From NCBI GenBank assembly GCA_973895155.1, contig OZ316893.1, positions 23,706,015 through 23,770,014 on the forward strand: 64,000 nt of DNA. Reading direction: 5' to 3'. Made by a program: the position numbers and the translations under genes. The stretch comes from Marsupella aquatica. Taxonomy: Eukaryota > Plantae > Marchantiophyta. The notes beneath the pieces were generated by a model, which saw only the letters and a program-made list of their open reading frames with translations, did not search any database and had not been told where the DNA came from. The number at the start of each line of letters is the position of its first letter. The first letter of the stretch is position 1. Shown here in pieces: positions 1-64,000 of the stretch.

Positions 1-135
1 CAGGCTTCTGGAGACTCCAATATAGTAAGCATATACTGAGAAGTTTTGCACGATTCTGTAAATAATCATTTATAGCTTGTCATTGGTGTACTACCATATT
101 TTAAAAATCTCACCAAAGACTGTAACTTTTGCAGA

Positions 136-442
136 ATTTTGAAAAGCTCACCAAGGACGCCAAACTAGTATTGTGCATGAGAGTCATGGGTTTGATGAAG
201 ACCTGCGAAGTGGAGGCCAAATGCGCACGTTTGTAGCAGATACAAACAAGCGGTCAAAGACTACCCCCAAGCCATTCACCAAACACGCTCAGAAGAATGC
301 ATCAGAGTTATTGGACATGGTGGCCAGGTGGATTGTAGAGCATAATGTAGTGATCGTTACACATCTTCAGGCTTTAAATGCCGATGGCCAACAAAGAATC
401 TTCCCTGAAAATGCTATGAAGAAAGCCGGGGAAGAGGTATAG
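136..442 (+). pseudogene. Last exon of the SAM-domain accessory gene of the giant element, frameshifted copy
   Basis: Copy of 61397-61705 with a 1-nt deletion near 221 (ggccaaatgcgc vs ggccaaattgcgc). Confidence 0.7.
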
Positions 443-1021
443 TACTCACTACATAGATAGCTTACCTGCATCGCTCTATATATGAACGGCACAAGCTAGA
501 CAGGTTATGAATATGATTGCATTATATATTGACCAAGGGCCACCACTAGTTGCTTCGTGTTTCACATATATATATAGAGATGGGAGTTGCTAACGTACTT
601 AGTTTCTAATGTACAAATGAATGCTACTTAACTCACTATGATCTTATTTACAACGCTATGAGGAAATGATTCAAAACCATATTAGAAATTTGATTTGCGT
701 AAGCTGGGCCCAATAAAGAACCTTACATTCACGATACCCATCGACATTTCATGGTATTCATTGGCAATATGACTGTATGGTTTTTGATGCAATTCATCTG
801 GGGATGCCAGACATTTTTAATACCCCATTGGTAATACATAAGGATCCCCCAATACCCCACAATACATAGGCGTTACATCGTGAATCCCCGCTTCAATGTA
901 GGTAATTTGGACGATGCGGATGCACATTATCCTGGAATTTGACGATGCAGATGCAATTTGACGCAGCAAGAAGCCTGGAATCAAAAATACCCTACAAATA
1001 CCCCACGGTATGCAGGTAAAA

Positions 1022-1390
1022 GGTCAAGTGCAAGCTAGAGGGATACCAAAGGAGTCCCCAAGGACTAGCTCAAAAAGGAGAGGGGAAGGACTAGAAATGT
1101 CATTAAGATTTAGTTGAGCACACTCCCAAAAAGGTAGGGCACACTTCCAAACGATTGGAGGCACTGCCAACAATGTTGTGCACACTTCCAAAAAGATTGG
1201 GCACACTTCTAGAATTCCCAAACATTTGGCATGCATGATCTAACCTTTCAATCTCACCAAAACAATCCTGGCCATTCCATGTAATATTTTGGTCTTTTTG
1301 TCCTCTAGTGATTGCTTTTACCAAGGACCTATGTCCTTTTGGTGGAGAAAATGGAGATCCTTTCAGTACCCCTCTAGCTTGCACTTGACC
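1022..1390. mobile_element. MITE, 369 bp, GGTC...GACC termini, 4-bp TSD AAAA
   Basis: TIR ggtcaagtgcaagctagagggatac / gtacccctctagcttgcacttgacc (1 mismatch in 25). aaaa flanks both sides. The empty site gcaggtaaaatgcacaag is visible in the other element copy at ~62321-62338. Confidence 0.93.
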
Positions 1391-2046
1391 AAAATGCACA
1401 AGGAATCCCCGCTTCGACATAGGAAATCTGGACATTGAAGATGCATATCATCTTGCAAACCTCCAGGGCTATTAGCGAAACGAAGCCACTTGGAGAGTGC
1501 CAATTGGAAGTGGCATACTGAATACCCCAACGATACCCCACAGTATGCGGGTAATATGCACAAAGAATCCCCACTTTACCACAAGAAATTTGGATGGTGG
1601 AGATGCATATCATCCTGCACACCTCCAGGGCTGCCAGCGAAGCCACCTGGAGAGCAGCCATTGGACGCTGACAACCCAAATACCCCAGAGATACCCAAAT
1701 GTATGCGGGTAATATGCACACGGAATCCCCACTTAGCCACAGAAAAATTGGATGGTGTCGGGGGAATCTTTAGTTCTTGGGAAGCACCGAGCTCTTGTTT
1801 TTCCTATCTTGGAAGAAACCTTTCCAAAATACGTCTTTTCCACCTCACATTACCCTTGCGATCTCCTTTGTCGATCAATTTCTCTCACCGTTATCCTCTA
1901 AAATATCTCTTACAGCCTTTGTCCCACTCTACGATGAGCGGCTTCCTCACACTAAGCCTCGAATCGGCCTATCCTCTTTCCACATAACTTACTTCCCAAG
2001 TCAAGTCATAGATTGCAATTTCCAACGAATCCTACAATTAGATAAG

Positions 2047-2535
2047 TCAATTATAGAAAACAAAGACTATGATCTTAAGATTTACCATAGATGATATAAT
2101 CACAGGCTCTGGCATCCTAAGCATAACATTGTATCTTTCATCTCCATACTTTCTAACTAAAACATCTCTACAATCAACCTTCTTACGGCATACCACTCTA
2201 ATGTCAATAGATGAAGGAAAATCAGACACATTATTAGGAAGCCTATTCAAATCTAACTCCGGTACATTTACGGATTGTCTATTAAAATCCATCTAATATA
2301 AAATAAAAATAGTTACATTCCATTCATTTCCATAAACAACAATCGGGTATACAAATGGTGCATCGCTATTCATAACTGTTTCCATTAACTCAAACCCAAA
2401 ATAATAAAGAAGATGCATTCTCATGGTATGCTTGCTAAGACAATGAATTCTAATTAATAAAGGATTGACAAATGGCACAGCAGGTGGGGGATAAACTCTA
2501 GGTACTCCATTTATCATATTATTCATTACAAGCAC
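2047..2535 (-). pseudogene. Degenerate ORF of unknown product inside the TGT...ACA element
   Basis: ORFs 2293-2535 and 2047-2292 are in the same frame and separated by one stop. They lie downstream of a TATA box. No recognisable domain. Confidence 0.35.
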
Positions 2536-2834
2536 ACTAAATTGATCTCAAGACTAATAAACATAAAACATAAAATAGTTCTAAGGCTAACAATCAAGTT
2601 AGTACCCAAGCATGGAGGTAAATAATAAACAAGACATGTGCACAAGAGGGGAAGAGTTCCTTACAGTGTTGCGAGTCCAACACGATAGATCAAACAAATG
2701 CGAATGAGGAGAGTGTGCTCCTCTTCACTTTATTTATAGTGCCCCTTTGTATTTTCAAAGAGGGCATGGATCGATGCCTTGACCCTTGGATGGAAGCCAA
2801 GTGGCAAGCATCAAGCACCTATAAGTGTGCTAGT

Positions 2835-3085
2835 ACTATTCATAGTTGGTGGAACTACCGTGCGTAGTTGGTGGAATTATTACGCGTAATTGGTGGAACT
2901 ACTATACGTAATTGGTGCAACTACTATGCGTAGTTGGTGAAACTACTATACGTAATTGGTGCAACTACTATGCGTAGTTGGTGAAATTACTATGCGTAAT
3001 TGGTGCAACTACTATGCGTAGTTGGTGGAATTACTATGCATCTAGTTTGTAAAACTACTATGCGTAAATGGTGGAACTACTATGT
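2835..3085. repeat. 22-bp minisatellite (actactatgcgtagttggtgga-like), about 11 units
   Basis: Directly visible tandem repetition. Confidence 0.9.
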
Positions 3086-4166
3086 ACCATTATAAAATGT
3101 ACATACTACATATAGAATGTAACATATATGCTCTAATAGTACTACTATGAAGCTTTTAAGTAAAACTCTCTTCACATAAACTCAAATAACATAATATGGA
3201 TTCTTGCCTTCTAAAAGGAATCTCCACGACAACGGTGGAGATGCATATCATCCTGCACACCTCCAGGGCTGCCAGCGAAGCCACCTGGAGAGCGGCCATT
3301 GGACGCTGACAACCGAAATACCCTAGAGATACCCAAATGTATGCGGGTAATATGCACACGGAATCCCCACTTAGCCACAACAAAATTGGACAGTGGAGAT
3401 GCATATCATCCTGCACACCTCCAGGGCTGCCAGCGAAGCCACCTGGAGAGCGGCCATTGGACGCTGACAACCGAAATACCCTAGAGATACCCAAATGTAT
3501 GCGGGTAATATGCACACGGAATCCCCACTTAGCCACAACAAAATTGGACAGTGGAGATGCATATCATCCTGCACACCTCCAAGGCTGCCAGCGAAGCCAC
3601 TTGGAGAGCGGCAATTGGACGCTGACAACCCAAATACCCGAGAGATACCCCACGGTATGCGGGTAATATGCACACGGAATCCCCACTTTGCCACAGCAAA
3701 ATTGGATGGTGGAGATGCATATCATCCTGCACACCTCAACGAAGCCACTTGGAGAGCGACAATTGGACGCTGACATCCCAAATACCCCAGAGATACCCCA
3801 CGGTATGCGGGTAATATGCACACGGATGGTGCGGAGAGCGCGACCATCCAAGGACCTCGATTATGCCAACTGCCTCTGGCTTATACAAATAAACACGCAA
3901 ATGTGGGGAAATGCGGAGGCGCTAAACCCTTATGTAGTTGGGTATATTACGAGAAACGCCCCAAATGTCACGCTCGAGGGACACATAGGAAAATTACCCC
4001 AGGGAAACGTTGAACTGCTAGAGTATCAAATCCCTGGTTATGTATGGGAAAGCATGGGTATTTTCAACCAAATTCCCTAAGATGTCCGAAATCCCCACTT
4101 CTTTGTTATGGTACACTGATTCACCAAGTCAGGTGGGGAAATCCCCAACTCCTCGACCATGCATAT

Positions 4167-4620
4167 TTGATGGTCAGGTTCATTTCCTCATACATTTAGT
4201 GCGCGAGGTTGTAATTGCAGGCCCAGTACATTGTCGATGGATGTATTGGGTAGAGCGTTATATGGGGGTGATGAAGTCATATGTCTTTAATCGCGCTAGG
4301 GTGGAAGGTAGCATTGCGGAGCGTCATCTTGGAGCAGAGAGTATGTTTTACTATACAAACATAGTTGCCACACTAGATCCTAGTGCTCCTAGGGGATGGA
4401 TAGATGAGGCGGCACGAGAGGCTGACTATGAGGATGATAGACTCACTGGGGCATCTGGAGAGCATCTCATAGGCTCAACAGAGCGTTTACAGCTCACAAC
4501 ATTTATGTTGTATAACTCACCCAAGGTTGTCGAGGAGTGGACAACATTTTATGAGGAGGAGAAGCAAAACAGTCGATGCCCACGGTTATTTCCCAAGTTT
4601 CACCCATACATGAAGGAGAA
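4167..4620 (+). pseudogene. CACTA TnpD transposase fragment (DUF4218-like region)
   Basis: FDGQVHFLIHLVREVVIAGPVHCRWMYWVERYMGVMKSYVFNRARVEGSIAE matches the plant CACTA motif HL..E....GPV..RWMY..ER..NRA..EGSI.E. Confidence 0.9.
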
Positions 4621-5533
4621 AATACGATTTCGGACCGACCGAGAAGTGTGTCGGAGTTCTCGTTTAGCCTGATCCCGTTTTTTTTCTAAGGCAATGCAAT
4701 GACCGATAAAACTGGCAAAAACTCTCTGAAACGCCACTTTCCTCCATTGCATCGCCGCGGGAATGCAGGGAGCGATGCGTGCATCGGGTTTTACATTCCG
4801 TCAGTGAAAAAGTCCAAACTGCGAGTAACTTGGTCCGAACCGCGTAATCCAGGAATGACCACGCACTAACCCAGGTAAAGGGGAAACTTAACCATGGTTA
4901 AGGGGAAATTAACCATGGTTTAGAGCGTCTCCTATATAAAGAGGAGCGGGCTGCCCATAAAATGTTTGCTTTCGCCAGAGCAAATATCTCCTGACTGAGA
5001 GCGAATACCAAACTCCCATCGAGTCTTACATTCCTCCCAAGTGGTTCGACTCTTTCTACCGAAAACCCGATAAATTTATCGGAACAGCCATTCCTGTTCA
5101 AGTTCTCCATGTAAGACTAACTAGTCATTTAGTGTAAAATGTCCAGATCTGAGCGGACTACGATAAATTTATCGCATTCTGCATTTCTCCGTTGCAATCA
5201 TTTGATCCAGTGTTTAGAGAGGTGTTGCCTTCATTCCGATAAATTTATCGGAGTCTTCATTCCTTTCATGGAAAGAGGAGTAATTGAGAATCCGATAAAT
5301 TTATCGGAGTTGTCATTTTTGTGAAAGATTGAATTCAGGGGTTAGGTGTCTGAGGAAATCATATTTTCAATTCGAATGCGGAGTGCGATAAACTTATCGC
5401 ATCCTCCTGTGAGAATAATTTTCCTTTGTTTTGTTTGGAGACTCATCTTCATCTCTGATGTCGCACTGTTGCCGGGTTTAGGAGGCACAACGGAAGGTCA
5501 ATTGCACTCCGTGGACAATAGGTATTGTGACAA

Positions 5534-5863
5534 ATGGATGTCTTCCTTGAAAATCGTGTCAAACGTGCACGCCGGTTGTACAAGAGACTCGTGCGACTCA
5601 AAGTTCTCCCCATCGGTATAGGAGCATTGTGGATGGGTGGTACTGATCTTGGAGATAGGCAGAATCCTCTCCGCATTGAATTCTACGGAATGAATGATGC
5701 AGGAGTTCCAATTCGTTCGAGGTTGATGTTAACGGCGTGTTTACATTCTTTGGAGTTTTCTTGTAACTATTGTTGTCGTCGTCTTGACAACAAGTACCAC
5801 AAACAGGCTCACTTCTGTTGTAAGATTTGGAACGAAGACCCTTGGGTGAACCTTTCACGATGA
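5534..5863 (+). CDS. Short Cys/His-rich ORF of unknown function inside the transposon
   Basis: 109-aa ATG-initiated ORF downstream of a TATA (cctatataaa, ~4932). No family recognised. Confidence 0.25.
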   Translation: MDVFLENRVKRARRLYKRLVRLKVLPIGIGALWMGGTDLGDRQNPLRIEFYGMNDAGVPIRSRLMLTACLHSLEFSCNYCCRRLDNKYHKQAHFCCKIWNEDPWVNLSR

Positions 5864-6152
5864 GTGTTTCGACCTTTTCATTGAGGCGCGTCTTGTAAGG
5901 ACATATTTAAATAAACAAGTCCTACCCTTGCGCAGCGAATATAATATGTCACGAGTCCTAATCGTTAAACTGTCGTGCAGGGTTGGTACTGTGGATGTGT
6001 TTGGTTACACCTGGTGATTGAAGGTATTTTTATTGGTGGTTTTGGTAGCTCTGCTTCATGGCTGCATCAGAGAATCTAATCGTTGCAAAGATGGGATCTG
6101 TTTTAGCCCACGAGCGTAGGAAATATATTCGAGGAAAAGTGCCTGGTGTGGA

Positions 6153-6581
6153 ATGCGGAAGTTTGTTGAATCTCACATTTGGCCCCTCCTAGCCTTGTCT
6201 TGCACACAAGATGAACACCATGGCCTCGACCTAAAACTTCTACCAGAAGAACGACTGACTCGAATGAGAACAATCATTTGTCTTGGAGCCACCTCAAAGA
6301 AATGGAACCATCTTGTTGTTGGTACACGATTTTGGGCGCTATTGAAATATGCAGTCCGTGAGATCAATGACATAAACAAAATGCTCGCAAGCATTCCTAA
6401 TGCCGACCTTCTCTCAAACATACATATTGCTAGGGTCTTCCAAGAGGAAACTCATTTCCTCCCTCCCATAGATATGCTTGGGTGCTTTTCGTATGAGCAG
6501 TTAGATCAGTTTCATAGAGTTTGGATAAATCTTGGAGAAAGCGGGAAGCGGACAATTCTTGCATGGCATGGACGAGTCTGA
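6153..6581 (+). CDS. Putative cargo ORF with a divergent F-box-like signature
   Basis: 142-aa ORF. HIWPLL...IICLGATSKKWNHLVVGTRFWA resembles the F-box tail L..V[CS]K.W..L......W. Confidence 0.35.
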   Translation: MRKFVESHIWPLLALSCTQDEHHGLDLKLLPEERLTRMRTIICLGATSKKWNHLVVGTRFWALLKYAVREINDINKMLASIPNADLLSNIHIARVFQEETHFLPPIDMLGCFSYEQLDQFHRVWINLGESGKRTILAWHGRV

Positions 6582-6744
6582 GTGGATGAGGTATTGCTGC
6601 GAACATCCGATTAATTTATCGCACTCCTCATTCCTCTAGTCGATTTTGGGTGCTCTTAGGTTTGCTCGAGAAGAGCTTGTAAAGAAACACTTTGAATGTA
6701 ATTGACTTTGCCTCCCTTGACTTCGGGTTGTGTGGTTCAGAGTG

Positions 6745-7561
6745 TATTTATCTGATGTTGGTATTGCAAAAGTGGTTCCTTCATATGGAAGTTGCAATTT
6801 TGAAATTGAAGCGATAAATTTATCTGATGTTGGTATTGCAAAAGTGGTTCCTTCATATGGAAGTTGCAATTTTGAAATTGAAGCGATAAATTTATCTGAT
6901 GTTGGTATTGCGAAGAGTTTTCTTCATATGGATAGGAATTTTGAAATTTAACCGATGAACCAAAGGATCTTAGTATTGTCGACTAGTATTTTTGTCGCCC
7001 GTAGTTTTCGTGATAATTTTATCGGACTGCGCATTGCTGTTGAAAGAATGGCATGTTGACTATGGTCACTTGCGGAGGTAACTGGTCAATTGCGGAGGTA
7101 ACTGCAAGGTAAGTTTGACGAACCGTGCAGTAATTCTTATCGACTGTGATGTAAAATATTTTAGGTAAATATCCAAAAACTGAGAAAACTGAGATTGGGT
7201 CGGAGTTTTCGTGGCTCAAATCCGGAGTCCGATACAGTTATCGCACTTGGCTCGAAACATGGATATGGATTTATAGATAAGACCTTTCATATATCTTCGG
7301 AGAGCGTGAATATGAGGTTGAGGAGAAAGTTTTTCGAATCTAATTATTCCTTGATAATATGAATGTTTGTTAGCATGAATTTCATTGGTTTTGATCATTA
7401 TTAAATTTGCTGTTTCAATCCGAACTCCGATATGAATTACATTATTTCCCCAAAAACGTGTTTTTGATGAAAAAAACTGCCGATTTCGCGAGATTTGGCG
7501 GAAAATGAAAATACACTTCTCGTTTAGAAGAAATAGTTCTCGTTCGGTCCGAAATCGTGTT
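6745..7561. repeat. Internal duplicate of the transposon right end (matches ~10078-10841), including 72-bp tandem units and the TIR
   Basis: Near-identical sequence and ORFs (7019-7219 vs 10299-10499; 7216-7398 vs 10496-10678). Confidence 0.92.
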
Positions 7562-9822
7562 CATTGTGAATATTTGGATAGTTCAAAAAAACATTTGAAC
7601 TTAATTGTTTGTTGAAGATCAAACAACCCACTACGTGTACGGGGATGAAATACTTTTCATCCATATTCTTCGGACACCGAATGAAATGAGGTAACTCTGT
7701 CTTCTTTTGATCCATTCCATCAATACAGATGCCCAAATATTTCTCCGGACTCTTGTAACATTTGCTCCGGTGCTTTGCTAACTTCTCCCTCTCGACTGCT
7801 TGTGCCTTCCGATGCTCGTTTAGCAATGTTGAGAATTTTCCTACAACAATAAAAATTTTTAGGACAAAACATGATAACCGCAATGTTGAACCCTGACAGC
7901 GATAAATTTATCGGGTTCAGTATTCAAACACGAGACCGTAATGATAAACCCTGACAACGATAAATTTATCGGGTTCAGTATTCAAACACAAGACCATAAT
8001 GAAAAACTGTGACAACGATAAATTTATCAGGTTCAGTATTCAAACTGTTCAAACGATATATTCACTCACATGGCCAAAGAAGAAGCACATGAATACTCAA
8101 CCCGATAAAATTATCGGGAGTAACACATAGGTTTAGAAATTTACTCTTTTCTGCTTCGAGTGTTGCCTTGTCACGGAGTGCTTTGAATTCAGTACACGGG
8201 GCGCAGGTGGAGAAACGGCTCCTTTTGGGGATGCGCACGCGAGGAAACTCCTTGTTCCAAATGCGAACAAACCACGAATATGTCATGCCTTGTTCTTGGC
8301 GCATTAGAGTTTCGGATTGGAAGGCATCAAAAACTTCTGTTTTTGTCCAATTGTCAGGTAAATGAAAGATATCCTTGTTGGGGAGACTCTCGACATTTGT
8401 GGAAAAAAAATCATCCAGCCATTGGACGAGACCAAGATGTGCGGGTGATTTTTCTCGACAAACTATACCGATCTGTATCCGAGAAAACATGTTATGCGAG
8501 ATTTTTTGGAGACGATTATTTCCCAGTGAAAATAATTTCTTAAAACCACTTCGACAAAAGGATCTACCACTAACTGAGTAACCACTTGCACCAGCATGCC
8601 CACACTTCACACATCCTCTTAGAAGGACGTTCTTCTCTGGGTAGGATAGCCCATAGTAATAAGTGCGTTGTTTCGTCACGGCTAGCAGACCCAAATTCCG
8701 CAGACAGTAATTATCACAACACGAATACTTATGAATTTCTCTCATTTTGTCTCTATTCAATTTGTCATTTATCACATTGTCTTTCCTAGTAATTCGGTCC
8801 CTATCTTTTTTACTAGGCTCATTTGACTTCTCTACAACCTGAAATCCGTTCATAACATTGGCATTTTCGGGTCCTTCAGGTGCCTCGCGAATAGATGCAT
8901 CACTCTCTGCTGAGCTACCATCCTCTATAGATCTCCTTGACGCATTTAGAGGGGCACTGAATAGACGACTATAGCTATTCTCTTCGACAGCTCCTTCTAA
9001 ACATTCAGACACAACTTGTGCTATTATACCGGATTCTCTATCTCCTTCCTCATCTTCGTCCTCCGATGCACTCGACTCATCTGAAAACACAATTGGACTC
9101 CGTGGCTCTCTATACATAACCCGAACGCCACTAAGACCTCTCCTCGATACTTGGAGCCTGGAACCAATGACAGTCTGCCCTTGAGAACTTGGAGATTCTG
9201 GATTCGCACGTGCAGTCCCAACGACTCCGCGAGCTGCTGGAAAATTGAGCACTTGTTCACCACGATTCCCACGGACCATTCGAGAAAGGGCCGAGTCTGG
9301 ACTTCGCAGTCCGATTCCCTCGCTTGCTCGCACATCCAGTCCAGGCAATGCAAAGACCGATCGCCGTATCGGTCTTTGTATTTCTATGTCCCGATCCTCA
9401 CCCGAAGACTGAAAGATCCGTCGTTGAACTTGTGTTGAATGTGGCGACTTGAATGCCGACTGCGATACGCGTATCGGTCGCCGGATACCCTCTCCATAAC
9501 CCGGGATGGATGGCCTGAAGTGACGTCTCGGACCTAAACCTGGGATTGAAAGTTTCTCATTTCTTGGCGATGGAACACTCAAGAGATGACGCTTCTCAGG
9601 TTTACTAGGCGACACATAGTAAGCACTGGGCTGAGGACCAGAACTTGCATCAGAATCTGAGTCAGAGATTTCGGGCACTATTTGCTGTGAGAGAGGTAGA
9701 GCTTTAAGTATGCGACTTGGCAAACAGCAAGCGACAAGATTAGGAGAGGATTCAACTGAACTGGAAGGTGAATCTGTGTCTGATTGAGACATGGCTATCC
9801 GAGACACTATGGGGCTTTGCAT
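7562..9822 (-). pseudogene. DDE-type transposase (DGMDQ / DUF7869-like), two exons (9822-8145, 7840-7562), C-terminally truncated
   Basis: Motifs CCDNYC, FCRSGFKKLFSLG, WNKEFPRVRIPKRSRFSTCAPC and GICIDGMDQKKTELPHF. GT-AG intron at 8144-7841. The ORF runs into the internal TIR at 7561. TATA (cactataaaag) at ~9936-9946. Confidence 0.75.
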
Positions 9823-10845
9823 TCCTCCCACAATCAGGGAAAACGAAAGGCTCAACGGACAGAATGTTGCTCCAAGAACACAACTCTCAAAACTCTACTC
9901 TCGATAATGACGCCAAAAACTTATCGGCGGTGGCCCTTTTATAGTGTCTGTTGAGGGGTTGGCCCACGTGTCCACTTTTGATTGGCTGTCACCCTAAACA
10001 ACAAAATAGCAGAAAAGGGTATATTTCTTGGATTTCCAATTTCATTCTCACACGTGCATCATGGCAAAATTATATAGTTTTGAAATTGAAGCGATAAATT
10101 TATCTGATGTTGGTATTGCAAAAGTGGTTCCTTCATATGGAAGTTGCAATTTTGAAATTGAAGCGATAAATTTATCTGATGTTGGTATTGCGAAGAGTTT
10201 TCTTCATATGGATAGGAATTTTGAAATTTAACCGATGAACCGAAGGATCTTAGTATTGTCGACTAGTATTTTTGTCGCCCGTAGTTTTCGCGATAATTTT
10301 ATCGGACTGCGCATTGCTGTTGAAAGAATGGCATGTTGACTATGGTCACTTGCGGAGGTAACTGGTCAATTGCGGAGGTAGCTGCAAGGTAAATTTGACG
10401 AACCGTGCAGTAATTCTTATCGACTATGATGTAAAATATTTTTGGTAAATATCCAAAAACCGAGAAACCTGAGATTGGGTCGGAGTTTTCGTGGCTCAAA
10501 TCCGGAGTCCGATACAGTTATCGCACTTGGCTCGAAACATGGATATGGATTTATAGATAAGACCTTTCATATATCTTCGGAGAGCGTGAATATGAGGTCG
10601 AGGAGAAAGTTTTTCGGATCTAATTGTTCCTTGATAATATGAATGTTTGTTAGCATGAATTTCATTGGTTTTGATCATTATTAAATTTGTTGTTTCAATC
10701 CGAACTCCGATACGAATTACATTATTTCCCCAAAAACGCGTTTTTGATGAAAAAAACTGCCGATTTCGCGAGATTCGGCGGAAAATAAAAATACACTTCT
10801 CGTTTAGAGGAAATAGTTCTCGTTCGGTCCGAAATCGTGTTAGAA

Positions 10846-11483
10846 GTTGTTAGTTCTAAGTGGATGCCCAGGTGGTGGGTACCGGGGAGAGTGTATTACA
10901 CTACCCAAACGTGACAGATAAACTTCGTACCTTGGTTCATGGTCCACTACTTATAGTAACGACTCGGACTGCCATGTGGTCAAAGGGGAAACTTTTTGTG
11001 TGGAACGACTTGATGAGAAGAGGGCAGCTATACAAGATTGTGGGGTGATGGGTTGGTTCACCCAAGATTCCCAGAGTAGCATGTCAGACATGAATCCCAT
11101 TCGCTCCATCGTGGCCCATTATGGGAAGATTGAGGAGATCCTAACAGTGAAGTACCATGCACATACTACTTTGGAGGAAGTGGTATTCAAGTGCAAATGG
11201 TTCAAGATGAATCTTGTAGGCCACAATCGTACTTGTGAAGATGATACATGCAATTTTACTCGTTTGAAGACATCTGCAAATAGTGTCATCAGTTCCAACT
11301 GGAGGTCCTCAAATCCCTTTGCCTTCCCACATCACCTTGAGCAATGCTTTTACCTACCCTATCTCGATCAATGACCCCGAGTGGTCCATTGTCATGCCGT
11401 ATATTCCCAGATCACGGTCCATAGTCCAAGAGAGACCCAACGTAGTTGTCCTGGAAGATAGAGACATACCCCCCACGAGTTAG
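10846..11483 (+). pseudogene. CACTA transposase C-terminal fragment (DUF4216-like), frameshifted
   Basis: YGKIEEILTVKY...VVFKCKWF...PFAFPHHLEQCFYLPY...DPEWSIVM, spread over three frames. Confidence 0.85.
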
Positions 11484-12289
11484 TATAAATTGTAGACCCC
11501 ACCATCTTCATGTATATTTTTATCGGCATTATCTTTTTATCGGCATTCTATGATTTTTCTCATTGTCCACAATTTCATGCAGTATACATATATATTGCTT
11601 AAAGTATGCCCCATATCTGAATCCATTAATTCCATGCAACCTAGACATTGTAAAACACTAAAGTCCCATACCATATCCCATTCAAATAACATCGGAAACA
11701 TATCGGACACACATCAGTACTGCCAAAGCAAAAAACCCTTTCCCATCCTCAAAGTATCGGATTTTCCCATACTATAACAATCGGAAGCCATTATCCAATA
11801 CTCCATGGATCGGACGCTTAAGCCCGCAGCCGAGGAGGGGTCCGATAGCAATTCCAACGGATAGTAACCAATATTTCAGCCTTCACAAATGTTTTCCGTT
11901 GTAATTAGTATCGCAAAAATATGTCCGATAATAATTGTATTGGTAAATGTCCGAAACCAACCCTATCGGAATTGGCTTCCGATACTATTATCATCGGATG
12001 TCTGAAAAACATTTCGGCTCTCAATTTGCAATACAGGAGGTTTCGGACATTGTCCGATATGCGGGGTATTGGATGAAGTTTTCGATACAAAACATATCGG
12101 ATAATAATGTCTGATGTTAGTAGTATCGGAAGTTCCGTAGCTAGGAGTATCGGACGTTTTCCGTTGTGTTTAGTATCAGGCGCGTTGAAAAACGCGTGTT
12201 TTGAGTTCGGAAAAGTGCCAAAAATGTACTAGTGTTCATAGAATATATCACAACTATTTCATGGATACTTATTACTAGCTGTACCACAG

Positions 12290-12291
<2 letters not shown>

Positions 12292-12320
<29 letters not shown>
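12292..12320. repeat. (TA)n microsatellite
   Basis: Directly visible. Confidence 0.95.
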
Positions 12321-12322
<2 letters not shown>

Positions 12323-15300
12323 TACGTTTCAACTTGAGTACTCATGTAGCCTGTATGTCCATATTCATCTAGCGCTGATTAATCTTAACTATTAATTTTC
12401 TATGCCTTTGAATTGTCTCACAATCCTCATTGACTAGGCCATTACTTCGATTATATTAATCACGAAGAGCGGTACTGTGAATATGGATTATATTTTCATG
12501 GAGTTGATATCATCCGTTATTGTCGTGGATATATATCACGTGGTAGAATTACTTTAAATGAACTGCCTTGTAATGCTGCTGTACAGGTGTTGATCTATAT
12601 AGAAAATAAGCTTGGAGATCACTACCACTTCTTCTTAAAGACACGCCCGCGCTATCCAAGTCACCAAGCAAAATTCAAGCTAGCTAGAGAGGCAGGATGA
12701 CCAAAGATGGTGATCAGTACTGCTGGTTACAAGGGGGAGGAAAGAAGCCTATCATGGATGGAAACAAGCTAGATAGCTATTACTGGATTCTTGAGAAATT
12801 TCAAGTTTGGTGGAAAAACTAAAAAGCAGATCGATGAGATAACAGGTAACGATTGACTCTAAAGTTACCTTATATTTTCAGGCTAGAAGGACTGATAACA
12901 GCCGGCCGAAGACAGAGCAAGAGAAAAAAACAGTTAACATCAAATAAACAGCATCTCAAAGCTTCAATTCCTATGTGTTTACAGACTCTCGCCAATCACT
13001 CAACCAGCATAAGGGAGAAATTCTTTCAAAGTACGGGTCTTGGCACCTACAATGGGCCTGATGGCCAAAGTCAAACCCAAGTCAAGCATTCCCAAATACC
13101 TCAGATCTGGAGTCCTCTCCAACTTTGTCTTCGGGTTTAGAGATAGCAGAGAGGTTGCTGTTTGATTTAATTTGGCGATTCTAGATTGATTAATTTATTG
13201 CTGCAGTGTCCTTGCCTCCCGATATTGGTATTCCAAATCTTGAGTTCTGCTCCAACATTTCCTTTCTACTTTGATGACATTTAGATTTCATCGATCTAAT
13301 TAACAGGCGCGCAGGCAGGAATCCTAGCTTTCCAGAGTTTCAAACTAGTTATACATGTATATACCTTACTTCATGGTAAACCAGAACTGGGCAGGAGGAT
13401 CCTGCAGGAGAGTGGAATTCTGCATGATCCAGAGGAAATGATAAATAAATTAAGCACATATATCAGGGCATGCGCGCTGGCGATAGCTAGGATACAGACC
13501 GAGTGGACGGGCTCATTTATGATCGAGTGACTAGCATAATCATAGTTTATATATTGGCTCCTTATTAGTTAGCTCTCAGCAAGTAAGTTGTACATAGCAT
13601 TTCAAAAGATTTTATATATATCATCTAGCTAGGTTTGAACCAACATACATGACAAGAGATCAAAATAATAACTAAGAAGAAAGAAATATCATGATCTGGA
13701 GATAGTTTCATTCAGTTATATGTTTTTGGCAATGGCTTTCAACTGAGCCCGCAGAACCTGGTAGCTTCCGACTTTCTTATTCAGCCCGCATACTTGTTTC
13801 ATGCATGGTTTTCAACTGAGCAACAGAACCACAGATAATCCCACGTGAATAACAAGGTGACCCACATACTTTTTTATTCAGAGGTACGTCGGAAACACAG
13901 AGATCGACAGGTGTACACTTAGCTAGCTGCATCTCCGTACTTGCCAAGAAGATAAGTAAACCCGTAAAACACCCACCTCTGTTATCTTTGTTGCAAACAA
14001 GTTGTAATCGGGGATAATTGTAGTCTGCCCATGGACTAGCTGAGATTAAACATGTAAGCTTTCTGAATAAAGTTATCATGAATTTCTACTTGACATCCGT
14101 CTGATATATGCATGCATGCAAGTACGTATATGAAAACGTTGTGTTCCGTACGTCGTAGAGAACTTGCTATTTCGATTCGATCGTGTGCCCGGCCAGTGCA
14201 AGTCTCCTTAATTTGGATTTGGACCTTGAATCTTCATGGTCTCCCCAAATTATATAAGGCCGGTGGATTGAGGGTCAATTAGTGCCCGGGTCAATGCTTG
14301 AATTAATTAAGGAGTCGACCTTGTTCTTTCTCGATGCTAAATAACCTGCCATGTTCAAATGATCTAGCTATTAAGTCTCAAACCAGGTCTAAAGAAACTC
14401 GTAATTATCACAAATTGGGCTACCACCCAAATACCTACAGTAAGGTTATCCCATAAGGATCTTTAAATTTCCTGTACTGTGCAATCTAGTTTCTTCGGGG
14501 TACGTACGTACTCATCAGAATAATTATAAACATGGGTGGACCTACTACAGCAATCAAGTTGATAGTTCATGTGCATCGAGATGTTTTCTCGATCCTGCAG
14601 GCCAGCTGCATTGAGTGGCATCCAGCAGTAAGTATATATTCGAGTCTTGGGTCTCCGTGCTGCTATACTGGACTAGCTGCTTAGTGGGTCTGCTTTGTTC
14701 ATCATTCTGCATGCTGTGAAGAATTACAGGTGGGTTGCCTTGCTAGCCTCGATCGATCAATGAAAACCTGTGCTTTTGCGAGCTACTTTTCCTGAATATT
14801 CTTCAGGGATAGTTGATGCCACCTTGGTTCTTCTGTTTGGAAAGAAGCTCGTCCTCTTAGGCAGAAGGAGTCTTGGACAACCCCGCTTCATGGGATCCCT
14901 TAAGTTCGATCTAGCTTGAGCCAACACTGCTCAGAGAAGAGGGTCCTCAATAATATGCTGGACATATTCCATCTATGAGCCAAGCTCATACTCGATCAGT
15001 GCTCATTAATGAAACCAGGTGTCCAATGTCAGGTAGCTAGTTAAGTTTTCCATATGGACATGCATACTCCTTGATCATGTGATTTCTTTCCCCTGACCTC
15101 AGTCCCCTTACATAAAACTACATACCATAAACATGCAAATTAAAGCTCTCTAAAAGCACTGTATTGTATGTACGGATGTAGCACTGTAATCTATATATAT
15201 ATACACAGCTTGCAACTAGGCCACAAAAGGAAACTCCGATGGGGAAATGCATTAAGCAGAAGCAACTCATAATCTTTATGTAGGCCTAGAATTTGGCCTC

Positions 15301-15506
15301 ACAAAATTTTAATAGTGTGATCGACCCAAGGTAGACATATATTTTAAAATTCACAGTTTTTGAACATCTGGAAGTCATTGTAGGAAAGAAAATTTTCACC
15401 ATTTCAATACTGTGCCACTACAGGACGAAATGCCGTGACTTGAGCTTTGAATATCAGGGGCTCCAGAGTCGTAATTTTTATAAAAACAATTAGTGCTATC
15501 CTTCGA

Positions 15507-16094
15507 TCAAAGAATCGAACAGTTCTTATGCCTCCTCTTTTTAGTCGACTTCTGGATTGACGGCTGGAGTACAACTCTTATAGCAGCCTCAAAAACTGCA
15601 TTCAGATTCTCCTGGGTCTTGGAGCTACACTCTACATAAGCAGCTGCTCTTATCTGCCTCTTTAGGTCCTCTCCTCGAGATCGTAAGAGACCTGAAGTAC
15701 CGGGTTGACCAGGTATGAACTTTTTGTCATCCCTTAAATCTTGTTTTGTTCCGACCAGGATTATTGGCACCCCAGGCGCATAATACCTCAACTCGGGAAT
15801 CCACTTCTTCGAGATATTCTCGAAGCTACCCGTGCTGATTAGAGAAAAGGCCAAAACAAAAACATCGGCATTCCGGTAGCTCAGAGGCCGCAGTCTATTG
15901 TAATCTTCTTGGCCTGCAGTGTCCCATAACCCAACATTGACTGTTTTGCCATCCAGTGCAACATCAGTGCAGAAGTTGTCGAACACAGTGGGGATGTAGT
16001 CTGTGGGGAAAGTGTTTCTGGTGTAGGAGATGAGCATGGAGGTCTTCCCCACACCACCGTCTCCTACAGTAACCACCTTGATGAACCTGCTCAT
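15507..16094 (-). CDS. ROP: Rho-of-plants (ROP/RAC) small GTPase, type I (CaaL), intronless; an in-frame upstream ATG at 16202 could add 36 aa
   Basis: [65 protein letters not shown], polybasic tail and terminal CSIL. Uninterrupted 195-aa ORF. Confidence 0.96.
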
Positions 16095-16340
16095 TTTTGG
16101 CCCTAAGTAATTGATGCCCCAGCTAGGATTTAAAACCCTTTCATCAAGGAATCGCTCGTTTGGCTCCTCCTCAGAACCCAATAGACGATTATATGCTCCC
16201 ATTAGCGAAGATGCTCGATCTAATTAGGTTGGTTTTGAGTAGCAACTCTAACAAATGTCCACACAAGACACCAGGGCCTGGCTAAAGACTAATTCCCTTA
16301 TACTTTTACATGTGACAACCCAGTTAGGGTTTCCAAACCC

Positions 16341-16342
<2 letters not shown>

Positions 16343-16386
<44 letters not shown>
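16343..16386. repeat. (CT)n/(GA)n microsatellite upstream of ROP
   Basis: Directly visible. Replaced by a short TA run in the duplicate (~24543). Confidence 0.95.
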
Positions 16387-16388
<2 letters not shown>

Positions 16389-19300
16389 CAGGTTGAGGCC
16401 CCCAGCTTGATGGCACCAGAAATCAGCAACAATACAATGAACACCAGAGACGAAAAGACACTAACTGACATCCTGAAATTATTGTGCAACATATCTCCCT
16501 TTCTCTTGCTTAAATGCGTTCTCTCTCCAGTCATTTGTCAGTCATACATGGCTCCCCTGCTTTACTTCCTTGCTAGTTTTTAAGTACGTACGTAGTTCCC
16601 TAAAATGAACCTGCCAAGGCTTACTTATAATGTAGCTAATAACGCCGCCCAGTGCAGCTCGAGCTTAGAGAGGAGCCCTAGGCCGTGACTCTTCGTCTGA
16701 CCTATGGCAAAACGACCCCTGGTGGGTGGGGGCACACCAGGACACAGGAGAGGAGTCGATTAGGGACAGAGTAGGGGACAGCCTGCCGAGAGAAGAGGTG
16801 GTGGCGGCACGAGGGGAAAAGGAGATGGGACTCCGTTTGTGGCCTCCAAGAAGCGTGTGTAGTCGCCCTAGTTTACCCTGGAGTCTGCGCCTTTCCCAAA
16901 CCCCCGTAATCATTAACTCAGGAACGGGTAAGGTCCCCGGTAAGGTCTCTTTAAAGAGATTTAAAGAAATTTAAAGAGACCACCAGGCTATCATCTGGAG
17001 CCTGGCTCTCTTGATCACGCCATCTTCGAGCTGGGACTGCTCTACTCCCCAAACTCAGGAGGTACTTACATTGTTTCGTGTCCCGGATTAGAATCACCAC
17101 AACCTCTTGGACGAGGCCCGGGAGGAGGTGACTATGGCCCAGCACAACGAGGTGGGGGAGCTCCATGAGTTTGTGTCAAGTGACGGATATTTTCCAAGCA
17201 ACAGTGGCCAAGGCCAGGCACTCCAAGTCCAGCAGGTGGACACAAGCAGGAGTCAGGAAGGGAAGGATACGGAGCTGCAGTGGCTGCGATCAAGTGACAG
17301 AAGACACAAGCCTTTCCCTTGTAGCGGTGGAGTACGAATTGGTAACGCAGGAGAGAAAAGACCATCTGCCAAATCGATTTAAGCTGGGGTGGATTCAACT
17401 GCTGCATCTGGAGAAGATGTAAATCCGCTCTTCGATTAATGTCAGTATAACTGAGACTACTCTAGTGAAACTTTGCTGCCTGCAAAGGTGTTCCTTGAAA
17501 ATGCATGTCATCTTGCATTGCACGGGTTCGTTAACGCTTAGGAAATGAGTGGGCATATGTGAAATTTCCAGATTACTGTAACTTGACTGCAGCATCGTGC
17601 GCTACCTGCGCTAAGCCATGATGATTAATAGAATAGACTACTGATCAATTCAATACTGATATATGACATTTGTACAAGACAATAATTTCAAAGTTAAAGA
17701 GTGAAATTTCGTATTCACCTCGCTTCGACTTTATTGATGTGTATCTTAATGTGTAAGCTGCGTTTTATACTGACCAGAGCTTAAGAGAGGATTAGATCTC
17801 TAGAGATATTTTGTGTTTGGGAAGATTGCTGAGCAAGATGCTTTGGATTCAAAGAGCAGTTTTGATCTCTTGAAGAAAGGAGGAAGATTTTCCGAGGATG
17901 CTACTTCGATTTTCACCAAGCGTTTTGTAGATAGTTCCTCTTCAGAAAAGAATGATTAGGTAAGGTGAAAGAGGAAGAGAGATGGATAGTCAGTGATGAG
18001 AGTGATGAGTCATTCTGAGTCCACAATCGATGTAAAACTTGGGTTCTTTAATTCCGGCTTTTGGCTCGATTTGCAGAAAAGTTTCTAAATTTAAGCCTTC
18101 GTAGTTCCCCTACTTCAAAGCATAACTCAAAGAATGCTACAAGATTATTGGAGAAAGAATGAAATTATTCCCTCCGTGCTGCTAGCTGCTATACTGGACT
18201 AGCTGCCTAGTGGGTCTGCTTTGTTCATCATTCTGCATGCTGTGAAGAGTTACAGGTGGGTTGCCTTGCTATCCTCAATGAAAACCTGTGCTTTTGCAAG
18301 CTCCTTTTCCTGAATTAATATTCTTCAGGGTTAGTTGATGCCACCTTGGTTCTTCTGTTTGGAAAGAAGCTCGTCCTCTTAGGCAGAAGCTAGGAGTCTT
18401 GGACAACCCCGCTTCATGGGATCCCTTAAGTTCGATCTAGCTTGAGCAAACACTGCCCAGGGAAGAGGGTCCTCAATAATATGCTGGACATATTCGATCT
18501 ATGAGCCAAGCTCATACTCATCAGTGCTCATTAATGAAACCAAGTGTCTAATGTCACGTAGCTAGTTATGTTTTCTTGGAACTTTCTGGAGAGTTTTGAT
18601 GTTGTAATTCATATGGACATGCATCATGTCCTGAGTCTGAATTTGTATTCTCTTCTCATGTACCTTGTAAGTACGTGGGCAGTGGCCCCTTCATGGATTG
18701 TATGGGTCATTAAGCAATATGTATCCATTGCTAGGGGTTTCCGCTTACTTATCAATGTCACAGTAAATAAAACTGTACATGCAACAGCTCAATCGCAAGT
18801 GTTGTGGCTTGAAAGCCAATTTTGTTTTTAGAGAGAAATTAAGGTACCTAGCCTTAGAATTGTAATAATCCAAACGGGTCTATTGAGTGAAACTGAGCCC
18901 CAATCGGGGTGGGGTTCGGAGGGCCCTTAATAGCTCCGGATTTTTGCAATCCAGCCTCCAGTAGTGAAGTAGTGAAAGAGGGAGCAACGTAAGTAGTGTT
19001 TAGAACTAGAGGGGGGAATTTTAATGCTAAAGAAAAAGAAAACTAGTAGTGGGGTCTGTTCACAGGTAAGTTTCATATTAATTACATTACACTTGATTGG
19101 GGCCAGGCTAGGGAGTTGGGTCCCGAGTTGGGCTCTTGTTCATCATATAGTGGATGGGAGTCAGAGGTCTCTTTGTGACGAGTATATATGAGAGTTTTTG
19201 CTTTGTCTTACAAAGTCATATTGAATCAGATTTATGCTTGATATCTGTCCAGGATAAATTAACGTATATATATATTGCCCTGATGGTTCCTTTGTTGGTG

Positions 19301-19569
19301 CCATCGTTGACTGTTGTCCCGTCACAATGGTAATGATCTCATTGCATTCATTAAATAGCCCATTTTCCTTACTACATCATGGGTTGGAACGTCTTCATCT
19401 CTAGAGTAGAAATTAAAAGAAGAAAAAAGGCCCATCAAATCCGGGTTTAAGGTCATCCATATAAAGGAAAGAGTTTAGGATAGCTAGTTGCAGGTAGACC
19501 AGAATGTAAGAAAATTTGTATTCAAAAACTTATATGAAACCTTGTCATGATGAATGACTCATCTGGTGT

Positions 19570-20000
19570 GACAATTTTTTTAGCTATGAGTCACACAGGA
19601 CTCAACAGGAGCTCTTCACTTACATGGATGAACACTAATTTAACAACTAAGGCTCTCCTACAATGCGCCTGCATGGCCAACTCCATGTCCTTAATTGGGC
19701 ATGATGGTCACCCTCTTAATTTGCGAGTATTTGCACTCAAGTTGTTGGCCTCAGAGATATATACCAACCAAATCTACTCATTCATCATGTGTGACCAATT
19801 TTAGCTATGAGTCAAACAGGACTCAGCAAGAGCTCTTCACTTACATGGATATATGAACACTAATTTAACAAGGCTCTCCTACAATGCGCCTGCATGGCCA
19901 ACTCCATGTCCTTAATTGGGCATCATGGTCACCCATTTGCGAGTATTTGCACTCTTAAGTTGTTGGCCTCAGATCGAGATATCCAACCAACCAAATCTAC
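19570..20000. repeat. ~220-bp tandem duplication (2 units)
   Basis: tttagctatgagtca...ggctctcctacaatgcgcctgcatggccaactccatgtccttaattgggcat...caaccaaatctac occurs twice. Confidence 0.9.
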
Positions 20001-22391
20001 CTCTGCTGCATCATAAATGACAAGAACTGCGCGACTCTGGAAGTAGGTCTTGAAGTCCTGAGCTATTTCACGAACCAGTCCCCTGGCCTGAGAAGGGGGG
20101 AAGAGCCGGTCAATTCCCTGCCCTCTGGCGGCTGAGTACCTGGATTCATTTCCCTGAACTAGCAGAGGTCAGACGACGTACAGGAGCTATTCCAGTCCTC
20201 GTAGCTCCTCCTCTATTAGTATCAAATCGGATATACTTTCAAAATGACTTCTCTGTAACCCGCAAGTGCCCTTCAATTGAAAAATGAAGGGTGGCAGTCG
20301 GACCAGGGCCTCCCAAATGGTCAAGACCTTAGTTCCATCGAAATAAAGCTCCTTCACAAAGCGCTCGTCAGTGGTACGTCCATCAATGGGCAAGGTAAGA
20401 TCAGTGACACAATGACGCCCCGCGATGCGCCTAATGTGTCTAGCAAACCTCCGTTCCTCAGCAGCTTTCACCGGGTTGAGGTCCGAATTGGTCTTCGCGA
20501 GTTGGAGACCGCAACGAACAAAAGTTTCCCAAAATGCGTAAGCCGTAGCTGCCATAATTCTCTCGGGAGATCTGATCGCAATCCTCTCAGAATTAGTAGA
20601 AATGAGTCCACCGAGCAGGGCTGGCGTTCTCATTTACCCCCTTTGCACCTCGGTCTGGGCTGTCAAGCGTGCAGACCAGTACGTCACCAACTACAGAGAA
20701 TGAATCCACAAGCCTGAGAGAGTGCCTTCACGATAACAAGGGAGTGTCAAAAGGATTCTTGGGTGTCGCTTGAGATTGTGAGGAAGACTGGGTAGCCGGA
20801 TTGTCGTAAATAGGCGCCAAGCAAGGTCGCAAGCAAGGAGGCCCCAATTTTTATTGTGTTCCCTGTCAGTTGATCATGTACAATTTTGTGTCCACTATTT
20901 GCACATGCATGGATAGTCTAGACAAGATCCACAGCTAGCCTAGACATGTGACCAGACTAGTTAGTTGCATGAGAGGTTATCTTCGTCTCTATTCATATGC
21001 AAGTTATGGACACAAAATTTTCTGGTACATGATAAACTGACCATGGACAACATGAACCATGTCATTGATCAACTGGGGAGTCTTTCCTTGGCGCACAATT
21101 ATTTAAGACAATCAGCTGGTGCGCTTCCAAGTCTTACTCATACTCTCATGCACATGGCAAAATGGACCAGCTCCTATGTTGGTAAAACTCCCACTTAGGG
21201 ATGGGCTTAGGGACCCCTTTCCCTAGCATGCTGACACTAAAGTGAGGAAAAACGCAAAGTGTGTACACAAGAAGCTATATGCAATCTTTTTTTAAATTAG
21301 TAGTACAAAGAATATCCCCACTTCAAAGGTAAGAATTCAACCAAGTAAGAATATTCCCTGGAGAGAAACCTAGAGATAAAAGACAGGAGAACAATAGACG
21401 GGACTCTAGACCACCTGCCCGCAATTTTTGGGGTAGTGGCACTTCGAGTGGTTTCTGGCTGTTGGTGGGAGAGGAGGAATCAGGGGCAGCCTCCTCCCCT
21501 TTTCTGTACGTGCTCCTTTTTTACTGGGTGGAATTTACCCCTGTGTTAGTTGATGGGGCTGACCCCTCCCTTTATTGAAAAAAAAATGAACACAAAAGAT
21601 TTAATTAGCCAAATCCACTTAATACCAGGGTAAAATACCAACAGTGTGGTACTTAAGTATTGTCTTTTTGTAAGGAAAGTGAAGCCAGGATGGATGTTCA
21701 TGCAAAAACATAAAATGAAAGCTAGGTTGAATTGCATATATGCTGTCATAAATAATTTCCAATCTCAGTCAGTGTGGGAAAATTATTGATCTTAAGGTTC
21801 CTTCTTTTCAAAAATCAGTGACTTAGTTCCCTGCTTAGCATCTTACTAAGTACTATATATAATTCCCTATCCCGCCAAAAGTGGTGGGTCGTCCGTTTAC
21901 AAAATCACTTTTGAAGGGAACATTCCATGACCATTGGATTTATAAGGTCCTCTTTTATCTCAGCCTCATTAGCCAAAAAAATACTCCCTAACCCAAAGCA
22001 AGCAAGTCAAAGTATTTTGGTATGCACAAAATGCTCTAAGAGGAGAATGATGGCATATGCTCTATGTGAGTGTCATGTGTTGTCATTGGAATGGGGCACT
22101 TGGAACACCATTATGATGGGATAGAGATTAGGAGACATAGAGTTCAAAGTAGGGATCGGAGGATAATTAATGATGCACACATGGGTGAATGGATGAATAG
22201 GATCGTACCCTCCCATATATAAGTACAAGATAGGGGGATGAAACACAGTGGAGCAAAGGAAGGTGAAAATAAAGAAAATAGTAATAAGGCAATAAGAGAG
22301 AAAAAGAGGAGAAAAGGGACAGCCATGATTTTTTTAAGAAGGGGGGTCAAGAAGGGAGAGGCAGCCCAAGGAAAGGGGAAAATGAGGCCTT

Positions 22392-22430
22392 GAGGAGGAG
22401 GGGGGTTGTCACCCTACCCCTAGGGTTGTG
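22392..22430 (+). mobile_element. Possible polypurine tract and TG start of an LTR remnant
   Basis: gaggaggagggggg followed by t-TGTCAC at 22407. No gag/pol and no partner LTR recognised. Confidence 0.3.
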
Positions 22431-22639
22431 TGAATGTGTCTGCTTTTATTGTCATCACCTATCTCCTGTATCACTTGCAACAATAATTTTTGACATTGAT
22501 ATCTATTACAAGTGACATCTTTCACGCAATGACATGTTTTTTGCAATATACAAGTATTGAACACGACCACAACAAGTGCATGATTAGAATCGCACATAAG
22601 ATTTCTCAATAATTACATTGCAATTTAGCCTATATGTTT

Positions 22640-23105
22640 TTGCCTCAACTTGACATATTTTCTCCCCTTGCCATCTTTTTCTCACCGTGATATCTTTCTC
22701 TCATCGCATCTTTTCTCTCCTCGACATCTTTTTCTAACTTCAACATTGTTTTCTTGCCATCACATCCTCTAATTAGCTCGACTTCTTTTTCTCAGCTTGA
22801 TGACATCGTTTCTCCTCTTCAACATTATTTTTCACCTCAATATTTTATCTTTTTATCATCTCGCCATTTTTTCTCACCTTCACAAATTTTTTTCTCATCT
22901 TGCCATTTTTTTCACCTTGACATGTTATTTTTATCTCGACATCTTGATTTCATCACAACATCTTCTTCTCATCTTAACATTTTTTCTCACCTTGTCGTCT
23001 TTTCTCCTCTCACATCGTTTCTCATCTACACTTCTTTTATCTCATTTGGACATATTTTTTTCACCTTGACATCTTTATCTGGTCAGAATGTATTTTTCTC
23101 ACTTT
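22640..23105. repeat. Degenerate pyrimidine-rich ~20-bp tandem repeats (gacatctttttctcacctt-like)
   Basis: Directly visible low-complexity array. Confidence 0.8.
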
Positions 23106-23713
23106 AGCATGGGGCTAGTTAACTACAAGTAGAGTGGGGTCTACAATTACTTGGCAGATTTGAACCTGTCCCCCTGGTTTGCCCCGATGACTGCCTGACC
23201 TCATGCTGGTAACATCCAATTCGATGAAATCTAAAACATCTATCTTTCTTGATGCGCGCATGTACGTACATCCACTTTCCTTGATCGTGTGATTTTGTTC
23301 CCCTGACCTCAGTCCCCTTACATAAGATTACATACCCTAGACATGCAAAGTTCTCTAAAAGCACTATAATGTATAAACGGATGTCAGCACCGTAATTTAT
23401 ACATATACATAGCTTACAACTAGGCCACAAAAAGAAACTCGATCCGATGGGGAAATTCATTAAGCAGAAGCAACTCATAATCTTTATGTAGGTTTAGAAT
23501 TTGGCCTCCCAATATTTTATTAGTGTGATCGACCCAAGGTAGACATATATTTCGAAATTCACAGTTTTCGAACATCAGGAAGTCATTGTAGGAAAGAAAA
23601 CTTCAACCATTTCAATACTGTCCCACTACAGGACGAAATGCCGTGACTTGAGCTTTGAATATCAGGGGCTCCAGAGTCGTAAAATTTTTACTAAATTCGT
23701 GCTATCATTCGAT

Positions 23714-24305
23714 CAAAGAATCAAACAGTTCTTGTGCTTCCTCTTTTTCGTCGACTTCTGGATTGAATTGACGGCTGGAGTACAACTCTTGTAGCAGCCT
23801 CAAAAACTGCATTCAAATTCTCTTGGGTCTTGGAGCTACACTCTACATAAGCAGCTGCTCTTATCTGCCTCTTTGGGTCCTCTCCTCGAGATCGTAAGAG
23901 ACCTGAAGTACTGGGTTGGCCAGCTATGAACTTTTTGTCATCCCTTAAATATTGTTTTGTTCCAACCAGGATTATTGGCACCCAGGCGCATAATACCTCA
24001 ACTCGGGAATCCACTTCTTCGAGATATTCTCGGAAGCTAACTGTGCTGATCAGAGAAAAGGCCAAAACAAAAACATCGGCATTCCGGTAGCTCAGAGGCT
24101 GCAGTCTATTGTAATCTTCTTGGCCTGCAGTGTCCCATAACCCAACATTGACTGTTTTGCCATCCAGTGCAACATCAGTGCAGAAGTTGTCGAACACAGT
24201 GGGGATGTAGTCTGTGGGGAAAGTGTTTCTGGTGTAGGAGATGAGCATGGAGGTCTTCCCCACACCACCGTCTCCTACAGTAACCACCTTGATGAACCTG
24301 CTCAT
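23714..24305 (-). pseudogene. ROP: Duplicated ROP GTPase, frameshifted (likely pseudogene)
   Basis: Paralog of 15507-16094 with +1 (~24032), -1 (~23981) and +5 (attga duplication, ~23762-23771) indels. The CaaL motif is lost. Confidence 0.9.
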
Positions 24306-25121
24306 TTTTGGCCCTTAGTAATTGATGCCCCAGCTAGGATTTAAAAACCTTTCATCAAGGAATCCCTCGTTTGGCTCCTCCTCAGAACCCAATAGACGAT
24401 CATATGCTCCCATTAGCGAAGTACTCTAATTAGGTTGGTTTTGAGTAGCAACTCTAACAAATGTCAACACAAGACACCAGGACCTGGCTAAAGACTAATT
24501 CCCTTGTACTTTTACATGTGACAACCCAGTTAGGGTTTCCAAATATATATATAACAAAGGCAGGTTGAGGCCCCCAGCTTGGTGGCACCAGAAATCAGCA
24601 ACAATATAATGAACACCAGAGAGGAAAAGACACTAACTGACATCCTGAAATTATTGTGCAACATATCTCCCTTTCTCTTGCTTAAATGCGTTCTCTCTTC
24701 TCCAGTCATTTGTCAGTCATGCTTGGCTCCCCTTCTTTACTTCCTTGCTAGTTTTTAAGTACGACGTACTTTCCTAAAATGAACCTGCCAAGGCTTACTT
24801 AGACTGTAGCTAATAACGCCGCCCAGTGCAGCTCAAGCTTAGAGAGGAGCCCTAGGCCGTGACTCTTCGTCTGACCTATGGCAAAACGACCCCTGGTGGG
24901 TGGGGGCACACCAGGACACAGGAGAGGAGTCGATTAGGGACAGGAGTAGGGGACAGCCTGCCTAGAGAAGAGGTGGCGGTGGAGGCATGAGAGGAAAAGG
25001 AGATGGGGCTTCGTTTGTGGCCTCCAAGAAGCGTGTGTAGTCGCCCTAGCCTACCCTGGAGCCTGCGCCTTTCCCAACCCCCCTAATCATTAACTCAGGC
25101 ACGGGTAAGGTCTCTTTAAAA

Positions 25122-25640
25122 TTCTTACATGATAGGAATTGTTTCCCATTTCAAATGTAGAAATTTCACAATTAAGAAAACCAGGAAGAAAACACTAATG
25201 AGTATAAGTGTTTTCTTTACTAAGATTCAAACTTTAATTCCCGCTTTAATTTCCTTTGTCTGCAATTTCATTTTGTAGGTACAATTATGCATGAATTCTT
25301 TTGTGAGAAATTTCCTTTTGTAGATACAGTGCATGATTTCTTTTGTGTGCAATTTCATTTTGTAGATAGCGTGCATGCATCCATGCATTATTACCCATTC
25401 AAAACTCATAGACACTGTTAGAATCGCAAAATTGATGCTCTAATTAAAGATTATGGGCAGTTTTAGTGTTTCTAGGTAATTTTACAAACCCCCACATGAA
25501 CATGAAAAATTTGACAAACTCCACTTATTACAAGGGGGAACAACAAATCGTCTAGGATTGTCTTTTTTGTAATTATAATTTAGCAACACTAACATTAAAC
25601 AGTTAGGTTAAAACCTCACATAAGGTAGGATAAATTTTTG
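25122..25640. mobile_element. Diverged dispersed repeat (MITE-like), homologous to 27322-27860
   Basis: Shared blocks attacccatt...aaattgatgctct...gcagttttagtgtttctaggtaa...cacataaggtaggataaattt. Confidence 0.55.
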
Positions 25641-26178
25641 CCTTGTGTTAATTACATTCCTAACTTCCAATCATCTGTCTACTCTTTCTCTTAAATGTAA
25701 AAAATTAGAATGTAAGTTTTAACTCAATCATCCCTCAACTAATTTTCTTATCAATTGATGGTTTAGTCCCGACTTTCCAAGTCAGCAGGAAAATGAAAAC
25801 TTTGTATTCACTGGATTTGTTGTCAAAATAGTCGAAGTAGACAACAATCACATGCACACCGTTTTTGCTGGATCGAGTATGAAGGATTGATCGTTTCTAG
25901 TATGTTGCTTGCAAAAACTATCTAGTTGCTCAAAAAATAGTCTGAAGATCTAACCATACTGGTGACATCCCTAGACGAGGTGGAGGAGAAGACAAAGGTC
26001 CAAGACATTGGTTGTCATGTTGATCCTTAAGCCCAAAAGAAAATCCTTGTGCTAGATTCTTATTCCAATCAGCTGGTCTGAAGTAAATACGTACTATTCA
26101 GATTCAACCTCAGATGATTGCATGTATTGGGAGTAGATATCAGGGCAAGACTATGGGGCTATATGAAAACTAAATTTG

Positions 26179-27226
26179 TCAAGCTTCCCAGCCATTACAA
26201 GCCGTGCCAGCCAGTATATTGACTAATCCGTTATTCAGCTTACCCCTATAGTAAGGACATCGGTCATGGCTTGTGAGCCAAGGGGTAATACATTCAGGGT
26301 GGTACATATGACAACAAGGGAGCCTTATTATAGTCTGCCCCTGGAGAAACTGATCAAAACATATAGGACATTGTTCTTGCTCCATCTTGCTATCATTGTT
26401 CCATACAGGTAAAGAAAAGTCAATTATTTTTCTGGGCAAAGCCTCCATCTCTGTTTTGTTCAGCCCGTTCGAATCCTCTTCCCGATCCTCTTCCTCCTCC
26501 CAATCCTCCTCCCAATCCACCTCCCAATCCTCCTCCCAAACCTCTTCCTCCTCCCAATCGTCCTCCCAATCGTTCTCTGAATTATCGGAATCATTGGAAT
26601 CATCAGGATCATCTGAATCCAGCTCCTCCCAATCCGAAGTCCATAGTCTCTCTCGCCTCAATACCTCCTCCTCATTCCACCTCTCATCGGATTCATCCGG
26701 GTGATCTGAATCCAGCTCCTCCCAATCCTCAGCAGTCCATTGTCTGTCTAGTCTCAACACCTCCTGCTCCTCATTCCAACTCTCATCCCCGCTGTCATGG
26801 AAATCATCAGGATCATTGGAATCCAGCTCCTCCCGATACTCCATCCATTGTCTTTCTGGCCTTAATACCTCCTCATTCCACTTCTCATGCGAATCATCTG
26901 GATGATCTGAATCCAGCTCCTCCGAATCCTCCATCCATATTCTGTCTCGTCTCAATACCTCCTCCTCATTCCAATTCTGTAGTCTCACCAACTCCTCTTG
27001 CAGGTTCCTCATCCAGTCGATCCTTATATACCCTTTGCAGCTCTTCCATGTCTCTGAGTAGCAGCCTTTCAAGCCCCCACAAAACCTGCCAGTAAACCCT
27101 CTCGCAAGCTCTATGTAGACGGTGAAAACTCTTCATGCAAGCAATTTCCAGCTTCCTGTAAAACTTACAACACCCCTTAAAGCTCGCTGAATCACGAAAC
27201 CATGAACCTCTGATGTACCTGTCCAT
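26179..27226 (-). pseudogene. Intronless RING-H2 E3-ligase-like gene with W/E/D-rich repeats; degenerate
   Basis: CPICFDQF...LPCCHMYHPECITPWLTSHDRCPYYR is a RING-H2 with the last Cys replaced by Tyr. The ATG-containing frame (27226) and the RING frame differ by one nt around the G-run at ~27075. Confidence 0.75.
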
Positions 27227-27321
27227 GACGAAGTTAATATTGATCGATGGCCTGGAGACAATGTACTCAGTTGCCTAAACGTGCTCAGACAGCTAGATCC
27301 ATGGAAGTATAACACAAGGCA

Positions 27322-27860
27322 GATCTATCCCCTTCCCATGTGGGACATACTCCCATTTTCTTGAGGTTTCTCCTATGATTTTAACAAATAAGTAGGAGAA
27401 TGCGCAAAGTGGTAGAATTGCACACATTCCCACTTCTGAAAATAGGAGCTTCTCCTAGTTTTGATTTAAAGTGGGACCCCACGTTGGAATTAAATTTCCC
27501 AGTATGTTATGTAGTAATTCCTGAGGATATCTTTGGGTACTTTTAATAGTTTTAAGTGGAACCAGGCACGTGTATTGTTTATGTAGACTGTTAGGTAATG
27601 ATTCATGCATCATTACCCATTTAGAATTCATTGACACAATTTTTACAGCCCAAATTGATGCTCTGGTTGAAGATTTATGAGCAGTTTTAGTGTTTCTAGG
27701 TAAGTATACAAATTCCCGTCTGAACACAAGAGAATTGGCAAAAACACACTTATTACCAAAGGAAAATACAAATACTCTACTATTGTCTTTTTTGTAAGTA
27801 GGATTTAAGAACACCAATAACAAACTAGGTAAAAGTCACACATAAGGTAGGATAAATTTG
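27322..27860. mobile_element. MITE-like repeat, homologous to 25122-25640
   Basis: Homology as above. Imperfect inverted termini atctatcc...catgtg / cacataaggtaggataaat. Confidence 0.5.
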
Positions 27861-29204
27861 ATTTCCGACAGGGGCACGTGACAGTTTTTCCCTATGTAAG
27901 TGTGGGGAGACTTTCCCCTATTCCTAGAGATGATTACAGTTGCCTTGGGCACGAGATATATATTGTAAGAGATCGAGAAAGAAGACCCGAGACACTGCAG
28001 TAGATCGATACAACTAGGACGTCCTTACTTCCCTAATTGAAGCTCCTACCCTAGAATAGGAAATCAGTCACAGGGCTGGAGAACTTGGTCTGACCACTTG
28101 AATGAATGAACGGGATGTCTAGAAAGGGAGTCACCTCTCCAGCAGCTTTTGTGGGGTCCACTGTATCACTTGTCAGTTAATAATTGTGCCTTAAAGGTAC
28201 CTCGATCATTTGGTTGTAGATCCTTGTTAGTAGTCAACTACGACTTACACTTGGGGTAGGTAGCGAGTAGACAGGCTAGTAGTAGTGCGTGCTTACAATT
28301 TAGGACACCAATGACATGTTTCCAAAGTACAATGTTAGTGTGTCTGGCAATAGACAAGGGGTAATGGGCAATTAGGGAATAATAGCAATGTGTTGCTAGG
28401 AGCAATCTTGTGCTGATTTCTAGCTAGTTCCTTGGCAAAAGCTTGTGATCTTTGATGTTATTTGTTCATTATATTGGTGATTTAGTTTGAAAAAGAATAT
28501 TTCCCGACCCGGTTCCCTGCTAGTACGTAAAATTTAAGTTGTTTCATTGATGGAATTTACGCCCAAACTCTAACCCCTTGATACTTGTTTGATTAGTTAG
28601 TGAAAACAATCTGTGTCCAAAACATGTCTCTAAATTGTGGTGTAAAATGCAAGATGGGTAAATTTAAAATATATGATGATTTTTTAATTTTTTTTATGTT
28701 GGCCTTGGACCCATCCTTTAAGGCTTCTTATTATATGTGCTCCAATCTTCTCCCCCTCACCCATCTTACAACCCTGTCCATGCAAGAACAAATATATGAT
28801 GTCCTGCTAGTGACATACCTGGTGACCTACAAGGTGATGGTGGAGAATTAAGTGGAGGTATGCCCGGCAGAGAGGCATGGCTTTGTGGCCGGGTTGTGTG
28901 GTAGCTCACTTGCGTTGAATTCATAGGTCTAGTGTTCAGATGTTGTGACTGATTGTTCCCTTCAATCTCAAAGATTGCCGGGCAGATTTCCCCCCGGCTA
29001 TCCAACTCCCCTTTTTATAAGGCAAGTTTTTAATTCCTTATAATGGCCTTATATCCAATTGACCATCTTAGATTTCATTTTAGTCTACTAAAGTCTTGTA
29101 CCTCTCAACTCAACAAATCCAAAAATGTAACTTAAAAAAACAAACAAACATGATTTGATGTAAAAAAGTTGATCAAAACCAAATTATATGGGTTTTTTTT
29201 AATA

Positions 29205-29439
29205 CAGGGGTCTACAGCCAAACTAGCCAGCTTTTTAGGATTTTTATTAAAAATTTTAAAATATTTTAATAAAAATTACAACATGTATAGGAATATTTTT
29301 AATTTCATATGGAAAAAGAAGAAAACCAAACCTTTTATATGACTTGAAAATTTTTAAACGTGGAAAACCCCAGGTTTTTTTAAATTTTAATTATTTTGTA
29401 TAGCCAACTTTTTAGTCCATATAAAAATGTAGACCCCTG
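29205..29439. mobile_element. MITE, 235 bp, TIR CAGGGGTCTACA, probable TA target
   Basis: caggggtctaca at 29205 and tgtagacccctg ending at 29439. Preceded by TA, followed by TC. Confidence 0.75.
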
Positions 29440-32400
29440 TCTATTATATAAGAGTTGCGTACCCGGGGATTTCCCCTTAATAAAGTAAAAAATTAAATGT
29501 GGAGGTACATAGGTAGCATGCTAATTTCCAGGGGGGTGGACTTTAACCAGATAACAGGGCTATGTACCTATTCAGGGATTGGATTACCCGTCGGACTACT
29601 GACATGCTAATTAAGTTAAGGTCAACAAATGTCTTTTATTGGCTTCCAAAACAGGCATTGATTCTTTTTAGGATAGCACTGTCAATTTCTTCTGAAGATC
29701 TAGTTAAGCTTGCAAACCGTTGCAAACATGGTAAGTACAAAACCCAGACCAATGTATAACTACAGTACTTATAAGGTTTAATTTAGGCAGTAGCATTTCT
29801 CAGTTTTTATTTGAGAAACGATGGAGTCCGTTGAGACTGTCACATAATTAATATCAAAGTATTTGTAGAACCCCTAGTAGATGTTATACTAAAGTTGCAG
29901 AGGGGTTCTATCTCTTGTCCATGTACCTAGGAATAAAAAGGCAAGGTTAGACACAAAGGTTAAACAAGGTGTTGGGATGGACACATGATTTGCAAATCTA
30001 GTGTGATGCTTGCCAGCTTGAGAAATGTGAACAGAAATGAGCAATGTTTGTGATATGAAAAGTTTGCAAAGTTATCGGCAAGAATTTGCTAAACCCCACA
30101 TTAGACATGTTTTGGTCAGAATTTGTGAAGCTAATGTAGAGGATACAGTATGCTCATCCTCGAACATGCTTGATATTTGTCTTGTAGTGATATGTAAGTG
30201 TATAAAATATGAGACTAGAACTAGAATACATAATAAGTGTGAGTATGTGGGATAAAATAATATAAATCATAGAGCACATGCAAAGAAAAGCATATCTAGT
30301 GACCAATGAAAAGTATAGTCAAGTTCTATGACACAAAGGTAGTGAGTGACCAATATGTGAGTCAAGTGCTATGACACCAGTGCTATGACACAAAGGTGTG
30401 TGCTACATGTGCATGTGCATTTATTAATTCAATGTGTCTTATTAATGACACTCAGTTCAATAAAAACCATAAACTTAGAAAAGAAAGCCATGTCTGAGGT
30501 GAACTTAAGACAAGATGTTGTTCACATAATTTATAATTGTTTCTCTCTCATGAGAATACCTGAAGACTTAGTTCTAAGTGGGTAAAGTCATTGGTTAATC
30601 TAAGAGATATTAAAAAACTAAAAATTAAGAGGGCTGCCAAAATGAGTTCAAAATTCTCTAAGAAACCAAAAAACAAAGGGTCCAAAAATTAATTAAAATC
30701 TATATGATACAAAGGATGCCCCTTGATAAGGCACATTGAAATAAAAATACATGCCACAAAAAATCTGAATAAGACAAAATCTGAAAGATGGATTCACCAT
30801 ATAGCCTAAAATTAATCTATAGCAGTCTATGGACTAAAATTAAGGTTGGCTATAATAGAAATTAAAACTTGAAAGAAATTGAGTGTTCCACTTAAATTTT
30901 CATAAGCCATATATAAAGCCCGGTATAAAGTTTGGTTTTCTATTTTTACCCCTGTGCCCCAACATTACTAATAATGGCCGGACATGCAAACGGATGAAGG
31001 GTGCAAAAAATCTGATGTGAAATTAATTATTATAATTGGCTTAAAGTATCAAGGGATGGTTTAATTCAACGGACCCTTTCTAACTAATATGTCAGGCTCA
31101 TATAAATGTCGCCCAAGTTAATATGCTTCAAGAGGTGATGTATTATGGCTGTGACACAAGCCATGATAGGATTGGTCTATAGGGCCACCTTTTATTGGAA
31201 CATGTGTATATGACATATATAATTATGCCTACATCTATGATTCAGAGCAGATTAGGGCTTTCAAACCCTGACTACCCCGGCCCTGGGGTTCAGAAATGCT
31301 CAAAGTTGAAGTTTGGGCTTAAAGGGTCACAAACACAAAAATGTATGTACCCAAAACCTCCCAAAACACTCCCGTCAGTTTTGGAACCATCTGCACATGA
31401 TGACTTTGTAGCTTTTCAAGGTTTTCATAAATGGTGTGAACTGGGGTGTAAAAGGCAAAATTATAGTACCAAATGGGCAGATTTATCCTCCAAAATTCAA
31501 ATTTCAAGAAAAACAAGGGAAAAGTTCATAGGCTCCCAAAAATAATATGGGGTCCTAGGGAGTGAGTGTACACAGGTATACCCCTTTAGTTTACAAAGGC
31601 TGGGGGCCCAGGGCTTTTTCCACATAAGATTGAAAAACATTTCCAAACTTGACTTAAATTTTTATTAAAAGATTTTTAAAATTTTAATAAAATTCCTAAA
31701 AAGCTAGAACTGACATTTCCCATATTAACGTACCACAATCAATTAAAAAAGTTTTAATTCACTTAAGGGAAGCACAAATTATTCCCTAAAACAGCCAAAT
31801 TGGTGGCTTGTTTTGGTTAATCTGAGTTGAATCAATCAGTAAGGGAATATGCATGAAGATACAGTGATCATGGCTTGTGTTAGTCAAGGGTTTATAGAAT
31901 GAAGTACTTAGAATCTAGGAGGGGAATACAAAAGATGATCCTGCTATCATGGTTTGCCCATTCCCGTTCCTTTCCCTGGCTATGAGGGTGAATGATTAAG
32001 GGGCTCCAAACCTTGATCTCGTGATCATAGTTAGTATTCATGAGAGTATTTTGGTTAACAGGATTGATTACTATACTGTATTGTACTGCTTGGCTCCACA
32101 AGCATCTCCAAACCGTGATTGACAACACTACATTAATTTCATTGACCCGATCTTGTGCTGCTCGGTCCCAGCAGTGATTGCACGATTGACCATGCCATGG
32201 TTTGTGATTCCTTTCCTAGGTTTAGCTAGGGTTTGGGGTCCATTTTGGAATCGATTGATTCGATTCAGTAATTGATTGATTAATATATTCTTATAATATT
32301 GATTGGGAGCTTATATGTGGTAATTGAACGTATTTTATGACGGACTTCTTGCAAGTACGGTTGATTGTAAATTTCCTCTCTTGGGGCCCTCATTCCCTCG

Positions 32401-33770
32401 AATATATGAATGTTGCAACATTCTAGCTTTCGATCAGAGGGGGAAGGTTGGAAAGGATAATAATGGTGAAGATTGCACTGAACTTGAAACTGAATGTTCA
32501 GCATCAGATTCGGACATGCATGTTCAATCGGCCAATTCTTAAATCGATATGGTTGCGTTTACTCTAATGTTTGAAGAGGAAAGATAGTCTTAGAACCCTA
32601 AAATAGTAAGTGGAAAGTGGGGGAAAAAACCAACTCCTTGAAACATGATAACTTGCAAACGATGTGTCAGTAGGTGTGCCAGGTGACAATAGGGTTTCTA
32701 TATATGCTTGTGTGGTTTGTTTTCCTAGGTCATTTAGGTGACTCACTTACCATATCAATTGCTCTAGCTATTGCGTTGGGTTTGCTGCATGGTTAATTGT
32801 CTACTTCTATGTTAACTTTCCAGGGCCGGGCACTATGTTCTTCCTCATCCAACTATGTGAGATCATAGTAATGTAAGTTTACTCCCTGTGCACCTGTTTG
32901 ACCTTGTCGTAACTTCTTTTGGAGTTTGAAGATTTCTATTTAGTTGTTGCTTTGAGATCAAGGTCTACCATATATATATACCTCCTTTTACGTACATCCA
33001 CTTCTACTTCTACATACTTCCTTAATTGTACGTGCTCAATCTGCTGGGCCTCAGGTGCCATCGTCAGGCATTGCAGGTTGCTTTCCGCCAAATGGTCTGC
33101 AGCTCTTTCTCTGAAGGGTTCCATGAGGTGTTTTGATGAACTACTAGGACCAAATGTTCAGTGTATTTTTGGTAGACACAAGGAAGATCTGCAAGGTTAG
33201 GAGTTTGAAAGAGGGGAATATAGGGGGTAAGTAGGGAAATTAACCCCAACGTACCTCATGCTCCCCGCCCCCTTACTATTGGGGGTAATTTCCAGAAGAT
33301 GAGTTGGGAATTCATTCCCCTCTTATCAAAGCGATTCATGGTAAGGTATTTGTCCCATATTTAGTAGGGAACCAAATCTCCTTGTAGTGGACGGGCTGCT
33401 ATGCTTGTAAATTACCTATGTCCCTAGGGTAATCATTCGGTGTGTCTTGCAAGTGCATAACCTAAACCCTAAACACACACAAAAGAACACAAGAAAGAAT
33501 ACCAAAGAAACAGTGGACATGAGAAACAGTGGACATGATTCAAAGATGAAGTGTTCAATTCATAATGCTCCCGCAGGAGGCTCGAACAGGTACATATGTG
33601 GAAAGGAAAGACCCACTCAGGCTCTGTCCTCCTAGTCTCATCGTTGTCCCGCTGCACTAAAATCACAACGGGAGGAAACGAGAGTGGCACTGACAAGTAA
33701 ACGAACAGTAAGAGTGTCACTGCCTAACTGACTCAAGCACCGAAGAGAACCTTAGCTAAAACTCATCTAG

Positions 33771-36102
33771 CTACTCTGATGCATTGAACCTCTGCTGCCA
33801 ATTCTCTCCCAGTATGAACTCCAGATTTTGTTCCATGTTATCTTTTTTCCCGGTTGCACAGCCATACATGATGTCCCTGATCATCACTTGTTTTTTGTTC
33901 TGCACAAAACATGCAACATGCGTACAATTAGAGACCACATATATGGAATTTGTAATTCATCATTACTAGTGAGTGCGTGCAGGAATTGTTAGGCAAAGCA
34001 CGCGAACTGAAATACCCCAATAATACCCCATACACAGAGTGACTTTATTCACCTTGCAGTCCACGCAAGCACTTCTAATCTTACCTGCAGCTCCAAAATC
34101 TTCAACTCAATCGAATCTTCGGCGATAAACCTGACGACTTTCACCGACCTTGTTTGCCCTATACGATGTGACCGATCGACGGCCTGGTCCTCTACCGTGG
34201 GATTCCACCACCCGTCTACCATAAGAACATGTGTAGCCTCAGTGATGTTGAGTCCTGTTTTCGTTGCCATCAAGGACAAGAGGATAATGCTGATCTGCAT
34301 GAAATGAGTAGAAACAGTTTAATTAGAATATGAAGAGTTTACCCTTTGAACAAATACAAACACCGATCTGCACGGATAATGACGGTTGTACCTCTGGGGT
34401 CGTCTTGAAATCATTCAAGGCTTGTTCTCTGACATTGGAATTCATTCCTCCATCAATCCTTGTGAACTTTAGACCAGCCTTCAGAATGTGTGGCTCAAGC
34501 ATGTCGAGACATGAAGTCCATTGTGAGAAAACAAGAGCCTTCTGCCTGGGCACAAAGCTTTCGCTGCTGCCCTGTCCTGTAGTGTCCAGCGGAATCGACT
34601 TCAGGTATTCCAAGACTGCATCAAATTTTGGAGAAGGTGGGTGTCGGACATCATATTCTCTTCGCGCCTTCCCTTTTGACTCCGCACCACCATTCACTAG
34701 CCTCAAATCAGCTGGCCTGTATAGGACCTGGGCTGTCACGTATTTTGAACATTTTGCCGATTTGCAGGTTCCAGTTTCCCGGTCTATTGCACAAATGCCA
34801 CAGTATACATGGCCACAGCCAGAAATCTGAAATGGACTTCCAATCAAGCCCCCCTGCACAATCCAACCATTAAAGTGAGTGCATGCAGAAATTGTTAGGC
34901 AAAGCACGTTAACTGAAATACCTCAATCATACCCCAATAATACCCCAATCATACCCCATACACAGAGTGACTGTACTCACCTTGCAGTCCACGCAAGCAC
35001 TTCCAATCTTCAATTGCTGAAACTCTGACACGAGTCGGGCTCGTTGAGGCTCACTAAGGGGCGTTCTTTGCACTTTGTTCCCGATCTCCTCTTCGCGAAT
35101 TTTACATAAGGAAGGAAGTTTCGGGTGCACTGCAAATTGTCGCAACCGGAGCAGAACGCTCAACACATTCGATAAGGCACCTCTTTCGGCATCACGGAAT
35201 TCCTACAACATTACAGGCACATTAATTGCCATCGAACAGACACCTTCAAGGGATCAAATTGAACTCTCATACGTCTTCAACATTGGGGATTATTAAGAGC
35301 CTTACATACCTTGTATAACTCCTTACTCTTTTCCTCCTGATCAAAATAAGCGTTTCGTTCTTGTTGTGTTCTCCATTCAACAATTTGCACCTCGATCATC
35401 TTAGGGGGCAGTGGGAGTATGCCTGCATGTAAGCACAGTGGCAGGGTAAATGCACAATTGATAAAGAAATCAGGCTTGGGATTAAACAAAGTGAACTCTA
35501 CCATGATATATGCATGCACGCTTACTTTTGTCTCTCCTGAGCGCAATCGCAACCAAGTTTTTCGAGAGGATGCCATTCGCTATCTTTGGCCTTGTCTTCA
35601 GCAGCTTCTTTAACTGCGAGAATTCCTTCCACTCTCCTAAAGGATAATACCTCAGAAAACTGAAGTAAGGAAACAGATCAGAAGCCTCGTTCTGTATGGG
35701 TGTACCGCTTAGGCACCACCTCCTCTCTGCCTTGAGACAACGCGAGGCCTTGAAATTTTGACTAGTTTTATTTTTCATGACATGACACTCATCCAGGACT
35801 ACTCTAAGCCAACTAATCTTAAACAGTGGACCTGCAAGTCTAGGTTTTTTTACAGGTCTCTTCATACTCCCTTTTGGCACGCTGGACGTCTTTGGAGCAA
35901 TGGGAGACTCCCCTATCATGATTGAGTACGTAGTGACAACCACGTCATGGCTTGAAATAAAGTTGATGTCTTTATTCCTCTTGTTGTGGTAGAGGAGGAC
36001 CTTCACTTTTGCTATCTTGGAGGTCCTTGCAGCTATTTCTTGGCCCCATTGAATCACCACGCTGGCTGGACAAACAACTAGAGTTGGCCCCGGGGTCCTC
36101 AC
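33771..36102 (-). pseudogene. SNF2-family helicase, RAD5/RAD16-like with inserted RING: 3' exons (motifs Ia-VI)
   Basis: TLVVCPASV (Ia), DVVVTTYS, WLRVVLDECHVMKN (II), WCLSGTPIQN (III), LLRLRQFAVHP, RING-like CVDC...CGHVYCGIC, KALVFSQWTSCLD (IV), GLNITEA (V), EDQAVDRSHRIGQ (VI). GT-AG introns. Last exon 33900-33771. Confidence 0.9.
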
Positions 36103-36799
36103 TTATTTCCTTCCGACCCATCACGCGCAACTAAGTATAGGGTTTTTTAATTCGATTCCGCGGAAGACTTAAGAAGTTTTGTTGAAGAACTTTAGGGGTA
36201 TAAAAATAAATTGTGCAACTTAGAAGTTTGGTAGGGATGGGTAAAAACTCAATTCTTCAATATAAGTTGTACGTTTAAGATAGGGTATGCTGGGAAAGAA
36301 AATATACTAGTGACACGCGTCAACCTTTAATTGGTCCACGTGGCACTACCTTGCATAAGCATGGTTTAGGGGCAACATGTGGGTTTCATAGAGTTTTGAG
36401 GGGAAAACCCAGGGGAAAATTCAAATTGTTTGTGTGAGCGGGAGGTGGACAGGGAGGGGGGGAGAGCAAGGGTTAGGGTAGCCACTCGAGTGTCACTTAG
36501 GGCCGTCGATCCTGGCTAGAGCCGTTTGGGTGAAATCGTGGGGCCATACATTTGGTCGCTCGGGTCCATGGAAGGACCGATTCTTGTTATAGACTAGTTG
36601 TCGTAGCCGTCCAGCACCAAGTTTAGGGTAAAATTGGGCAGCCATCCATCCATCCATTTGTTGGGCCATCCATCGGCAGTTTGCGATGGCTGGTTAGGGA
36701 ACATTCGAATGCGCTTGTGAAGGAAACTTTTGCAGGGTGAGTTGGGGATCAGGGGCTGGGTGTTGCCTCGACACTTTTACAAAGGAAAAGCTTTGAAGC

Positions 36800-37335
36800 G
36801 GGGGCTGCGATGCAAGGATTGCAATGCTGATTGATGGATTGACTGAGGCGCTGCGCTGCTGCAATGTTGATCGATTGAGCCACTACTGATCGATTGAGGC
36901 TTGAGGTGTTGCACTACTGTGATTGAGGTGCTGTGATTGAGGCATGAGGTGTTGCGCTGCTGTGATTGAGGTGCTGCGATTGAGGCACGAGGTGCTGTGC
37001 TGCTGTGATTGAGGTGCTGCGATAGAGGCTTGAGGTGTTGCGCTACGATTGAGGCTTGATGAGGTGCTGCGCTGCAATTGAGGCTTGAGGTGCTGTGCTG
37101 AAATTGAGGCTGGAGGTGCTACGCTGTGACTGCTGTGGCGATTGTGGCTTGAGGTGTTGTGCTGCGATTGCTGCTATGATTGAGGCACTACGATTGAGGC
37201 GCTGATTGGGAAGGGTTGTGATTGGGGGAGAGTTTGGAAGGAGTTGCTGCTATGATTTGGCGAGGCTATTGATTGGGCAAGTTTGGACCGGGCATTGCTG
37301 CCTGCATTGCTGCCTACATTGTTGCCTACGTTGCT
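36800..37335. repeat. Degenerate short tandem repeats (gattgaggtgctgc; ttgctgcctrca)
   Basis: Directly visible. Confidence 0.8.
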
Positions 37336-38341
37336 GCCTCCATTGCTACTATCATACTGTGATTGGGTGTTCTGAGTTGCGAGCTGCATTGTGGGCTGCA
37401 ATAGAGAGTTCAAGGTGAACCAAGGCTGTGCACGAGTGCTCATTGTGAGCTGATCAAGCTTGGTTGGGTGTGCTTCATCTGCTACAGCTGCTTTTGGTGA
37501 AGTTCGATCTCTATCTCAATCTTGGTGCTTTCGAGTTGCAAGATAATTGTGTTGTAACTTTTTCCTTCGTTGTCTAGCTCCATTTGGACTTGTCAAGGTC
37601 TATCAAATCTGTTGTTTGTCGATCTATCTTTCAGCTTTAATTTAGTTGCTGCCTTTTCGCCCCACTTTAAAGCTTAAAAGCGGCTGCTGTCCAACAGGAA
37701 AGCTCATCGATCTCCAGCTTACTCCTGATAGAGTAGGCGTAGCACCTTTAGTCTATCAATGTAGTAGACTTATCTATGTGAACGATACCGAGGATCCAGT
37801 GTCAGCAGTCTTCAATCTTCAGTCAGCTTCTGTGTAGCTAGCAGTTGGGCAGCCAGGTCTCGCTTCATTGCTTCCTCTCGATGCTCACTAGCTCCATCCA
37901 TAGAAGTCCTTGGCAGAAGCATCCTCGGTTAGCAGCATGCACCCATCTTGGCTCTGTCTCTTCAGTTTCAAGTAGCTCCAATGTATCAACATAATGCCAA
38001 ATAATTACAGTAGACAGGCCCAATCAAATTATTATCAGTTATGTCAATTCAACTTATAAATATGCACATTGGATAAACCTCAGATCCTGCCTCAGTTGTC
38101 TTAGATTCTCGCTCAGATTAGAAATTTGTTGTTGTCGAAGTCACTTGAGGTTGGAGAACTTGTTGCTGGAGTTCAGTCTGCTGTCGAAGTCACTTGAGGC
38201 TGTCTACTAAGTCTCAAACAATGTTGAATACTGAGTACTCTTGGAAGCTTTGTAATGACTGCTCTGCTTATTAGTTTGTTTTATGAATGGTGAATTTGAT
38301 TTGCTGTTGTGATCCTGTGATTCTGACATTGTGTTGTGCAG

Positions 38342-39612
38342 TTTGTCAAAAAAGATTATAGTGCAGGTTCTCAAGGAGCTGTCTAAAGTCTATAAATTGG
38401 AACCAGTATTTGCCAAGGTATGCTAAATTCTAGTGAGCTCAGCTTGAATTTCATTCAGATTCTTCTTTTGTTTTTTATCTTATTGGATGTTTCATGGTAG
38501 AGGTTCAATTGCCTTTCCTCCTTTCTCTATTTAGTCTCCTATATATCTAAGCAAGTTTGTGCTCTACCAAGGACTCATTTCCACCAAGAATGAACTTGGT
38601 CGGAGGTTATCTCTTTGAAATCAGTCAGGTTTTTGATAAATTAGTACATGCTCTCAACTGTTCTTGCAGGATGGGTTGGTTTCCTGATTGGTTCAGGGCA
38701 TCGTGAAGGCATCTAAGAAGCTTCAGCAATATACCACAGTTCACATCCAAAAAGTTGTGAAAGGAGCAGACCTCAAACAACATTTGCTACATCTCTTGCT
38801 TGATAAGGCATTAAAGGTATGCTTATGTTAAGTATGTGTTGTTTGATCAATAACTACCAAGTTAATGTTGACTACAGAGGGGCTGAAAACGGATTCTAAG
38901 TGAATGTTCTGTTGTGCAGAGGTAAACTCACTATCTAGCAAGCTGAGATGGCTTCTGATGTGCCAAGGATTGATATATTTTCCCATAAGGAGCACCACCG
39001 CATGGATCCCCCTTGTTGTTTCTTTTGTGATGAGACAAATGATGTGGTATTTTGTGATGGGCCTTGTAGTAGACATTTTCACTTTGTTGGTGGAAAAGGT
39101 ATGCAGGGGCCCATTTGCACTCCTGTCACATTGCCAGAGAACAATGACTGGAGGGCACCTTGGGTTTGTCAATTGTGTGCTGCCGGCAGAGCTAGATGCT
39201 TTGCTTGTGGACTCATTGGAAGATTTGAACATCCCACTGCACAGGAATCTCTTGTGCTCCATTGTGCCCACCCGGATTGCTTTTCTCATTATCACCCTGG
39301 CTGCCTTAGGGTGTTACTTATGGTTGGGGCACTGCCTTAGAGGTCTCATCCAACCAATCCAAAAACCCTAATATGCCCAAGGCATTTTTGTGAGTACTGT
39401 AAAGTCTACAAGGATGGGATTAAGGACTTTGTACAGTGTCGCAGGTGCCCTCGAAGTTGGTGTCATGATGAGACCTCTGAGGGAGTGAAACACCTCAGGA
39501 GGTGTGTCAAGGGCAGGGACCATTGGGATGTGGAAGGGTGGCGTTTCATTTACTGTCATAGGCATGCAATATTTGAGGGCAACTTGGTCCCTATTCAGCC
39601 TCATACGTCTTA
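38342..39612 (+). pseudogene. EDM2-like / NSD-type composite PHD-finger gene (exons ~38342-38417, ~38670-38816, ~38920-39612), one in-frame stop
   Basis: CFFCDETNDVVFCDGPCSRHFH..WVCQLC..CFACG..CAHPDCFSHYHPGC, then reading through TAG 39338-39340: LICPRHFCEYC..VQCRRCPRSW..FIYCHRHAIFEGNLVPIQPH. This is colinear with the EDM2 PHD cassette as recalled. Confidence 0.75.
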
Positions 39613-39999
39613 GAGTTTGTGAAATTGATAGTACAAAGCAAACTTCTTCTTTTGGCTAATCACATGTGAACAATAACCAACAAGAATTGTTTGTGTTGGT
39701 CTTTAAATGTGGTTATGAAAAGGTTTTTTGAGCAGTCTCTAATTTGATTCATATTGTGTTGTTTACTGTGCTGGATGGCAGGTTCATTATGTATGGCAGG
39801 TTCAATATGTGTATGTGATTGTATTTAGAACCCTTGATGCTTTAACTTGAACGAATTGATTGCAATGGCTACCCAGTTTGTAAAACTATTGCACAAAAAA
39901 AGGGATGTGGTGACTGATGGGAAAGATGAAGAACCTATAGCTGTGTTGGCCTTCAAAGAAGGACAAACCTTAGCTGATTTTTGAAGTCAAATTCCTGAA

Positions 40000-42900
40000 T
40001 TGGTTGATTTTGATTTTGATTTCTGGGATTATAGGCTTCCTGGTCGCATGAAGGTCAACAGTGAGAAAATGACTGAGTTGTCTGAATTGGATGGGAAAGT
40101 TGCTGTCATTGAACAAATTGGATCCCTACCTTCTGCTAGGACAGGGTTCCCATCAGTTTCTGCTGCTGTCACCCAATTGGCTGCAGTGGACTCTTCCCAG
40201 GGTGAACAGCTTCAAGAAGCTCCCCCTGTGAGAGCTTCTTTTGAGTCTATTTTGATGTCTAAGGTGGCTATCAAAGTCTGGAATGATGAATTTACAAGAT
40301 TGGAGAAGTGGATTCACAAGAGTGGTTATAAAAATCATAATTGGAGAGTTCAAACATGGGATGAAGGACAGGATGTGTGAGGCCATCTGGAATGTCTTGA
40401 GTGTAGAGTGGTCTATGGGAGGGCAGATAATTCCCAAGATAAGAAGTCAATTGCTAATTTGTTCAGCAATTTTAAGACCAAGCACCTTGCCTTTGCTAAA
40501 CACAAAGACAATTACTGTAGGAGAAGGGGTATTGCTATGACTGGGGTGAAGTCCTCTGATCTTGCACAGAAGCTTGAGTTTGATTATGAGGGTGCCATAG
40601 CAACTGGCCTAGAGATAGTCCAGAATCTGAATGCTGAGTGTGGAGGTGATGATGAGTTATTTCATGTGCCCCCTGTGCCTGGTCCAGCCAATAATGCAAA
40701 CAAGTGGTTCCTTTATAAGGTTCGTTGCAAAGTCTGTGGGGCAATCATGGATTTGGTTTGTAAGAAAGGGACTTTGGATCACAACCTGAGGACACACTTG
40801 GTCAGTCGAGGTCACCTGGATGTAGTTGAAGCCAGAGAGAATACTGCTGAACTTGCATTGAGATCTGGAAAGAGGGGCAGACCAAGGAAGCCAGATGAGA
40901 GGGATCAACATCCTTCACATAATTCAATCTTAAAATTCTTCAAGGAGGATGCTTCCAATGCAAGCAGCAGCTCTGGCACAGGTGGGTCTAGAGACATTGA
41001 TGTGGGCTTAAGTTTGCTTTGTTGGGGAATATGGGATGAATATGTAGAGTGGAAGAATGTGAAGTATGCTGTGAAGGGTATCTTGCATGATCAGCAGGGA
41101 GGACATGTCTGGAATTTGGATGCTGCAATCTCTGTTCATGTCTACAATCCTAGCACAAATTCTACTGTACATATAGAAGGACTATTTAGGCATGAAGATT
41201 GTTGTAGGTTGTCCTTGTATGGTGGGGGTTTTCTGAACCTAACTTGCAGTAGATGTCATGCTATAACACTAGAAGATGACTTTCGTGGACGGGTGCACAG
41301 GGAAGCGGAGGCTTTAGCAAAGAGAGGGGAAAGAAGCACACAGGGTGGTTTGAATGCACGTTATTTGACACGTCCAGAGTTGAGTACACAAATGCGTCAC
41401 TTGAATGTCAAGAGAAGAAAGGAGAGATGGTTGTTGGCACTACAGACTCAGAAAGTGTGTGCCCTGAGTACTAGGAAGAGAAAATTGCAAGAATTGTTAG
41501 GAGTAGCTGCAGACAGAAAAGATTTGAGACTTTTTTTAAGGAGTATTGTCAATGGTCATAGGAATGGTGCATTTGGTGGAAAAGAAGGTCTTTGGGATTT
41601 CTTGAAGGATATAGGTAGAAATTTGGAGAGAAGTGCAAGGGGGTTTCGCTACAGTCAAAAAACAAAAGCCATTGCTCAGGCTATGTTTCAATATGGAGGC
41701 CGGCAGGTGGCACATGTTTTTGCAAGAAACTTATCTGGGCCAAGCCTGAAGACACTAAAACGAGACAGAGCAAAATTTGTGCAATTTTGTGCTGGGATTA
41801 GGCTAGAAACATTCAAGGAGGTGGCTCGAATTCTGTCTGCTACAAAGGAGATGTTGGGGATTGTAGGGGATGTGCCTGTCATGCTTGCAGAGGATGAAAC
41901 CAGGATCAAGGAAAGCCCACGGTAAGTCAATTACAGTAGCACATAATGATGTGATTGGAGTTTTAGGGTTTAGGACTATTTCTGATGCATGTAGTTTTGA
42001 ACCAATTCTTTGAATCTGACTTAGTTCTCATTGGGCTCTGTGCAGGTGGGAGGCCAAATATGACACTCTCATTGGTTTCTGTGGCCAGAAGGATGGGCAC
42101 ACCTGTGAATTTGGATTAGAAATTCTTGTAGGTGATGGTGAGGATGGCTATAACAAGATTGTTAATACATTTGAGGATTTTAACAAGGGCATGTATGCTA
42201 GAGTTGTCATTGTGAATCCATTGCATGTTGGAATGCCAAAGTTAGCCCTCTGTGCTATTTCAACATGTAACAAATTCAAGGCAGAATGGGTTCGGGAGCA
42301 TTGGGTGCAATTGAAGGAATCTTGGGATGTGCATTGCAGAGACTCTATAGGTCCTTTGCTTGGGCATGCTAGTGATGGTGATGCAAGACGCAGAAAATTG
42401 ATGTTGGAAGACTACAGAGGAGCAAATGGCACTTACCCTAGATTTTCTGTAGGGTGGGAAGGATGGCCTTACTCAGTTGCCATATTGCCTAATGGGGACC
42501 TCTATGGTTTTGGTGATCAAGACCAACCTCATAATGGGAAAAAGTTGATTAACCCACTAGATCGAGTGTCCTCAATAATGGCACTTGGAGACCAACATGC
42601 TTCTCTGTTTCATGTTTGTAATGTATACAATCATTATCCAATTCATCAACATGGATTGAATTGGGATGATGTGAACAGATCTGACCGTCAGAATTGGACT
42701 GGTCCTCAGAGGATAGCATCAGACAAGGTGCGTGAATGTTTAACAGATCTACATGCAAGAACTGATATGTTGTATGAACGAAGCTTGGGGACCGAGTTGT
42801 ATTTGCAAATCTGTGCAGATTATATTGACATTTTCTACTCCCAGAGACATGATCTGAGGACAAGAGTCAAACTGGCAGGCAAAGTTTCTTGGTTCTTTCG

Positions 42901-43459
42901 ACTGTGGAGGTTGTGGTTAAGGTATGGTGATCATGCTGTAGGTGGAAATGTTGCTTCACATACAGAGAAAAATATGATTTCAATCCAAGCTTTTCATGAT
43001 GTTAATATGTCTTGCCAATTCATTGTGTTGCTTGTATGTGCATTTCGTGATAAATTTTCTCACTTGTGTATTCCATTTCATGAGTTGGGTTCTGATTGTT
43101 GTGAGATCTTTTTCAGCAAGGTAGGTGGAATGAGTGGCCATGAGAGGAATAATGATTTTGGCTCTTTGTTGGATAGTGTTGTTGGGTTGAATCGTCTTGC
43201 TAGATTAGAATGTGGACCAGAGGGCTTGAAAGTAGCTCGATCACATAAGAAGCAAGATCATGTGTGGGCCAAGCTTCATCCTTTACTTGAAGGTGAAGAT
43301 GCACCTAATCTTTTTGATTACTCTGAAGTGCAAACTAATGAGTTGGTGGTTGCAGCCTTGAAAGAAGGATTTGAAGAAGCAAAAGAGTGCCTTAGAAGGT
43401 TGCAAATGTCTCCCCGAAGTGATCTGCCAGCATCAAGAAAAATTCCCTCGGATCCATAG
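40000..43459 (+). pseudogene. P-superfamily-like DDE transposase with N-terminal zinc fingers; intron 41922-42045; premature stop 40378-40380
   Basis: CLEC..HL..KH and CKVC..HL...H fingers, AT-hook-like KRGRPRK. Catalytic-type motifs AEDET, HASDGD, DQPHNGKK (DxxH), DRQNW and SDCCEIFFS. Splicing restores SPR|WEAKYDTLIGFCG. Confidence 0.8.
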
Positions 43460-43514
43460 TCATGGTAGTGGTTTAAGTAGGTACAGGGGATAGGTTAGGG
43501 GAATAGGTTAGGGG

Positions 43515-43574
43515 GTGGCATATTTGGATACTTGAGCTTCTTGCTCAATCAGGGGTTCAATTCCCCTTTGCCAC
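43515..43574 (+). other. tRNA-like fold lacking a full D-arm
   Basis: Acceptor-like gtggca/tgccac; stem ttgag/ctcaa with 7-nt loop cttcttg; T-arm agggg-ttcaatt-cccct. Confidence 0.4.
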
Positions 43575-44026
43575 ATACACTCATTTAGATTGTTAACTCA
43601 ATTTCCTTTTGGTGCACCTCCCTTTCACATGAGACAAGCATAGGAGATTTCAAATATGAACAACTCATATTGTATATTGCTGAAGCTTCTACTAGAATTG
43701 AGATTCTTAGTGGAAGCATCAACACTATATACTATAAGTTTTTTATGATGAGACATCATGGATGCCAAAGGAGCATAGGAGGGTTTGACTAAGACTCGAA
43801 TAATCTTGACAAACACTCAAAAAAGGTGCGCATTTGAAAGAACTTTTCTTTTCTTAGTAAGGTATGTTTAAATGAAGGCAAAACTTTACTTAACCTTTTT
43901 TAGGGGTCAAATTTTAAGGATTTGGAATTCTTCTAAGTATGATAAGGAGGGAGAAAAAAATATTTTACTTAATAAGTTAGGGTCACAAGGGACCAAAACG
44001 TCGAGGGTGGTATGGGGACCTCTGTA

Positions 44027-46500
44027 TACTGAGGCCCCTGAGGAGTTGGCCCACACTTATGAGGGCGATTCGCGAGAAATAGCGCTATGACATGCATGGT
44101 TTTCCCCATTCCCTAAAAAAATCCAAGCCAAGAAACGGTCAGGGGCCCACTCACTTGCAGACAAGGTGCGCGCGTACCCCTAACATACTCCAAAAATACC
44201 CCCAAAGTATCCCGCTGAATGAAAATAATGAGTGCAACTTCGGCTTAATTTGGGGGCTTTTGTACCTGGTCATCCGCCAACATCCCACCAATTGGAGAGC
44301 TTTTTCCGGATTTGCGTTCCAACATCCATGCAAGACCAATCCGTTGGTGTGGATATAGAGCTGTAGTCATTGTACCAGGTGGAGGGCATGCCTCCTCTGT
44401 CAAGTGAGACCCTTGGATATCAATCTGCGGATCCCGCTCACAGCCAAGTTAGATATGCTTGAACATTGTTTCTGAAAAAACAGTAATCACACAACAAAGG
44501 AAAAAAATCGCTAACCTTTCCACTCTCTGTGGCACACTCTTCCCAGTGAATGTCTTGTTCTGAATGCTCGTCATCCTCCACTTCATCTTCTTCTTCTTCC
44601 TCTACCTCTTCCTCTTCCTCCACTTCGATAGCCCTCCTCTTCGCTGGTGAGTGACTGCCACTCGGATTAGAGTCCTCTCGCCCTCTCTTTGAAGCACGAG
44701 GCAAATTTGGTTGTCGTGAAATGTGACTCGTCCTAGCCTCCCATCCCAGACTCTTAGTTGGAACATGAAATAGAACAGAAATCGGAGGTGACCCTGGTAC
44801 TTCTGATGCAATTGCACCCGACGATTTGTCCTCCTCTGTAGCTGAGACCTCTACTTTTGATGTTGGTGCAGCATTTGGTGCCTCTCCTTCTAAAAGTGAC
44901 ATCTCTTCTTCTGATGTCGGTACCTCTGCCAGTACTGGTGGTGCGGCTGCCTGTAACTCTACCAAAACTGGTGAGTCACCTCCACTCGACATAGACTCCT
45001 CTCGCTGTATCTTTGAAGTAGGATAATGAATTGGGAAAGTACCTACTTCTGCTGGTGCTGCTACTGGTACCTCTACTATAGCTGGAACACCAGGATAATA
45101 AATTGGGAAAGTACTTGCTTCTGCTGGTGCTGCTGCTGGTACCTCTACTATAGCTGGAACACCAGAAACTGGCGGTAACTCTGAAATTGGGCTACGTTGT
45201 GATGCCTCTGCATCATAACCTGCATGTACCCTGGCACCAAGACCTACCAGAACCTCACAACATCTCTCGTCACCTCCACTCTCACCTTCTCCACTCGATG
45301 TCTCACTGCCAACTTGTTCTGAATGCAACCCAACCTGCCTTTCCAATTCTAATATGCGGACTCTCTGTCTGTCATTTTCTTTCATCAAATCGAGGACCAA
45401 TTTTTTATGATTCTCCACTGCTTCTCGTAGCATGTCCGATTTTTCTGCAAGATCAACCTCTAGCGCACGTATGTGCTGTGATAGAACACGCATGCACTCT
45501 GGCATAGAGGGCGGCGATTTGTGCTCACCCTGAGGACATTTCTGTTCATCCCTGGAGAATTGGGGCGCAACCTCCAATGGCTGCCCCTCACCGTCAGACG
45601 CACCATCCCCTTCCTCATCCTCTCGTGAGCCATCTTCTCCTTCCTCGTCCTCTCGTGATCCGTCATCCCCTTCCTCGTCCTCCTGTGAGCCACTATCCCC
45701 ATCCTTGTCCTCTTCTGAGCCAGCCTCCCCTTCCTCGTCCTCTTGTGAGCCATTTTCCCCTTTCTCCTTGTCGTCCTCCTCATGATCATCTTCGTGTTGT
45801 TCGACCATAAGCTCCTCCAGCGAATACCCGTAGTGTACAAGAATCTGCGTTATAGTAGTGCCACAGTAGCAAGGAAGTCGTTTGTCTACGACACCATTCT
45901 TCGATAGGTGTGACTTTAACCTAAGGATCTCACTCGTCAGATTATCGTACACCAAATGTGCCCAATCAGGCTTCACCACGGGAGTTTCAGCTCCTCTAAA
46001 ACGATCACGTACCCTAATCGTATCCCACCAATACGCCCAGTATACCCACATGTCTTTTGAGGTGACTTGAGTGGGTTTGCTCTTGCCTGAGAGCAATTCA
46101 GAAATCGCCCTGATTATCCCACACCACTGCATATATGGCGCAGTGATTTTGTCTAGACTGTATGGGTTGCCTTTCGTCTTGGCAGAAAACATGGAATTTA
46201 GTTGACCTTGGACCAACCCAGGTTTAAATTGGGCCCATTCTCCAGACGGAAAAGCAAATGCAGCTTGCAATACCTCTCTGTTGAATGTGTGAGTTGCACC
46301 CTGGAATGACACACAGTTTCAACCTTGATCATACCCTACTGCAAACTCCTTTACAGCAGGAATTGCAACTCTGGGCCAGTTGAGTTCAAACATGGAACCA
46401 AACCAGCTTTTCTAGCTAAATTATGGTCTGCAGGGGCCATCCCTAGATAATGCCGTATTACCCTCCCCGAGCATGACTTCCAAATCGTCTCCGTCACGAC
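44027..46500 (-). pseudogene. 5' exons of the SNF2 gene: TE-type N-terminal domain, acidic/coiled-coil region, Q-motif and motif I
   Basis: ORF 46312-44516, then exon 44424-44266 (LYPHQRIGLAWML...GGMLADDQ) and exon 44112-44027 (GMGKTMHVIAL). Both are bounded by AG/GT. Confidence 0.82.
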
Positions 46501-47246
46501 TGTACAAACAAAGCAGGCCTTAGTTGCGCCATTCTAACAATCGATCAATATACTTCATGCGGAATTAAGAACCAAAGGAGTTGAGTGAAAGAGGGGTACA
46601 TACGATCTGTGATATCCTCGTCGCTCTGCATCAACAATGCAACTGGCGCTGGACGATCATGTCGACGAACCATACTTTCACCAATCCTCCAACGTCACCC
46701 CGCGCTCGTCGATACTTGCTTCCGTCGCTAACACCCCAAGTGTTATCCAATGGCAGACTTGTCAGCCACAAAGATCTACGAAACCTACACAATCAAAGAC
46801 TGGAGCTCAGGAGCTTGCACCATTGCCCAAAGCTTATAAGGAATTCCTCATAGGGCATTCATGTGCGCAGTGGCATGCATCATTTAGTCACTGCAGTTTC
46901 AGTAGTAGATCTCACAACAAAGATTCTGTCTCCGATCGGTGGCACCGCCCTTTCACTACCCCAACGTACATTTTATCACGTTCCCAAGTAACCTGGTAAT
47001 ACCCATCCATTATGTCACGTCCGACCTAGAATCCAATGATATTCGTGACCCGTGCCGTCCCCGATCATACCCCGTGCGAAGCACCATAGCGTCACCATCA
47101 CAGGCTCATGTCTGACCTGCATCTCACACATCCTACGGTTTGCATCCTGGTCAGTATTCAGTTATTGACAAAACGGCGCCTCTCAAGTGTTGTCATATCC
47201 CATAGTATCTTTCTTTTTGTCGTACTTGGGACTTTCCATGGTATTA

Positions 47247-50200
47247 CTATACGGTATTCCACCGTACAGGGATACCATGGTGAAGTCCAATTGCACGAAA
47301 ATCAAGCCTCAACGCAACTAATCTTTGAAAGGTGATGTGTTCATCAATTTGTGACGCTGCCTTGTAGATTGGGCAACTTGATCGAGAACCCTGTACAGAC
47401 AACCAGCTCACACCAACCTTCCCGAGGTCCTTCTCATTATCATTTGCATTGTGCGATTCTGCCATGTCATCCCCTCCCTCCTCCTCCTCCTCCTCGTCAG
47501 AAGCACCGTCCACTCCTACATCCCCCGCTTGCATTTCCGTTGCCGCATCGCGCCTGGGAAGGAGGACTTCCCTTACAACACACAGGTCAGGGACGGAAAG
47601 TGAGTCCGCTATTGCAATCATTATGTCCCCTACCTCTGGGAAAGGAGGGCAGTTTGCAATTGTGGTAGGGAGTTCCCGTACTAAAGTATCTCCAATCTCC
47701 AAGGCTACAACCTCCCTCCCGCCTCTTCGAATTGGGAAGCACTTGTGTAGAATTCTTGACATAGGCCTACAATTGTTGCCATGTGCGTGATATACTTTTG
47801 GTTCCAAAAGAGTAAACAGGGAATACTCATCTCGTTCCCAAGACAGTAAATTTCGCCGAGGATCCTGTGTATACTGTTGTTTATACCAATCCGCCTCAAA
47901 GAATATGTCCATGTGGCCATCGAATTCGTGCATGAAAATCTTTTGGAGTACTGCTTTCCAGTTTTGAGGATGTGAAGCATCTGTACTCCCATCTACCAGT
48001 ACAACAACGTGATCGCCAGGCCTGTACACTTCAGCTCTCCACACAGCTGATCACAATGGAGTGCAAGATTCACTAATTTCGTGGTCCTCACTGATGTTGA
48101 ATACTCCAACATCTGTCCAATGCTGCTTCAATGACATCCTGGCGGACAGCCCTAGTTTCTTTGTCAGCTTCCTATTTGAGCCTATGCCAACCCCTTTGCT
48201 CAACAACATGTGCTTGCAACCATATGACTCCACAGAGGATATCATACTATCCCACAATTCCATCGCTAGAATTTGACTTGAAACTATTGGCACCAAATTC
48301 CCGTGTCAGTGTGGGCATTCAGATGGTGGTACAGTGACTCTACACCTGTGCTCCTTACGATGCTCCGCAGGTACACGCAGGGATGCATGAACTTTCTCCA
48401 AAGCCCTCTGATGAGGGAAAAGTCCATCGTCATCTTCCCAAATGTACGACGATATTTTTGTGAAAAAGCGTCGTGCAAAATGCGGGGCAAAATGAAGAGA
48501 ATAAGTGACTTCCTGGTCCTTCTGATTTGTTCTGGTCCGTCCATAGTCTGATACCATCCTCTCGAAGCGGTAGCACCAATAAACATAGTGTGGGCCATGT
48601 CGTTCTATCCCATCAAATATCTCTCCGCTCCCTAAAAATTGGGATCAAAACACATTGGGATTAGAACATCACCTCAGTGCAATGATGGATCGACCAACAA
48701 TGAATACCCACTGTCATCATGGTCATGTAGCAAGTGTAAACAAAATGACTCACCAGCAACATGCTCTAGAATTGCTCCATTTGGGCCCCAAGCCTCTTCT
48801 GAGCGAACTCTCCAAGAAGCCAGTAGAGACCTGCCTTTTTTCAATGTGGCTGTAGTCCAACCCTCTTGTCTACTTCTGATATAAAAGAGGTGTGCAATCT
48901 CTACCAAAAGAATCCCAAGCGTCCCAAGGTCAGAGTGGACACTAATGTCCATCTGTTGGAGGATATGAGGCAGACAATACAATATGAATCGCGTGAAATC
49001 TTCAGCCTTGAAGTATCCCAATCTTTCAAAAGGTTGTTTAGGCCACCTTCCATCAAAACCTCTCAGTTTCCTAGTAGTAACCTCCTCCAGAGCATCTTCA
49101 AACTGTTTTTGATGTTGACGGGGAACACTCGAAACTAGAAGCTAGCAGTATTTCTTGAAAAGGCACAAGGCAAGGATATGCATTGTATCATACACCAGAT
49201 CCTTGCTCAAACAAAATCCAGTAAGCTCATGTAGTCGCCAAGCCCTGGTCATGTTTGAAATCCCGCACTCCCTGCTTATCTTCATCCTCTCTGCAGTTGT
49301 TCGTGCCCTGGTCATGTTCCTGGCCGCCTCCCTCACCTCTTCAATTTTCCGTGTAGGTGGTGGATATCTCATCTGCATCCTATTGTTGTCATACATAGCC
49401 CTTCCCAGAAAACCTCGGGGTTGTGATTGGTCAGTCTCCTTTCGAGGATGATCAAACTTGCACTTCATCCATCGAGTGCTCATTTTACAATTCCTACAAG
49501 CGGAATAACCTGTAACATTCCAGCCCCCAAATTTACATTGTGCGGGATGATCTCCAGTGAAAACTGCTAACAGTGCTCGTAGCACACACCTGGAGTCATT
49601 CGGTACATTATCCTCTTCAGCCAATAATTCCACAGGGTAATTGTAATCCACCTCTATCCCATCCACAAACAACTCCTCCAGTTCTCTTATGAATGGTTCT
49701 AAGAAAGCATCCAAGCATTTCAGCTTTTTTTTTCCTATGTCGTCGTCATCACATGGCAGGATAAAAAGAACAGGGATAGGTGGAATTTTGGTTTGAGACC
49801 CGGCGCTTAAAACTTGGACCTCTACAGTCCAGGTGCTTTTGTGGGCAGTCTTGGCAGACTGAAATCCATCCCAGTGTGCCATGAGTGCAATATTTTGGGG
49901 ATCACCCTGCATGCGGTGGGTCACACTAGTTAGACAAAAGTTACTCTATCATAACCCATAAATACCCTAAAAATACCCAGACCATACCCTGGTCATACAA
50001 AAGTGCGCAACAACAGTAACGCAAGAAGAAATCACTAACCTTTGCAAATTGTTTCGGGGCCGTGACTCGAGATCCGCAATCTGAGCATTGGAAGTCGTAT
50101 TGTTTGCTGACATTATCCCAGTTGGCAGTATCCAACAACTCAGGACATTTATTTGGTGTTGTTGAATAGCAAGCATAACAGTTTCGGCATAACACGGGAA

Positions 50201-51312
50201 TCTCAAACTGTGTGCCAGTGTCCCAAAAGTAGGATAGCTCGGAAGCATGGTAGCCGTCCCACCATTCCTTGTACACAGGTCTGGGCATGGAATCCTTCTT
50301 AAACCACTTATCTTTGTCCCTCCACATTGCCTGGAACTCATGACAAACAGATCGACTGCTACATAACTTCCGCAACATGGGACCAATGAGGAAATATTCA
50401 AACCGGAGCATCTCCTTGCGAGCCGTGCCGCAACCATCCAATGGGCAACGTTCCGAACAACGCAAACAATCCCTGGCTAGATGCCACTTCGTCCCTGCGA
50501 TTGAACAACTGCACTTCAATCCAGTTCGGACATTGTAGTCATCTTGGTGCGACGGCGGTAGGACTACGGGAGCATGCCAGTTTGGCTTCTGTCCAATACA
50601 CATTCTCCACCGCTGCGTTTTTGGCATACCATATGCCTCAAACGTTCCACACAAACCCTTGAATGATGACAATGCATCAATTCCATGGCGTCCTCCGTCC
50701 CATGTCACACCAGCGTGCCTTAGGAGTGCGCCCAGTCCTACATTTGCCATGTCGGATGGAGGGTCGGGTGAAGGTGTCAAATTTGTAGATGGGGGAATCT
50801 GAATCTTCCCAAATAGCATTTTCAAAATGCTATCCTGCAATGCTTGAGGCATTTTAGCCTCGTCAAGCATTGATTGTAATCTCCAAGTCTGTCGATAAAT
50901 TGCTTTGTCCATGATCAGTATTCTTCGAGGCATTATGTGGATACCATACTGCATGGGAAGCGTCTGACCAATCCCATCAACATATATCCAGGTCCTGCAA
51001 ATTGTTTCTTCCAACGTCATCATTCCCGTCTCCTCCTGTAAGTGCCCTGTACAACAAAGTTGGGGCCATATATCTGTGTTCTTGTCAGGACATTTGAACA
51101 CCTAAGAAGCTGGCAGAATGACCATCTTGATGCGATAGGCCATGGCCATCCGGATGCCCACGGTCCACTAAAAACTTTGCAGGAATGACCCTGCCTGTCT
51201 TGTCATAGTTTGCATGTCGTCTTCGATTCCTTGGGCTCACAAAATCATACCCATCCCGTAAGCGCGAACATTTGTACTGACAGGTGCATCGTTCCTTCGG
51301 TTTTGGCGTCAT
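47247..51312 (-). pseudogene. EnSpm/CACTA-type DDE transposase with C-terminal BAH-like domain; multi-exon, several in-frame stops
   Basis: CTCQYKC..RRRH, EWWDG, HWDGFQ, FTGDHPAQCK..GYSACRNC, YDTMHIL, FKAEDF, HGPHYVYWCYRFER, then VYRPGDHVVV..WKAVLQKIF..FFEADWY. In-frame stops at 49142, 48306 and 48051. Confidence 0.88.
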
Positions 51313-53149
51313 GGTGCACACTGCCGTTCCTGTGTACAAAATATTGCAACGAAGTCGATTCAGAATTCCTCAGGAGGTGGATGTGCGCGGTGGGATTGTC
51401 GGAAGGATGATTGGAGAAGTTCATTATTATGTTGAATACTGTGCATAATTAGGTGGGGCCCACGGCATTCATGACTCCAGGAAAGCATTCAAACGTCCTT
51501 GTTGCATATGAGCGAATGTGCTACAGTAGGTGGGAAACCTTATCGTTGACCCTGCAAGCCCGGGGCCACTGCCTCTAATCCCTCTAAGGCAGTCACTCAC
51601 CATGTTGAATTCATGCTTATGCTATTCAAATTTGAAGTTCATGTGTATGGTTTTCTTTCTTGGGCAGCTTACTCCGGGAGTTTATTGACATTTTTGGTTC
51701 AAAGTGCATTTTTTTATTATTGTTGGGACATTGAAATTGTTGTTGGGCCCTGTCTAGGTCTTTATTTATTTTGTATCCGACCCATCCTTTCTTACAATAT
51801 GGTCTATGTAAATAGAATTGTCATCCAAGCTTTTTAATGGCATTCCAGTTCACCAAATGCATACCAGCTGGTTATAGGGGCTGGCCACAACATCAGCCAT
51901 CTCAAATGTCACAAGATTAGTGTCACACATACTAATTATTGTGTGACCCTGAAATACCCTGTTGCCTCAATCTTACGTGCTCATGTCAATTTGTTTTGGG
52001 GTTAAGGACCCCCAATGTACCATTTGAAAATAGGTCATTGGTTGATACCCCCTTCTTAAATGAAGATAGAGTAATGGCGCAATATATTGAAGTTTAAATA
52101 AGTAATGTAGACTATGGAATATTCCTCTAGGGATATAGTGTAGCCTAATATTCCCTTTGTTAATTCATTTTAGTACTAGTTTGTTTACCTTCATGAAGTC
52201 TATAAGCTACCAGAGTTTTAGACAAATTAACACAGGAAGAACAATAATTTTCTAGTACTAATTTACAAAAGGATCTAATGTGATAGGATAAGTAATGTTT
52301 TTACATGCATAACAAGGCATTTTTAATGCATCAAACGATATACATGGGGGGGTTTGTTCTCAGGGGGTTCACTTAATGTAGCAAAAGAGGGAGGGCCGAG
52401 GGATTCTACTTTGATTTTGATTTTGATTTTATAAATACGTACATAATCCGCTTTTCAATTCGTCAAACTTTAATAAAGTTTGAAATGTAATTGAGCTTCA
52501 TTTGTAAAATGTTAAGTTACACACATCAATTCAGAGTCTATCTGCTTGTCACCAAAAGTAATCTAACTTACTTGAATATAGAATGGCATGTATTTACTCT
52601 CGATCACTTCTTAATTATATAGTGTCACACTTGTTAATGATGGTCAACCTTCAAAATCCTTAGATTACGGATTATTAATCCTTAAATTACCCTTCCATTG
52701 ACATATCATACTAGCTAGCCTTCATTACCTGTTCTTTGCACAAACATGAATAGAGGATAGTACGTATAAATCATGACAAATGGCATACATGCTTATTATT
52801 TGACATACTAGTCATGAGTTTTCTCATCCACATGATCTACCTTGTAGTTGGCGCTTTATAAGTTCTATTGTTAAGGGACTGAGACAATTGGTACCTACCT
52901 AGCTACCTCCCAAGTTCACCTTAGGATCACGGAACTTGTTATACATGCATCTGCGAACATGCATGTTTGATTTAATCACTCTCTCAAAAAGGAATAGGAA
53001 GGTCACAAAACCCACCAATCATTTATTGACATGTGGCAACCAATGAATTGTGTGATGAAAAGTGGGACTTTTTGAATTGTTACCCCCTTACTTCATCCCT
53101 ACTTCTAAGCACTTCCTTACAAATTAATAATGACTGAAACGCCCCATAC

Positions 53150-53615
53150 TTTGGTGCACATGATGTGAACATTTAATTTGTGGAAGTGACCCGCACCCCC
53201 ACCCACCCTGAGCTACCTCCATACTTCATCCTTAAATTAATAACCTTCCACATATGCATGCATGCATATATGTGCGCAAGTCTTAGGGTTTAGGGTTTAG
53301 AGTTAGGGTAATGAATAAAAGGCCCCTTACTTCGATCATTTGCACATGATGTGAACATTTAATTTGTGGAAGTGACCCGCACCCCCACCCACCTTGAGCT
53401 ACCTCCATACTTCATCCTTAAATTAATTAACCTTCCACATATGCATGCATGCATATATGTACGTGCGCAAGTCTTAGGGTTTAGGGTTAGGGTAATGCAT
53501 AAAAGGCCCCTTACTTCGATCATTTGCACATGATGTGAACATTTAATGGGTGGAAGTGACCCCCACCCCCACCCACCCTGAGCTACCTCCATGTTTCATC
53601 CTTAAATTAATTAAT
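53150..53615. repeat. ~185-bp tandem repeat (about 2.5 units) containing telomere-like tagggtttagggtt
   Basis: tgcacatgatgtgaacatttaat...gaagtgaccc..acccccacccacc recurs at ~53155, ~53341 and ~53525. Confidence 0.88.
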
Positions 53616-54597
53616 ACGCCTGCCTAGCTGTATGTTTGGTCGCGTTTCACAGGACTTGGCAAGGAAATGATAATCATTTCCAATCTTATTTTTATGTTTC
53701 TCATATTTATGTAATAATATATACTAAGTGCGTGATGACCCCCCCCCCCCCCTAAAGAAAAGAAAATAGAGTTTTAAAAAGCAAAATGACCCCTGCCTCA
53801 CCCAATGCTTTTGTGTCCCTCCTCTTCAAAAACCCTTATAACTTCACCTTAAAAGCAGGAAAATGTGTTAAAAACTCTCCCCTTGTAAGTCATCATGATG
53901 TGACATAAAGTGTGCCAATGGTCCATATAACTGGCAATATAAGGGCCTAGATCCAACATTTGAAACATGTGGCACATGGCACTGACAAAGTATTGTAGAC
54001 ATTATTATGGGCCCTATTTTAGGCCCCTCATCACAAGTTCAGCCATATAGCAACCTCTATAAGATTCAATGTATGTAAGGAAAGCTCCCACATGTTCAGC
54101 CAATGCCTTCAGAAAATGAAAACTCAGATTTATGTTAGGGGAAGGGTGAGAAATTTAGAACGGAAGGAGACAAAGTCTTTTTTTATTTGATTTATTTTGC
54201 CGCATATTTACTCCATTAAAACGTGCCCAAGTACACAAAGTGTCCGCCATGTCTCCCAAGAGAAAAACTCCGCGTCTCTCTAAAATGAACGTCTCCCAAA
54301 GCTCCGCTTCCGTAGAGTCAACGTCCCCGTAAAATCAACGTCTCCCAAAACTCGGCCCTAAACTCCAGGTCTCCCTTCTGGATCCTCTACTTGCATTCAC
54401 TTTGTGCCCACGATAATTTACTTATCTAGTGACCCCTCTGCACAATTTGTCGAGTGTTCTGCAGTCCGGCTTGTCATTTGATTCGCAACCATTGCAGATC
54501 GGTATTCGTCCCTTCCTGAGTAGTGCTTGCGCCCGGCTGAGTGCCTGCCCTTCGCCACTATTGTTTGGATTTCTGCTGGGCGGCTCTTTTCAGAGAC

Positions 54598-55302
54598 ATG
54601 GCCACACTTAAAGATGTCGTTGGCTGCTGCAATGCTGGAGAAACGAGGACCTTCCCATTGATGAGGGTTTTTGTGGTCAATTTTGATGCTCCAATCGATT
54701 TTCCGCGGAAGTTTCTATACCATGGATGCACTCGCTTCGTGACACCTGGGTGGATGTGTAATCGCACTGTTGAAGGGTCAAGTCGATGTCCCCATAATTC
54801 GGTTGCTGCTGGGACCTGGACAGAAAGGTATCGTTTTGAGGTGTTCCTGGTTGACTCTACTATCGGGCCACACTTCCCTCCAGTGCGAGCTAAGATTTTT
54901 GATGCAGCGACTGATCTCATAGGGATGCCTCCGCAGGATTTTAGCGAGAAGGAAGACTTTGTCCAGTTTGCTACTGTCCATAGAGCTACAGCAAAGATGG
55001 AATGTGTGGACGTAGTGATCCGCTGCAAAGACGGTGAGGCCATTATTAATTCCTTGTCACCTGTAAGCAATGACGACTGTGAGATCTTGCATTCTGTGGT
55101 GCCTACTTCTGTCACTCCACGGAAGACAAAGTTGAAGACCTACAGTGTACCTTCAAGTTATCATACTGCACGAGGGAGGCATACAGCAGAATCTTCAAGA
55201 TCATCTATTAATGCTTCAGACCCGGCCACAGCGTCGCAGCTTAGTTCTGTTAGATGTAGATTGCAGGACCTGCTTGATAGTTTGGATGCAACTCATATCT
55301 GA
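54598..55302 (+). CDS. RPA1 (RPA70) C-terminal-like OB-fold/zinc-ribbon protein
   Basis: FLYHGC..CNRTV..RCPH..RYRFEVFLVDST..AKIFDAATDLIG matches the RPA1 DBD-C pattern Y.AC..C.KKV..C..RY.L...D.TG...F..A..L.G. Intact ORF; ATG follows a ttttcag acceptor. Confidence 0.75.
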   Translation: MATLKDVVGCCNAGETRTFPLMRVFVVNFDAPIDFPRKFLYHGCTRFVTPGWMCNRTVEGSSRCPHNSVAAGTWTERYRFEVFLVDSTIGPHFPPVRAKIFDAATDLIGMPPQDFSEKEDFVQFATVHRATAKMECVDVVIRCKDGEAIINSLSPVSNDDCEILHSVVPTSVTPRKTKLKTYSVPSSYHTARGRHTAESSRSSINASDPATASQLSSVRCRLQDLLDSLDATHI

Positions 55303-56449
55303 TGTGACCAGATGCAAGCACAACGTACGATGGTTTGGCATTTTGGGCAGGAGTCTTTTAGTTTGTAAGGTTCCTACAGGCCATGCAATGACCTGCCATT
55401 TTGGTTTGATATGGCATAACGTGTATGCTTGGTTTGTGGGGCAAGTGGGACCAAAATGTATGTATGTGAATGGTCGACTTATTTTCAATGTGCAATAAAG
55501 GGGGGCTCGGACCTGCATCTGTTAAATGAAGGTTGTGATGTCCACGATGCGTTTGTTAAAATGTACCAGAAAGTAATTGGGTGTTAATTGGCTGGTGTTT
55601 AATCGATGAATGGGTCTCGGCAATTTTTCATTTTGCAATTTGTGCGCAATTTCTCAAGGAAAACTTCCAACTTCAAACTCTGATACAGGACAGCAAGTAG
55701 AACTCAGCCACTATAGCGCTTTTGCGGATCGCAGCGACATCATGTAGTGGGTCATCATAGTTCACGGAGAATTGGGTAAGGGCCCCTCCCCAATCTCCGG
55801 ACATCAACAGACCAAAAAAACAGAGAAACACCTGAAACTCATTGGGCGGATCCGCGGCTCCATCGATCCCAACGACCAGGAAGGGAAACAAAACACAAGC
55901 ATACAGACAACCATAAAAACAATGTGACCCCAAACAATACATTTATGGCAGATGTGTTCTTGTTCCAGTAGGTGTTCATTATATTTATGGAGAATTGATG
56001 GGTAATGTATGTAAATGAATAATGGAGTTCGCACTTTGAAGGCCGGGGCAACGCCTGCAACTCAATGAAGAAGTAAGTAATCATGAAAAAATAGACGACA
56101 ACTTCCATATGCGTAAAATAGGTCGTAAAATTATCTTTTGCGACAACTTACCACTGCATACCGGTTGGCAAGGGGGGGTGGACAGCATACTGGCAACCCG
56201 GTTACCTGACAAGGCAACCCGAGCGGTTGCCACAAAACAGGCATCGGCCTCGGACGATGCCACAACACCTTTGTCAGCATGGCGCTCATGATGTATATTG
56301 CTTCAATTGTAATCTCAAAGACTCAAAAAGTGTGGTCTATTCTAAATATCCGAGTTCATTCTCATACTAACCTTGTAACATTAGTGTTGGAACGAGCATA
56401 ACCACAAATACCCCAAACATACCCCTCACATACCTCACACATACCTCGC

Positions 56450-57350
56450 ACTGGCAGAACAAACTACGTCACATTCGCTTCTTCACTTCCTCTGATATTA
56501 ATGCTCTACCTGCTGCGTAGCCTGCAAAACATTCCACATACCATATATAATTAATGATGCATGTTGCATGAAAATAGATCGCGGAGTCTGTATCATTGAA
56601 CATCCAGATTCATACCTGTTCCATCGATCAGAGCGCACCAGACACGAAGAAGATATATGGTTTAGTTGGTTTCTAAGGATCGGTGTACAGGGGGTGGCTG
56701 GCCAGCCTTGGGATCGGTGAAATCGATGACGAGTTTCAAGGATGCGTAAATGGTACTGTAGGATATTTACTAGTAAGCCCGGGCTAAGGAAGAAGTGGGT
56801 GGTAAAGGGTTAGGTAAGATCTGCTTTCACTTTGAAGTATACGAGAACCCTGTATTTGACCTGCGAGCACATTTCAAACTCAAATCATAAGCAAAAACTA
56901 TTGCAATCAAAAGAATTGACTCTGAGTGCTGCCAATAATTTCTACCAAATCCAAAACACATTACAGGATATCGCACAAGGTGGCATGGGATTTGACAGAG
57001 AATTCTCCCACGTAGTACGAAGATCTGCAGGTGGCCTGTGGACTTCCACGTTTTGGATGATGTTATCGGGCGCGAACATGTAAAACTTATTCTGAAGTTG
57101 TCTGAGCTCGCATAGAGGAGGATCGAACACTTAGAGTGGGAGGTGTGAGCTACGGTCAATGACCTCCACTCTTTAGTACCTTTGGAATCGTTCCCGCGGA
57201 AACGATCCCTCTGAAACTGGAGGGAAACTAAGGCCAGCCTTATCTTCTTGGTATCCTATGTAGGGTATTTGCCACATAGGCTTCTGATTGATCAGAAGGT
57301 CATCGCAGCTGGCGGCTTTACTTTCCCGAAGTGCAGGCTGCGCTAGTCTC
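56450..57350 (-). pseudogene. Possible additional degenerate gene of unknown product
   Basis: Long frame PALRESKAASCDDLLINQKPMWQIPY...FDPPLCELRQLQNKFYMFAPD, interrupted by isolated stops. Splice-like sites at ~56617 and ~56523. Confidence 0.3.
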
Positions 57351-57993
57351 CATGGGAATAGTTTGTATATTGTCCTAACTTGTCATAGTAATCCAAACTG
57401 TGTGGACTTTTGAGTTAGGCCTAGAATAGTAGAGTGAGGGAAAATTTCCCAGCAGTATAATCATGACCGCAACTCCTAAATCCCCGGCCTAAATCGGCTG
57501 GATAGAAACAAAATCAGCGATGCGGTTGATGCAATGGACTGCGGATATATCGCATTTTGAAGAGTGACATTATTAATTTGGACCAGGGCGGTCAGTTCAA
57601 AACTGACGAGGACCAGCTTTGAGGTGGGCAACGCATGCACTACTTGCCTTGCAGCCTTTACCTCGAACACGCGCGGGCGGGCGATTCAAACGGATGATGA
57701 ACCCGCAGCCTTTACCTTCAACACGCGCGGGCGGGCAATTCAAACGAACGATGAACGAGAGAGGCAGTGAGTGCGCTTGGTGTAATACTCCCTTTTCGTT
57801 TTAAGTCCCCCTCTGTATTTCACTATTTCTGCTACGCATACGCCTGGAGTGAAGTCGATCTTTAGAGTGAAGTCGATCTTCAAAGTTTCCTACACTTGAT
57901 CGACGTTGATTGAAACAGAGTTGCAATGCATGAATGGAGCAGGCTTACGTGTAAGGAATTGTTGAAAACATTGATCGATGTTTAGAATCGACA

Positions 57994-60900
57994 ATGTACA
58001 CTCCCAAAATTGAGGAGTTGGATCTTACTGGGGAAAGCTTCTTCTGTATGGATGAGGATGATTGGCAACTTTTCTTTGACAGTGTGGGGATGAAGACATG
58101 GGTGCACAGGAAGAAGTTGAGGAGATGGGTGAATGAATGCAACGGGAGCAGCAATACCGGAGTCACACAGCCATCACAGCTACAGCCATCACCGCTGCAG
58201 CCATCACCGTTGCCGCCAATGAAGACACTATCTGAACGTGATACGAATCAAAAGGAGAGCTCTGGTGAAGAAGAGCACAAGTCTATCAGGCCTGCTAAAA
58301 ATACCCGCGCTCCTGATGCGCCGGAGAGAGAGACGTCTATGATTGGTTCTACCAAGCATCATCAAGTAAGTTGTTTGTCTCCCGTGACATTAAATTAGCC
58401 TATTGAAATCCATTGCGACCACGGCAAGGACCTCTTCTGATAATCACGCGAAGGCATCTAATGCAGTGCTCAATGGTAGTTTCTTTGTTTGATTGAATAC
58501 ACGCTGATGTGTGTTTCGACGCTGCTGTGCACAGTTCTATCCTTCGGTAGAGGACATCTTCAATGTGACCAACAAATCTGGAGGACGGTCCATTCTGGCT
58601 TCTAAGCATGTAGAAGCGCACCAAGCTCACAAGGCAAATTACAGAACGGTGAGGAATTGGTTTGCAAATTTCGCCGCCGACAAGGAGATATACGAATACC
58701 TCAGTGCAGATTTCAAGTCTGACACAAAGACAAAAGAGAATTGTCGATTGTATGTTCAGAGTAGAATGCACGAACTTTCACCTCTCAAATTTGAGTGTCC
58801 AGAAACCGGATCTAAACATGAGATGCCTTGGCCAGAAAGCTTCCTGTTTGAGGTCGTCAAGAACAGAAAGCATGAATGGAGGAAAGCAAATGCAAAAATC
58901 AAGGAAGGTACGTACTGACAGATTCCCATTCATTAGTTAGCGCAGTGCCATTGATTTTGGCAATGAACTGTGTTCTATCTTTCGCAACTTGGAAATAACC
59001 TGGAAATACCCTGGAATTAACCTCAAGTACTTGCACTGAATTTCATTGCAGGTGCCATCCCTACGGCCCGAAAAAAGGAGCCGACTGATTTTGCAGATAT
59101 GAAGGTAGAACCAGATGCAGATGAAGCGATTGCCATTGGACATGGACAATCATACCCAGAGATTTTTGTGGAACTTCGTGCGTATGCATTCAAGGTGACC
59201 TAAGTGGTAGAACTGCAAATGAGAGACGCCGATAAGTCTGTAAGGTATAGGGGGCAGTACAGTGGAGAGGTTGTTGGTCATGGAATACCAGAGAGCGTCC
59301 ATGTTATTAAGAAAGTGAGATGGTGGAAGATTAAGTTCATGAAGGCCTTGTCTGATGGTAATCCGTCATTGCTGGCGCCTTACTGGGTGCCATTAATGAC
59401 ACCTTCAAAGGGTCTGTAGATGGTACAGTTTGGGCACTTAAAACCAGTAAGTATGGTGCCATATACATATATAAATATATGCATTTACCAACCCTAGGTT
59501 CATTGCATCGGAATGAATCTGCTTCTCTGGGTTCTGCAGGTTTTTTCATGTTGCCCAGTCGATATGTATCGAGAGGTAGAGATGTTGAATGAATGTGGTT
59601 TTCTACAATATATTTATATTGCAAGATTCCCTGGCACTCATGCACCGTCACTATTGATGTGCATGTACATATTGCAGGACATGTCCATTTTTGTTCCGAG
59701 AGCATATTGTTCCATGAGTCCCAATCTGGCTCATAAAGTATGCCAATCGTATTCAGGTCCCTCTCCTCAGGGTTCTGCTGTCTCAGGAAAGACCTCCAAG
59801 AGAGCGGGGTTACCGGAGATAGGTCCCTCTCCTGAGGGTTCTGCTGTCTCAGGAAAGGCCTCCAATGGAGCGGGGTTACCAGAGATGCCTGACGTTGAGG
59901 AAAACCCTCTTTCAAAACCAAAGAAGCGAGTGTTGGCATTAGCTGGGCCATGAAGAAGATGCAGAGGGAGGGGCGGAAGTAGAGCATAGAGAGGAAAGCA
60001 AAGCAGATGATGCGGTCAGGTCCAACGATGGAGAGCCAAGCGAGGATACTAAAGTACTAGATACCACTACATGCAGCCAGGAGAAAACATCGTCAACATC
60101 AACTATCAACTTGCAAGTTGATTGCTTCACTACATCCACCCAACTTTACATTGAATCTGACGAGGATGATGAAGACACTAATATAAGGCCTAACGATCAA
60201 CCGGAACCGGAGGTACGAGTATTTTGTCATCCTAGTTGCGTTCTTATATATCATACGTACGTAATTATAATTAAGACACCGAGTTTGCTTTATACTTATT
60301 TTTCAGGTAAAAAGACAAAAGATTAAGAGCAGTCCTGCAGGGGGAAACAACCCGCTACTGTCCAAGGTATATATCATATATCATTGTATGTATAAGTTTT
60401 GTATATTGCAATTATTATAATGGCCTAAAAGTTCTATTGTAAGTGATGTATATGACTTTGCAATTCATTCTACTTTGAGCCTAGGTTCACCAATATATAC
60501 AATGATTTGCACATCCACATATGCATGGCAGGTTAAGACCGAGAAGGAACAAGGTGGAGTCCTTGCAAGCATTCGGGACCTAAATCAACCATTGAGTAGA
60601 GCACGAAGAGGCAAGGGTCCGAACCCAGGCAAAGAGGTCTATTGCAAGATTGAGGACTACCATTTTTCTCCTTTTTTCTCCACAAAAAGGATTCAAGTCC
60701 TTGCCATTTTGCATTGAATGTGCCATATATCCCTTGATGGCTAGGATTAAGTAGTTGAGATTGAAAGGTTAGATCTTGCATGCCAAGTCTTTTGGAAGTG
60801 TGTCCACACTTTTTGAAAGTCCTTACCTCTTGGAAGTGTGCCCAACATTTGTGGAAGTGTGTCATGAAGCCTTTTTTATCTAAGATGTGCTAATCTTGGC

Positions 60901-61705
60901 CGTTGGCAGTCCTTGGATTAATTAAAAGGACTGGAGACTTTTTGCCTCCTTTGGTAGTCCTCAATCATGCAATCCACCAAGAAAACGTACCTTCATTTAG
61001 AGCTATTTCAACAAAGGTACAGGAGGATGCAAGGGAACGGTTGTTGACCGGCAAAAACATGGTATGATTTCTTATTTCCATCCATTGTAAGCCAGCAGTC
61101 TTTATTAGGTTGCAGCGATCATTGTGTACAATGTGTAGACAGAAATTGTATGTGTGGAACGTACTTTTGTGGTCTCATTATGTGGTCATTATATATGTAC
61201 AGGCAAACCAAGAAGAAGTTTTGTGTGCTCAAGGAACCCGGTCGACGAGAAGTAACAAGTCCCAGGCTTCTGGAGACTCCAATATAGTAAGCATATACTG
61301 AGAAGTTTTGCACGATTCTGTAAATAATCATTTATAGCTTGTCATTGGTGTACTACCATATTTTAAAAAGCTCACCAAAGACTGTAACTTTTGCAGAATT
61401 TTGAAAAGCTCACCAAAGACGCCAAACTAGTATTGTGCATGAGAGCCATGGGTTTGATGAAGACCTGCGAAGTGGAGGCCAAATTGCGCACGTTTGTAGC
61501 AGATACGAACAAGCGGTCAAAGACTACCCCCAAGCCATTCACCAAACACGCGCAGAAGAATGCATCAGAGTTATTGGACATGGTGGCCAGGTGGATTGTA
61601 GAGCAGAATGTAGTGATCGTTACACATCTTCCGGCTTTAAATGCCGATGGCCAACAAAGGATCTTCCCTGAAAATGCTATGAAGAAAGCCGGGGAAGAGG
61701 TATAG
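57994..61705 (+). pseudogene. Multi-exon accessory (TnpA-like) gene with an N-terminal SAM-like domain; interrupted by a MITE and stops
   Basis: IEELDLTGESFFCMDEDDW..VGMKTWVHRKKLRRWV resembles a SAM domain. Chain of AG/GT-bounded exons (~58533, 59052, 59541, 59677, 60308, 60532, 61203, 61397). Stops at 59201, 59417 and 59951. Confidence 0.65.
60636..60978. mobile_element. MITE, 343 bp, GGT...ACC termini, 4-bp TSD AAGA; same family as 1022-1390, opposite orientation
   Basis: TIR ggtctattgcaagattgaggactacc / ggtagtcctcaatcatgcaatccacc. aaga on both sides. Shares the internal gagattgaaaggttagatc..gcatgccaa and ggaagtgtg repeats. Removing it restores the exon NPGKE|NVPSF. Confidence 0.9.
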
Positions 61706-61858
61706 TGCTCACTACATAGATAGCATACCTGCATCGCTCTATGAACGGCACAAGCTAGACAGGTTATGAATATGATTGCATTATATATTGACCAAGGGCC
61801 ACCACTACTTGCTTCGTGTTTCACATATATATATACATATATATTCATATATATATAC

Positions 61859-61889
<31 letters not shown>

Positions 61890-62119
61890 TGGGAGTTGCT
61901 AACGTACTTAGTTTCTAATGTACAAATGAATGCTACTTAACTCACTGTGATCTTATTTACAACGCTATGAGGAAATGATTCAAAACCATATTAGAAATTT
62001 GATTTGCGTAAGCTGGGCCCAATAAAGAACCTTACATTCACGATACCCATCGACATTTCATGGTATTCATTGGCAATATGACTGGATGGTTTTTGATGCA
62101 ATTCATCTTGGGACGCCAG

Positions 62120-62960
62120 ACATTTTTAATACCCCATTGGTAATACGTGAGGATCCCCCAATACCCCACAATACATAGGCGTTACATCATGAATCCCCAC
62201 TTCATCGTAGGCAATTTGGACGATGCGGATGCACATTATCTTGGAATTTGATGATGCGGATGCAATTTGAGGCAGCAAGAAGCCTGGAATCAAAAATACC
62301 CTACAAATACCCCACGGTATGCAGGTAAAATGCACAAGTAATCCCCGCTTCGACATAGGAAATCTGGACGGTGAAGATGCATATCATCCTGCAAACCTCC
62401 AAGGCTGTTAGCGAAGCCACCTGGAGAGTGGCAATTGGAAGTGGCATACCAAATACCCCAACGATACCCCAGGGTATGCGGGTAATGTGCACACAGAACC
62501 CTCACTTTACAACAGGAAATTTGGATGGTGGAGATGCATATCATCCTACACACCTCCAGGGCTGCCAGTGAGGCCACCTGGAGAGCGGCCATTGGACGCT
62601 GACAACCCAAATACCCCAGAGATACACTAATGTATGCGGGTAATATGCACACGGAATCCCCACTTAGCCACAGCAAAGTTGGACGGTGGAGATGCATATC
62701 ATCCTGCGCACCTCCAGGGCTGCCAGCGAAGCCACTTGGAGAGCGGCAATTGGACGCTGACATCCCAAATACCCCAGCGATACCCCACGGGTATGCGGGT
62801 AATATGCGCACGGAATCCCCACTTTACCACAGCAAAATTGGATGGTGGAGATGACTATCATCCTACACACCTCAGCGAAGCCACTTGGAGAGCGGCAATT
62901 GGACGTTGACATCCCAAATACCCCAGCGATACCCCACGGTATGCGGGTATTATGCACACG
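62120..62960. repeat. 158-bp subterminal tandem array of the giant element (more diverged units on the left)
   Basis: Same unit as 1391-3825. Confidence 0.9.
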
Positions 62961-64000
62961 GATGTTGCGGAGAGCGCGACCATCCAAGGACCTGGATTAT
63001 GCCAACTGCCTCCGGCTTATACAAATAAACACGCAAATGTGGGGAAATGCGGAGGCGCTAAACCCTTCTGTAGTTGGGTATATTACGGGAAACGCCCCAA
63101 ATGTCACGCCTGTGGGACACATAGGCAAATTACCCCAGGGAAACGTCAAACTGCTAGAAGTATCAAATCCCTCGTTATGTATGGGAAAGCATGGGTATTT
63201 TCAACCAAATTCCCTAAGATGTCCGGAATCCCCACTTCTTTGTTATGGTACACTGATTCACCAAGTCAGGTGGGGAAATCCCCAACTCCTCGACCATGCA
63301 TATCCTCCTTGTGAGATCTCTTGTAATCAAGTACTTAGGTTATATGATATTCTAGTCATAAAGTTGTCATATCAGTGCTTTCTATATTGCAACAGGGTGT
63401 CAATTCCTCCAAAACTTAATTTATCATTGATTGTATTCATTAAAATTTAGATTGTTAATATGAGTTTAATTGTGTGTAATTCTGGAATTTGCAAACGTGT
63501 GTGGGTACAGTTAAGTTCAGAACGTAACTAAGGTGCGTGCAATTTGGAAGCATTATTTTACTTGATTTCAATTAAGAAGTGGTACAACCATATGCCCGCG
63601 CGTGGCCCATCCCCGGGCCCATCCCCCAGAAAGTTTGAATGCATTACACTGATTCACCTGTGCTCTTCTGAAAAGCCCGCTAAGATTAATTTCCCAATAT
63701 TTGGCTTTTCAAAAGCTTAACCCTAAACCCTTGTGCAAACAGTTTAAGCTCACCATAACATTAAGCTGGGTTTTTTCATCCAAAACGAACCAAATAAGTC
63801 AAATATTACTTCCATCGAAACTGTACGAGTTGTGTATATATGCTACTAGCTATAGTCATTGCGTACAGTGAAGAAGTAAGTCGATAGTCTTGGCTGTGAA
63901 GCCGGGTATTAAGCCTCTTTATCATACTTAGGAGTCTTGAATCAACTTGAAATCCTTTTGGTTATGTAAGGAAGTCTATCGTGCTTATTGAGCAACCAGA

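Follow-up and report, generated by a model that had tools for sequence, protein, structure and literature searches.

A multi-copy giant EnSpm/CMC transposon in Marsupella aquatica carries an SNF2-RING gene and phased ATACCC arrays that may help it to evade silencing

The means by which transposons counter host silencing are understood in few plant systems, notably VANC and TnpA, both from flowering plants. The excerpted description of VANC gives a pattern in which introns, spacers and ends hold dense motifs of one orientation (PMC5735166), and a structural link of VANC to MAIN/PMD is outlined in partly available reports (PMC13547354; 10.1101/2024.09.27.615353). Giant elements are known from red algae; according to the available extracts, the giant Plavaka elements (EnSpm superfamily) of Bostrychia moritziana are 17.4-19.1 kb long and carry PAG1-3 (10.1101/2025.02.11.637652), while En/Spm elements of Chondrus are 16-20 kb long with 4-5 ORFs (PMC6431247). 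Since published EnSpm-group elements already include giants that carry chromatin accessory genes, the element described here is of a known kind; its gene set is new.

The window (the whole 64,000-nucleotide stretch of the liverwort Marsupella aquatica that was analysed; contig OZ316893.1, assembly GCA_973895155.1) contains a multi-copy EnSpm/CMC cut-and-paste transposon of about 22 kb with five native genes. These encode a transposase, an SNF2-RING ATPase, an RPA-C-like OB-fold protein, a SAM-like protein (unconfirmed) and ORF2. The initial annotation had counted at least four genes inside the span; its transposase, SNF2 and OB genes stand, its SAM-domain protein does not have confirmation, and it had missed ORF2 as the fifth gene. 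At the left end, AGA is followed by CACAAGGAAGATCTGCAAGGT, which starts at 33177; at the right end, ATATCCTCCTTGTG stops at 63313 and is followed by AGA. The imperfect TIRs at 33177-33197 (plus strand, CACAAGG...) and 63293-63313 (minus strand) match at 18 of 21 positions, as previously annotated. The 3-bp target-site duplication at 33174-33176 and 63314-63316, likewise upheld, is read as AGA/AGA at one site, that of the window copy. The 5'-CAC..GTG-3' ends are those of EnSpm/CACTA (CMC/CMCT) elements, and a TIR pattern covering both ends has two matches in the window (0.02 expected), which are exactly these ends.

Contig depth in two studies jumps about 8-20-fold at both termini and is high across all native genes. 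In single contigs of run X4, depth is 13.2, 14.4 and 18.6 in the flanks and 165-265 in element pieces (SNF2, ORF2, transposase, spacers and the SAM-like gene); in run X3, the flanks have 34.5-39.6 and the element 331-458. The transposase, SNF2, OB and SAM-like genes have even depth and are carried together, as read from the depth of separate contigs. These even values and the sharp steps at the termini bear out the earlier proposal of a giant, multi-copy, cargo-carrying CMC lineage. It is hardly credible that the span is not one element, with a chance TIR/TSD pair enclosing piled-up unrelated repeats or a segmental duplication. Such an explanation would suit the fact that no single contig spans the element, that no empty site occurs among the contig matches listed (runs X4 and X3), and that the window has another, weaker TIR-like pair (16/21, with a 3-bp match). 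However, a high-depth contig begins precisely at 33177, a different flank is joined at precisely 63313 in run X3 (so that copies have different flanks), depth is even between these points, and the span is marked throughout by one motif that marks nothing else.

The 30-kb span consists of a 21.8-kb EnSpm/CMC element into which a P-like transposon (7.96 kb) and a MITE (347 bp) are nested; the native length of 21,828 bp agrees with the approximately 22 kb first estimated. The MITE-like insertion (60632-60978) is skipped by majority contigs in both X4 and X3 (joint 60631 to 60979). The P-superfamily-like transposon (36088-44042, plus strand) is also non-native, as a majority contig of run X4 skips it (joint 36080 to 44043, depth 265). 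P-superfamily elements have TIRs and 7-8-bp target-site duplications; here the ends show a direct repeat of 10 bp, which shortens to 7 bp when the inverted ends, short and imperfect, are aligned with each other. Its putative P-element-type transposase (39985-43456, plus strand) is assigned by a single line of evidence, ESM (0.94 to P transposase clusters, 191 shared features, 10/10 best family matches in agreement); it has no match in Pfam or PDB sequence searches. An NSD-type PHD-finger coding stretch (38939-39610, plus strand; Pfam PHD_NSD, E=7.5e-7) lies inside this insert and is therefore ruled out as native cargo. If this was the histone reader attributed to the element, the attribution fails, as it is the sole PHD gene.

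A survey of 1007 plant genomes used a 12-kb length limit (PMC12973397). Since the Marsupella element exceeds this limit, such elements probably escape full counting, and their genes are probably mistaken in annotations for SNF2 or RPA genes of the host.

The transposase gene (47247-51312, minus strand) has two introns and the motifs WDGFQ, GDHPAQC..CxxC, DxMH and FER. Its assignment to the EnSpm type holds: Transposase_21 (PF02992) is matched at 34.5 bits against a curated cut-off of 28.6 (E=1.6e-8), and the domain is present in 13 of 22 transposase homologs. The nearest relatives are from a liverwort and a fern; related transposases occur at loci of Riccia, Adiantum and Calypogeia. A DDE triad with a C(2)C motif is present; D14 (WDGFQ) and D120 (GDHPAQC) are invariant in 16 aligned sequences, CRNC is present and the FER glutamate is seen. 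The catalytic E is preceded by HVAGxGE...RHGPH, with a spacing that gives no clear fit to the H(3-4)H motif. DUF4218 and DUF4216 match no transposase exon in Pfam; both match another element in the window. Membership of Plavaka was rejected, as Pfam scans gave no match to the Plavaka transposase family and the ends are unlike TGT/CATCA. The tail is BAH-like by eye only, with no Pfam match to BAH. Transposase patterns in viral contigs were confirmed in 0 of 20 stretches.

The window copy is decayed. Where its transposase has four premature stops, the majority contigs have sense codons, and majority copies appear, from their sequence, to keep an open transposase. The SAM-like gene is frameshifted relative to majority contigs. 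Differences between the window and majority copies in run X4 comprise 94 A>G/T>C against 18 C>T/G>A, which is consistent with methylation-driven decay, that is, with host silencing pressure. A partial second copy of the right arm (1-4166, plus strand) is 91-92% identical and has two insertions of its own. The initial annotation took it as a recurrence of the right end and as a sign of a multi-copy family; the multi-copy state is sound, given the depth and the different flanks, but this copy is a truncated end, as the final 10 nt of its TIR are missing and it continues into a DUF4218 frame of another CACTA element. For the same reasons it is excluded as an intact second end.

Phased copies of a short motif run through the non-coding DNA of the element. 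All 17 exact matches to ATACCC-N5-ATACCC (11-bp phased) in the window lie inside two family copies, on one strand, where none is expected; the motif was chosen post hoc, and the count includes duplicated sites in two introns and tandem copies at the right end. With one mismatch allowed, 24 of 25 lie in family copies. AAATACCC occurs in 9 separate clusters; in 60 shuffles, no 8-mer of similar G+C exceeded 8. The doublets are located in introns of the SNF2 gene (34012-34028 and 34918-34956), the transposase gene (49951-49989) and the SAM-like gene, in a spacer between the OB and SAM-like genes (56408-56435) and, for the most part, in the right subterminal array, a 158-bp tandem repeat of 4.2 copies with one phased doublet per unit (62296-62962); those with coordinates are on the plus strand. 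Since the doublets keep to one strand in introns, spacer and right array, their arrangement tracks DNA orientation and not transcript direction. A further tandem array, of 184 bp and 2.5 copies, lies in the spacer between divergent genes (53155-53614, plus strand). A possible sixth gene at 56500-57260 gave no match in Pfam scans.

CHR27/28 are the closest characterised relatives of the SNF2 gene and, in the available part of their description, promote silencing (PMC4260354). The gene (33771-44424, minus strand) belongs to the RAD5/16 group, has about seven exons and is split by the nested P-like element; Pfam, homologs and GT/AG borders support it. An SNF2-RING helicase had been annotated; SNF2 and Helicase_C are matched in Pfam, whereas for the RING all 8 ligands are visible by eye and the Pfam E-value is only 0.055. 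Motifs I, II, III and VI (DDQGMGKT, DECH, SGTPIQN and QAVDRSHRIGQ, by eye) are intact. A quick tree, built from one exon and 77 matches without a RAD5/RAD16 outgroup, sets the protein apart on a long branch, outside the CHR27/28 groups of the land plants sampled; because of this design, orthology to CHR27/28 is not claimed. Two of the introns are duplicates of each other (79% alike), both with ATACCC arrays.

CACTA elements pick up gene fragments and extra domains (PMC8978399, in part), and fungal TET/JBP genes are said, in an excerpt, to pass 'frequently but passively' from one transposon lineage to another (PMC12730594). Passive capture from the host, as in Pack-CACTA elements, might thus also account for the SNF2 and OB genes, which would then be of no help to the element. 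This is quite unlikely: the SNF2 gene is complete, it has 37-51% identity to the 77 homologs found, the family motif lies within its introns, and depth places it in most copies. The long branch, together with the intact catalytic motifs, argues against recent capture.

ORF2 (44441-46500, minus strand) encodes a conserved domain of about 240 aa, an acidic tract and a predicted coiled coil, and has a frameshift and a stop in the window copy, where about 65 N-terminal residues of the domain lie out of frame. Its structure was modelled at pLDDT 79.7. A fold search of 48,161 chains gave VANC21 as the best match (rmsd 4.2, 154/180 residues aligned) with a Z of 4.0 and the next match at 2.5; this is below the level that the comparison tool calls meaningful, and a typical best chance Z is 7-8. 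Foldseek found nothing in PDB or BFVD, a PDB profile search found only coiled coils, no Pfam family was consistent, and DUF1985 or PMD occurred in 0 of 20 alignment members.

A predicted in-frame splice from ORF2 to SNF2 is possible, joining 44516 to 44424 across GT..AG borders. A bolder reading is that a giant EnSpm lineage of bryophytes and ferns makes one spliced protein, in which a sequence-specific DNA-binding domain of VANC/PMD fold and an active SNF2-RING ATPase would form a self-targeting remodeler that recognises the ATACCC arrays (11-bp phased) within the element that encodes it. This is considered unlikely; if true, VANC-type anti-silencing would not be confined to eudicot Mutators. 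The 15 ORF2 relatives found are all 87-479 aa long and have no SNF2 part, though most were called as single exons from short contigs. At one related locus, transposase similarity is absent from the 1.2 kb upstream of ORF2. ORF2 patterns in metagenomes were confirmed in 1 of 85 stretches, a 1.9-kb locus too short to show a gene set.

The OB-fold gene (54598-55302, plus strand) is a single exon with Cys/His zinc-ribbon residues. Its annotated likeness to RPA1 is borne out for the C-terminal domain (Rep_fac-A_C) by ESM features (0.91-0.96), but Pfam and PDB sequence searches gave no match. The SAM-like gene (57926-61705, plus strand) is a candidate counterpart of TnpA, with a SAM-like N-terminus, an HTH-like exon and more exons without a family. 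Its SAM domain has no Pfam match, and the sole PDB match is an EF-SAM protein (E=1.1); the AF2 single-sequence model has a pLDDT of 52, and its Foldseek matches are meaningless. One exon matches HTH_48 weakly in Pfam (E=0.075). Among longer proteins, 0 of 36 candidate homologs of the HTH-like exon passed, and there is no TnpA family match.

These genes might instead serve the mechanics of transposition. Here, the TnpA-like SAM/HTH protein would pair the ends through the arrays, the RAD5/16-type translocase would clear nucleosomes at the ends or target, and the OB protein would aid gap repair after excision. RAD5 is the best eukaryotic PDB sequence match of the SNF2 exon (E=1.3e-14), the OB gene is RPA-C-like, the right subterminal array holds most doublets, and Spm transposition requires TnpA, as stated in an extract (10.64898/2026.08.24.746577). 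This explanation is possible but rather unlikely: introns and a spacer deep inside the element also hold arrays; no 12-mer is common to the left subterminal region and the right one, where the 158-bp array lies; and the VANC21-like fold match is left unexplained. In addition, a lone RPA-C-like domain is without the main ssDNA-binding domains of RPA1.

The preferred reading, held at about an even chance, is that the element protects itself from silencing through its own phased ATACCC arrays, a self-encoded DNA-binding protein and the SNF2 motor. A phased motif that runs through introns and spacers, combined with SNF2 cargo, makes it likely that the element uses its own DNA-binding proteins and motor against silencing. 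The arrays would be bound by the product of ORF2 (with a weakly VANC21-like fold, then a coiled coil), of the SAM/HTH-like gene, or both; nucleosomes at bound sites would be shifted by the SNF2 ATPase, which may form a single protein with ORF2 through splicing. The OB protein would be accessory, and transposition would be ordinary DDE cut-and-paste with a 3-bp duplication. An anti-silencing role had been suggested for the cargo, as had targeting and repair of excision sites; the VANC21-like fold and the family-specific arrays give the first of these circumstantial support, and sequence-targeted anti-silencing is the likely mechanism, although dense motif arrays also fit ordinary TnpA binding for transposition. 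The family is an anti-silencing candidate from another lineage and superfamily, and as its motif is named and both a candidate binder and a chromatin motor are at hand, the idea is directly testable.

Like the red-algal giants, as far as their excerpted descriptions go, the Marsupella element combines an EnSpm-group transposase, a length of about 20 kb, several accessory genes with chromatin-related domains, and tandem arrays, which in red algae are proposed binding sites. The cargo differs: methylase/SET and ParB/2OG-oxygenase genes in red algae, and SNF2-RING, RPA-C-like OB, SAM/HTH-like and VANC-like genes here. Unlike red-algal Plavaka, its transposase matches Transposase_21 and not the Plavaka family. 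With angiosperm Spm/CACTA (TnpD plus TnpA), as available in extract, it shares CAC..GTG ends, a 3-bp duplication, Transposase_21, clustered short motifs and accessory genes (10.64898/2026.08.24.746577; PMC8978399). It differs in its CACAA rather than CACTA/CACTG ends, unmatched DUF4218/DUF4216 and TnpA families, roughly twice the usual length, five genes and additional internal arrays.

Fungal EnSpm/Plavaka elements that carry TET/JBP are also of the CMCT clade, and their accessory gene is likewise proposed to act against methylation silencing; in the part of the source used, their EnSpm families have CAC..GTG ends and 3-bp duplications (PMC12730594). They differ in cargo and kingdom, and PlavakaA/B end in TGT and CATCA. 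VANDAL elements are Mutator-like and described from eudicots, whereas the Marsupella element has Transposase_21, and its fold match to VANC21 is weak, with no sequence similarity. The SNF2 gene is a further difference, as the excerpted VANDAL description mentions none. As in Arabidopsis VANDAL/VANC, however, the Marsupella element has dense, same-orientation, family-specific arrays in the non-coding DNA of introns, spacers and ends, and an accessory protein with VANC21 as the nearest match of its predicted fold, which is followed by a coiled coil (PMC5735166, in part).

The element at 33177-63313 is real and largely as described in the initial annotation; a fifth gene and a motif system are added to it, and its PHD fingers are reassigned to a nested P-like insert. 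Its ends, target-site duplication, transposase domain and mobility place it in EnSpm/CMC. The left terminus reads AGA|CACAAGGAAGATCTGCAAGGT at 33177; the right terminus is an inverted match to the left terminal inverted repeat (TIR), ends at 63313 and is followed by AGA. Left and right TIRs pair at 18 of 21 bases, and both the imperfect TIRs and the 3-bp AGA duplication are thus found as first reported. In the window, a pattern for both ends matches only at the two termini (0.02 matches expected); among 21 CAC..GTG pairs with at least 16 matches, a 3-bp duplication is found in two, and the element's pair is the better.

The right end had also been said to recur at 1-4166. The arm there shares 91-92% identity with the element's right arm, but the end is incomplete, lacking the final 10 nt of the TIR, and the copy continues into the DUF4218 frame of a canonical CACTA. 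Canonical CACTA TnpD pieces (DUF4218, DUF4216) at 4166-4669 and 10922-11371 are joined to this truncated copy, and a further insert separates them; the window thus contains EnSpm transposases of two kinds.

Other features lie elsewhere in the window. An element at 6746-10841 has direct repeats of 764 bp (97.8% identical) as its borders; its minus-strand ORFs (8065-9894, 7527-7907) are transposase-like by eye (DGMDQ motif) and have no Pfam match. Two intronless copies, ROP/RAC GTPase-like by eye (15068-16935, 23278-25112), sit in a duplicated 1.9-kb unit (91% identical) that is possibly a mobile retrocopy. An intronless RING-H2 gene (26182-27132, minus strand; E=3.3e-12) has an acidic 90-bp repeat as its N-terminus. 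In the left flank, 29003-31715 holds high-copy repeats at which contigs end sharply (29003, 30695 and 30805), together with an inverted pair at 29229/31705.

Public contigs from four of seven listed sequencing runs (two studies) were compared with the window; one of the runs may share its source with the window. In run X4, unique flank contigs have depths of 13.2, 14.4 and 18.6; one contig, at depth 248, starts exactly at 33177, the internal pieces listed have depths of 165-265 across SNF2, ORF2, transposase, spacers and SAM-like gene, and the right flank contig overlaps the element by merely 30 bases. Run X3 has its flanks at 34.5-39.6 and internal pieces at 331-458, and in it another flank is attached behind exactly 63313. 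Contig depth, a rough copy measure only, is about 8-20-fold higher in the element than in its flanks in X3 and X4, which agrees with the proposed multi-copy family. None of the contigs compared spans the whole element; co-carriage of its genes is inferred from the even depth across them. That the span is not a single element is very improbable; that the extra genes are passive cargo is improbable.

In one majority contig, from the high-depth contigs of the family, 36080 is followed directly by 44043 (depth 265; among the matches listed, in X4 alone), and contigs of both X3 and X4 join 60631 to 60979. Without the two inserts, the native element measures 21,828 bp, close to the ~22 kb first estimated. 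The larger insert, a P-superfamily-like transposon at 36088-44042 (7.96 kb) whose ends show a direct repeat of 7-10 bp, carries NSD-type PHD fingers (E=7.5e-7) upstream of a P-element-type transposase (ESM 0.94). Since the PHD stretch lies in this insert, which the majority contig skips, the 'histone reader' is ruled out as native cargo. CG is strongly depleted in the P-like element (o/e 0.18). The high summed contig depth at 39-43.6 kb points to many related families; P was screened for, yet is outside the seven active superfamilies in a 1007-plant-genome survey (PMC12973397). Two small related inserts at 60632-60978 and about 1022-1390, each with internal repeats of 21 bp and inverted ends of 13-20 bp, occupy different positions in the two family copies.

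The transposase (51312-47247, minus strand) matches Transposase_21 above cut-off, as expected of the EnSpm type claimed; DUF4218, DUF4216 and Plavaka have no Pfam match in it. The 22 homologs found share 39-55% identity with it; the 21 with a named source come from Riccia sorocarpa and Adiantum nelumboides, so a non-seed land plant is the likely host. Across 16 aligned sequences, the two catalytic aspartates do not vary. This copy has four stops (51087, 49144, 48306, 48053) where majority contigs have sense codons, and its differences from those contigs are mostly C/G losses (94 vs 18 in X4); it is a decayed copy of a family whose transposase is apparently open.

The SNF2+RING helicase is upheld as a SNF2-RING-HELICc gene (44424-33771) with GT/AG borders and motifs intact by eye. 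Its 77 homologs are mostly annotated CHR27/28-like (37-51% identity); in a quick tree it forms a branch of length 4.2 outside the CHR27/28-like groups. The top scorers against it form a fast-evolving Brassicaceae clade of short CHR27/28-like proteins (P0023-P0029, P0036, P0063, P0065, P0066, P0096, P0098). The nearest characterised relatives promote silencing (PMC4260354), so homology does not give the direction of its effect. For the single-exon OB-fold gene (54598-55302), the RPA1-like assignment agrees with the nearest clusters, of Rep_fac-A_C type (ESM 0.91-0.96); Pfam and PDB searches give no match. The multi-exon gene from 57926 opens with a SAM-like stretch and includes an HTH-like exon; one extra base at 57962 in majority contigs brings the SAM-like stretch into frame. 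Its SAM domain is unconfirmed, the sole PDB match being an EF-SAM protein (E=1.1) and the AF2 model poor.

The gene overlooked initially, ORF2 (about 46500-44441), has 15 relatives among 1.84 billion representatives; of ten looked up, the two with a named source are both from Calypogeia fissa. The best match of its structure model (pLDDT 79.7) among 48,161 chains is VANC21, VANDAL21's sequence-specific anti-silencing protein (rmsd 4.2, 154 of 180 residues); its Z of 4.0 is within chance range by the tool's own calibration, and the second-ranked match has Z 2.5. Foldseek, Pfam and profile searches add no support for fold or family. The modelled likeness is treated as a lead on mechanism because most of the domain is covered and a transposon protein is named. 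With predicted borders (phase-0 donor 44516, acceptor 44424), ORF2 could be spliced in frame onto SNF2 across an intron of 91 nt; the SNF2 part is absent from all ORF2 relatives found.

The doublet ATACCC-N5-ATACCC, in 11-bp phase, was picked after inspection of the sequence and occurs 17 times in the window (0 expected), always on the plus strand and always within the two family copies, 10 times in one and 7 in the other, which also hold 24 of 25 one-mismatch doublets. It lies in introns of the SNF2, transposase and SAM genes, in a spacer and in every unit of the right 158-bp array; the nested P-like element has none. As a check by shuffling, the clusters of AAATACCC were counted: there are 9 separate ones, and 8-mers of similar G+C reach at most 8 in 60 shuffles. 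An SNF2 exon end with its motif-bearing intron is duplicated into the last SNF2 intron (33968-34082 / 34874-35010, 79% identical), which could be one route for the spread of the arrays.

The element thus belongs to CMC, is present in many copies, and has five genes and motif arrays specific to its family. There is about an even chance that an element-encoded binder recognises the ATACCC arrays and that the SNF2 motor would open chromatin there, countering silencing. VANC21 targets are dense same-orientation motifs found at the ends as well as in introns and spacers (PMC5735166); TnpA targets are clustered motifs at termini (10.64898/2026.08.24.746577). It is less probable that the extra genes instead help to pair the ends, to reach the target or to repair excision sites.

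The five-gene set is not reported in the full-text literature searched; related families may be present in Repbase, Dfam or bioRxiv supplements, such as that of the TnpA preprint with its 962 Spm proteins. In the supplement to the 1007-genome survey, limited to elements of 2-12 kb, SNF2 and Rep_fac do not occur, Helicase_C occurs once (a Carex CACTA) and DUF1985 has two rows, both MULE (PMC12973397). VANC is structurally like MAIN/PMD and described as dicot-specific (PMC13547354, 10.1101/2024.09.27.615353). The element belongs neither to the angiosperm TnpD+TnpA type nor to Plavaka. Published giant elements of the EnSpm group that carry chromatin accessory genes come from Chondrus (16-20 kb; PMC6431247) and Bostrychia (17-19 kb; 10.1101/2025.02.11.637652), and fungal EnSpm-group families carry TET (PMC12730594).

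Follow-up and report, generated by a model that had tools for sequence, protein, structure and literature searches.

Among the closest described counterparts of the element reported here are the VANDAL transposons of Arabidopsis, Mutator-like elements with the accessory proteins VANC and KIU. VANC21 targets arrays of short motifs that share one orientation and lie in intronic, intergenic and terminal DNA (PMC5735166), and KIU is a VANC protein fused to a captured host enzyme, Ulp1 (PMC13317346). VANC has been described as dicot-specific, and TnpA-like domains as confined to the flowering plants (PMC13547354). It is described as an open question how VANC-fold proteins, bound at a motif, extend the loss of silencing across the entire element (PMC10398659). 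The related PMD/Transposase_32/ATHILA domains are carried by MULE and Ty3 elements (PMC5418596).

The window analysed here, a 64,000-nucleotide stretch of Marsupella aquatica contig OZ316893.1, contains a multi-copy CACTA/EnSpm-type transposon (Table 1), whose ends both read CACAA instead of CACTA or CACTG while retaining the CAC start. The ends form an imperfect inverted match (18/21 bases) with AGA flanks on both sides, and in an end-pair test 17/21 was reached by 0 of 60 shuffles. A high-depth contig of run X2 begins precisely at 33177. Depth was even and high over the transposase and the SNF2 gene in three of the four sequencing runs and low in the flank piece (in run X1, 329-477 over the element genes vs 39), although read depth of these public runs is not a copy number. 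High depth is documented as far as 52500. For the remainder, 52501-63313, the assignment depends on the end pair, on the motif described below and on a sister arm (61263-63303 recurs at 92% identity at window 1-4166). At the left end the only repeat is a 16-bp doublet at 33506. Pfam and PDB searches with the plus-strand frames of 54541-61750 gave no match.

Table 1. Features of the transposon and of the insertion it carries (window positions).
Feature	Position	Strand	Remarks
Whole CACTA/EnSpm-type element	33177-63313		30,137 bp with nested insert, ~22.2 kb without
Left terminal inverted repeat	33177-33207	+	begins CACAAGG; AGA before it at 33174-33176
Dispersed ATACCC copies	33900-52050	+ only	often 11-bp tandem units; introns, intergenic DNA
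Second gene, likely first exon	46604-46673	-	ATG 46673; phase-1 intron after
Second gene, large exon	44516-46499	-	N-domain ~46499-45812, acidic tract, coiled coil, linker
Second gene, Q-motif exon, with the initial half of motif I	44266-44424	-	LYPHQ ... ADDQ
Second gene, motif I-III exon, 5' part	44051-44112	-	GMGKT; interrupted by nested element
Second gene, motif I-III exon, 3' part	35526-36088	-	Ia, DECH, SGTP; ends RRDK, phase 1; PF00176
Second gene, two exons into RING	35422-35310, 35202-34981	-	CVDC
Second gene, exon with RING remainder and motif IV	34392-34853	-	CGH..C..C..CKSAKC
Second gene, motifs V-VI exon; C-terminus and stop	34294-34085; 33899-33771	-	PF00271, E 1.9e-9
Nested element	36089-44042	+	7,954 bp; 13-bp imperfect inverted ends (10/13)
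PHD fingers in nested element	38939-39337		
CACTA transposase gene	47247-51312	-	exons 51312-50040, 49906-48754, 48631-47247
Further reading frames inside end pair	54541-61750	+	54599-55302; multi-exon gene from ~57930
Right subterminal tandem repeat	62307-62962	+	158 bp x 4.2; ATACCC-rich
Right terminal inverted repeat	63282-63313	-	AGA after it at 63314-63316

The transposase gene matches Transposase_21, the TnpD type (PF02992, E 1.6e-8, 34.5 bits against a cut-off of 28.6), and lies upstream of a second gene on the same strand; the original prediction had been silent on the transposase gene and on the outer ends. In this copy the transposase frame is broken by a frameshift of 4 bases, located at 50982 and absent from contigs of all four sequencing runs compared, and by four in-frame stops. 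With its Transposase_21 gene, CAC-starting ends, 3-bp duplication and subterminal repeats (here at the right end), the element resembles En/Spm with TnpD and TnpA, and differs from it in the CACAA ends, in the lack of a TnpA family match and in its ~22 kb with further genes.

The second gene was modelled as nine exons encoding 1,324 residues. All eight introns are GT-AG (91-185 bp) and their phases join to one frame, giving a product with an N-domain, an acidic/coiled-coil linker and a complete SNF2-RING ATPase. In agreement with the original prediction, a long acidic/coiled-coil exon lies upstream and all helicase motifs are present with introns between them (LYPHQ..ADDQ|GMGKT at 44424-44051, Ia-VI at 36088-34085). 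The acidic tract consists of 52% D/E and is followed by the coiled coil and a Pro-rich and acidic linker. The domain seen earlier at the start of this exon is there, but the gene probably begins farther upstream, in a short exon whose counterpart, again with a phase-1 intron, stands at the matching place ahead of the N-domain in the relative L001. The model leaves out the insert, whose span is corrected from 36138-44024 to that of Table 1. This nested element sits in one coding exon, between motifs I and Ia, with an 8-bp target duplication (GAGTTGGC at 36081-88 and 44043-50), and an X2 contig joins 36080 directly to 44043. Its transposase-like ORFs (40381-43456) had no Pfam match.

The N-terminal exon is likely spliced to the ATPase exons in one protein, judging from the signals between 44516 and 44424 (donor AAG|GTTAGC, branch CTAAC, a CAG acceptor and agreeing phases). 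We see a small chance that there are instead two products, with a VANC-like protein made from the N-domain exon by intron retention or an end of its own, and the SNF2 exons used separately or as an occasional extension. Retention of the 91-bp intron would close the frame 25 codons on, at 44438, leaving an N-domain-only product, and an ATG stands four codons ahead of LYPHQ. Each of the 15 relatives of the N-domain (33-47% identity) consists of one reading frame, 87-479 residues long; a search for fused proteins of 840-2395 residues found none, and no relative shows N-domain and ATPase on the same contig. The gene calls of these relatives stop at introns, however, and against two products there are also the strong, phase-matched splice signals and the lack of room for a promoter between the N-domain and SNF2 exons.

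The ATPase is recognized by Pfam as SNF2-rel_dom (PF00176, E 2.7e-32) and Helicase_C (E 1.9e-9 and 1.9e-6); its RING, placed after motif III and before motif IV, stays below threshold (E 0.022). With motifs Q and I-VI and a RING separating the two lobes, the protein fits the broader Rad5/Rad16-like group of SNF2 ATPases. It had been named a RAD5/RAD16-type protein, a name we replace with FRG/Ris1-like. Nearly all named best matches are plant FRG/CHR27-28 proteins of the Ris1 subfamily, motif I ADDQG is common to 96 of the 120 best matches, and the exon end at RRxK is shared with 30/39 single-exon matches and the GxGKT start with 12/14. The last RING pair, C-x4-C, is likewise that of most FRG1/FRG2 (CHR27/CHR28) proteins, from which the product is set apart by a very short motif I-Ia linker, a TE-type N-terminus and a worn RING surface. 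RAD5 proteins carry an N-terminal HIRAN domain. No HIRAN was found here, the Pfam search of the large exon giving one sub-threshold acidic match only. All eight zinc ligands of the RING are visible (C-x2-C, C-x-H, C-x2-C, C-x4-C), as an E3 ligase of the RING type would need. The E2-binding surface of a RING is formed by hydrophobic and Pro/Arg positions, and these are altered, as judged by eye; the case for the E3 ligase proposed earlier is therefore weak.

By its sequence, the ATPase is a lineage of its own, long diverged from host genes. Identity to the best full-length matches is only 35-38%, and it forms a clade with five unnamed relatives that keep the motifs at 39-59% identity over the main exon. 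Where 14 land-plant FRG proteins all agree, the product keeps 140 of 196 columns, against 14 of 122 columns in which they vary. In a tree with long branches (LG+G4), the clade stands beside green FRG proteins and outside the sampled land-plant FRG clade, while a topology uniting it with land plants also survives the test (p-AU 0.10); a RAD5-like protist protein (our label) falls across a 97/93 branch in this tree, which was built without curated RAD16, TTF2 or HLTF. The motor is probably of host origin. A recent host gene copy that rides along without function, in the manner of Pack-type capture (fragments nearly identical to host genes, carried by a non-autonomous element), would account for introns that match host gene structure, yet it is hardly credible given this divergence from the best full-length matches, the motif-keeping clade, the completeness of the gene and the presence of a transposase in the same element. 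The earlier view that this is no Pack-type fragment thus holds.

The N-domain had been read as a plant TE-type N-terminus, and structure prediction supports this. It has no Pfam match, DUF1985 included, at any threshold tried. A whole-domain model of L001 (38% identical to the window protein; pLDDT 89.6) searched against 48,161 PDB chains gave VANC21 first (Z 7.6 where the tool's mark is Z = 8, rmsd 4.3, 199/227 aligned), with the runner-up at Z 2.2. Foldseek with the same model again ranked VANC21 first (TM 0.53, E 0.5; next listed TM <=0.20). The window's own 176-residue part also found VANC21 first, with unrelated rows within 1 Z (Z 3.5, 154 aligned), whereas Foldseek with the window-only model found nothing; of the four PDB searches, three thus had VANC21 at the top, at 4-7% sequence identity. 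By its Atlas features the domain resembles Transposase_32 and ATHILA (0.90 each), and PMD and VANC share structure, although PMD/Transposase_32/ATHILA domains differ from ours in the lack here of a Pfam match and in the CACTA context with an ATPase. The match of the N-domain to the predicted VANC21 fold is moderate, and the fold does not fix a function, since host PMD proteins and ORFs of retrotransposons belong to the same family.

In the non-coding DNA of the element, ATACCC tops the enrichment ranking of all 4,096 hexamers (corrected p 5e-12); the motif was first spotted by eye. Between 33900 and 52050 there are 14 copies where 0.54 are expected, none of them on the other strand, in 7/13 non-coding pieces, two of which are copies of each other. 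Overall 14/18 copies are non-coding, 24 plus-strand copies face one on the minus strand, and the nested insert has no plus-strand copy. Tandem arrays lie at 34918, 56402 and 58986, and the orientation tracks the element even in the region of plus-strand genes. Only 5/10 introns carry the motif. L001 has an array of the GGGGTTCAT type. The same-orientation arrays of a short motif in non-coding DNA, together with an accessory gene of predicted VANC21 fold, liken the element to VANDAL (PMC5735166), from which it differs as a CACTA-type element with inverted ends and no DUF1985 Pfam match; in KIU the captured enzyme is Ulp1, here an SNF2-RING ATPase.

A TnpA-type role in transposition is somewhat unlikely. 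The fused protein would then bind mainly subterminal repeats, and its motor would free the ends, the target or the excision break of nucleosomes to help the transposase, with silencing marks not involved. The second gene does take the place of TnpA, following the transposase head-to-tail as in Arabidopsis SPM2/5/6/9, and TnpA is modelled as binding DNA and TnpD (PMC13547354); ATACCC is also densest at the right subterminal 158-bp repeats, where 1.2 kb holds 11 copies on the plus strand. The gene has no TnpA Pfam family, however, and because many copies lie in internal introns and none in the left terminal 594 bp, the placement is more in keeping with VANC-type targets than with end synapsis.

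We posit, with evenly balanced confidence, that the second gene encodes a sequence-targeted, self-directed chromatin remodeller, a domain of predicted VANC21 fold fused to an FRG-type motor. Unbroken copies would encode one protein, the predicted VANC21-fold domain would bind the ATACCC arrays, and the attached SNF2 motor would remodel chromatin there, presumably opening rather than closing it, so that the family stays expressed and mobile. The ATPase may derive, introns included, from a captured FRG gene of the green lineage. More tentatively, an old CACTA lineage may have independently built a VANC-like anti-silencing system, hard-wired to a captured remodeller of the RdDM pathway, that strips or moves nucleosomes on its own family by ATP through a family-specific motif. 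If so, a single chain that combines the predicted VANC21-type fold with an ATP-driven remodeller would make the spread of silencing loss testable with one point mutant, motif-targeted accessory systems would reach the CACTA superfamily beyond Mutator-like elements of dicots, and a host silencing factor would have been turned to the transposon's use. The protein would also be a natural programmable remodeller, a direct handle on VANC-fold erasure of silencing. At the level of titles and abstract openings, with Repbase and subscription journals outside the scope, we found no CACTA-encoded SNF2 protein, and surveys, one limited to elements of 2-12 kb, made no mention of SNF2 or helicase. AcademH, a cut-and-paste DNA transposon of a different superfamily, from animals and fungi, likewise encodes an SF2 ATPase, but a RecQ-like one, and is not known to carry an SNF2, RING or VANC-fold domain.

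The copy in the window is dead, having taken the insertion and methylation-type mutations. The second gene had been called full-length. For this copy that does not hold, since its reading frame meets a stop at 46319-21 and lacks one base behind 46387. Majority contigs, which omit rare variants and represent a family consensus rather than a single copy, differ by 1% from the window copy and lack these breaks: X1 and X2 have a sense codon at 46319-21 (X3 has no contig depth there), and X1, X2 and X3 have the extra base behind 46387. With majority letters restored no internal stop is left, and the consensus frame is open over the 5' half. Of the 29 C-to-T changes in the window copy, 27 are at CG/CHG sites, which indicates that it was methylated even though the protein could have come from sister copies, an observation that runs counter to the remodeller proposed above.

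This methylation would suit a protein that targets the family yet represses it, or that poisons the host FRG complex as a decoy. Host FRG1/2 act for silencing, supporting RNA-directed methylation (Groth 2014, by its title; cited in PMC7865151), so a captured copy could repress, and captured host sequence can camouflage an element (PMC13317346). Both variants are quite improbable: the family, only 1% diverged, has spread recently while carrying the gene, and a mere decoy would not need all the ATPase motifs that are kept. Like the methylation, the CpG observed/expected ratio of the element (0.56-0.65), which equals that of the flank (0.60), speaks against the proposed remodeller.

The second gene, which probably encodes an N-domain, an acidic and coiled-coil linker and an SNF2-RING ATPase in one chain, is real, element-borne and long-maintained, and is of the transposon accessory-protein kind. 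The element-adapted helicase of the original prediction is borne out, and the helicase motifs named there are present on the minus strand, where Pfam matches to single exons are SNF2-rel_dom at E 2.7e-32 and, at E 1.9e-9 and 1.9e-6, Helicase_C. The carrier, a CACTA/EnSpm-type transposon with a Transposase_21 gene upstream on the same strand, had been missed. Eight GT-AG introns of 91-185 bp separate the exons, which join to 1,324 codons and, according to our splice model, probably form one transcript. Two separate products instead of one appear unlikely. Weak evidence in their favour is that no long protein fusing N-domain and ATPase was found among 7,992 scored candidates. Decay was rejected as the reading of four apparent stops that lie upstream of 46390, since they occur in a wrong frame produced by a one-base gap.

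Modelled exons of the second gene and the elements that carry and interrupt it (window positions)
Feature	Position	Strand	Remark
Carrier element	33177-63313		CACTA/EnSpm type
Nested element	36089-44042		GAGTTGGC target duplication on both sides
Exon 1	46673-46604	minus	
Exon 2	46499-44516	minus	
Exon 3	44424-44266	minus	
Exon 4	44112-35526	minus	split by the insert
Exon 5	35422-35310	minus	
Exon 6	35202-34981	minus	
Exon 7	34853-34392	minus	
Exon 8	34294-34085	minus	
Exon 9	33899-33771	minus	

The inverted ends of the nested element match at 10 of 13 bases, and cutting it out with one copy of the duplication restores a single exon reading GMGKT...CGPTLVVCP, so the element interrupts coding sequence. 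Excision of 36138-44024, as first proposed, leaves insert bases in the exon, and the target duplication gives the correct cut. For the same reason an intron between motifs I and Ia was dropped as an explanation. A contig of sequencing run X2 (depth 265) bridges 36080 to 44043, and as the other pieces of the carrier element listed for this run have similar depths (165-251), most copies in X2 are without the insert. The transposase-like ORFs of the nested element had no match in Pfam; its 8-bp duplication and a D-x2-H-x2-K motif are reminiscent of P-like transposases. It also encodes PHD fingers (PF22908, E 7.5e-7, Pfam), and CpG observed/expected is 0.2 in its ORF. Depth in run X1 is several thousand over 38.6-44 kb versus a few hundred over 36.6-38.6 kb, so the nested element may be composite.

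Within 44043-47400 (3,358 bases), the majority contigs of X1 and X2 differ from the window copy at an identical set of 34 positions, and by two one-base insertions. They carry a sense codon at its stop and the base it lacks, and the frame written with majority letters has no internal stop over this range; the window copy, with its stop and missing base, is not full-length as first proposed. The changes affect 23 codons, silently in 9 cases and non-silently in 14, as expected for the decay of one copy. C-to-T changes in the window copy make up 29 of the 34 (19 CG, 8 CHG and 2 CHH, from 282, 301 and 1,057 available sites; p 9e-11 for the skew), and their position mainly at CG and CHG points to plant-type methylation. 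In this copy the transposase is broken by four stops and by a frameshift of 4 bases, which are missing from the contigs of all four runs. The window copy is dead, which is not evident for the family as a whole. Majority contigs with an open frame need not stem from any single intact copy.

The contig depth comparison covered 32600-52500, and in X1, X2 and X3 depth is high across transposase and second gene; in X1, the flank piece 32693-33143 has a depth of 39 versus 329-477 for the listed element pieces. This points to a family of roughly ten or more copies, depth itself being no copy number. In four of the six listed runs, 60-70% of the words of the second gene's 3' part were found. A high-depth X2 contig begins at the first base of CACAAGG, the left end of the element, and the only opposite-strand match to this end of at least 17/21 within 33301-64000 ends at 63313 (18/21). 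AGA flanks both ends, and none of 60 shuffles equalled the end match. Near the right end lies a 158-bp repeat, and 61263-63303 is repeated with 92% identity at the window start. There, window 1-4166 is the right arm of a sister element, which breaks off 10 bp before the end and continues into part of a DUF4218 transposase. Inside the end pair we further observed a multi-exon gene at 57930-61750 (+), with a first exon SAM-domain-like by eye, no match in Pfam and a 3' part of which the sister arm has a further copy (window 1-500). A single reading frame at 54599-55302 (+), likewise within the end pair, has a Cys pattern and an RY-x-F...IFD stretch reminiscent of the C-terminal, zinc-bearing OB fold in RPA1; Pfam and PDB sequence searches returned no match for it. 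Between the divergent genes, at 53155-53614, 2.5 tandem copies of a 184-bp repeat include telomere-like TTTAGGG units.

The earlier assignment of the ATPase to RAD5/RAD16 is not supported: among the best 120 of 1,002 longer matches, the named subfamily is nearly always CHR27/CHR28, two being named otherwise (HLTF/RAD5 and TTF2-related). CHR27/CHR28 belong to the Ris1/FRG subfamily according to a table in PMC8171942. Identity between the joined helicase and the best of the listed full-length matches is 35-38%. Among 66 exon-sized matches, five relatives share its very short motif I-Ia linker, with 54-59% (P0138, P0139, P0140) and 39-40% (P0148, P0153) identity over the intact exon. A quick tree held 95 rows, leaving out 8 short matches and 9 near-duplicates. 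In a 26-row LG+G4 tree, from a set that lacks true RAD16, TTF2 and HLTF, the second gene and these five form a clade (100/98) beside green-plant FRG; an alternative clade with land plants alone was not rejected (p 0.10). Both results are limited by long branches, which may be grouped falsely under this model. The two ends of the exon coincide with plant FRG exon ends in 30 of 39 and 12 of 14 matches, an argument that a plant FRG gene was captured in the form of DNA. Searching further loci with an SNF2 profile yielded generic SNF2 genes only (best rows 26-29%). The second gene retains 140 of 196 invariant FRG columns versus 14 of 122 variable ones, and that it is passive cargo seems highly improbable. 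All eight RING ligands are retained. Positions that we presume to bind E2 are changed, so the predicted E3 ligase activity is doubtful.

For the N-domain, Pfam gave no match and a PDB sequence search nothing beyond acidic and coiled-coil noise. Fifteen unnamed relatives share 33-47% identity, several continuing into acidic and coiled-coil stretches. A locus search confirmed one of 223 metagenome stretches (L001, which ends within the domain) and none in the viral or prokaryote contigs searched; in L001, as in the second gene, a short first exon is followed by a phase-1 intron. The whole-domain model of L001 (pLDDT 89.6) aligned with the DNA-bound crystal structure of the anti-silencing protein VANC21 at Z 7.6 (rmsd 4.3, 199 of 227 residues; next row Z 2.2), and Foldseek ranked VANC21 first (TM 0.53, E 0.5). 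The partial model from the window also had VANC21 first (Z 3.5), while its Foldseek search against PDB and viral libraries gave no match. Atlas features of the domain pointed to Transposase_32 and ATHILA (0.90, 159-161 shared features), a lead only. For the window-only domain, Atlas matches were all below 0.9. The hunch of a plant TE domain holds, and a VANC-like fold is a prediction of moderate strength. VANC and host PMD proteins have a common structure according to section 10 of PMC13547354 and bioRxiv 10.1101/2024.09.27.615353.

In 3,577 non-coding bases of the multi-copy part of the element, ATACCC ranks first among all 4,096 6-mers: flank and insert predict 0.54 copies and 14 occur, none of them on the other strand, spread over 7 of 13 pieces (two of these seven duplicate each other). 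Strand counts are 6 versus 1 in 52501-62100, 11 versus 5 in the terminal repeats and 17 versus 3 in the sister arm; for the nested insert they are 0 versus 4, and for 29 kb of flank 5 versus 2. Copies frequently lie in 11-bp tandem units. A splicing role was rejected, as orientation tracks the element and not the transcript, on few copies. Within the final intron of the SNF2 gene, 33968-34082 is a 79% copy of an earlier exon end with its motif-bearing intron (34874-35010), a possible route of spread of the motif between introns. VANC21 binds arrays of motifs that share one orientation and lie in introns, in intergenic DNA and at the termini (PMC5735166), and ATACCC is likewise arrayed. A candidate array of a related G-rich unit lies upstream of the domain in L001, a single locus.

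As the likeliest reading, we posit, with about an even chance of being right, that the predicted VANC-like domain would read ATACCC, thereby bringing the attached SNF2 motor to the chromatin of the element's own family, which the motor would keep open. KIU proteins, in which VANC is fused to a captured Ulp1 (PMC13317346, section 11), offer a precedent for such a design. A transposition helper in the role of TnpA is a less likely alternative. Against chromatin opening stand the moderate fold score, the methylation scars in the window copy and the action of host FRG1/2 in silencing, as worded in a reference title in PMC7865151; self-repression or a decoy function is, in our estimate, quite improbable. 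CpG retention as an anti-silencing sign was not seen, the CpG content of the element being no higher than that of the flank.

Elsewhere in the window, two 91% identical segments (15068-16935 and 23278-25112) each hold a diverged frame of the ROP/Rho GTPase type that has no introns (PF00071 at E 2e-46 and 2.2e-39), possibly cargo of another element. A 610-codon open frame at 8065-9894 (-), with no match in Pfam, lies between 764-bp repeats, 98% identical, at 6798 and 10078. An acidic, intronless RING-H2 frame occupies 26182-27132 (-; PF13639, E 3.3e-12), and the AT-rich segment 29229-31705, between 49-bp inverted repeats (92%), is likely a non-autonomous element.

What the first reader, a model, noticed from the sequence alone, without database searches (positions are those of the whole stretch)
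38342..39612. Transposon-borne EDM2-like PHD cassette next to a P-like transposase
Seen: reading through one TAG gives a complete composite PHD ending IYCHRHAIFEGNLVPIQPH. It lies ~400 bp upstream of the transposase, on the same strand and inside the nested element. Known: Arabidopsis EDM2 uses such PHDs to read H3K9me-marked chromatin and, with ASI1/AIPP1, promotes full-length transcription through intronic heterochromatin. Inference: the element captured a heterochromatin reader, either as an anti-silencing factor or as an integration-targeting module. Targeting would fit its insertion into another transposon.
Basis: partly seen in the sequence, partly recalled or inferred. Interest (0 to 1): 0.8.

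Follow-up and report, generated by a model that had tools for sequence, protein, structure and literature searches.

The report
P-type transposon carrying EDM2-derived histone reader
An 8-kb P-element-type transposon, probably of a liverwort, carries its own gene for a zinc-finger protein related to the plant chromatin reader EDM2; the gene is broken in this copy but shows signs of selection in sister copies, and it likely helps the transposase engage marked chromatin.

Summary
A 221-codon EDM2/NSD-type triple zinc-finger ORF (38948-39614) lies 250 bp upstream of a transposase whose predicted core matches only Drosophila P transposase. Both sit in a 7,954-bp element (36089-44042) with an 8-bp target duplication; an empty site exists. 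The element interrupts a SNF2 exon of a probable CACTA-like element. The TAG was not seen in any sister copy: in 4 of 4 runs all laid depth shows C or G there. Over the 216 bp tested, sister copies show 19 silent against 15 replacement differences (omega about 0.2-0.35) and no indels. Intact stand-alone relatives exist at 55-56% identity. The nearest cellular relatives are short liverwort EDM2-like paralogues, not canonical EDM2, and the third finger has swapped zinc ligands. None of 80 related transposase loci carries it (16 have enough flank), so the capture looks lineage-specific. This copy is dead: its transposase has two stops and is truncated. Histone binding, mark specificity, expression and function are untested. 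One insertion cannot show targeting. Best guess: a transposase cofactor that reads H3 tails (0.4); anti-silencing is a close rival (0.33).

The parts
36089..44042 (+). P-superfamily DNA transposon copy, 7,954 bp, non-autonomous relic
   Evidence: Empty-site contig joins 36080 to 44043 (skip 7962 = element plus one 8-bp duplication) in run X4; 23 loose ends before 36089 in X4
36081..36088 (+). Left 8-bp target-site duplication GAGTTGGC
   Evidence: Sequence; the 8-bp register gives the best terminal repeat of the four registers tried
44043..44050 (+). Right 8-bp target-site duplication GAGTTGGC
   Evidence: Sequence
36089..36101 (+). Left imperfect terminal inverted repeat, 10 of 13 matches to the right end
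   Evidence: chance rate 1.9e-4 per comparison, four registers tried
44030..44042 (-). Right imperfect terminal inverted repeat
38342..38816 (+). Two candidate upstream exons (38342-38417, 38670-38816; TGA at 38685). Either 5' UTR, an N-terminal extension of the PHD protein, or a separate small ORF: unresolved
   Evidence: Splice-site motifs in the sequence; no homologue among session proteins or loci
38948..39614 (+). Single-exon EDM2/NSD-type composite PHD gene (221 aa, three fingers); TAG at 39338-40 in this copy, not seen in sister copies
39865..41922 (+). Transposase exon 1 (C2H2-like zinc fingers by eye, first catalytic Asp near its end); premature TGA at 39982 and 40378
   Evidence: Translation and tblastn to intact relatives L001, L004, L007
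41923..42046 (+). Predicted 124-bp GT-AG intron
   Evidence: Sequence; relatives L001 and L004 have one 1517-1520-aa ORF across this point
42047..43459 (+). Transposase exon 2: catalytic core with D, D-x2-H and E motifs; about 330 C-terminal residues missing
   Evidence: Model pLDDT 83.6; the only Foldseek hits at E<=0.001 are Drosophila P transposase 6P5A and 6PE2; 72% identical to P0004 up to the break
35482..36080 (-). Interrupted host exon: SNF2 ATPase of a probable CACTA-like element; its upstream part lies beyond 44050
   Evidence: Pfam SNF2-rel_dom E 2.7e-32; the frame is continuous across the empty site

Best explanation
A P-superfamily cut-and-paste transposon family carries a stand-alone gene for an EDM2-type triple zinc-finger protein, likely captured long ago from a liverwort EDM2-like paralogue and likely kept as a histone-tail-reading cofactor that would tether the transposase to marked nucleosomes. 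Shown: the element's ends and empty site; the P-type fold of the predicted core; the PHD gene inside the element, open at the TAG in sister copies and under purifying selection in the 216 bp tested; this copy being dead. Inferred: the donor (tree), a long shared history with the transposase (equal CpG depletion), H3-tail binding (fold and motif), partnership with the transposase, and any effect on excision or target choice. Reasoning for a cofactor: a bare reader with no catalytic and no evident DNA-binding domain can favour its own family most simply by binding the family's transposase, which recognises the element ends. Layered odds: selected accessory gene of the family 0.85; binds H3 tails 0.7; acts through the transposase 0.4.
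For: At the TAG position all laid depth reads C or G in 4 of 4 runs, and no indel is listed in 216 bp. Outside that codon there are 19 silent and 15 replacement differences against an expected silent share of 0.22-0.30 (omega 0.22-0.35, p 2e-5 to 2e-3). The finger parts show 14 silent to 3 replacement, the linker 5 to 12. Depth over the PHD is in the range of depth over the transposase in each run and well above the 5' arm (relative only). Intact stand-alone relatives P0002 and P0003 are 55-56% identical and end at the same place. CpG observed/expected is 0.19 in the PHD, 0.15-0.22 in the transposase and 0.51-0.56 in the host element and window. The model (pLDDT 81) is closest to NSD PHD5-C5HCH H3 readers (Foldseek E 1.2e-3; Z 6.6, rmsd 3.2, 93 aligned). 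The transposon-type PHDs fall with the short liverwort paralogues in 2 of 3 trees (99/99; 90/99). Precedent: Rehavkus transposases carry a PHD finger (PMC6446971, passages); RAG2's PHD beside RAG1 (recalled).
Against: There is no direct evidence of binding to the transposase or to histones. Structural matches are modest (no Foldseek hit at E<=0.001; Z under 8). 0 of 80 related transposase loci carry the PHD, 16 of them with at least 950 bp upstream of the estimated start, so the transposase clade works without it. No listed contig spans from the PHD to the transposase ATG; the longest run 39542-39841. The neighbourhoods of P0002 and P0003 are unknown. Selection was measured on 216 of 666 bp, from variants at 10% share or more, scored against this copy's codons without a tree. 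The AU test does not reject grouping with canonical EDM2 (p 0.097), and the quick mixture tree placed the group with long algal-type branches.
Confidence: 0.4

Rival explanations
1. Anti-silencing or expression factor: the reader binds H3 tails on silenced element copies and shields them from host readers, competes with host EDM2-like proteins, or recruits ASI1/AIPP1-type factors, so that full-length transposase RNA is made.
For: EDM2 binds H3K9me2 and, with ASI1 and AIPP1, promotes full-length transcripts through heterochromatin (PMC7472560 and PMC7529245, passages). The element's coding DNA is strongly CpG-depleted, which fits long exposure to methylation. The long stem branch (1.9-2.8 changes per column) fits an arms race. 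Plant TEs do encode anti-silencers such as VANC (PMC6446971). The same selection evidence applies.
Against: The protein has no DNMT1-RFD domain and, at 221 aa, no room for the ELP methyltransferase-like region (PMC7529245). It has no evident sequence-specific module to confine a benefit to its own family. The transposase gene has one short predicted intron, not intronic heterochromatin.
Confidence: 0.33
2. The PHD exon is spliced onto the transposase, or onto the upstream exons, and works as a domain of one fusion protein.
For: Same strand, 250 bp apart. An in-frame acceptor lies at 38937-38 just before the ORF. PHD-bearing transposases exist in Rehavkus.
Against: The stop falls at the same place in three lineages 55-59% identical. 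No fusion was found among 149 PHD hits or 81 transposase homologues, nor in the 'longer' search (1 hit, weak evidence). Many of these records are gene calls that ignore splicing.
Confidence: 0.12
3. Passenger capture, as in Pack-MULEs: the fragment rides in the element and the apparent constraint comes from host benefit or from a few domesticated copies.
For: Gene capture by plant DNA transposons is common (PMC13317346, passages). The PHD is absent from 80 of 80 related loci. The window holds other TE-borne or duplicated host-type genes.
Against: Silent changes are in excess and none of the 34 variants replaces a zinc ligand. The PHD is only about 30% identical to the nearest cellular gene yet intact in three lineages. 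A shared ligand swap marks all three. CpG depletion equals that of the transposase.
Confidence: 0.1

Closest known systems
Drosophila P element / P superfamily (P, 1360, Galileo; THAP9)
   Same: Predicted core matches P transposase structures 6P5A and 6PE2 (E 2e-4, TM about 0.5); D, D-x2-H and E motifs; 8-bp TSD and short TIR (P makes 8-bp TSDs: PMC3698922, passages)
   Different: No Pfam THAP match; C2H2-like fingers instead (by eye). Intact relatives are about 1,500 aa with an extra C-terminal domain. TIR is 13 bp and imperfect. A second, PHD-encoding gene is present. The host is probably a land plant.
Arabidopsis EDM2 and plant EDM2-like proteins
   Same: Same composite NSD-type PHD block ending in His; 22 of 24 ligands kept; 26-31% identity
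   Different: PHD only, with no RFD domain and no ELP region. Finger 3 has Cys where 119 of 122 other rows have His-x2-Cys. Groups with short liverwort paralogues (Riccia R1sor_003797, Marchantia Mp1g03210 and Mp4g03050, Calypogeia) rather than canonical EDM2.
NSD1/2/3 PHD fingers
   Same: Pfam PHD_NSD match; best structural matches are NSD PHD5-C5HCH
   Different: No phmmer hit of the window protein to solved NSD sequences at E<=0.1; plant EDM2-like proteins are far closer; no SET or PWWP domain
VANDAL VANC anti-silencing proteins
   Same: Accessory gene beside a DDE transposase in a plant DNA transposon (PMC6446971)
   Different: VANC is a sequence-specific factor of Mutator-like elements; this is a histone-reader fold in a P-type element, with no function shown
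Rehavkus transposases with a PHD finger; RAG2 beside RAG1 (recalled); chromodomain integrases (recalled)
   Same: Chromatin-reader module coupled to a transposase or integrase
   Different: Different superfamilies. The Rehavkus PHD is inside the transposase.

Membership tests
P superfamily transposon | Transposase core with the P-element fold | tested here: met
   The only 2 Foldseek hits at E<=0.001 are 6P5A and 6PE2; 3 of 29 homologues match Pfam TNP-like_RNaseH_N, best E 2.6e-4; the window protein itself has no Pfam match
P superfamily transposon | DDE triad with D-x2-H motif | tested here: met
   AEDET, HASDGD, DQDQPH and SDCCEIFFS are present; D159 and H162 are invariant in 29 rows; the motif definition is recalled
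P superfamily transposon | 7-8 bp target-site duplication | tested here: met
   10 bp match on both sides; the 8-bp register gives the best TIR and agrees with the loose ends at 36089; one insertion only
P superfamily transposon | Terminal inverted repeats | tested here: met
   10 of 13, imperfect
P superfamily transposon | N-terminal THAP domain | tested here: inconclusive
   No Pfam THAP match in exon-1 ORFs or in intact relatives; exon 1 was not folded
P superfamily transposon | GTP-binding insertion domain and GTP dependence | not testable with these tools
   The structural alignment covers 369 columns, but GTP use needs an assay
EDM2-type composite PHD | Tandem NSD-type fingers ending in His (C4HC2H) | tested here: met
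   PF22908 above cut-off; final C203-x2-H206; definition from PMC3776765 (passages)
EDM2-type composite PHD | His-x2-Cys ligand pair in the last finger | tested here: not met
   3 of 3 transposon-type rows have Cys and lack the following Cys; 119 of 122 other rows keep H-x2-C. H182, shared by all three, may substitute; inferred, geometry not checked
EDM2 protein (orthologue) | RFD N-terminus and ELP methyltransferase-like region | tested here: not met
   221-247 aa, PHD only
EDM2 protein (orthologue) | Groups with canonical EDM2 in a tree | tested here: inconclusive
   Best careful trees group it with short liverwort paralogues; AU p 0.097 for the canonical grouping
EDM2 protein (orthologue) | Binds H3K9me2; works with ASI1/AIPP1 | not testable with these tools
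   Needs peptide arrays and interaction assays
VANC-type anti-silencing factor | Sequence-specific derepression of its own family | not testable with these tools
   No RNA run or chromatin data

The most novel reading that the evidence does not exclude
A P-element lineage in liverworts took the histone-reading module of an EDM2-like host surveillance protein and remodelled it into a dedicated, separately encoded cofactor: a plant counterpart of the RAG2-RAG1 arrangement that steers or licenses transposition by reading repressive histone marks.
Probability: 0.3. Interest if true: 0.85.

Novelty: new variant of a known kind. Interest (0 to 1): 0.64.

Why it matters
DNA transposons with a selected, separately encoded histone reader are rare in what I could find. 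My 10 literature searches showed none with an EDM2-type PHD and no description of P-type elements in land plants (searches were aimed at this). The library lacks most subscription papers and Repbase, so this is not proof of absence. It also points to an uncharacterised liverwort EDM2-like paralogue family as part of host-transposon conflict. The P-type clade itself (Riccia, Adiantum and many unnamed contigs) has almost no Pfam annotation.

Tried and rejected
No whole genome is held, so host EDM2, true copy number, other insertion sites and full-length copies could not be examined. No RNA holder was listed, so there is no evidence either way on expression or splicing. No laid contig skipped the predicted intron cleanly (15 of 36 joints shown). 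PHD scans found nothing in metagenome contigs or genome contigs. The one viral-contig hit, L081 (32 residues, E 4e-4), reads as a chance match. Sequence searches of the PDB with the PHD and the transposase profile gave no hit. The idea that the missing C-terminal transposase domain is BAH-like (by eye) got no support from PDB, Pfam or Atlas and was not folded. The wide structural search was busy twice and the Atlas query for P0002 did not complete. No complex prediction was run: no intact PHD and intact transposase are known to come from one element. Three look-ups of earlier findings were empty. Trees used subsets of the 125 long-enough PHD regions: 59 rows, 28 rows with five long-branch rows left out, and 25 rows with them restored. 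Frame slips in scripts 24, 42 and 65 (transposase ATG, upstream exons) were corrected; the PHD counts were unaffected. Rejected: assembly or sequencing artefact, unrelated PHD, single-copy passenger, host EDM2 orthologue.

Full report
Observation. The + strand from 38939 reads as a Cys/His-rich frame with one TAG (39338-40) and ends IYCHRHAIFEGNLVPIQPHTS* at 39614. Pfam gives PHD_NSD at E 3.9e-8, above its cut-off. The Met at 38948 aligns with the start of an intact 226-aa homologue, P0002. The second contains a TGA. They have no homologue among the session's proteins or loci. The acceptor at 38918-19 leads to an immediate stop and the one at 38937-38 joins the PHD frame. Their role is open.

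The element. Contigs of four public runs (two organism codes, two studies) were laid on 35500-45000. One contig of run X4 joins 36080 to 44043, and 23 loose ends lie before 36089 in X4. The flanks share 10 bp. Of four registers, an 8-bp duplication (GAGTTGGC) gives the best terminal repeat, 10 of 13, with a chance rate of 1.9e-4 per comparison. The element is therefore 36089-44042. Removing it makes a SNF2 ATPase exon on the minus strand continuous. That gene lies downstream of a Transposase_21 ORF and is near-identical and deeply covered in all four runs, so I infer that the target is a young CACTA-like element.

The transposase. It starts at ATG 39865, 250 bp after the PHD stop, and has one predicted intron (41923-42046). 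This copy has stops at 39982 and 40378 and breaks off about 330 aa before the end of its 72% identical homologue P0004. 81 homologues were found; the named ones are from Riccia and Adiantum. The predicted core (pLDDT 83.6) has two Foldseek hits at E<=0.001, both Drosophila P transposase. D-x2-H is invariant in 29 rows. With the 8-bp duplication typical of P (PMC3698922, passages), I file it in the P superfamily. A THAP domain was not detected by Pfam.

Is the PHD a family gene? At 39338 all laid depth reads C or G in 4 of 4 runs; the C is carried by 7, 10, 5 and 9 contigs. No indel is listed in 39235-39450. The stop is thus not seen in any sister copy laid. Of 37 listed differences, 3 fall in that codon. 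The other 34 are 19 silent and 15 replacement, against an expected silent share of 0.22-0.30 for transition weights 1-8: omega 0.22-0.35, p 2e-5 to 2e-3. The finger parts give 14 to 3 and the variable linker 5 to 12. No zinc ligand is replaced. Limits: 216 of 666 bp, only variants at 10% share or more, scored against this copy's codons without a tree.

Summed depth over the PHD (X4 649-701) lies in the range over the transposase (289-742) and far above the 5' arm (27-65); the other three runs show the same pattern. The tool warns that depth is no copy number, so I use it only relatively. Contigs run from the PHD's 3' end to 39841, but none of those listed reaches the transposase ATG. CpG observed/expected is 0.19 in the PHD, 0.15 and 0.22 in the transposase exons, and 0.51-0.56 in the host element and the window. 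This fits a long shared, methylated history.

Relatives and origin. Two intact stand-alone proteins, P0002 and P0003, are 55-56% identical and end at the same place. P0086 is a fragment close to P0003, and P0128 looks like a frame-shifted close copy. Their neighbourhoods are unknown. A profile search of 1.84 billion representatives gave 246 hits at E<=0.001. The best cellular ones are short liverwort proteins from Riccia, Marchantia and Calypogeia at about 30% identity; named EDM2-like proteins of mosses and angiosperms follow.

Two careful trees place the transposon-type PHDs with the short liverwort paralogues: 99/99 with long-branch rows left out, and 90/99 with them restored, where the unnamed P0218 joins as sister. 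A quick mixture tree put them with long algal-type branches. The AU test does not reject a grouping with canonical EDM2 (p 0.097). The donor is thus likely, not proven, and the liverwort host is an inference from these hits. The stem branch is long (1.9-2.8 changes per column). 22 of 24 zinc ligands are kept. In finger 3 all three transposon-type proteins have Cys where 119 of 122 other rows have His-x2-Cys. The model (pLDDT 81) is closest to NSD PHD5-C5HCH H3 readers, at modest scores (E 1.2e-3; Z 6.6, rmsd 3.2, 93 aligned).

Distribution. 80 of 108 confirmed transposase loci from metagenomes were kept (24-53% identity). None has an EDM2-type PHD by two profiles. Only 16 have 950 bp or more upstream of the estimated start, five of them about 7 kb or more, some near-duplicates. 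No fusion was seen among 149 PHD hits or 81 transposases. The capture looks lineage-specific, and the transposase clade does not need it.

Mechanism. Shown: a P-type family carries a constrained reader-fold gene. Inferred: everything about its action. EDM2 binds H3K9me2 and other marks and works with ASI1 and AIPP1 on intronic heterochromatin (PMC7472560 and PMC7529245, passages). This protein keeps only the fingers, and its transposase gene has one short intron. Mark specificity cannot be carried over from EDM2. In Marchantia many transposons carry H3K27me3 (10.1101/827881, abstract), and DNA transposons lean towards H3K27me3 in land plants (PMC11982613, passages). A bare reader gains family specificity most simply through the transposase, so I commit to a tethering cofactor (0.4). 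Anti-silencing gets 0.33, splice fusion 0.12 and passenger 0.1. The single insertion into another element does not discriminate among these.

Novelty. Known parallels are VANC and the PHD inside Rehavkus transposases (PMC6446971, passages), general gene capture (PMC13317346, passages), and RAG2 and chromodomain integrases (recalled). Searches aimed at this combination or at P elements in land plants showed no such paper in their listings. Repbase, most subscription papers and all supplements were not seen, and TE tables in genome-paper supplements may list such elements. Verdict: a real feature, a new variant of a known kind, interest 0.64.

Noticed in passing
window 34080-36080 and 44051-51101 (minus strand): The target appears to be a CACTA-like element (Transposase_21 at 49145-49945) carrying an intron-containing SNF2 ATPase with a RING-like stretch and helicase C domain, RAD5/16-like by eye. 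It is near-identical and deeply covered in four runs, so it may be a second transposon family with a chromatin-related passenger.
   Followed up: partly
L001:5060-5719, L004:4688-5353; P0004 residues 546-774: Intact P-type transposases end in a conserved domain of about 200 aa, lost in this copy, that looks BAH/Tudor-like by eye. PDB, Pfam and Atlas searches gave no support; it was not folded.
   Followed up: partly
L001:1181-5731, L004:794-5353: Intact single-ORF P-type transposases of 1517-1520 aa with no Pfam match; part of a broad unannotated clade that includes Riccia and Adiantum proteins.
   Followed up: partly
window 35817-36450: Very high summed depth at the element's left end (up to 97,000 in X2) suggests many short non-autonomous derivatives.
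   Followed up: no
window 15510-16223 and 23724-24314 (minus): Two Ras-family (Rab-like) GTPase ORFs without introns, in a segment duplicated 8.2 kb apart.
   Followed up: no
window 26182-27132 (minus): RING-H2 ORF with a proline-rich repeat.
   Followed up: no
window 8062-9894 (minus): 610-aa ORF with no Pfam match, between 99% identical direct repeats 3,280 bp apart (6798-7097, 10078-10377).
   Followed up: no
window 1-4700 and 61263-63100: 97-99% identical repeats 61.3 kb apart with 158-bp tandem arrays, and a DUF4218 ORF at 4022-4669: probably ends of another CACTA family.
   Followed up: no
window 54541-55302: 253-aa ORF resembling an RPA-type OB fold with a zinc ribbon by eye; no Pfam match at E 0.01.
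   Followed up: no
P0090 (Marchantia Mp4g03050, 280 aa) and P0138: Other nearly PHD-only EDM2-like proteins in the short paralogue group; whether they are TE-linked is unknown.
   Followed up: no
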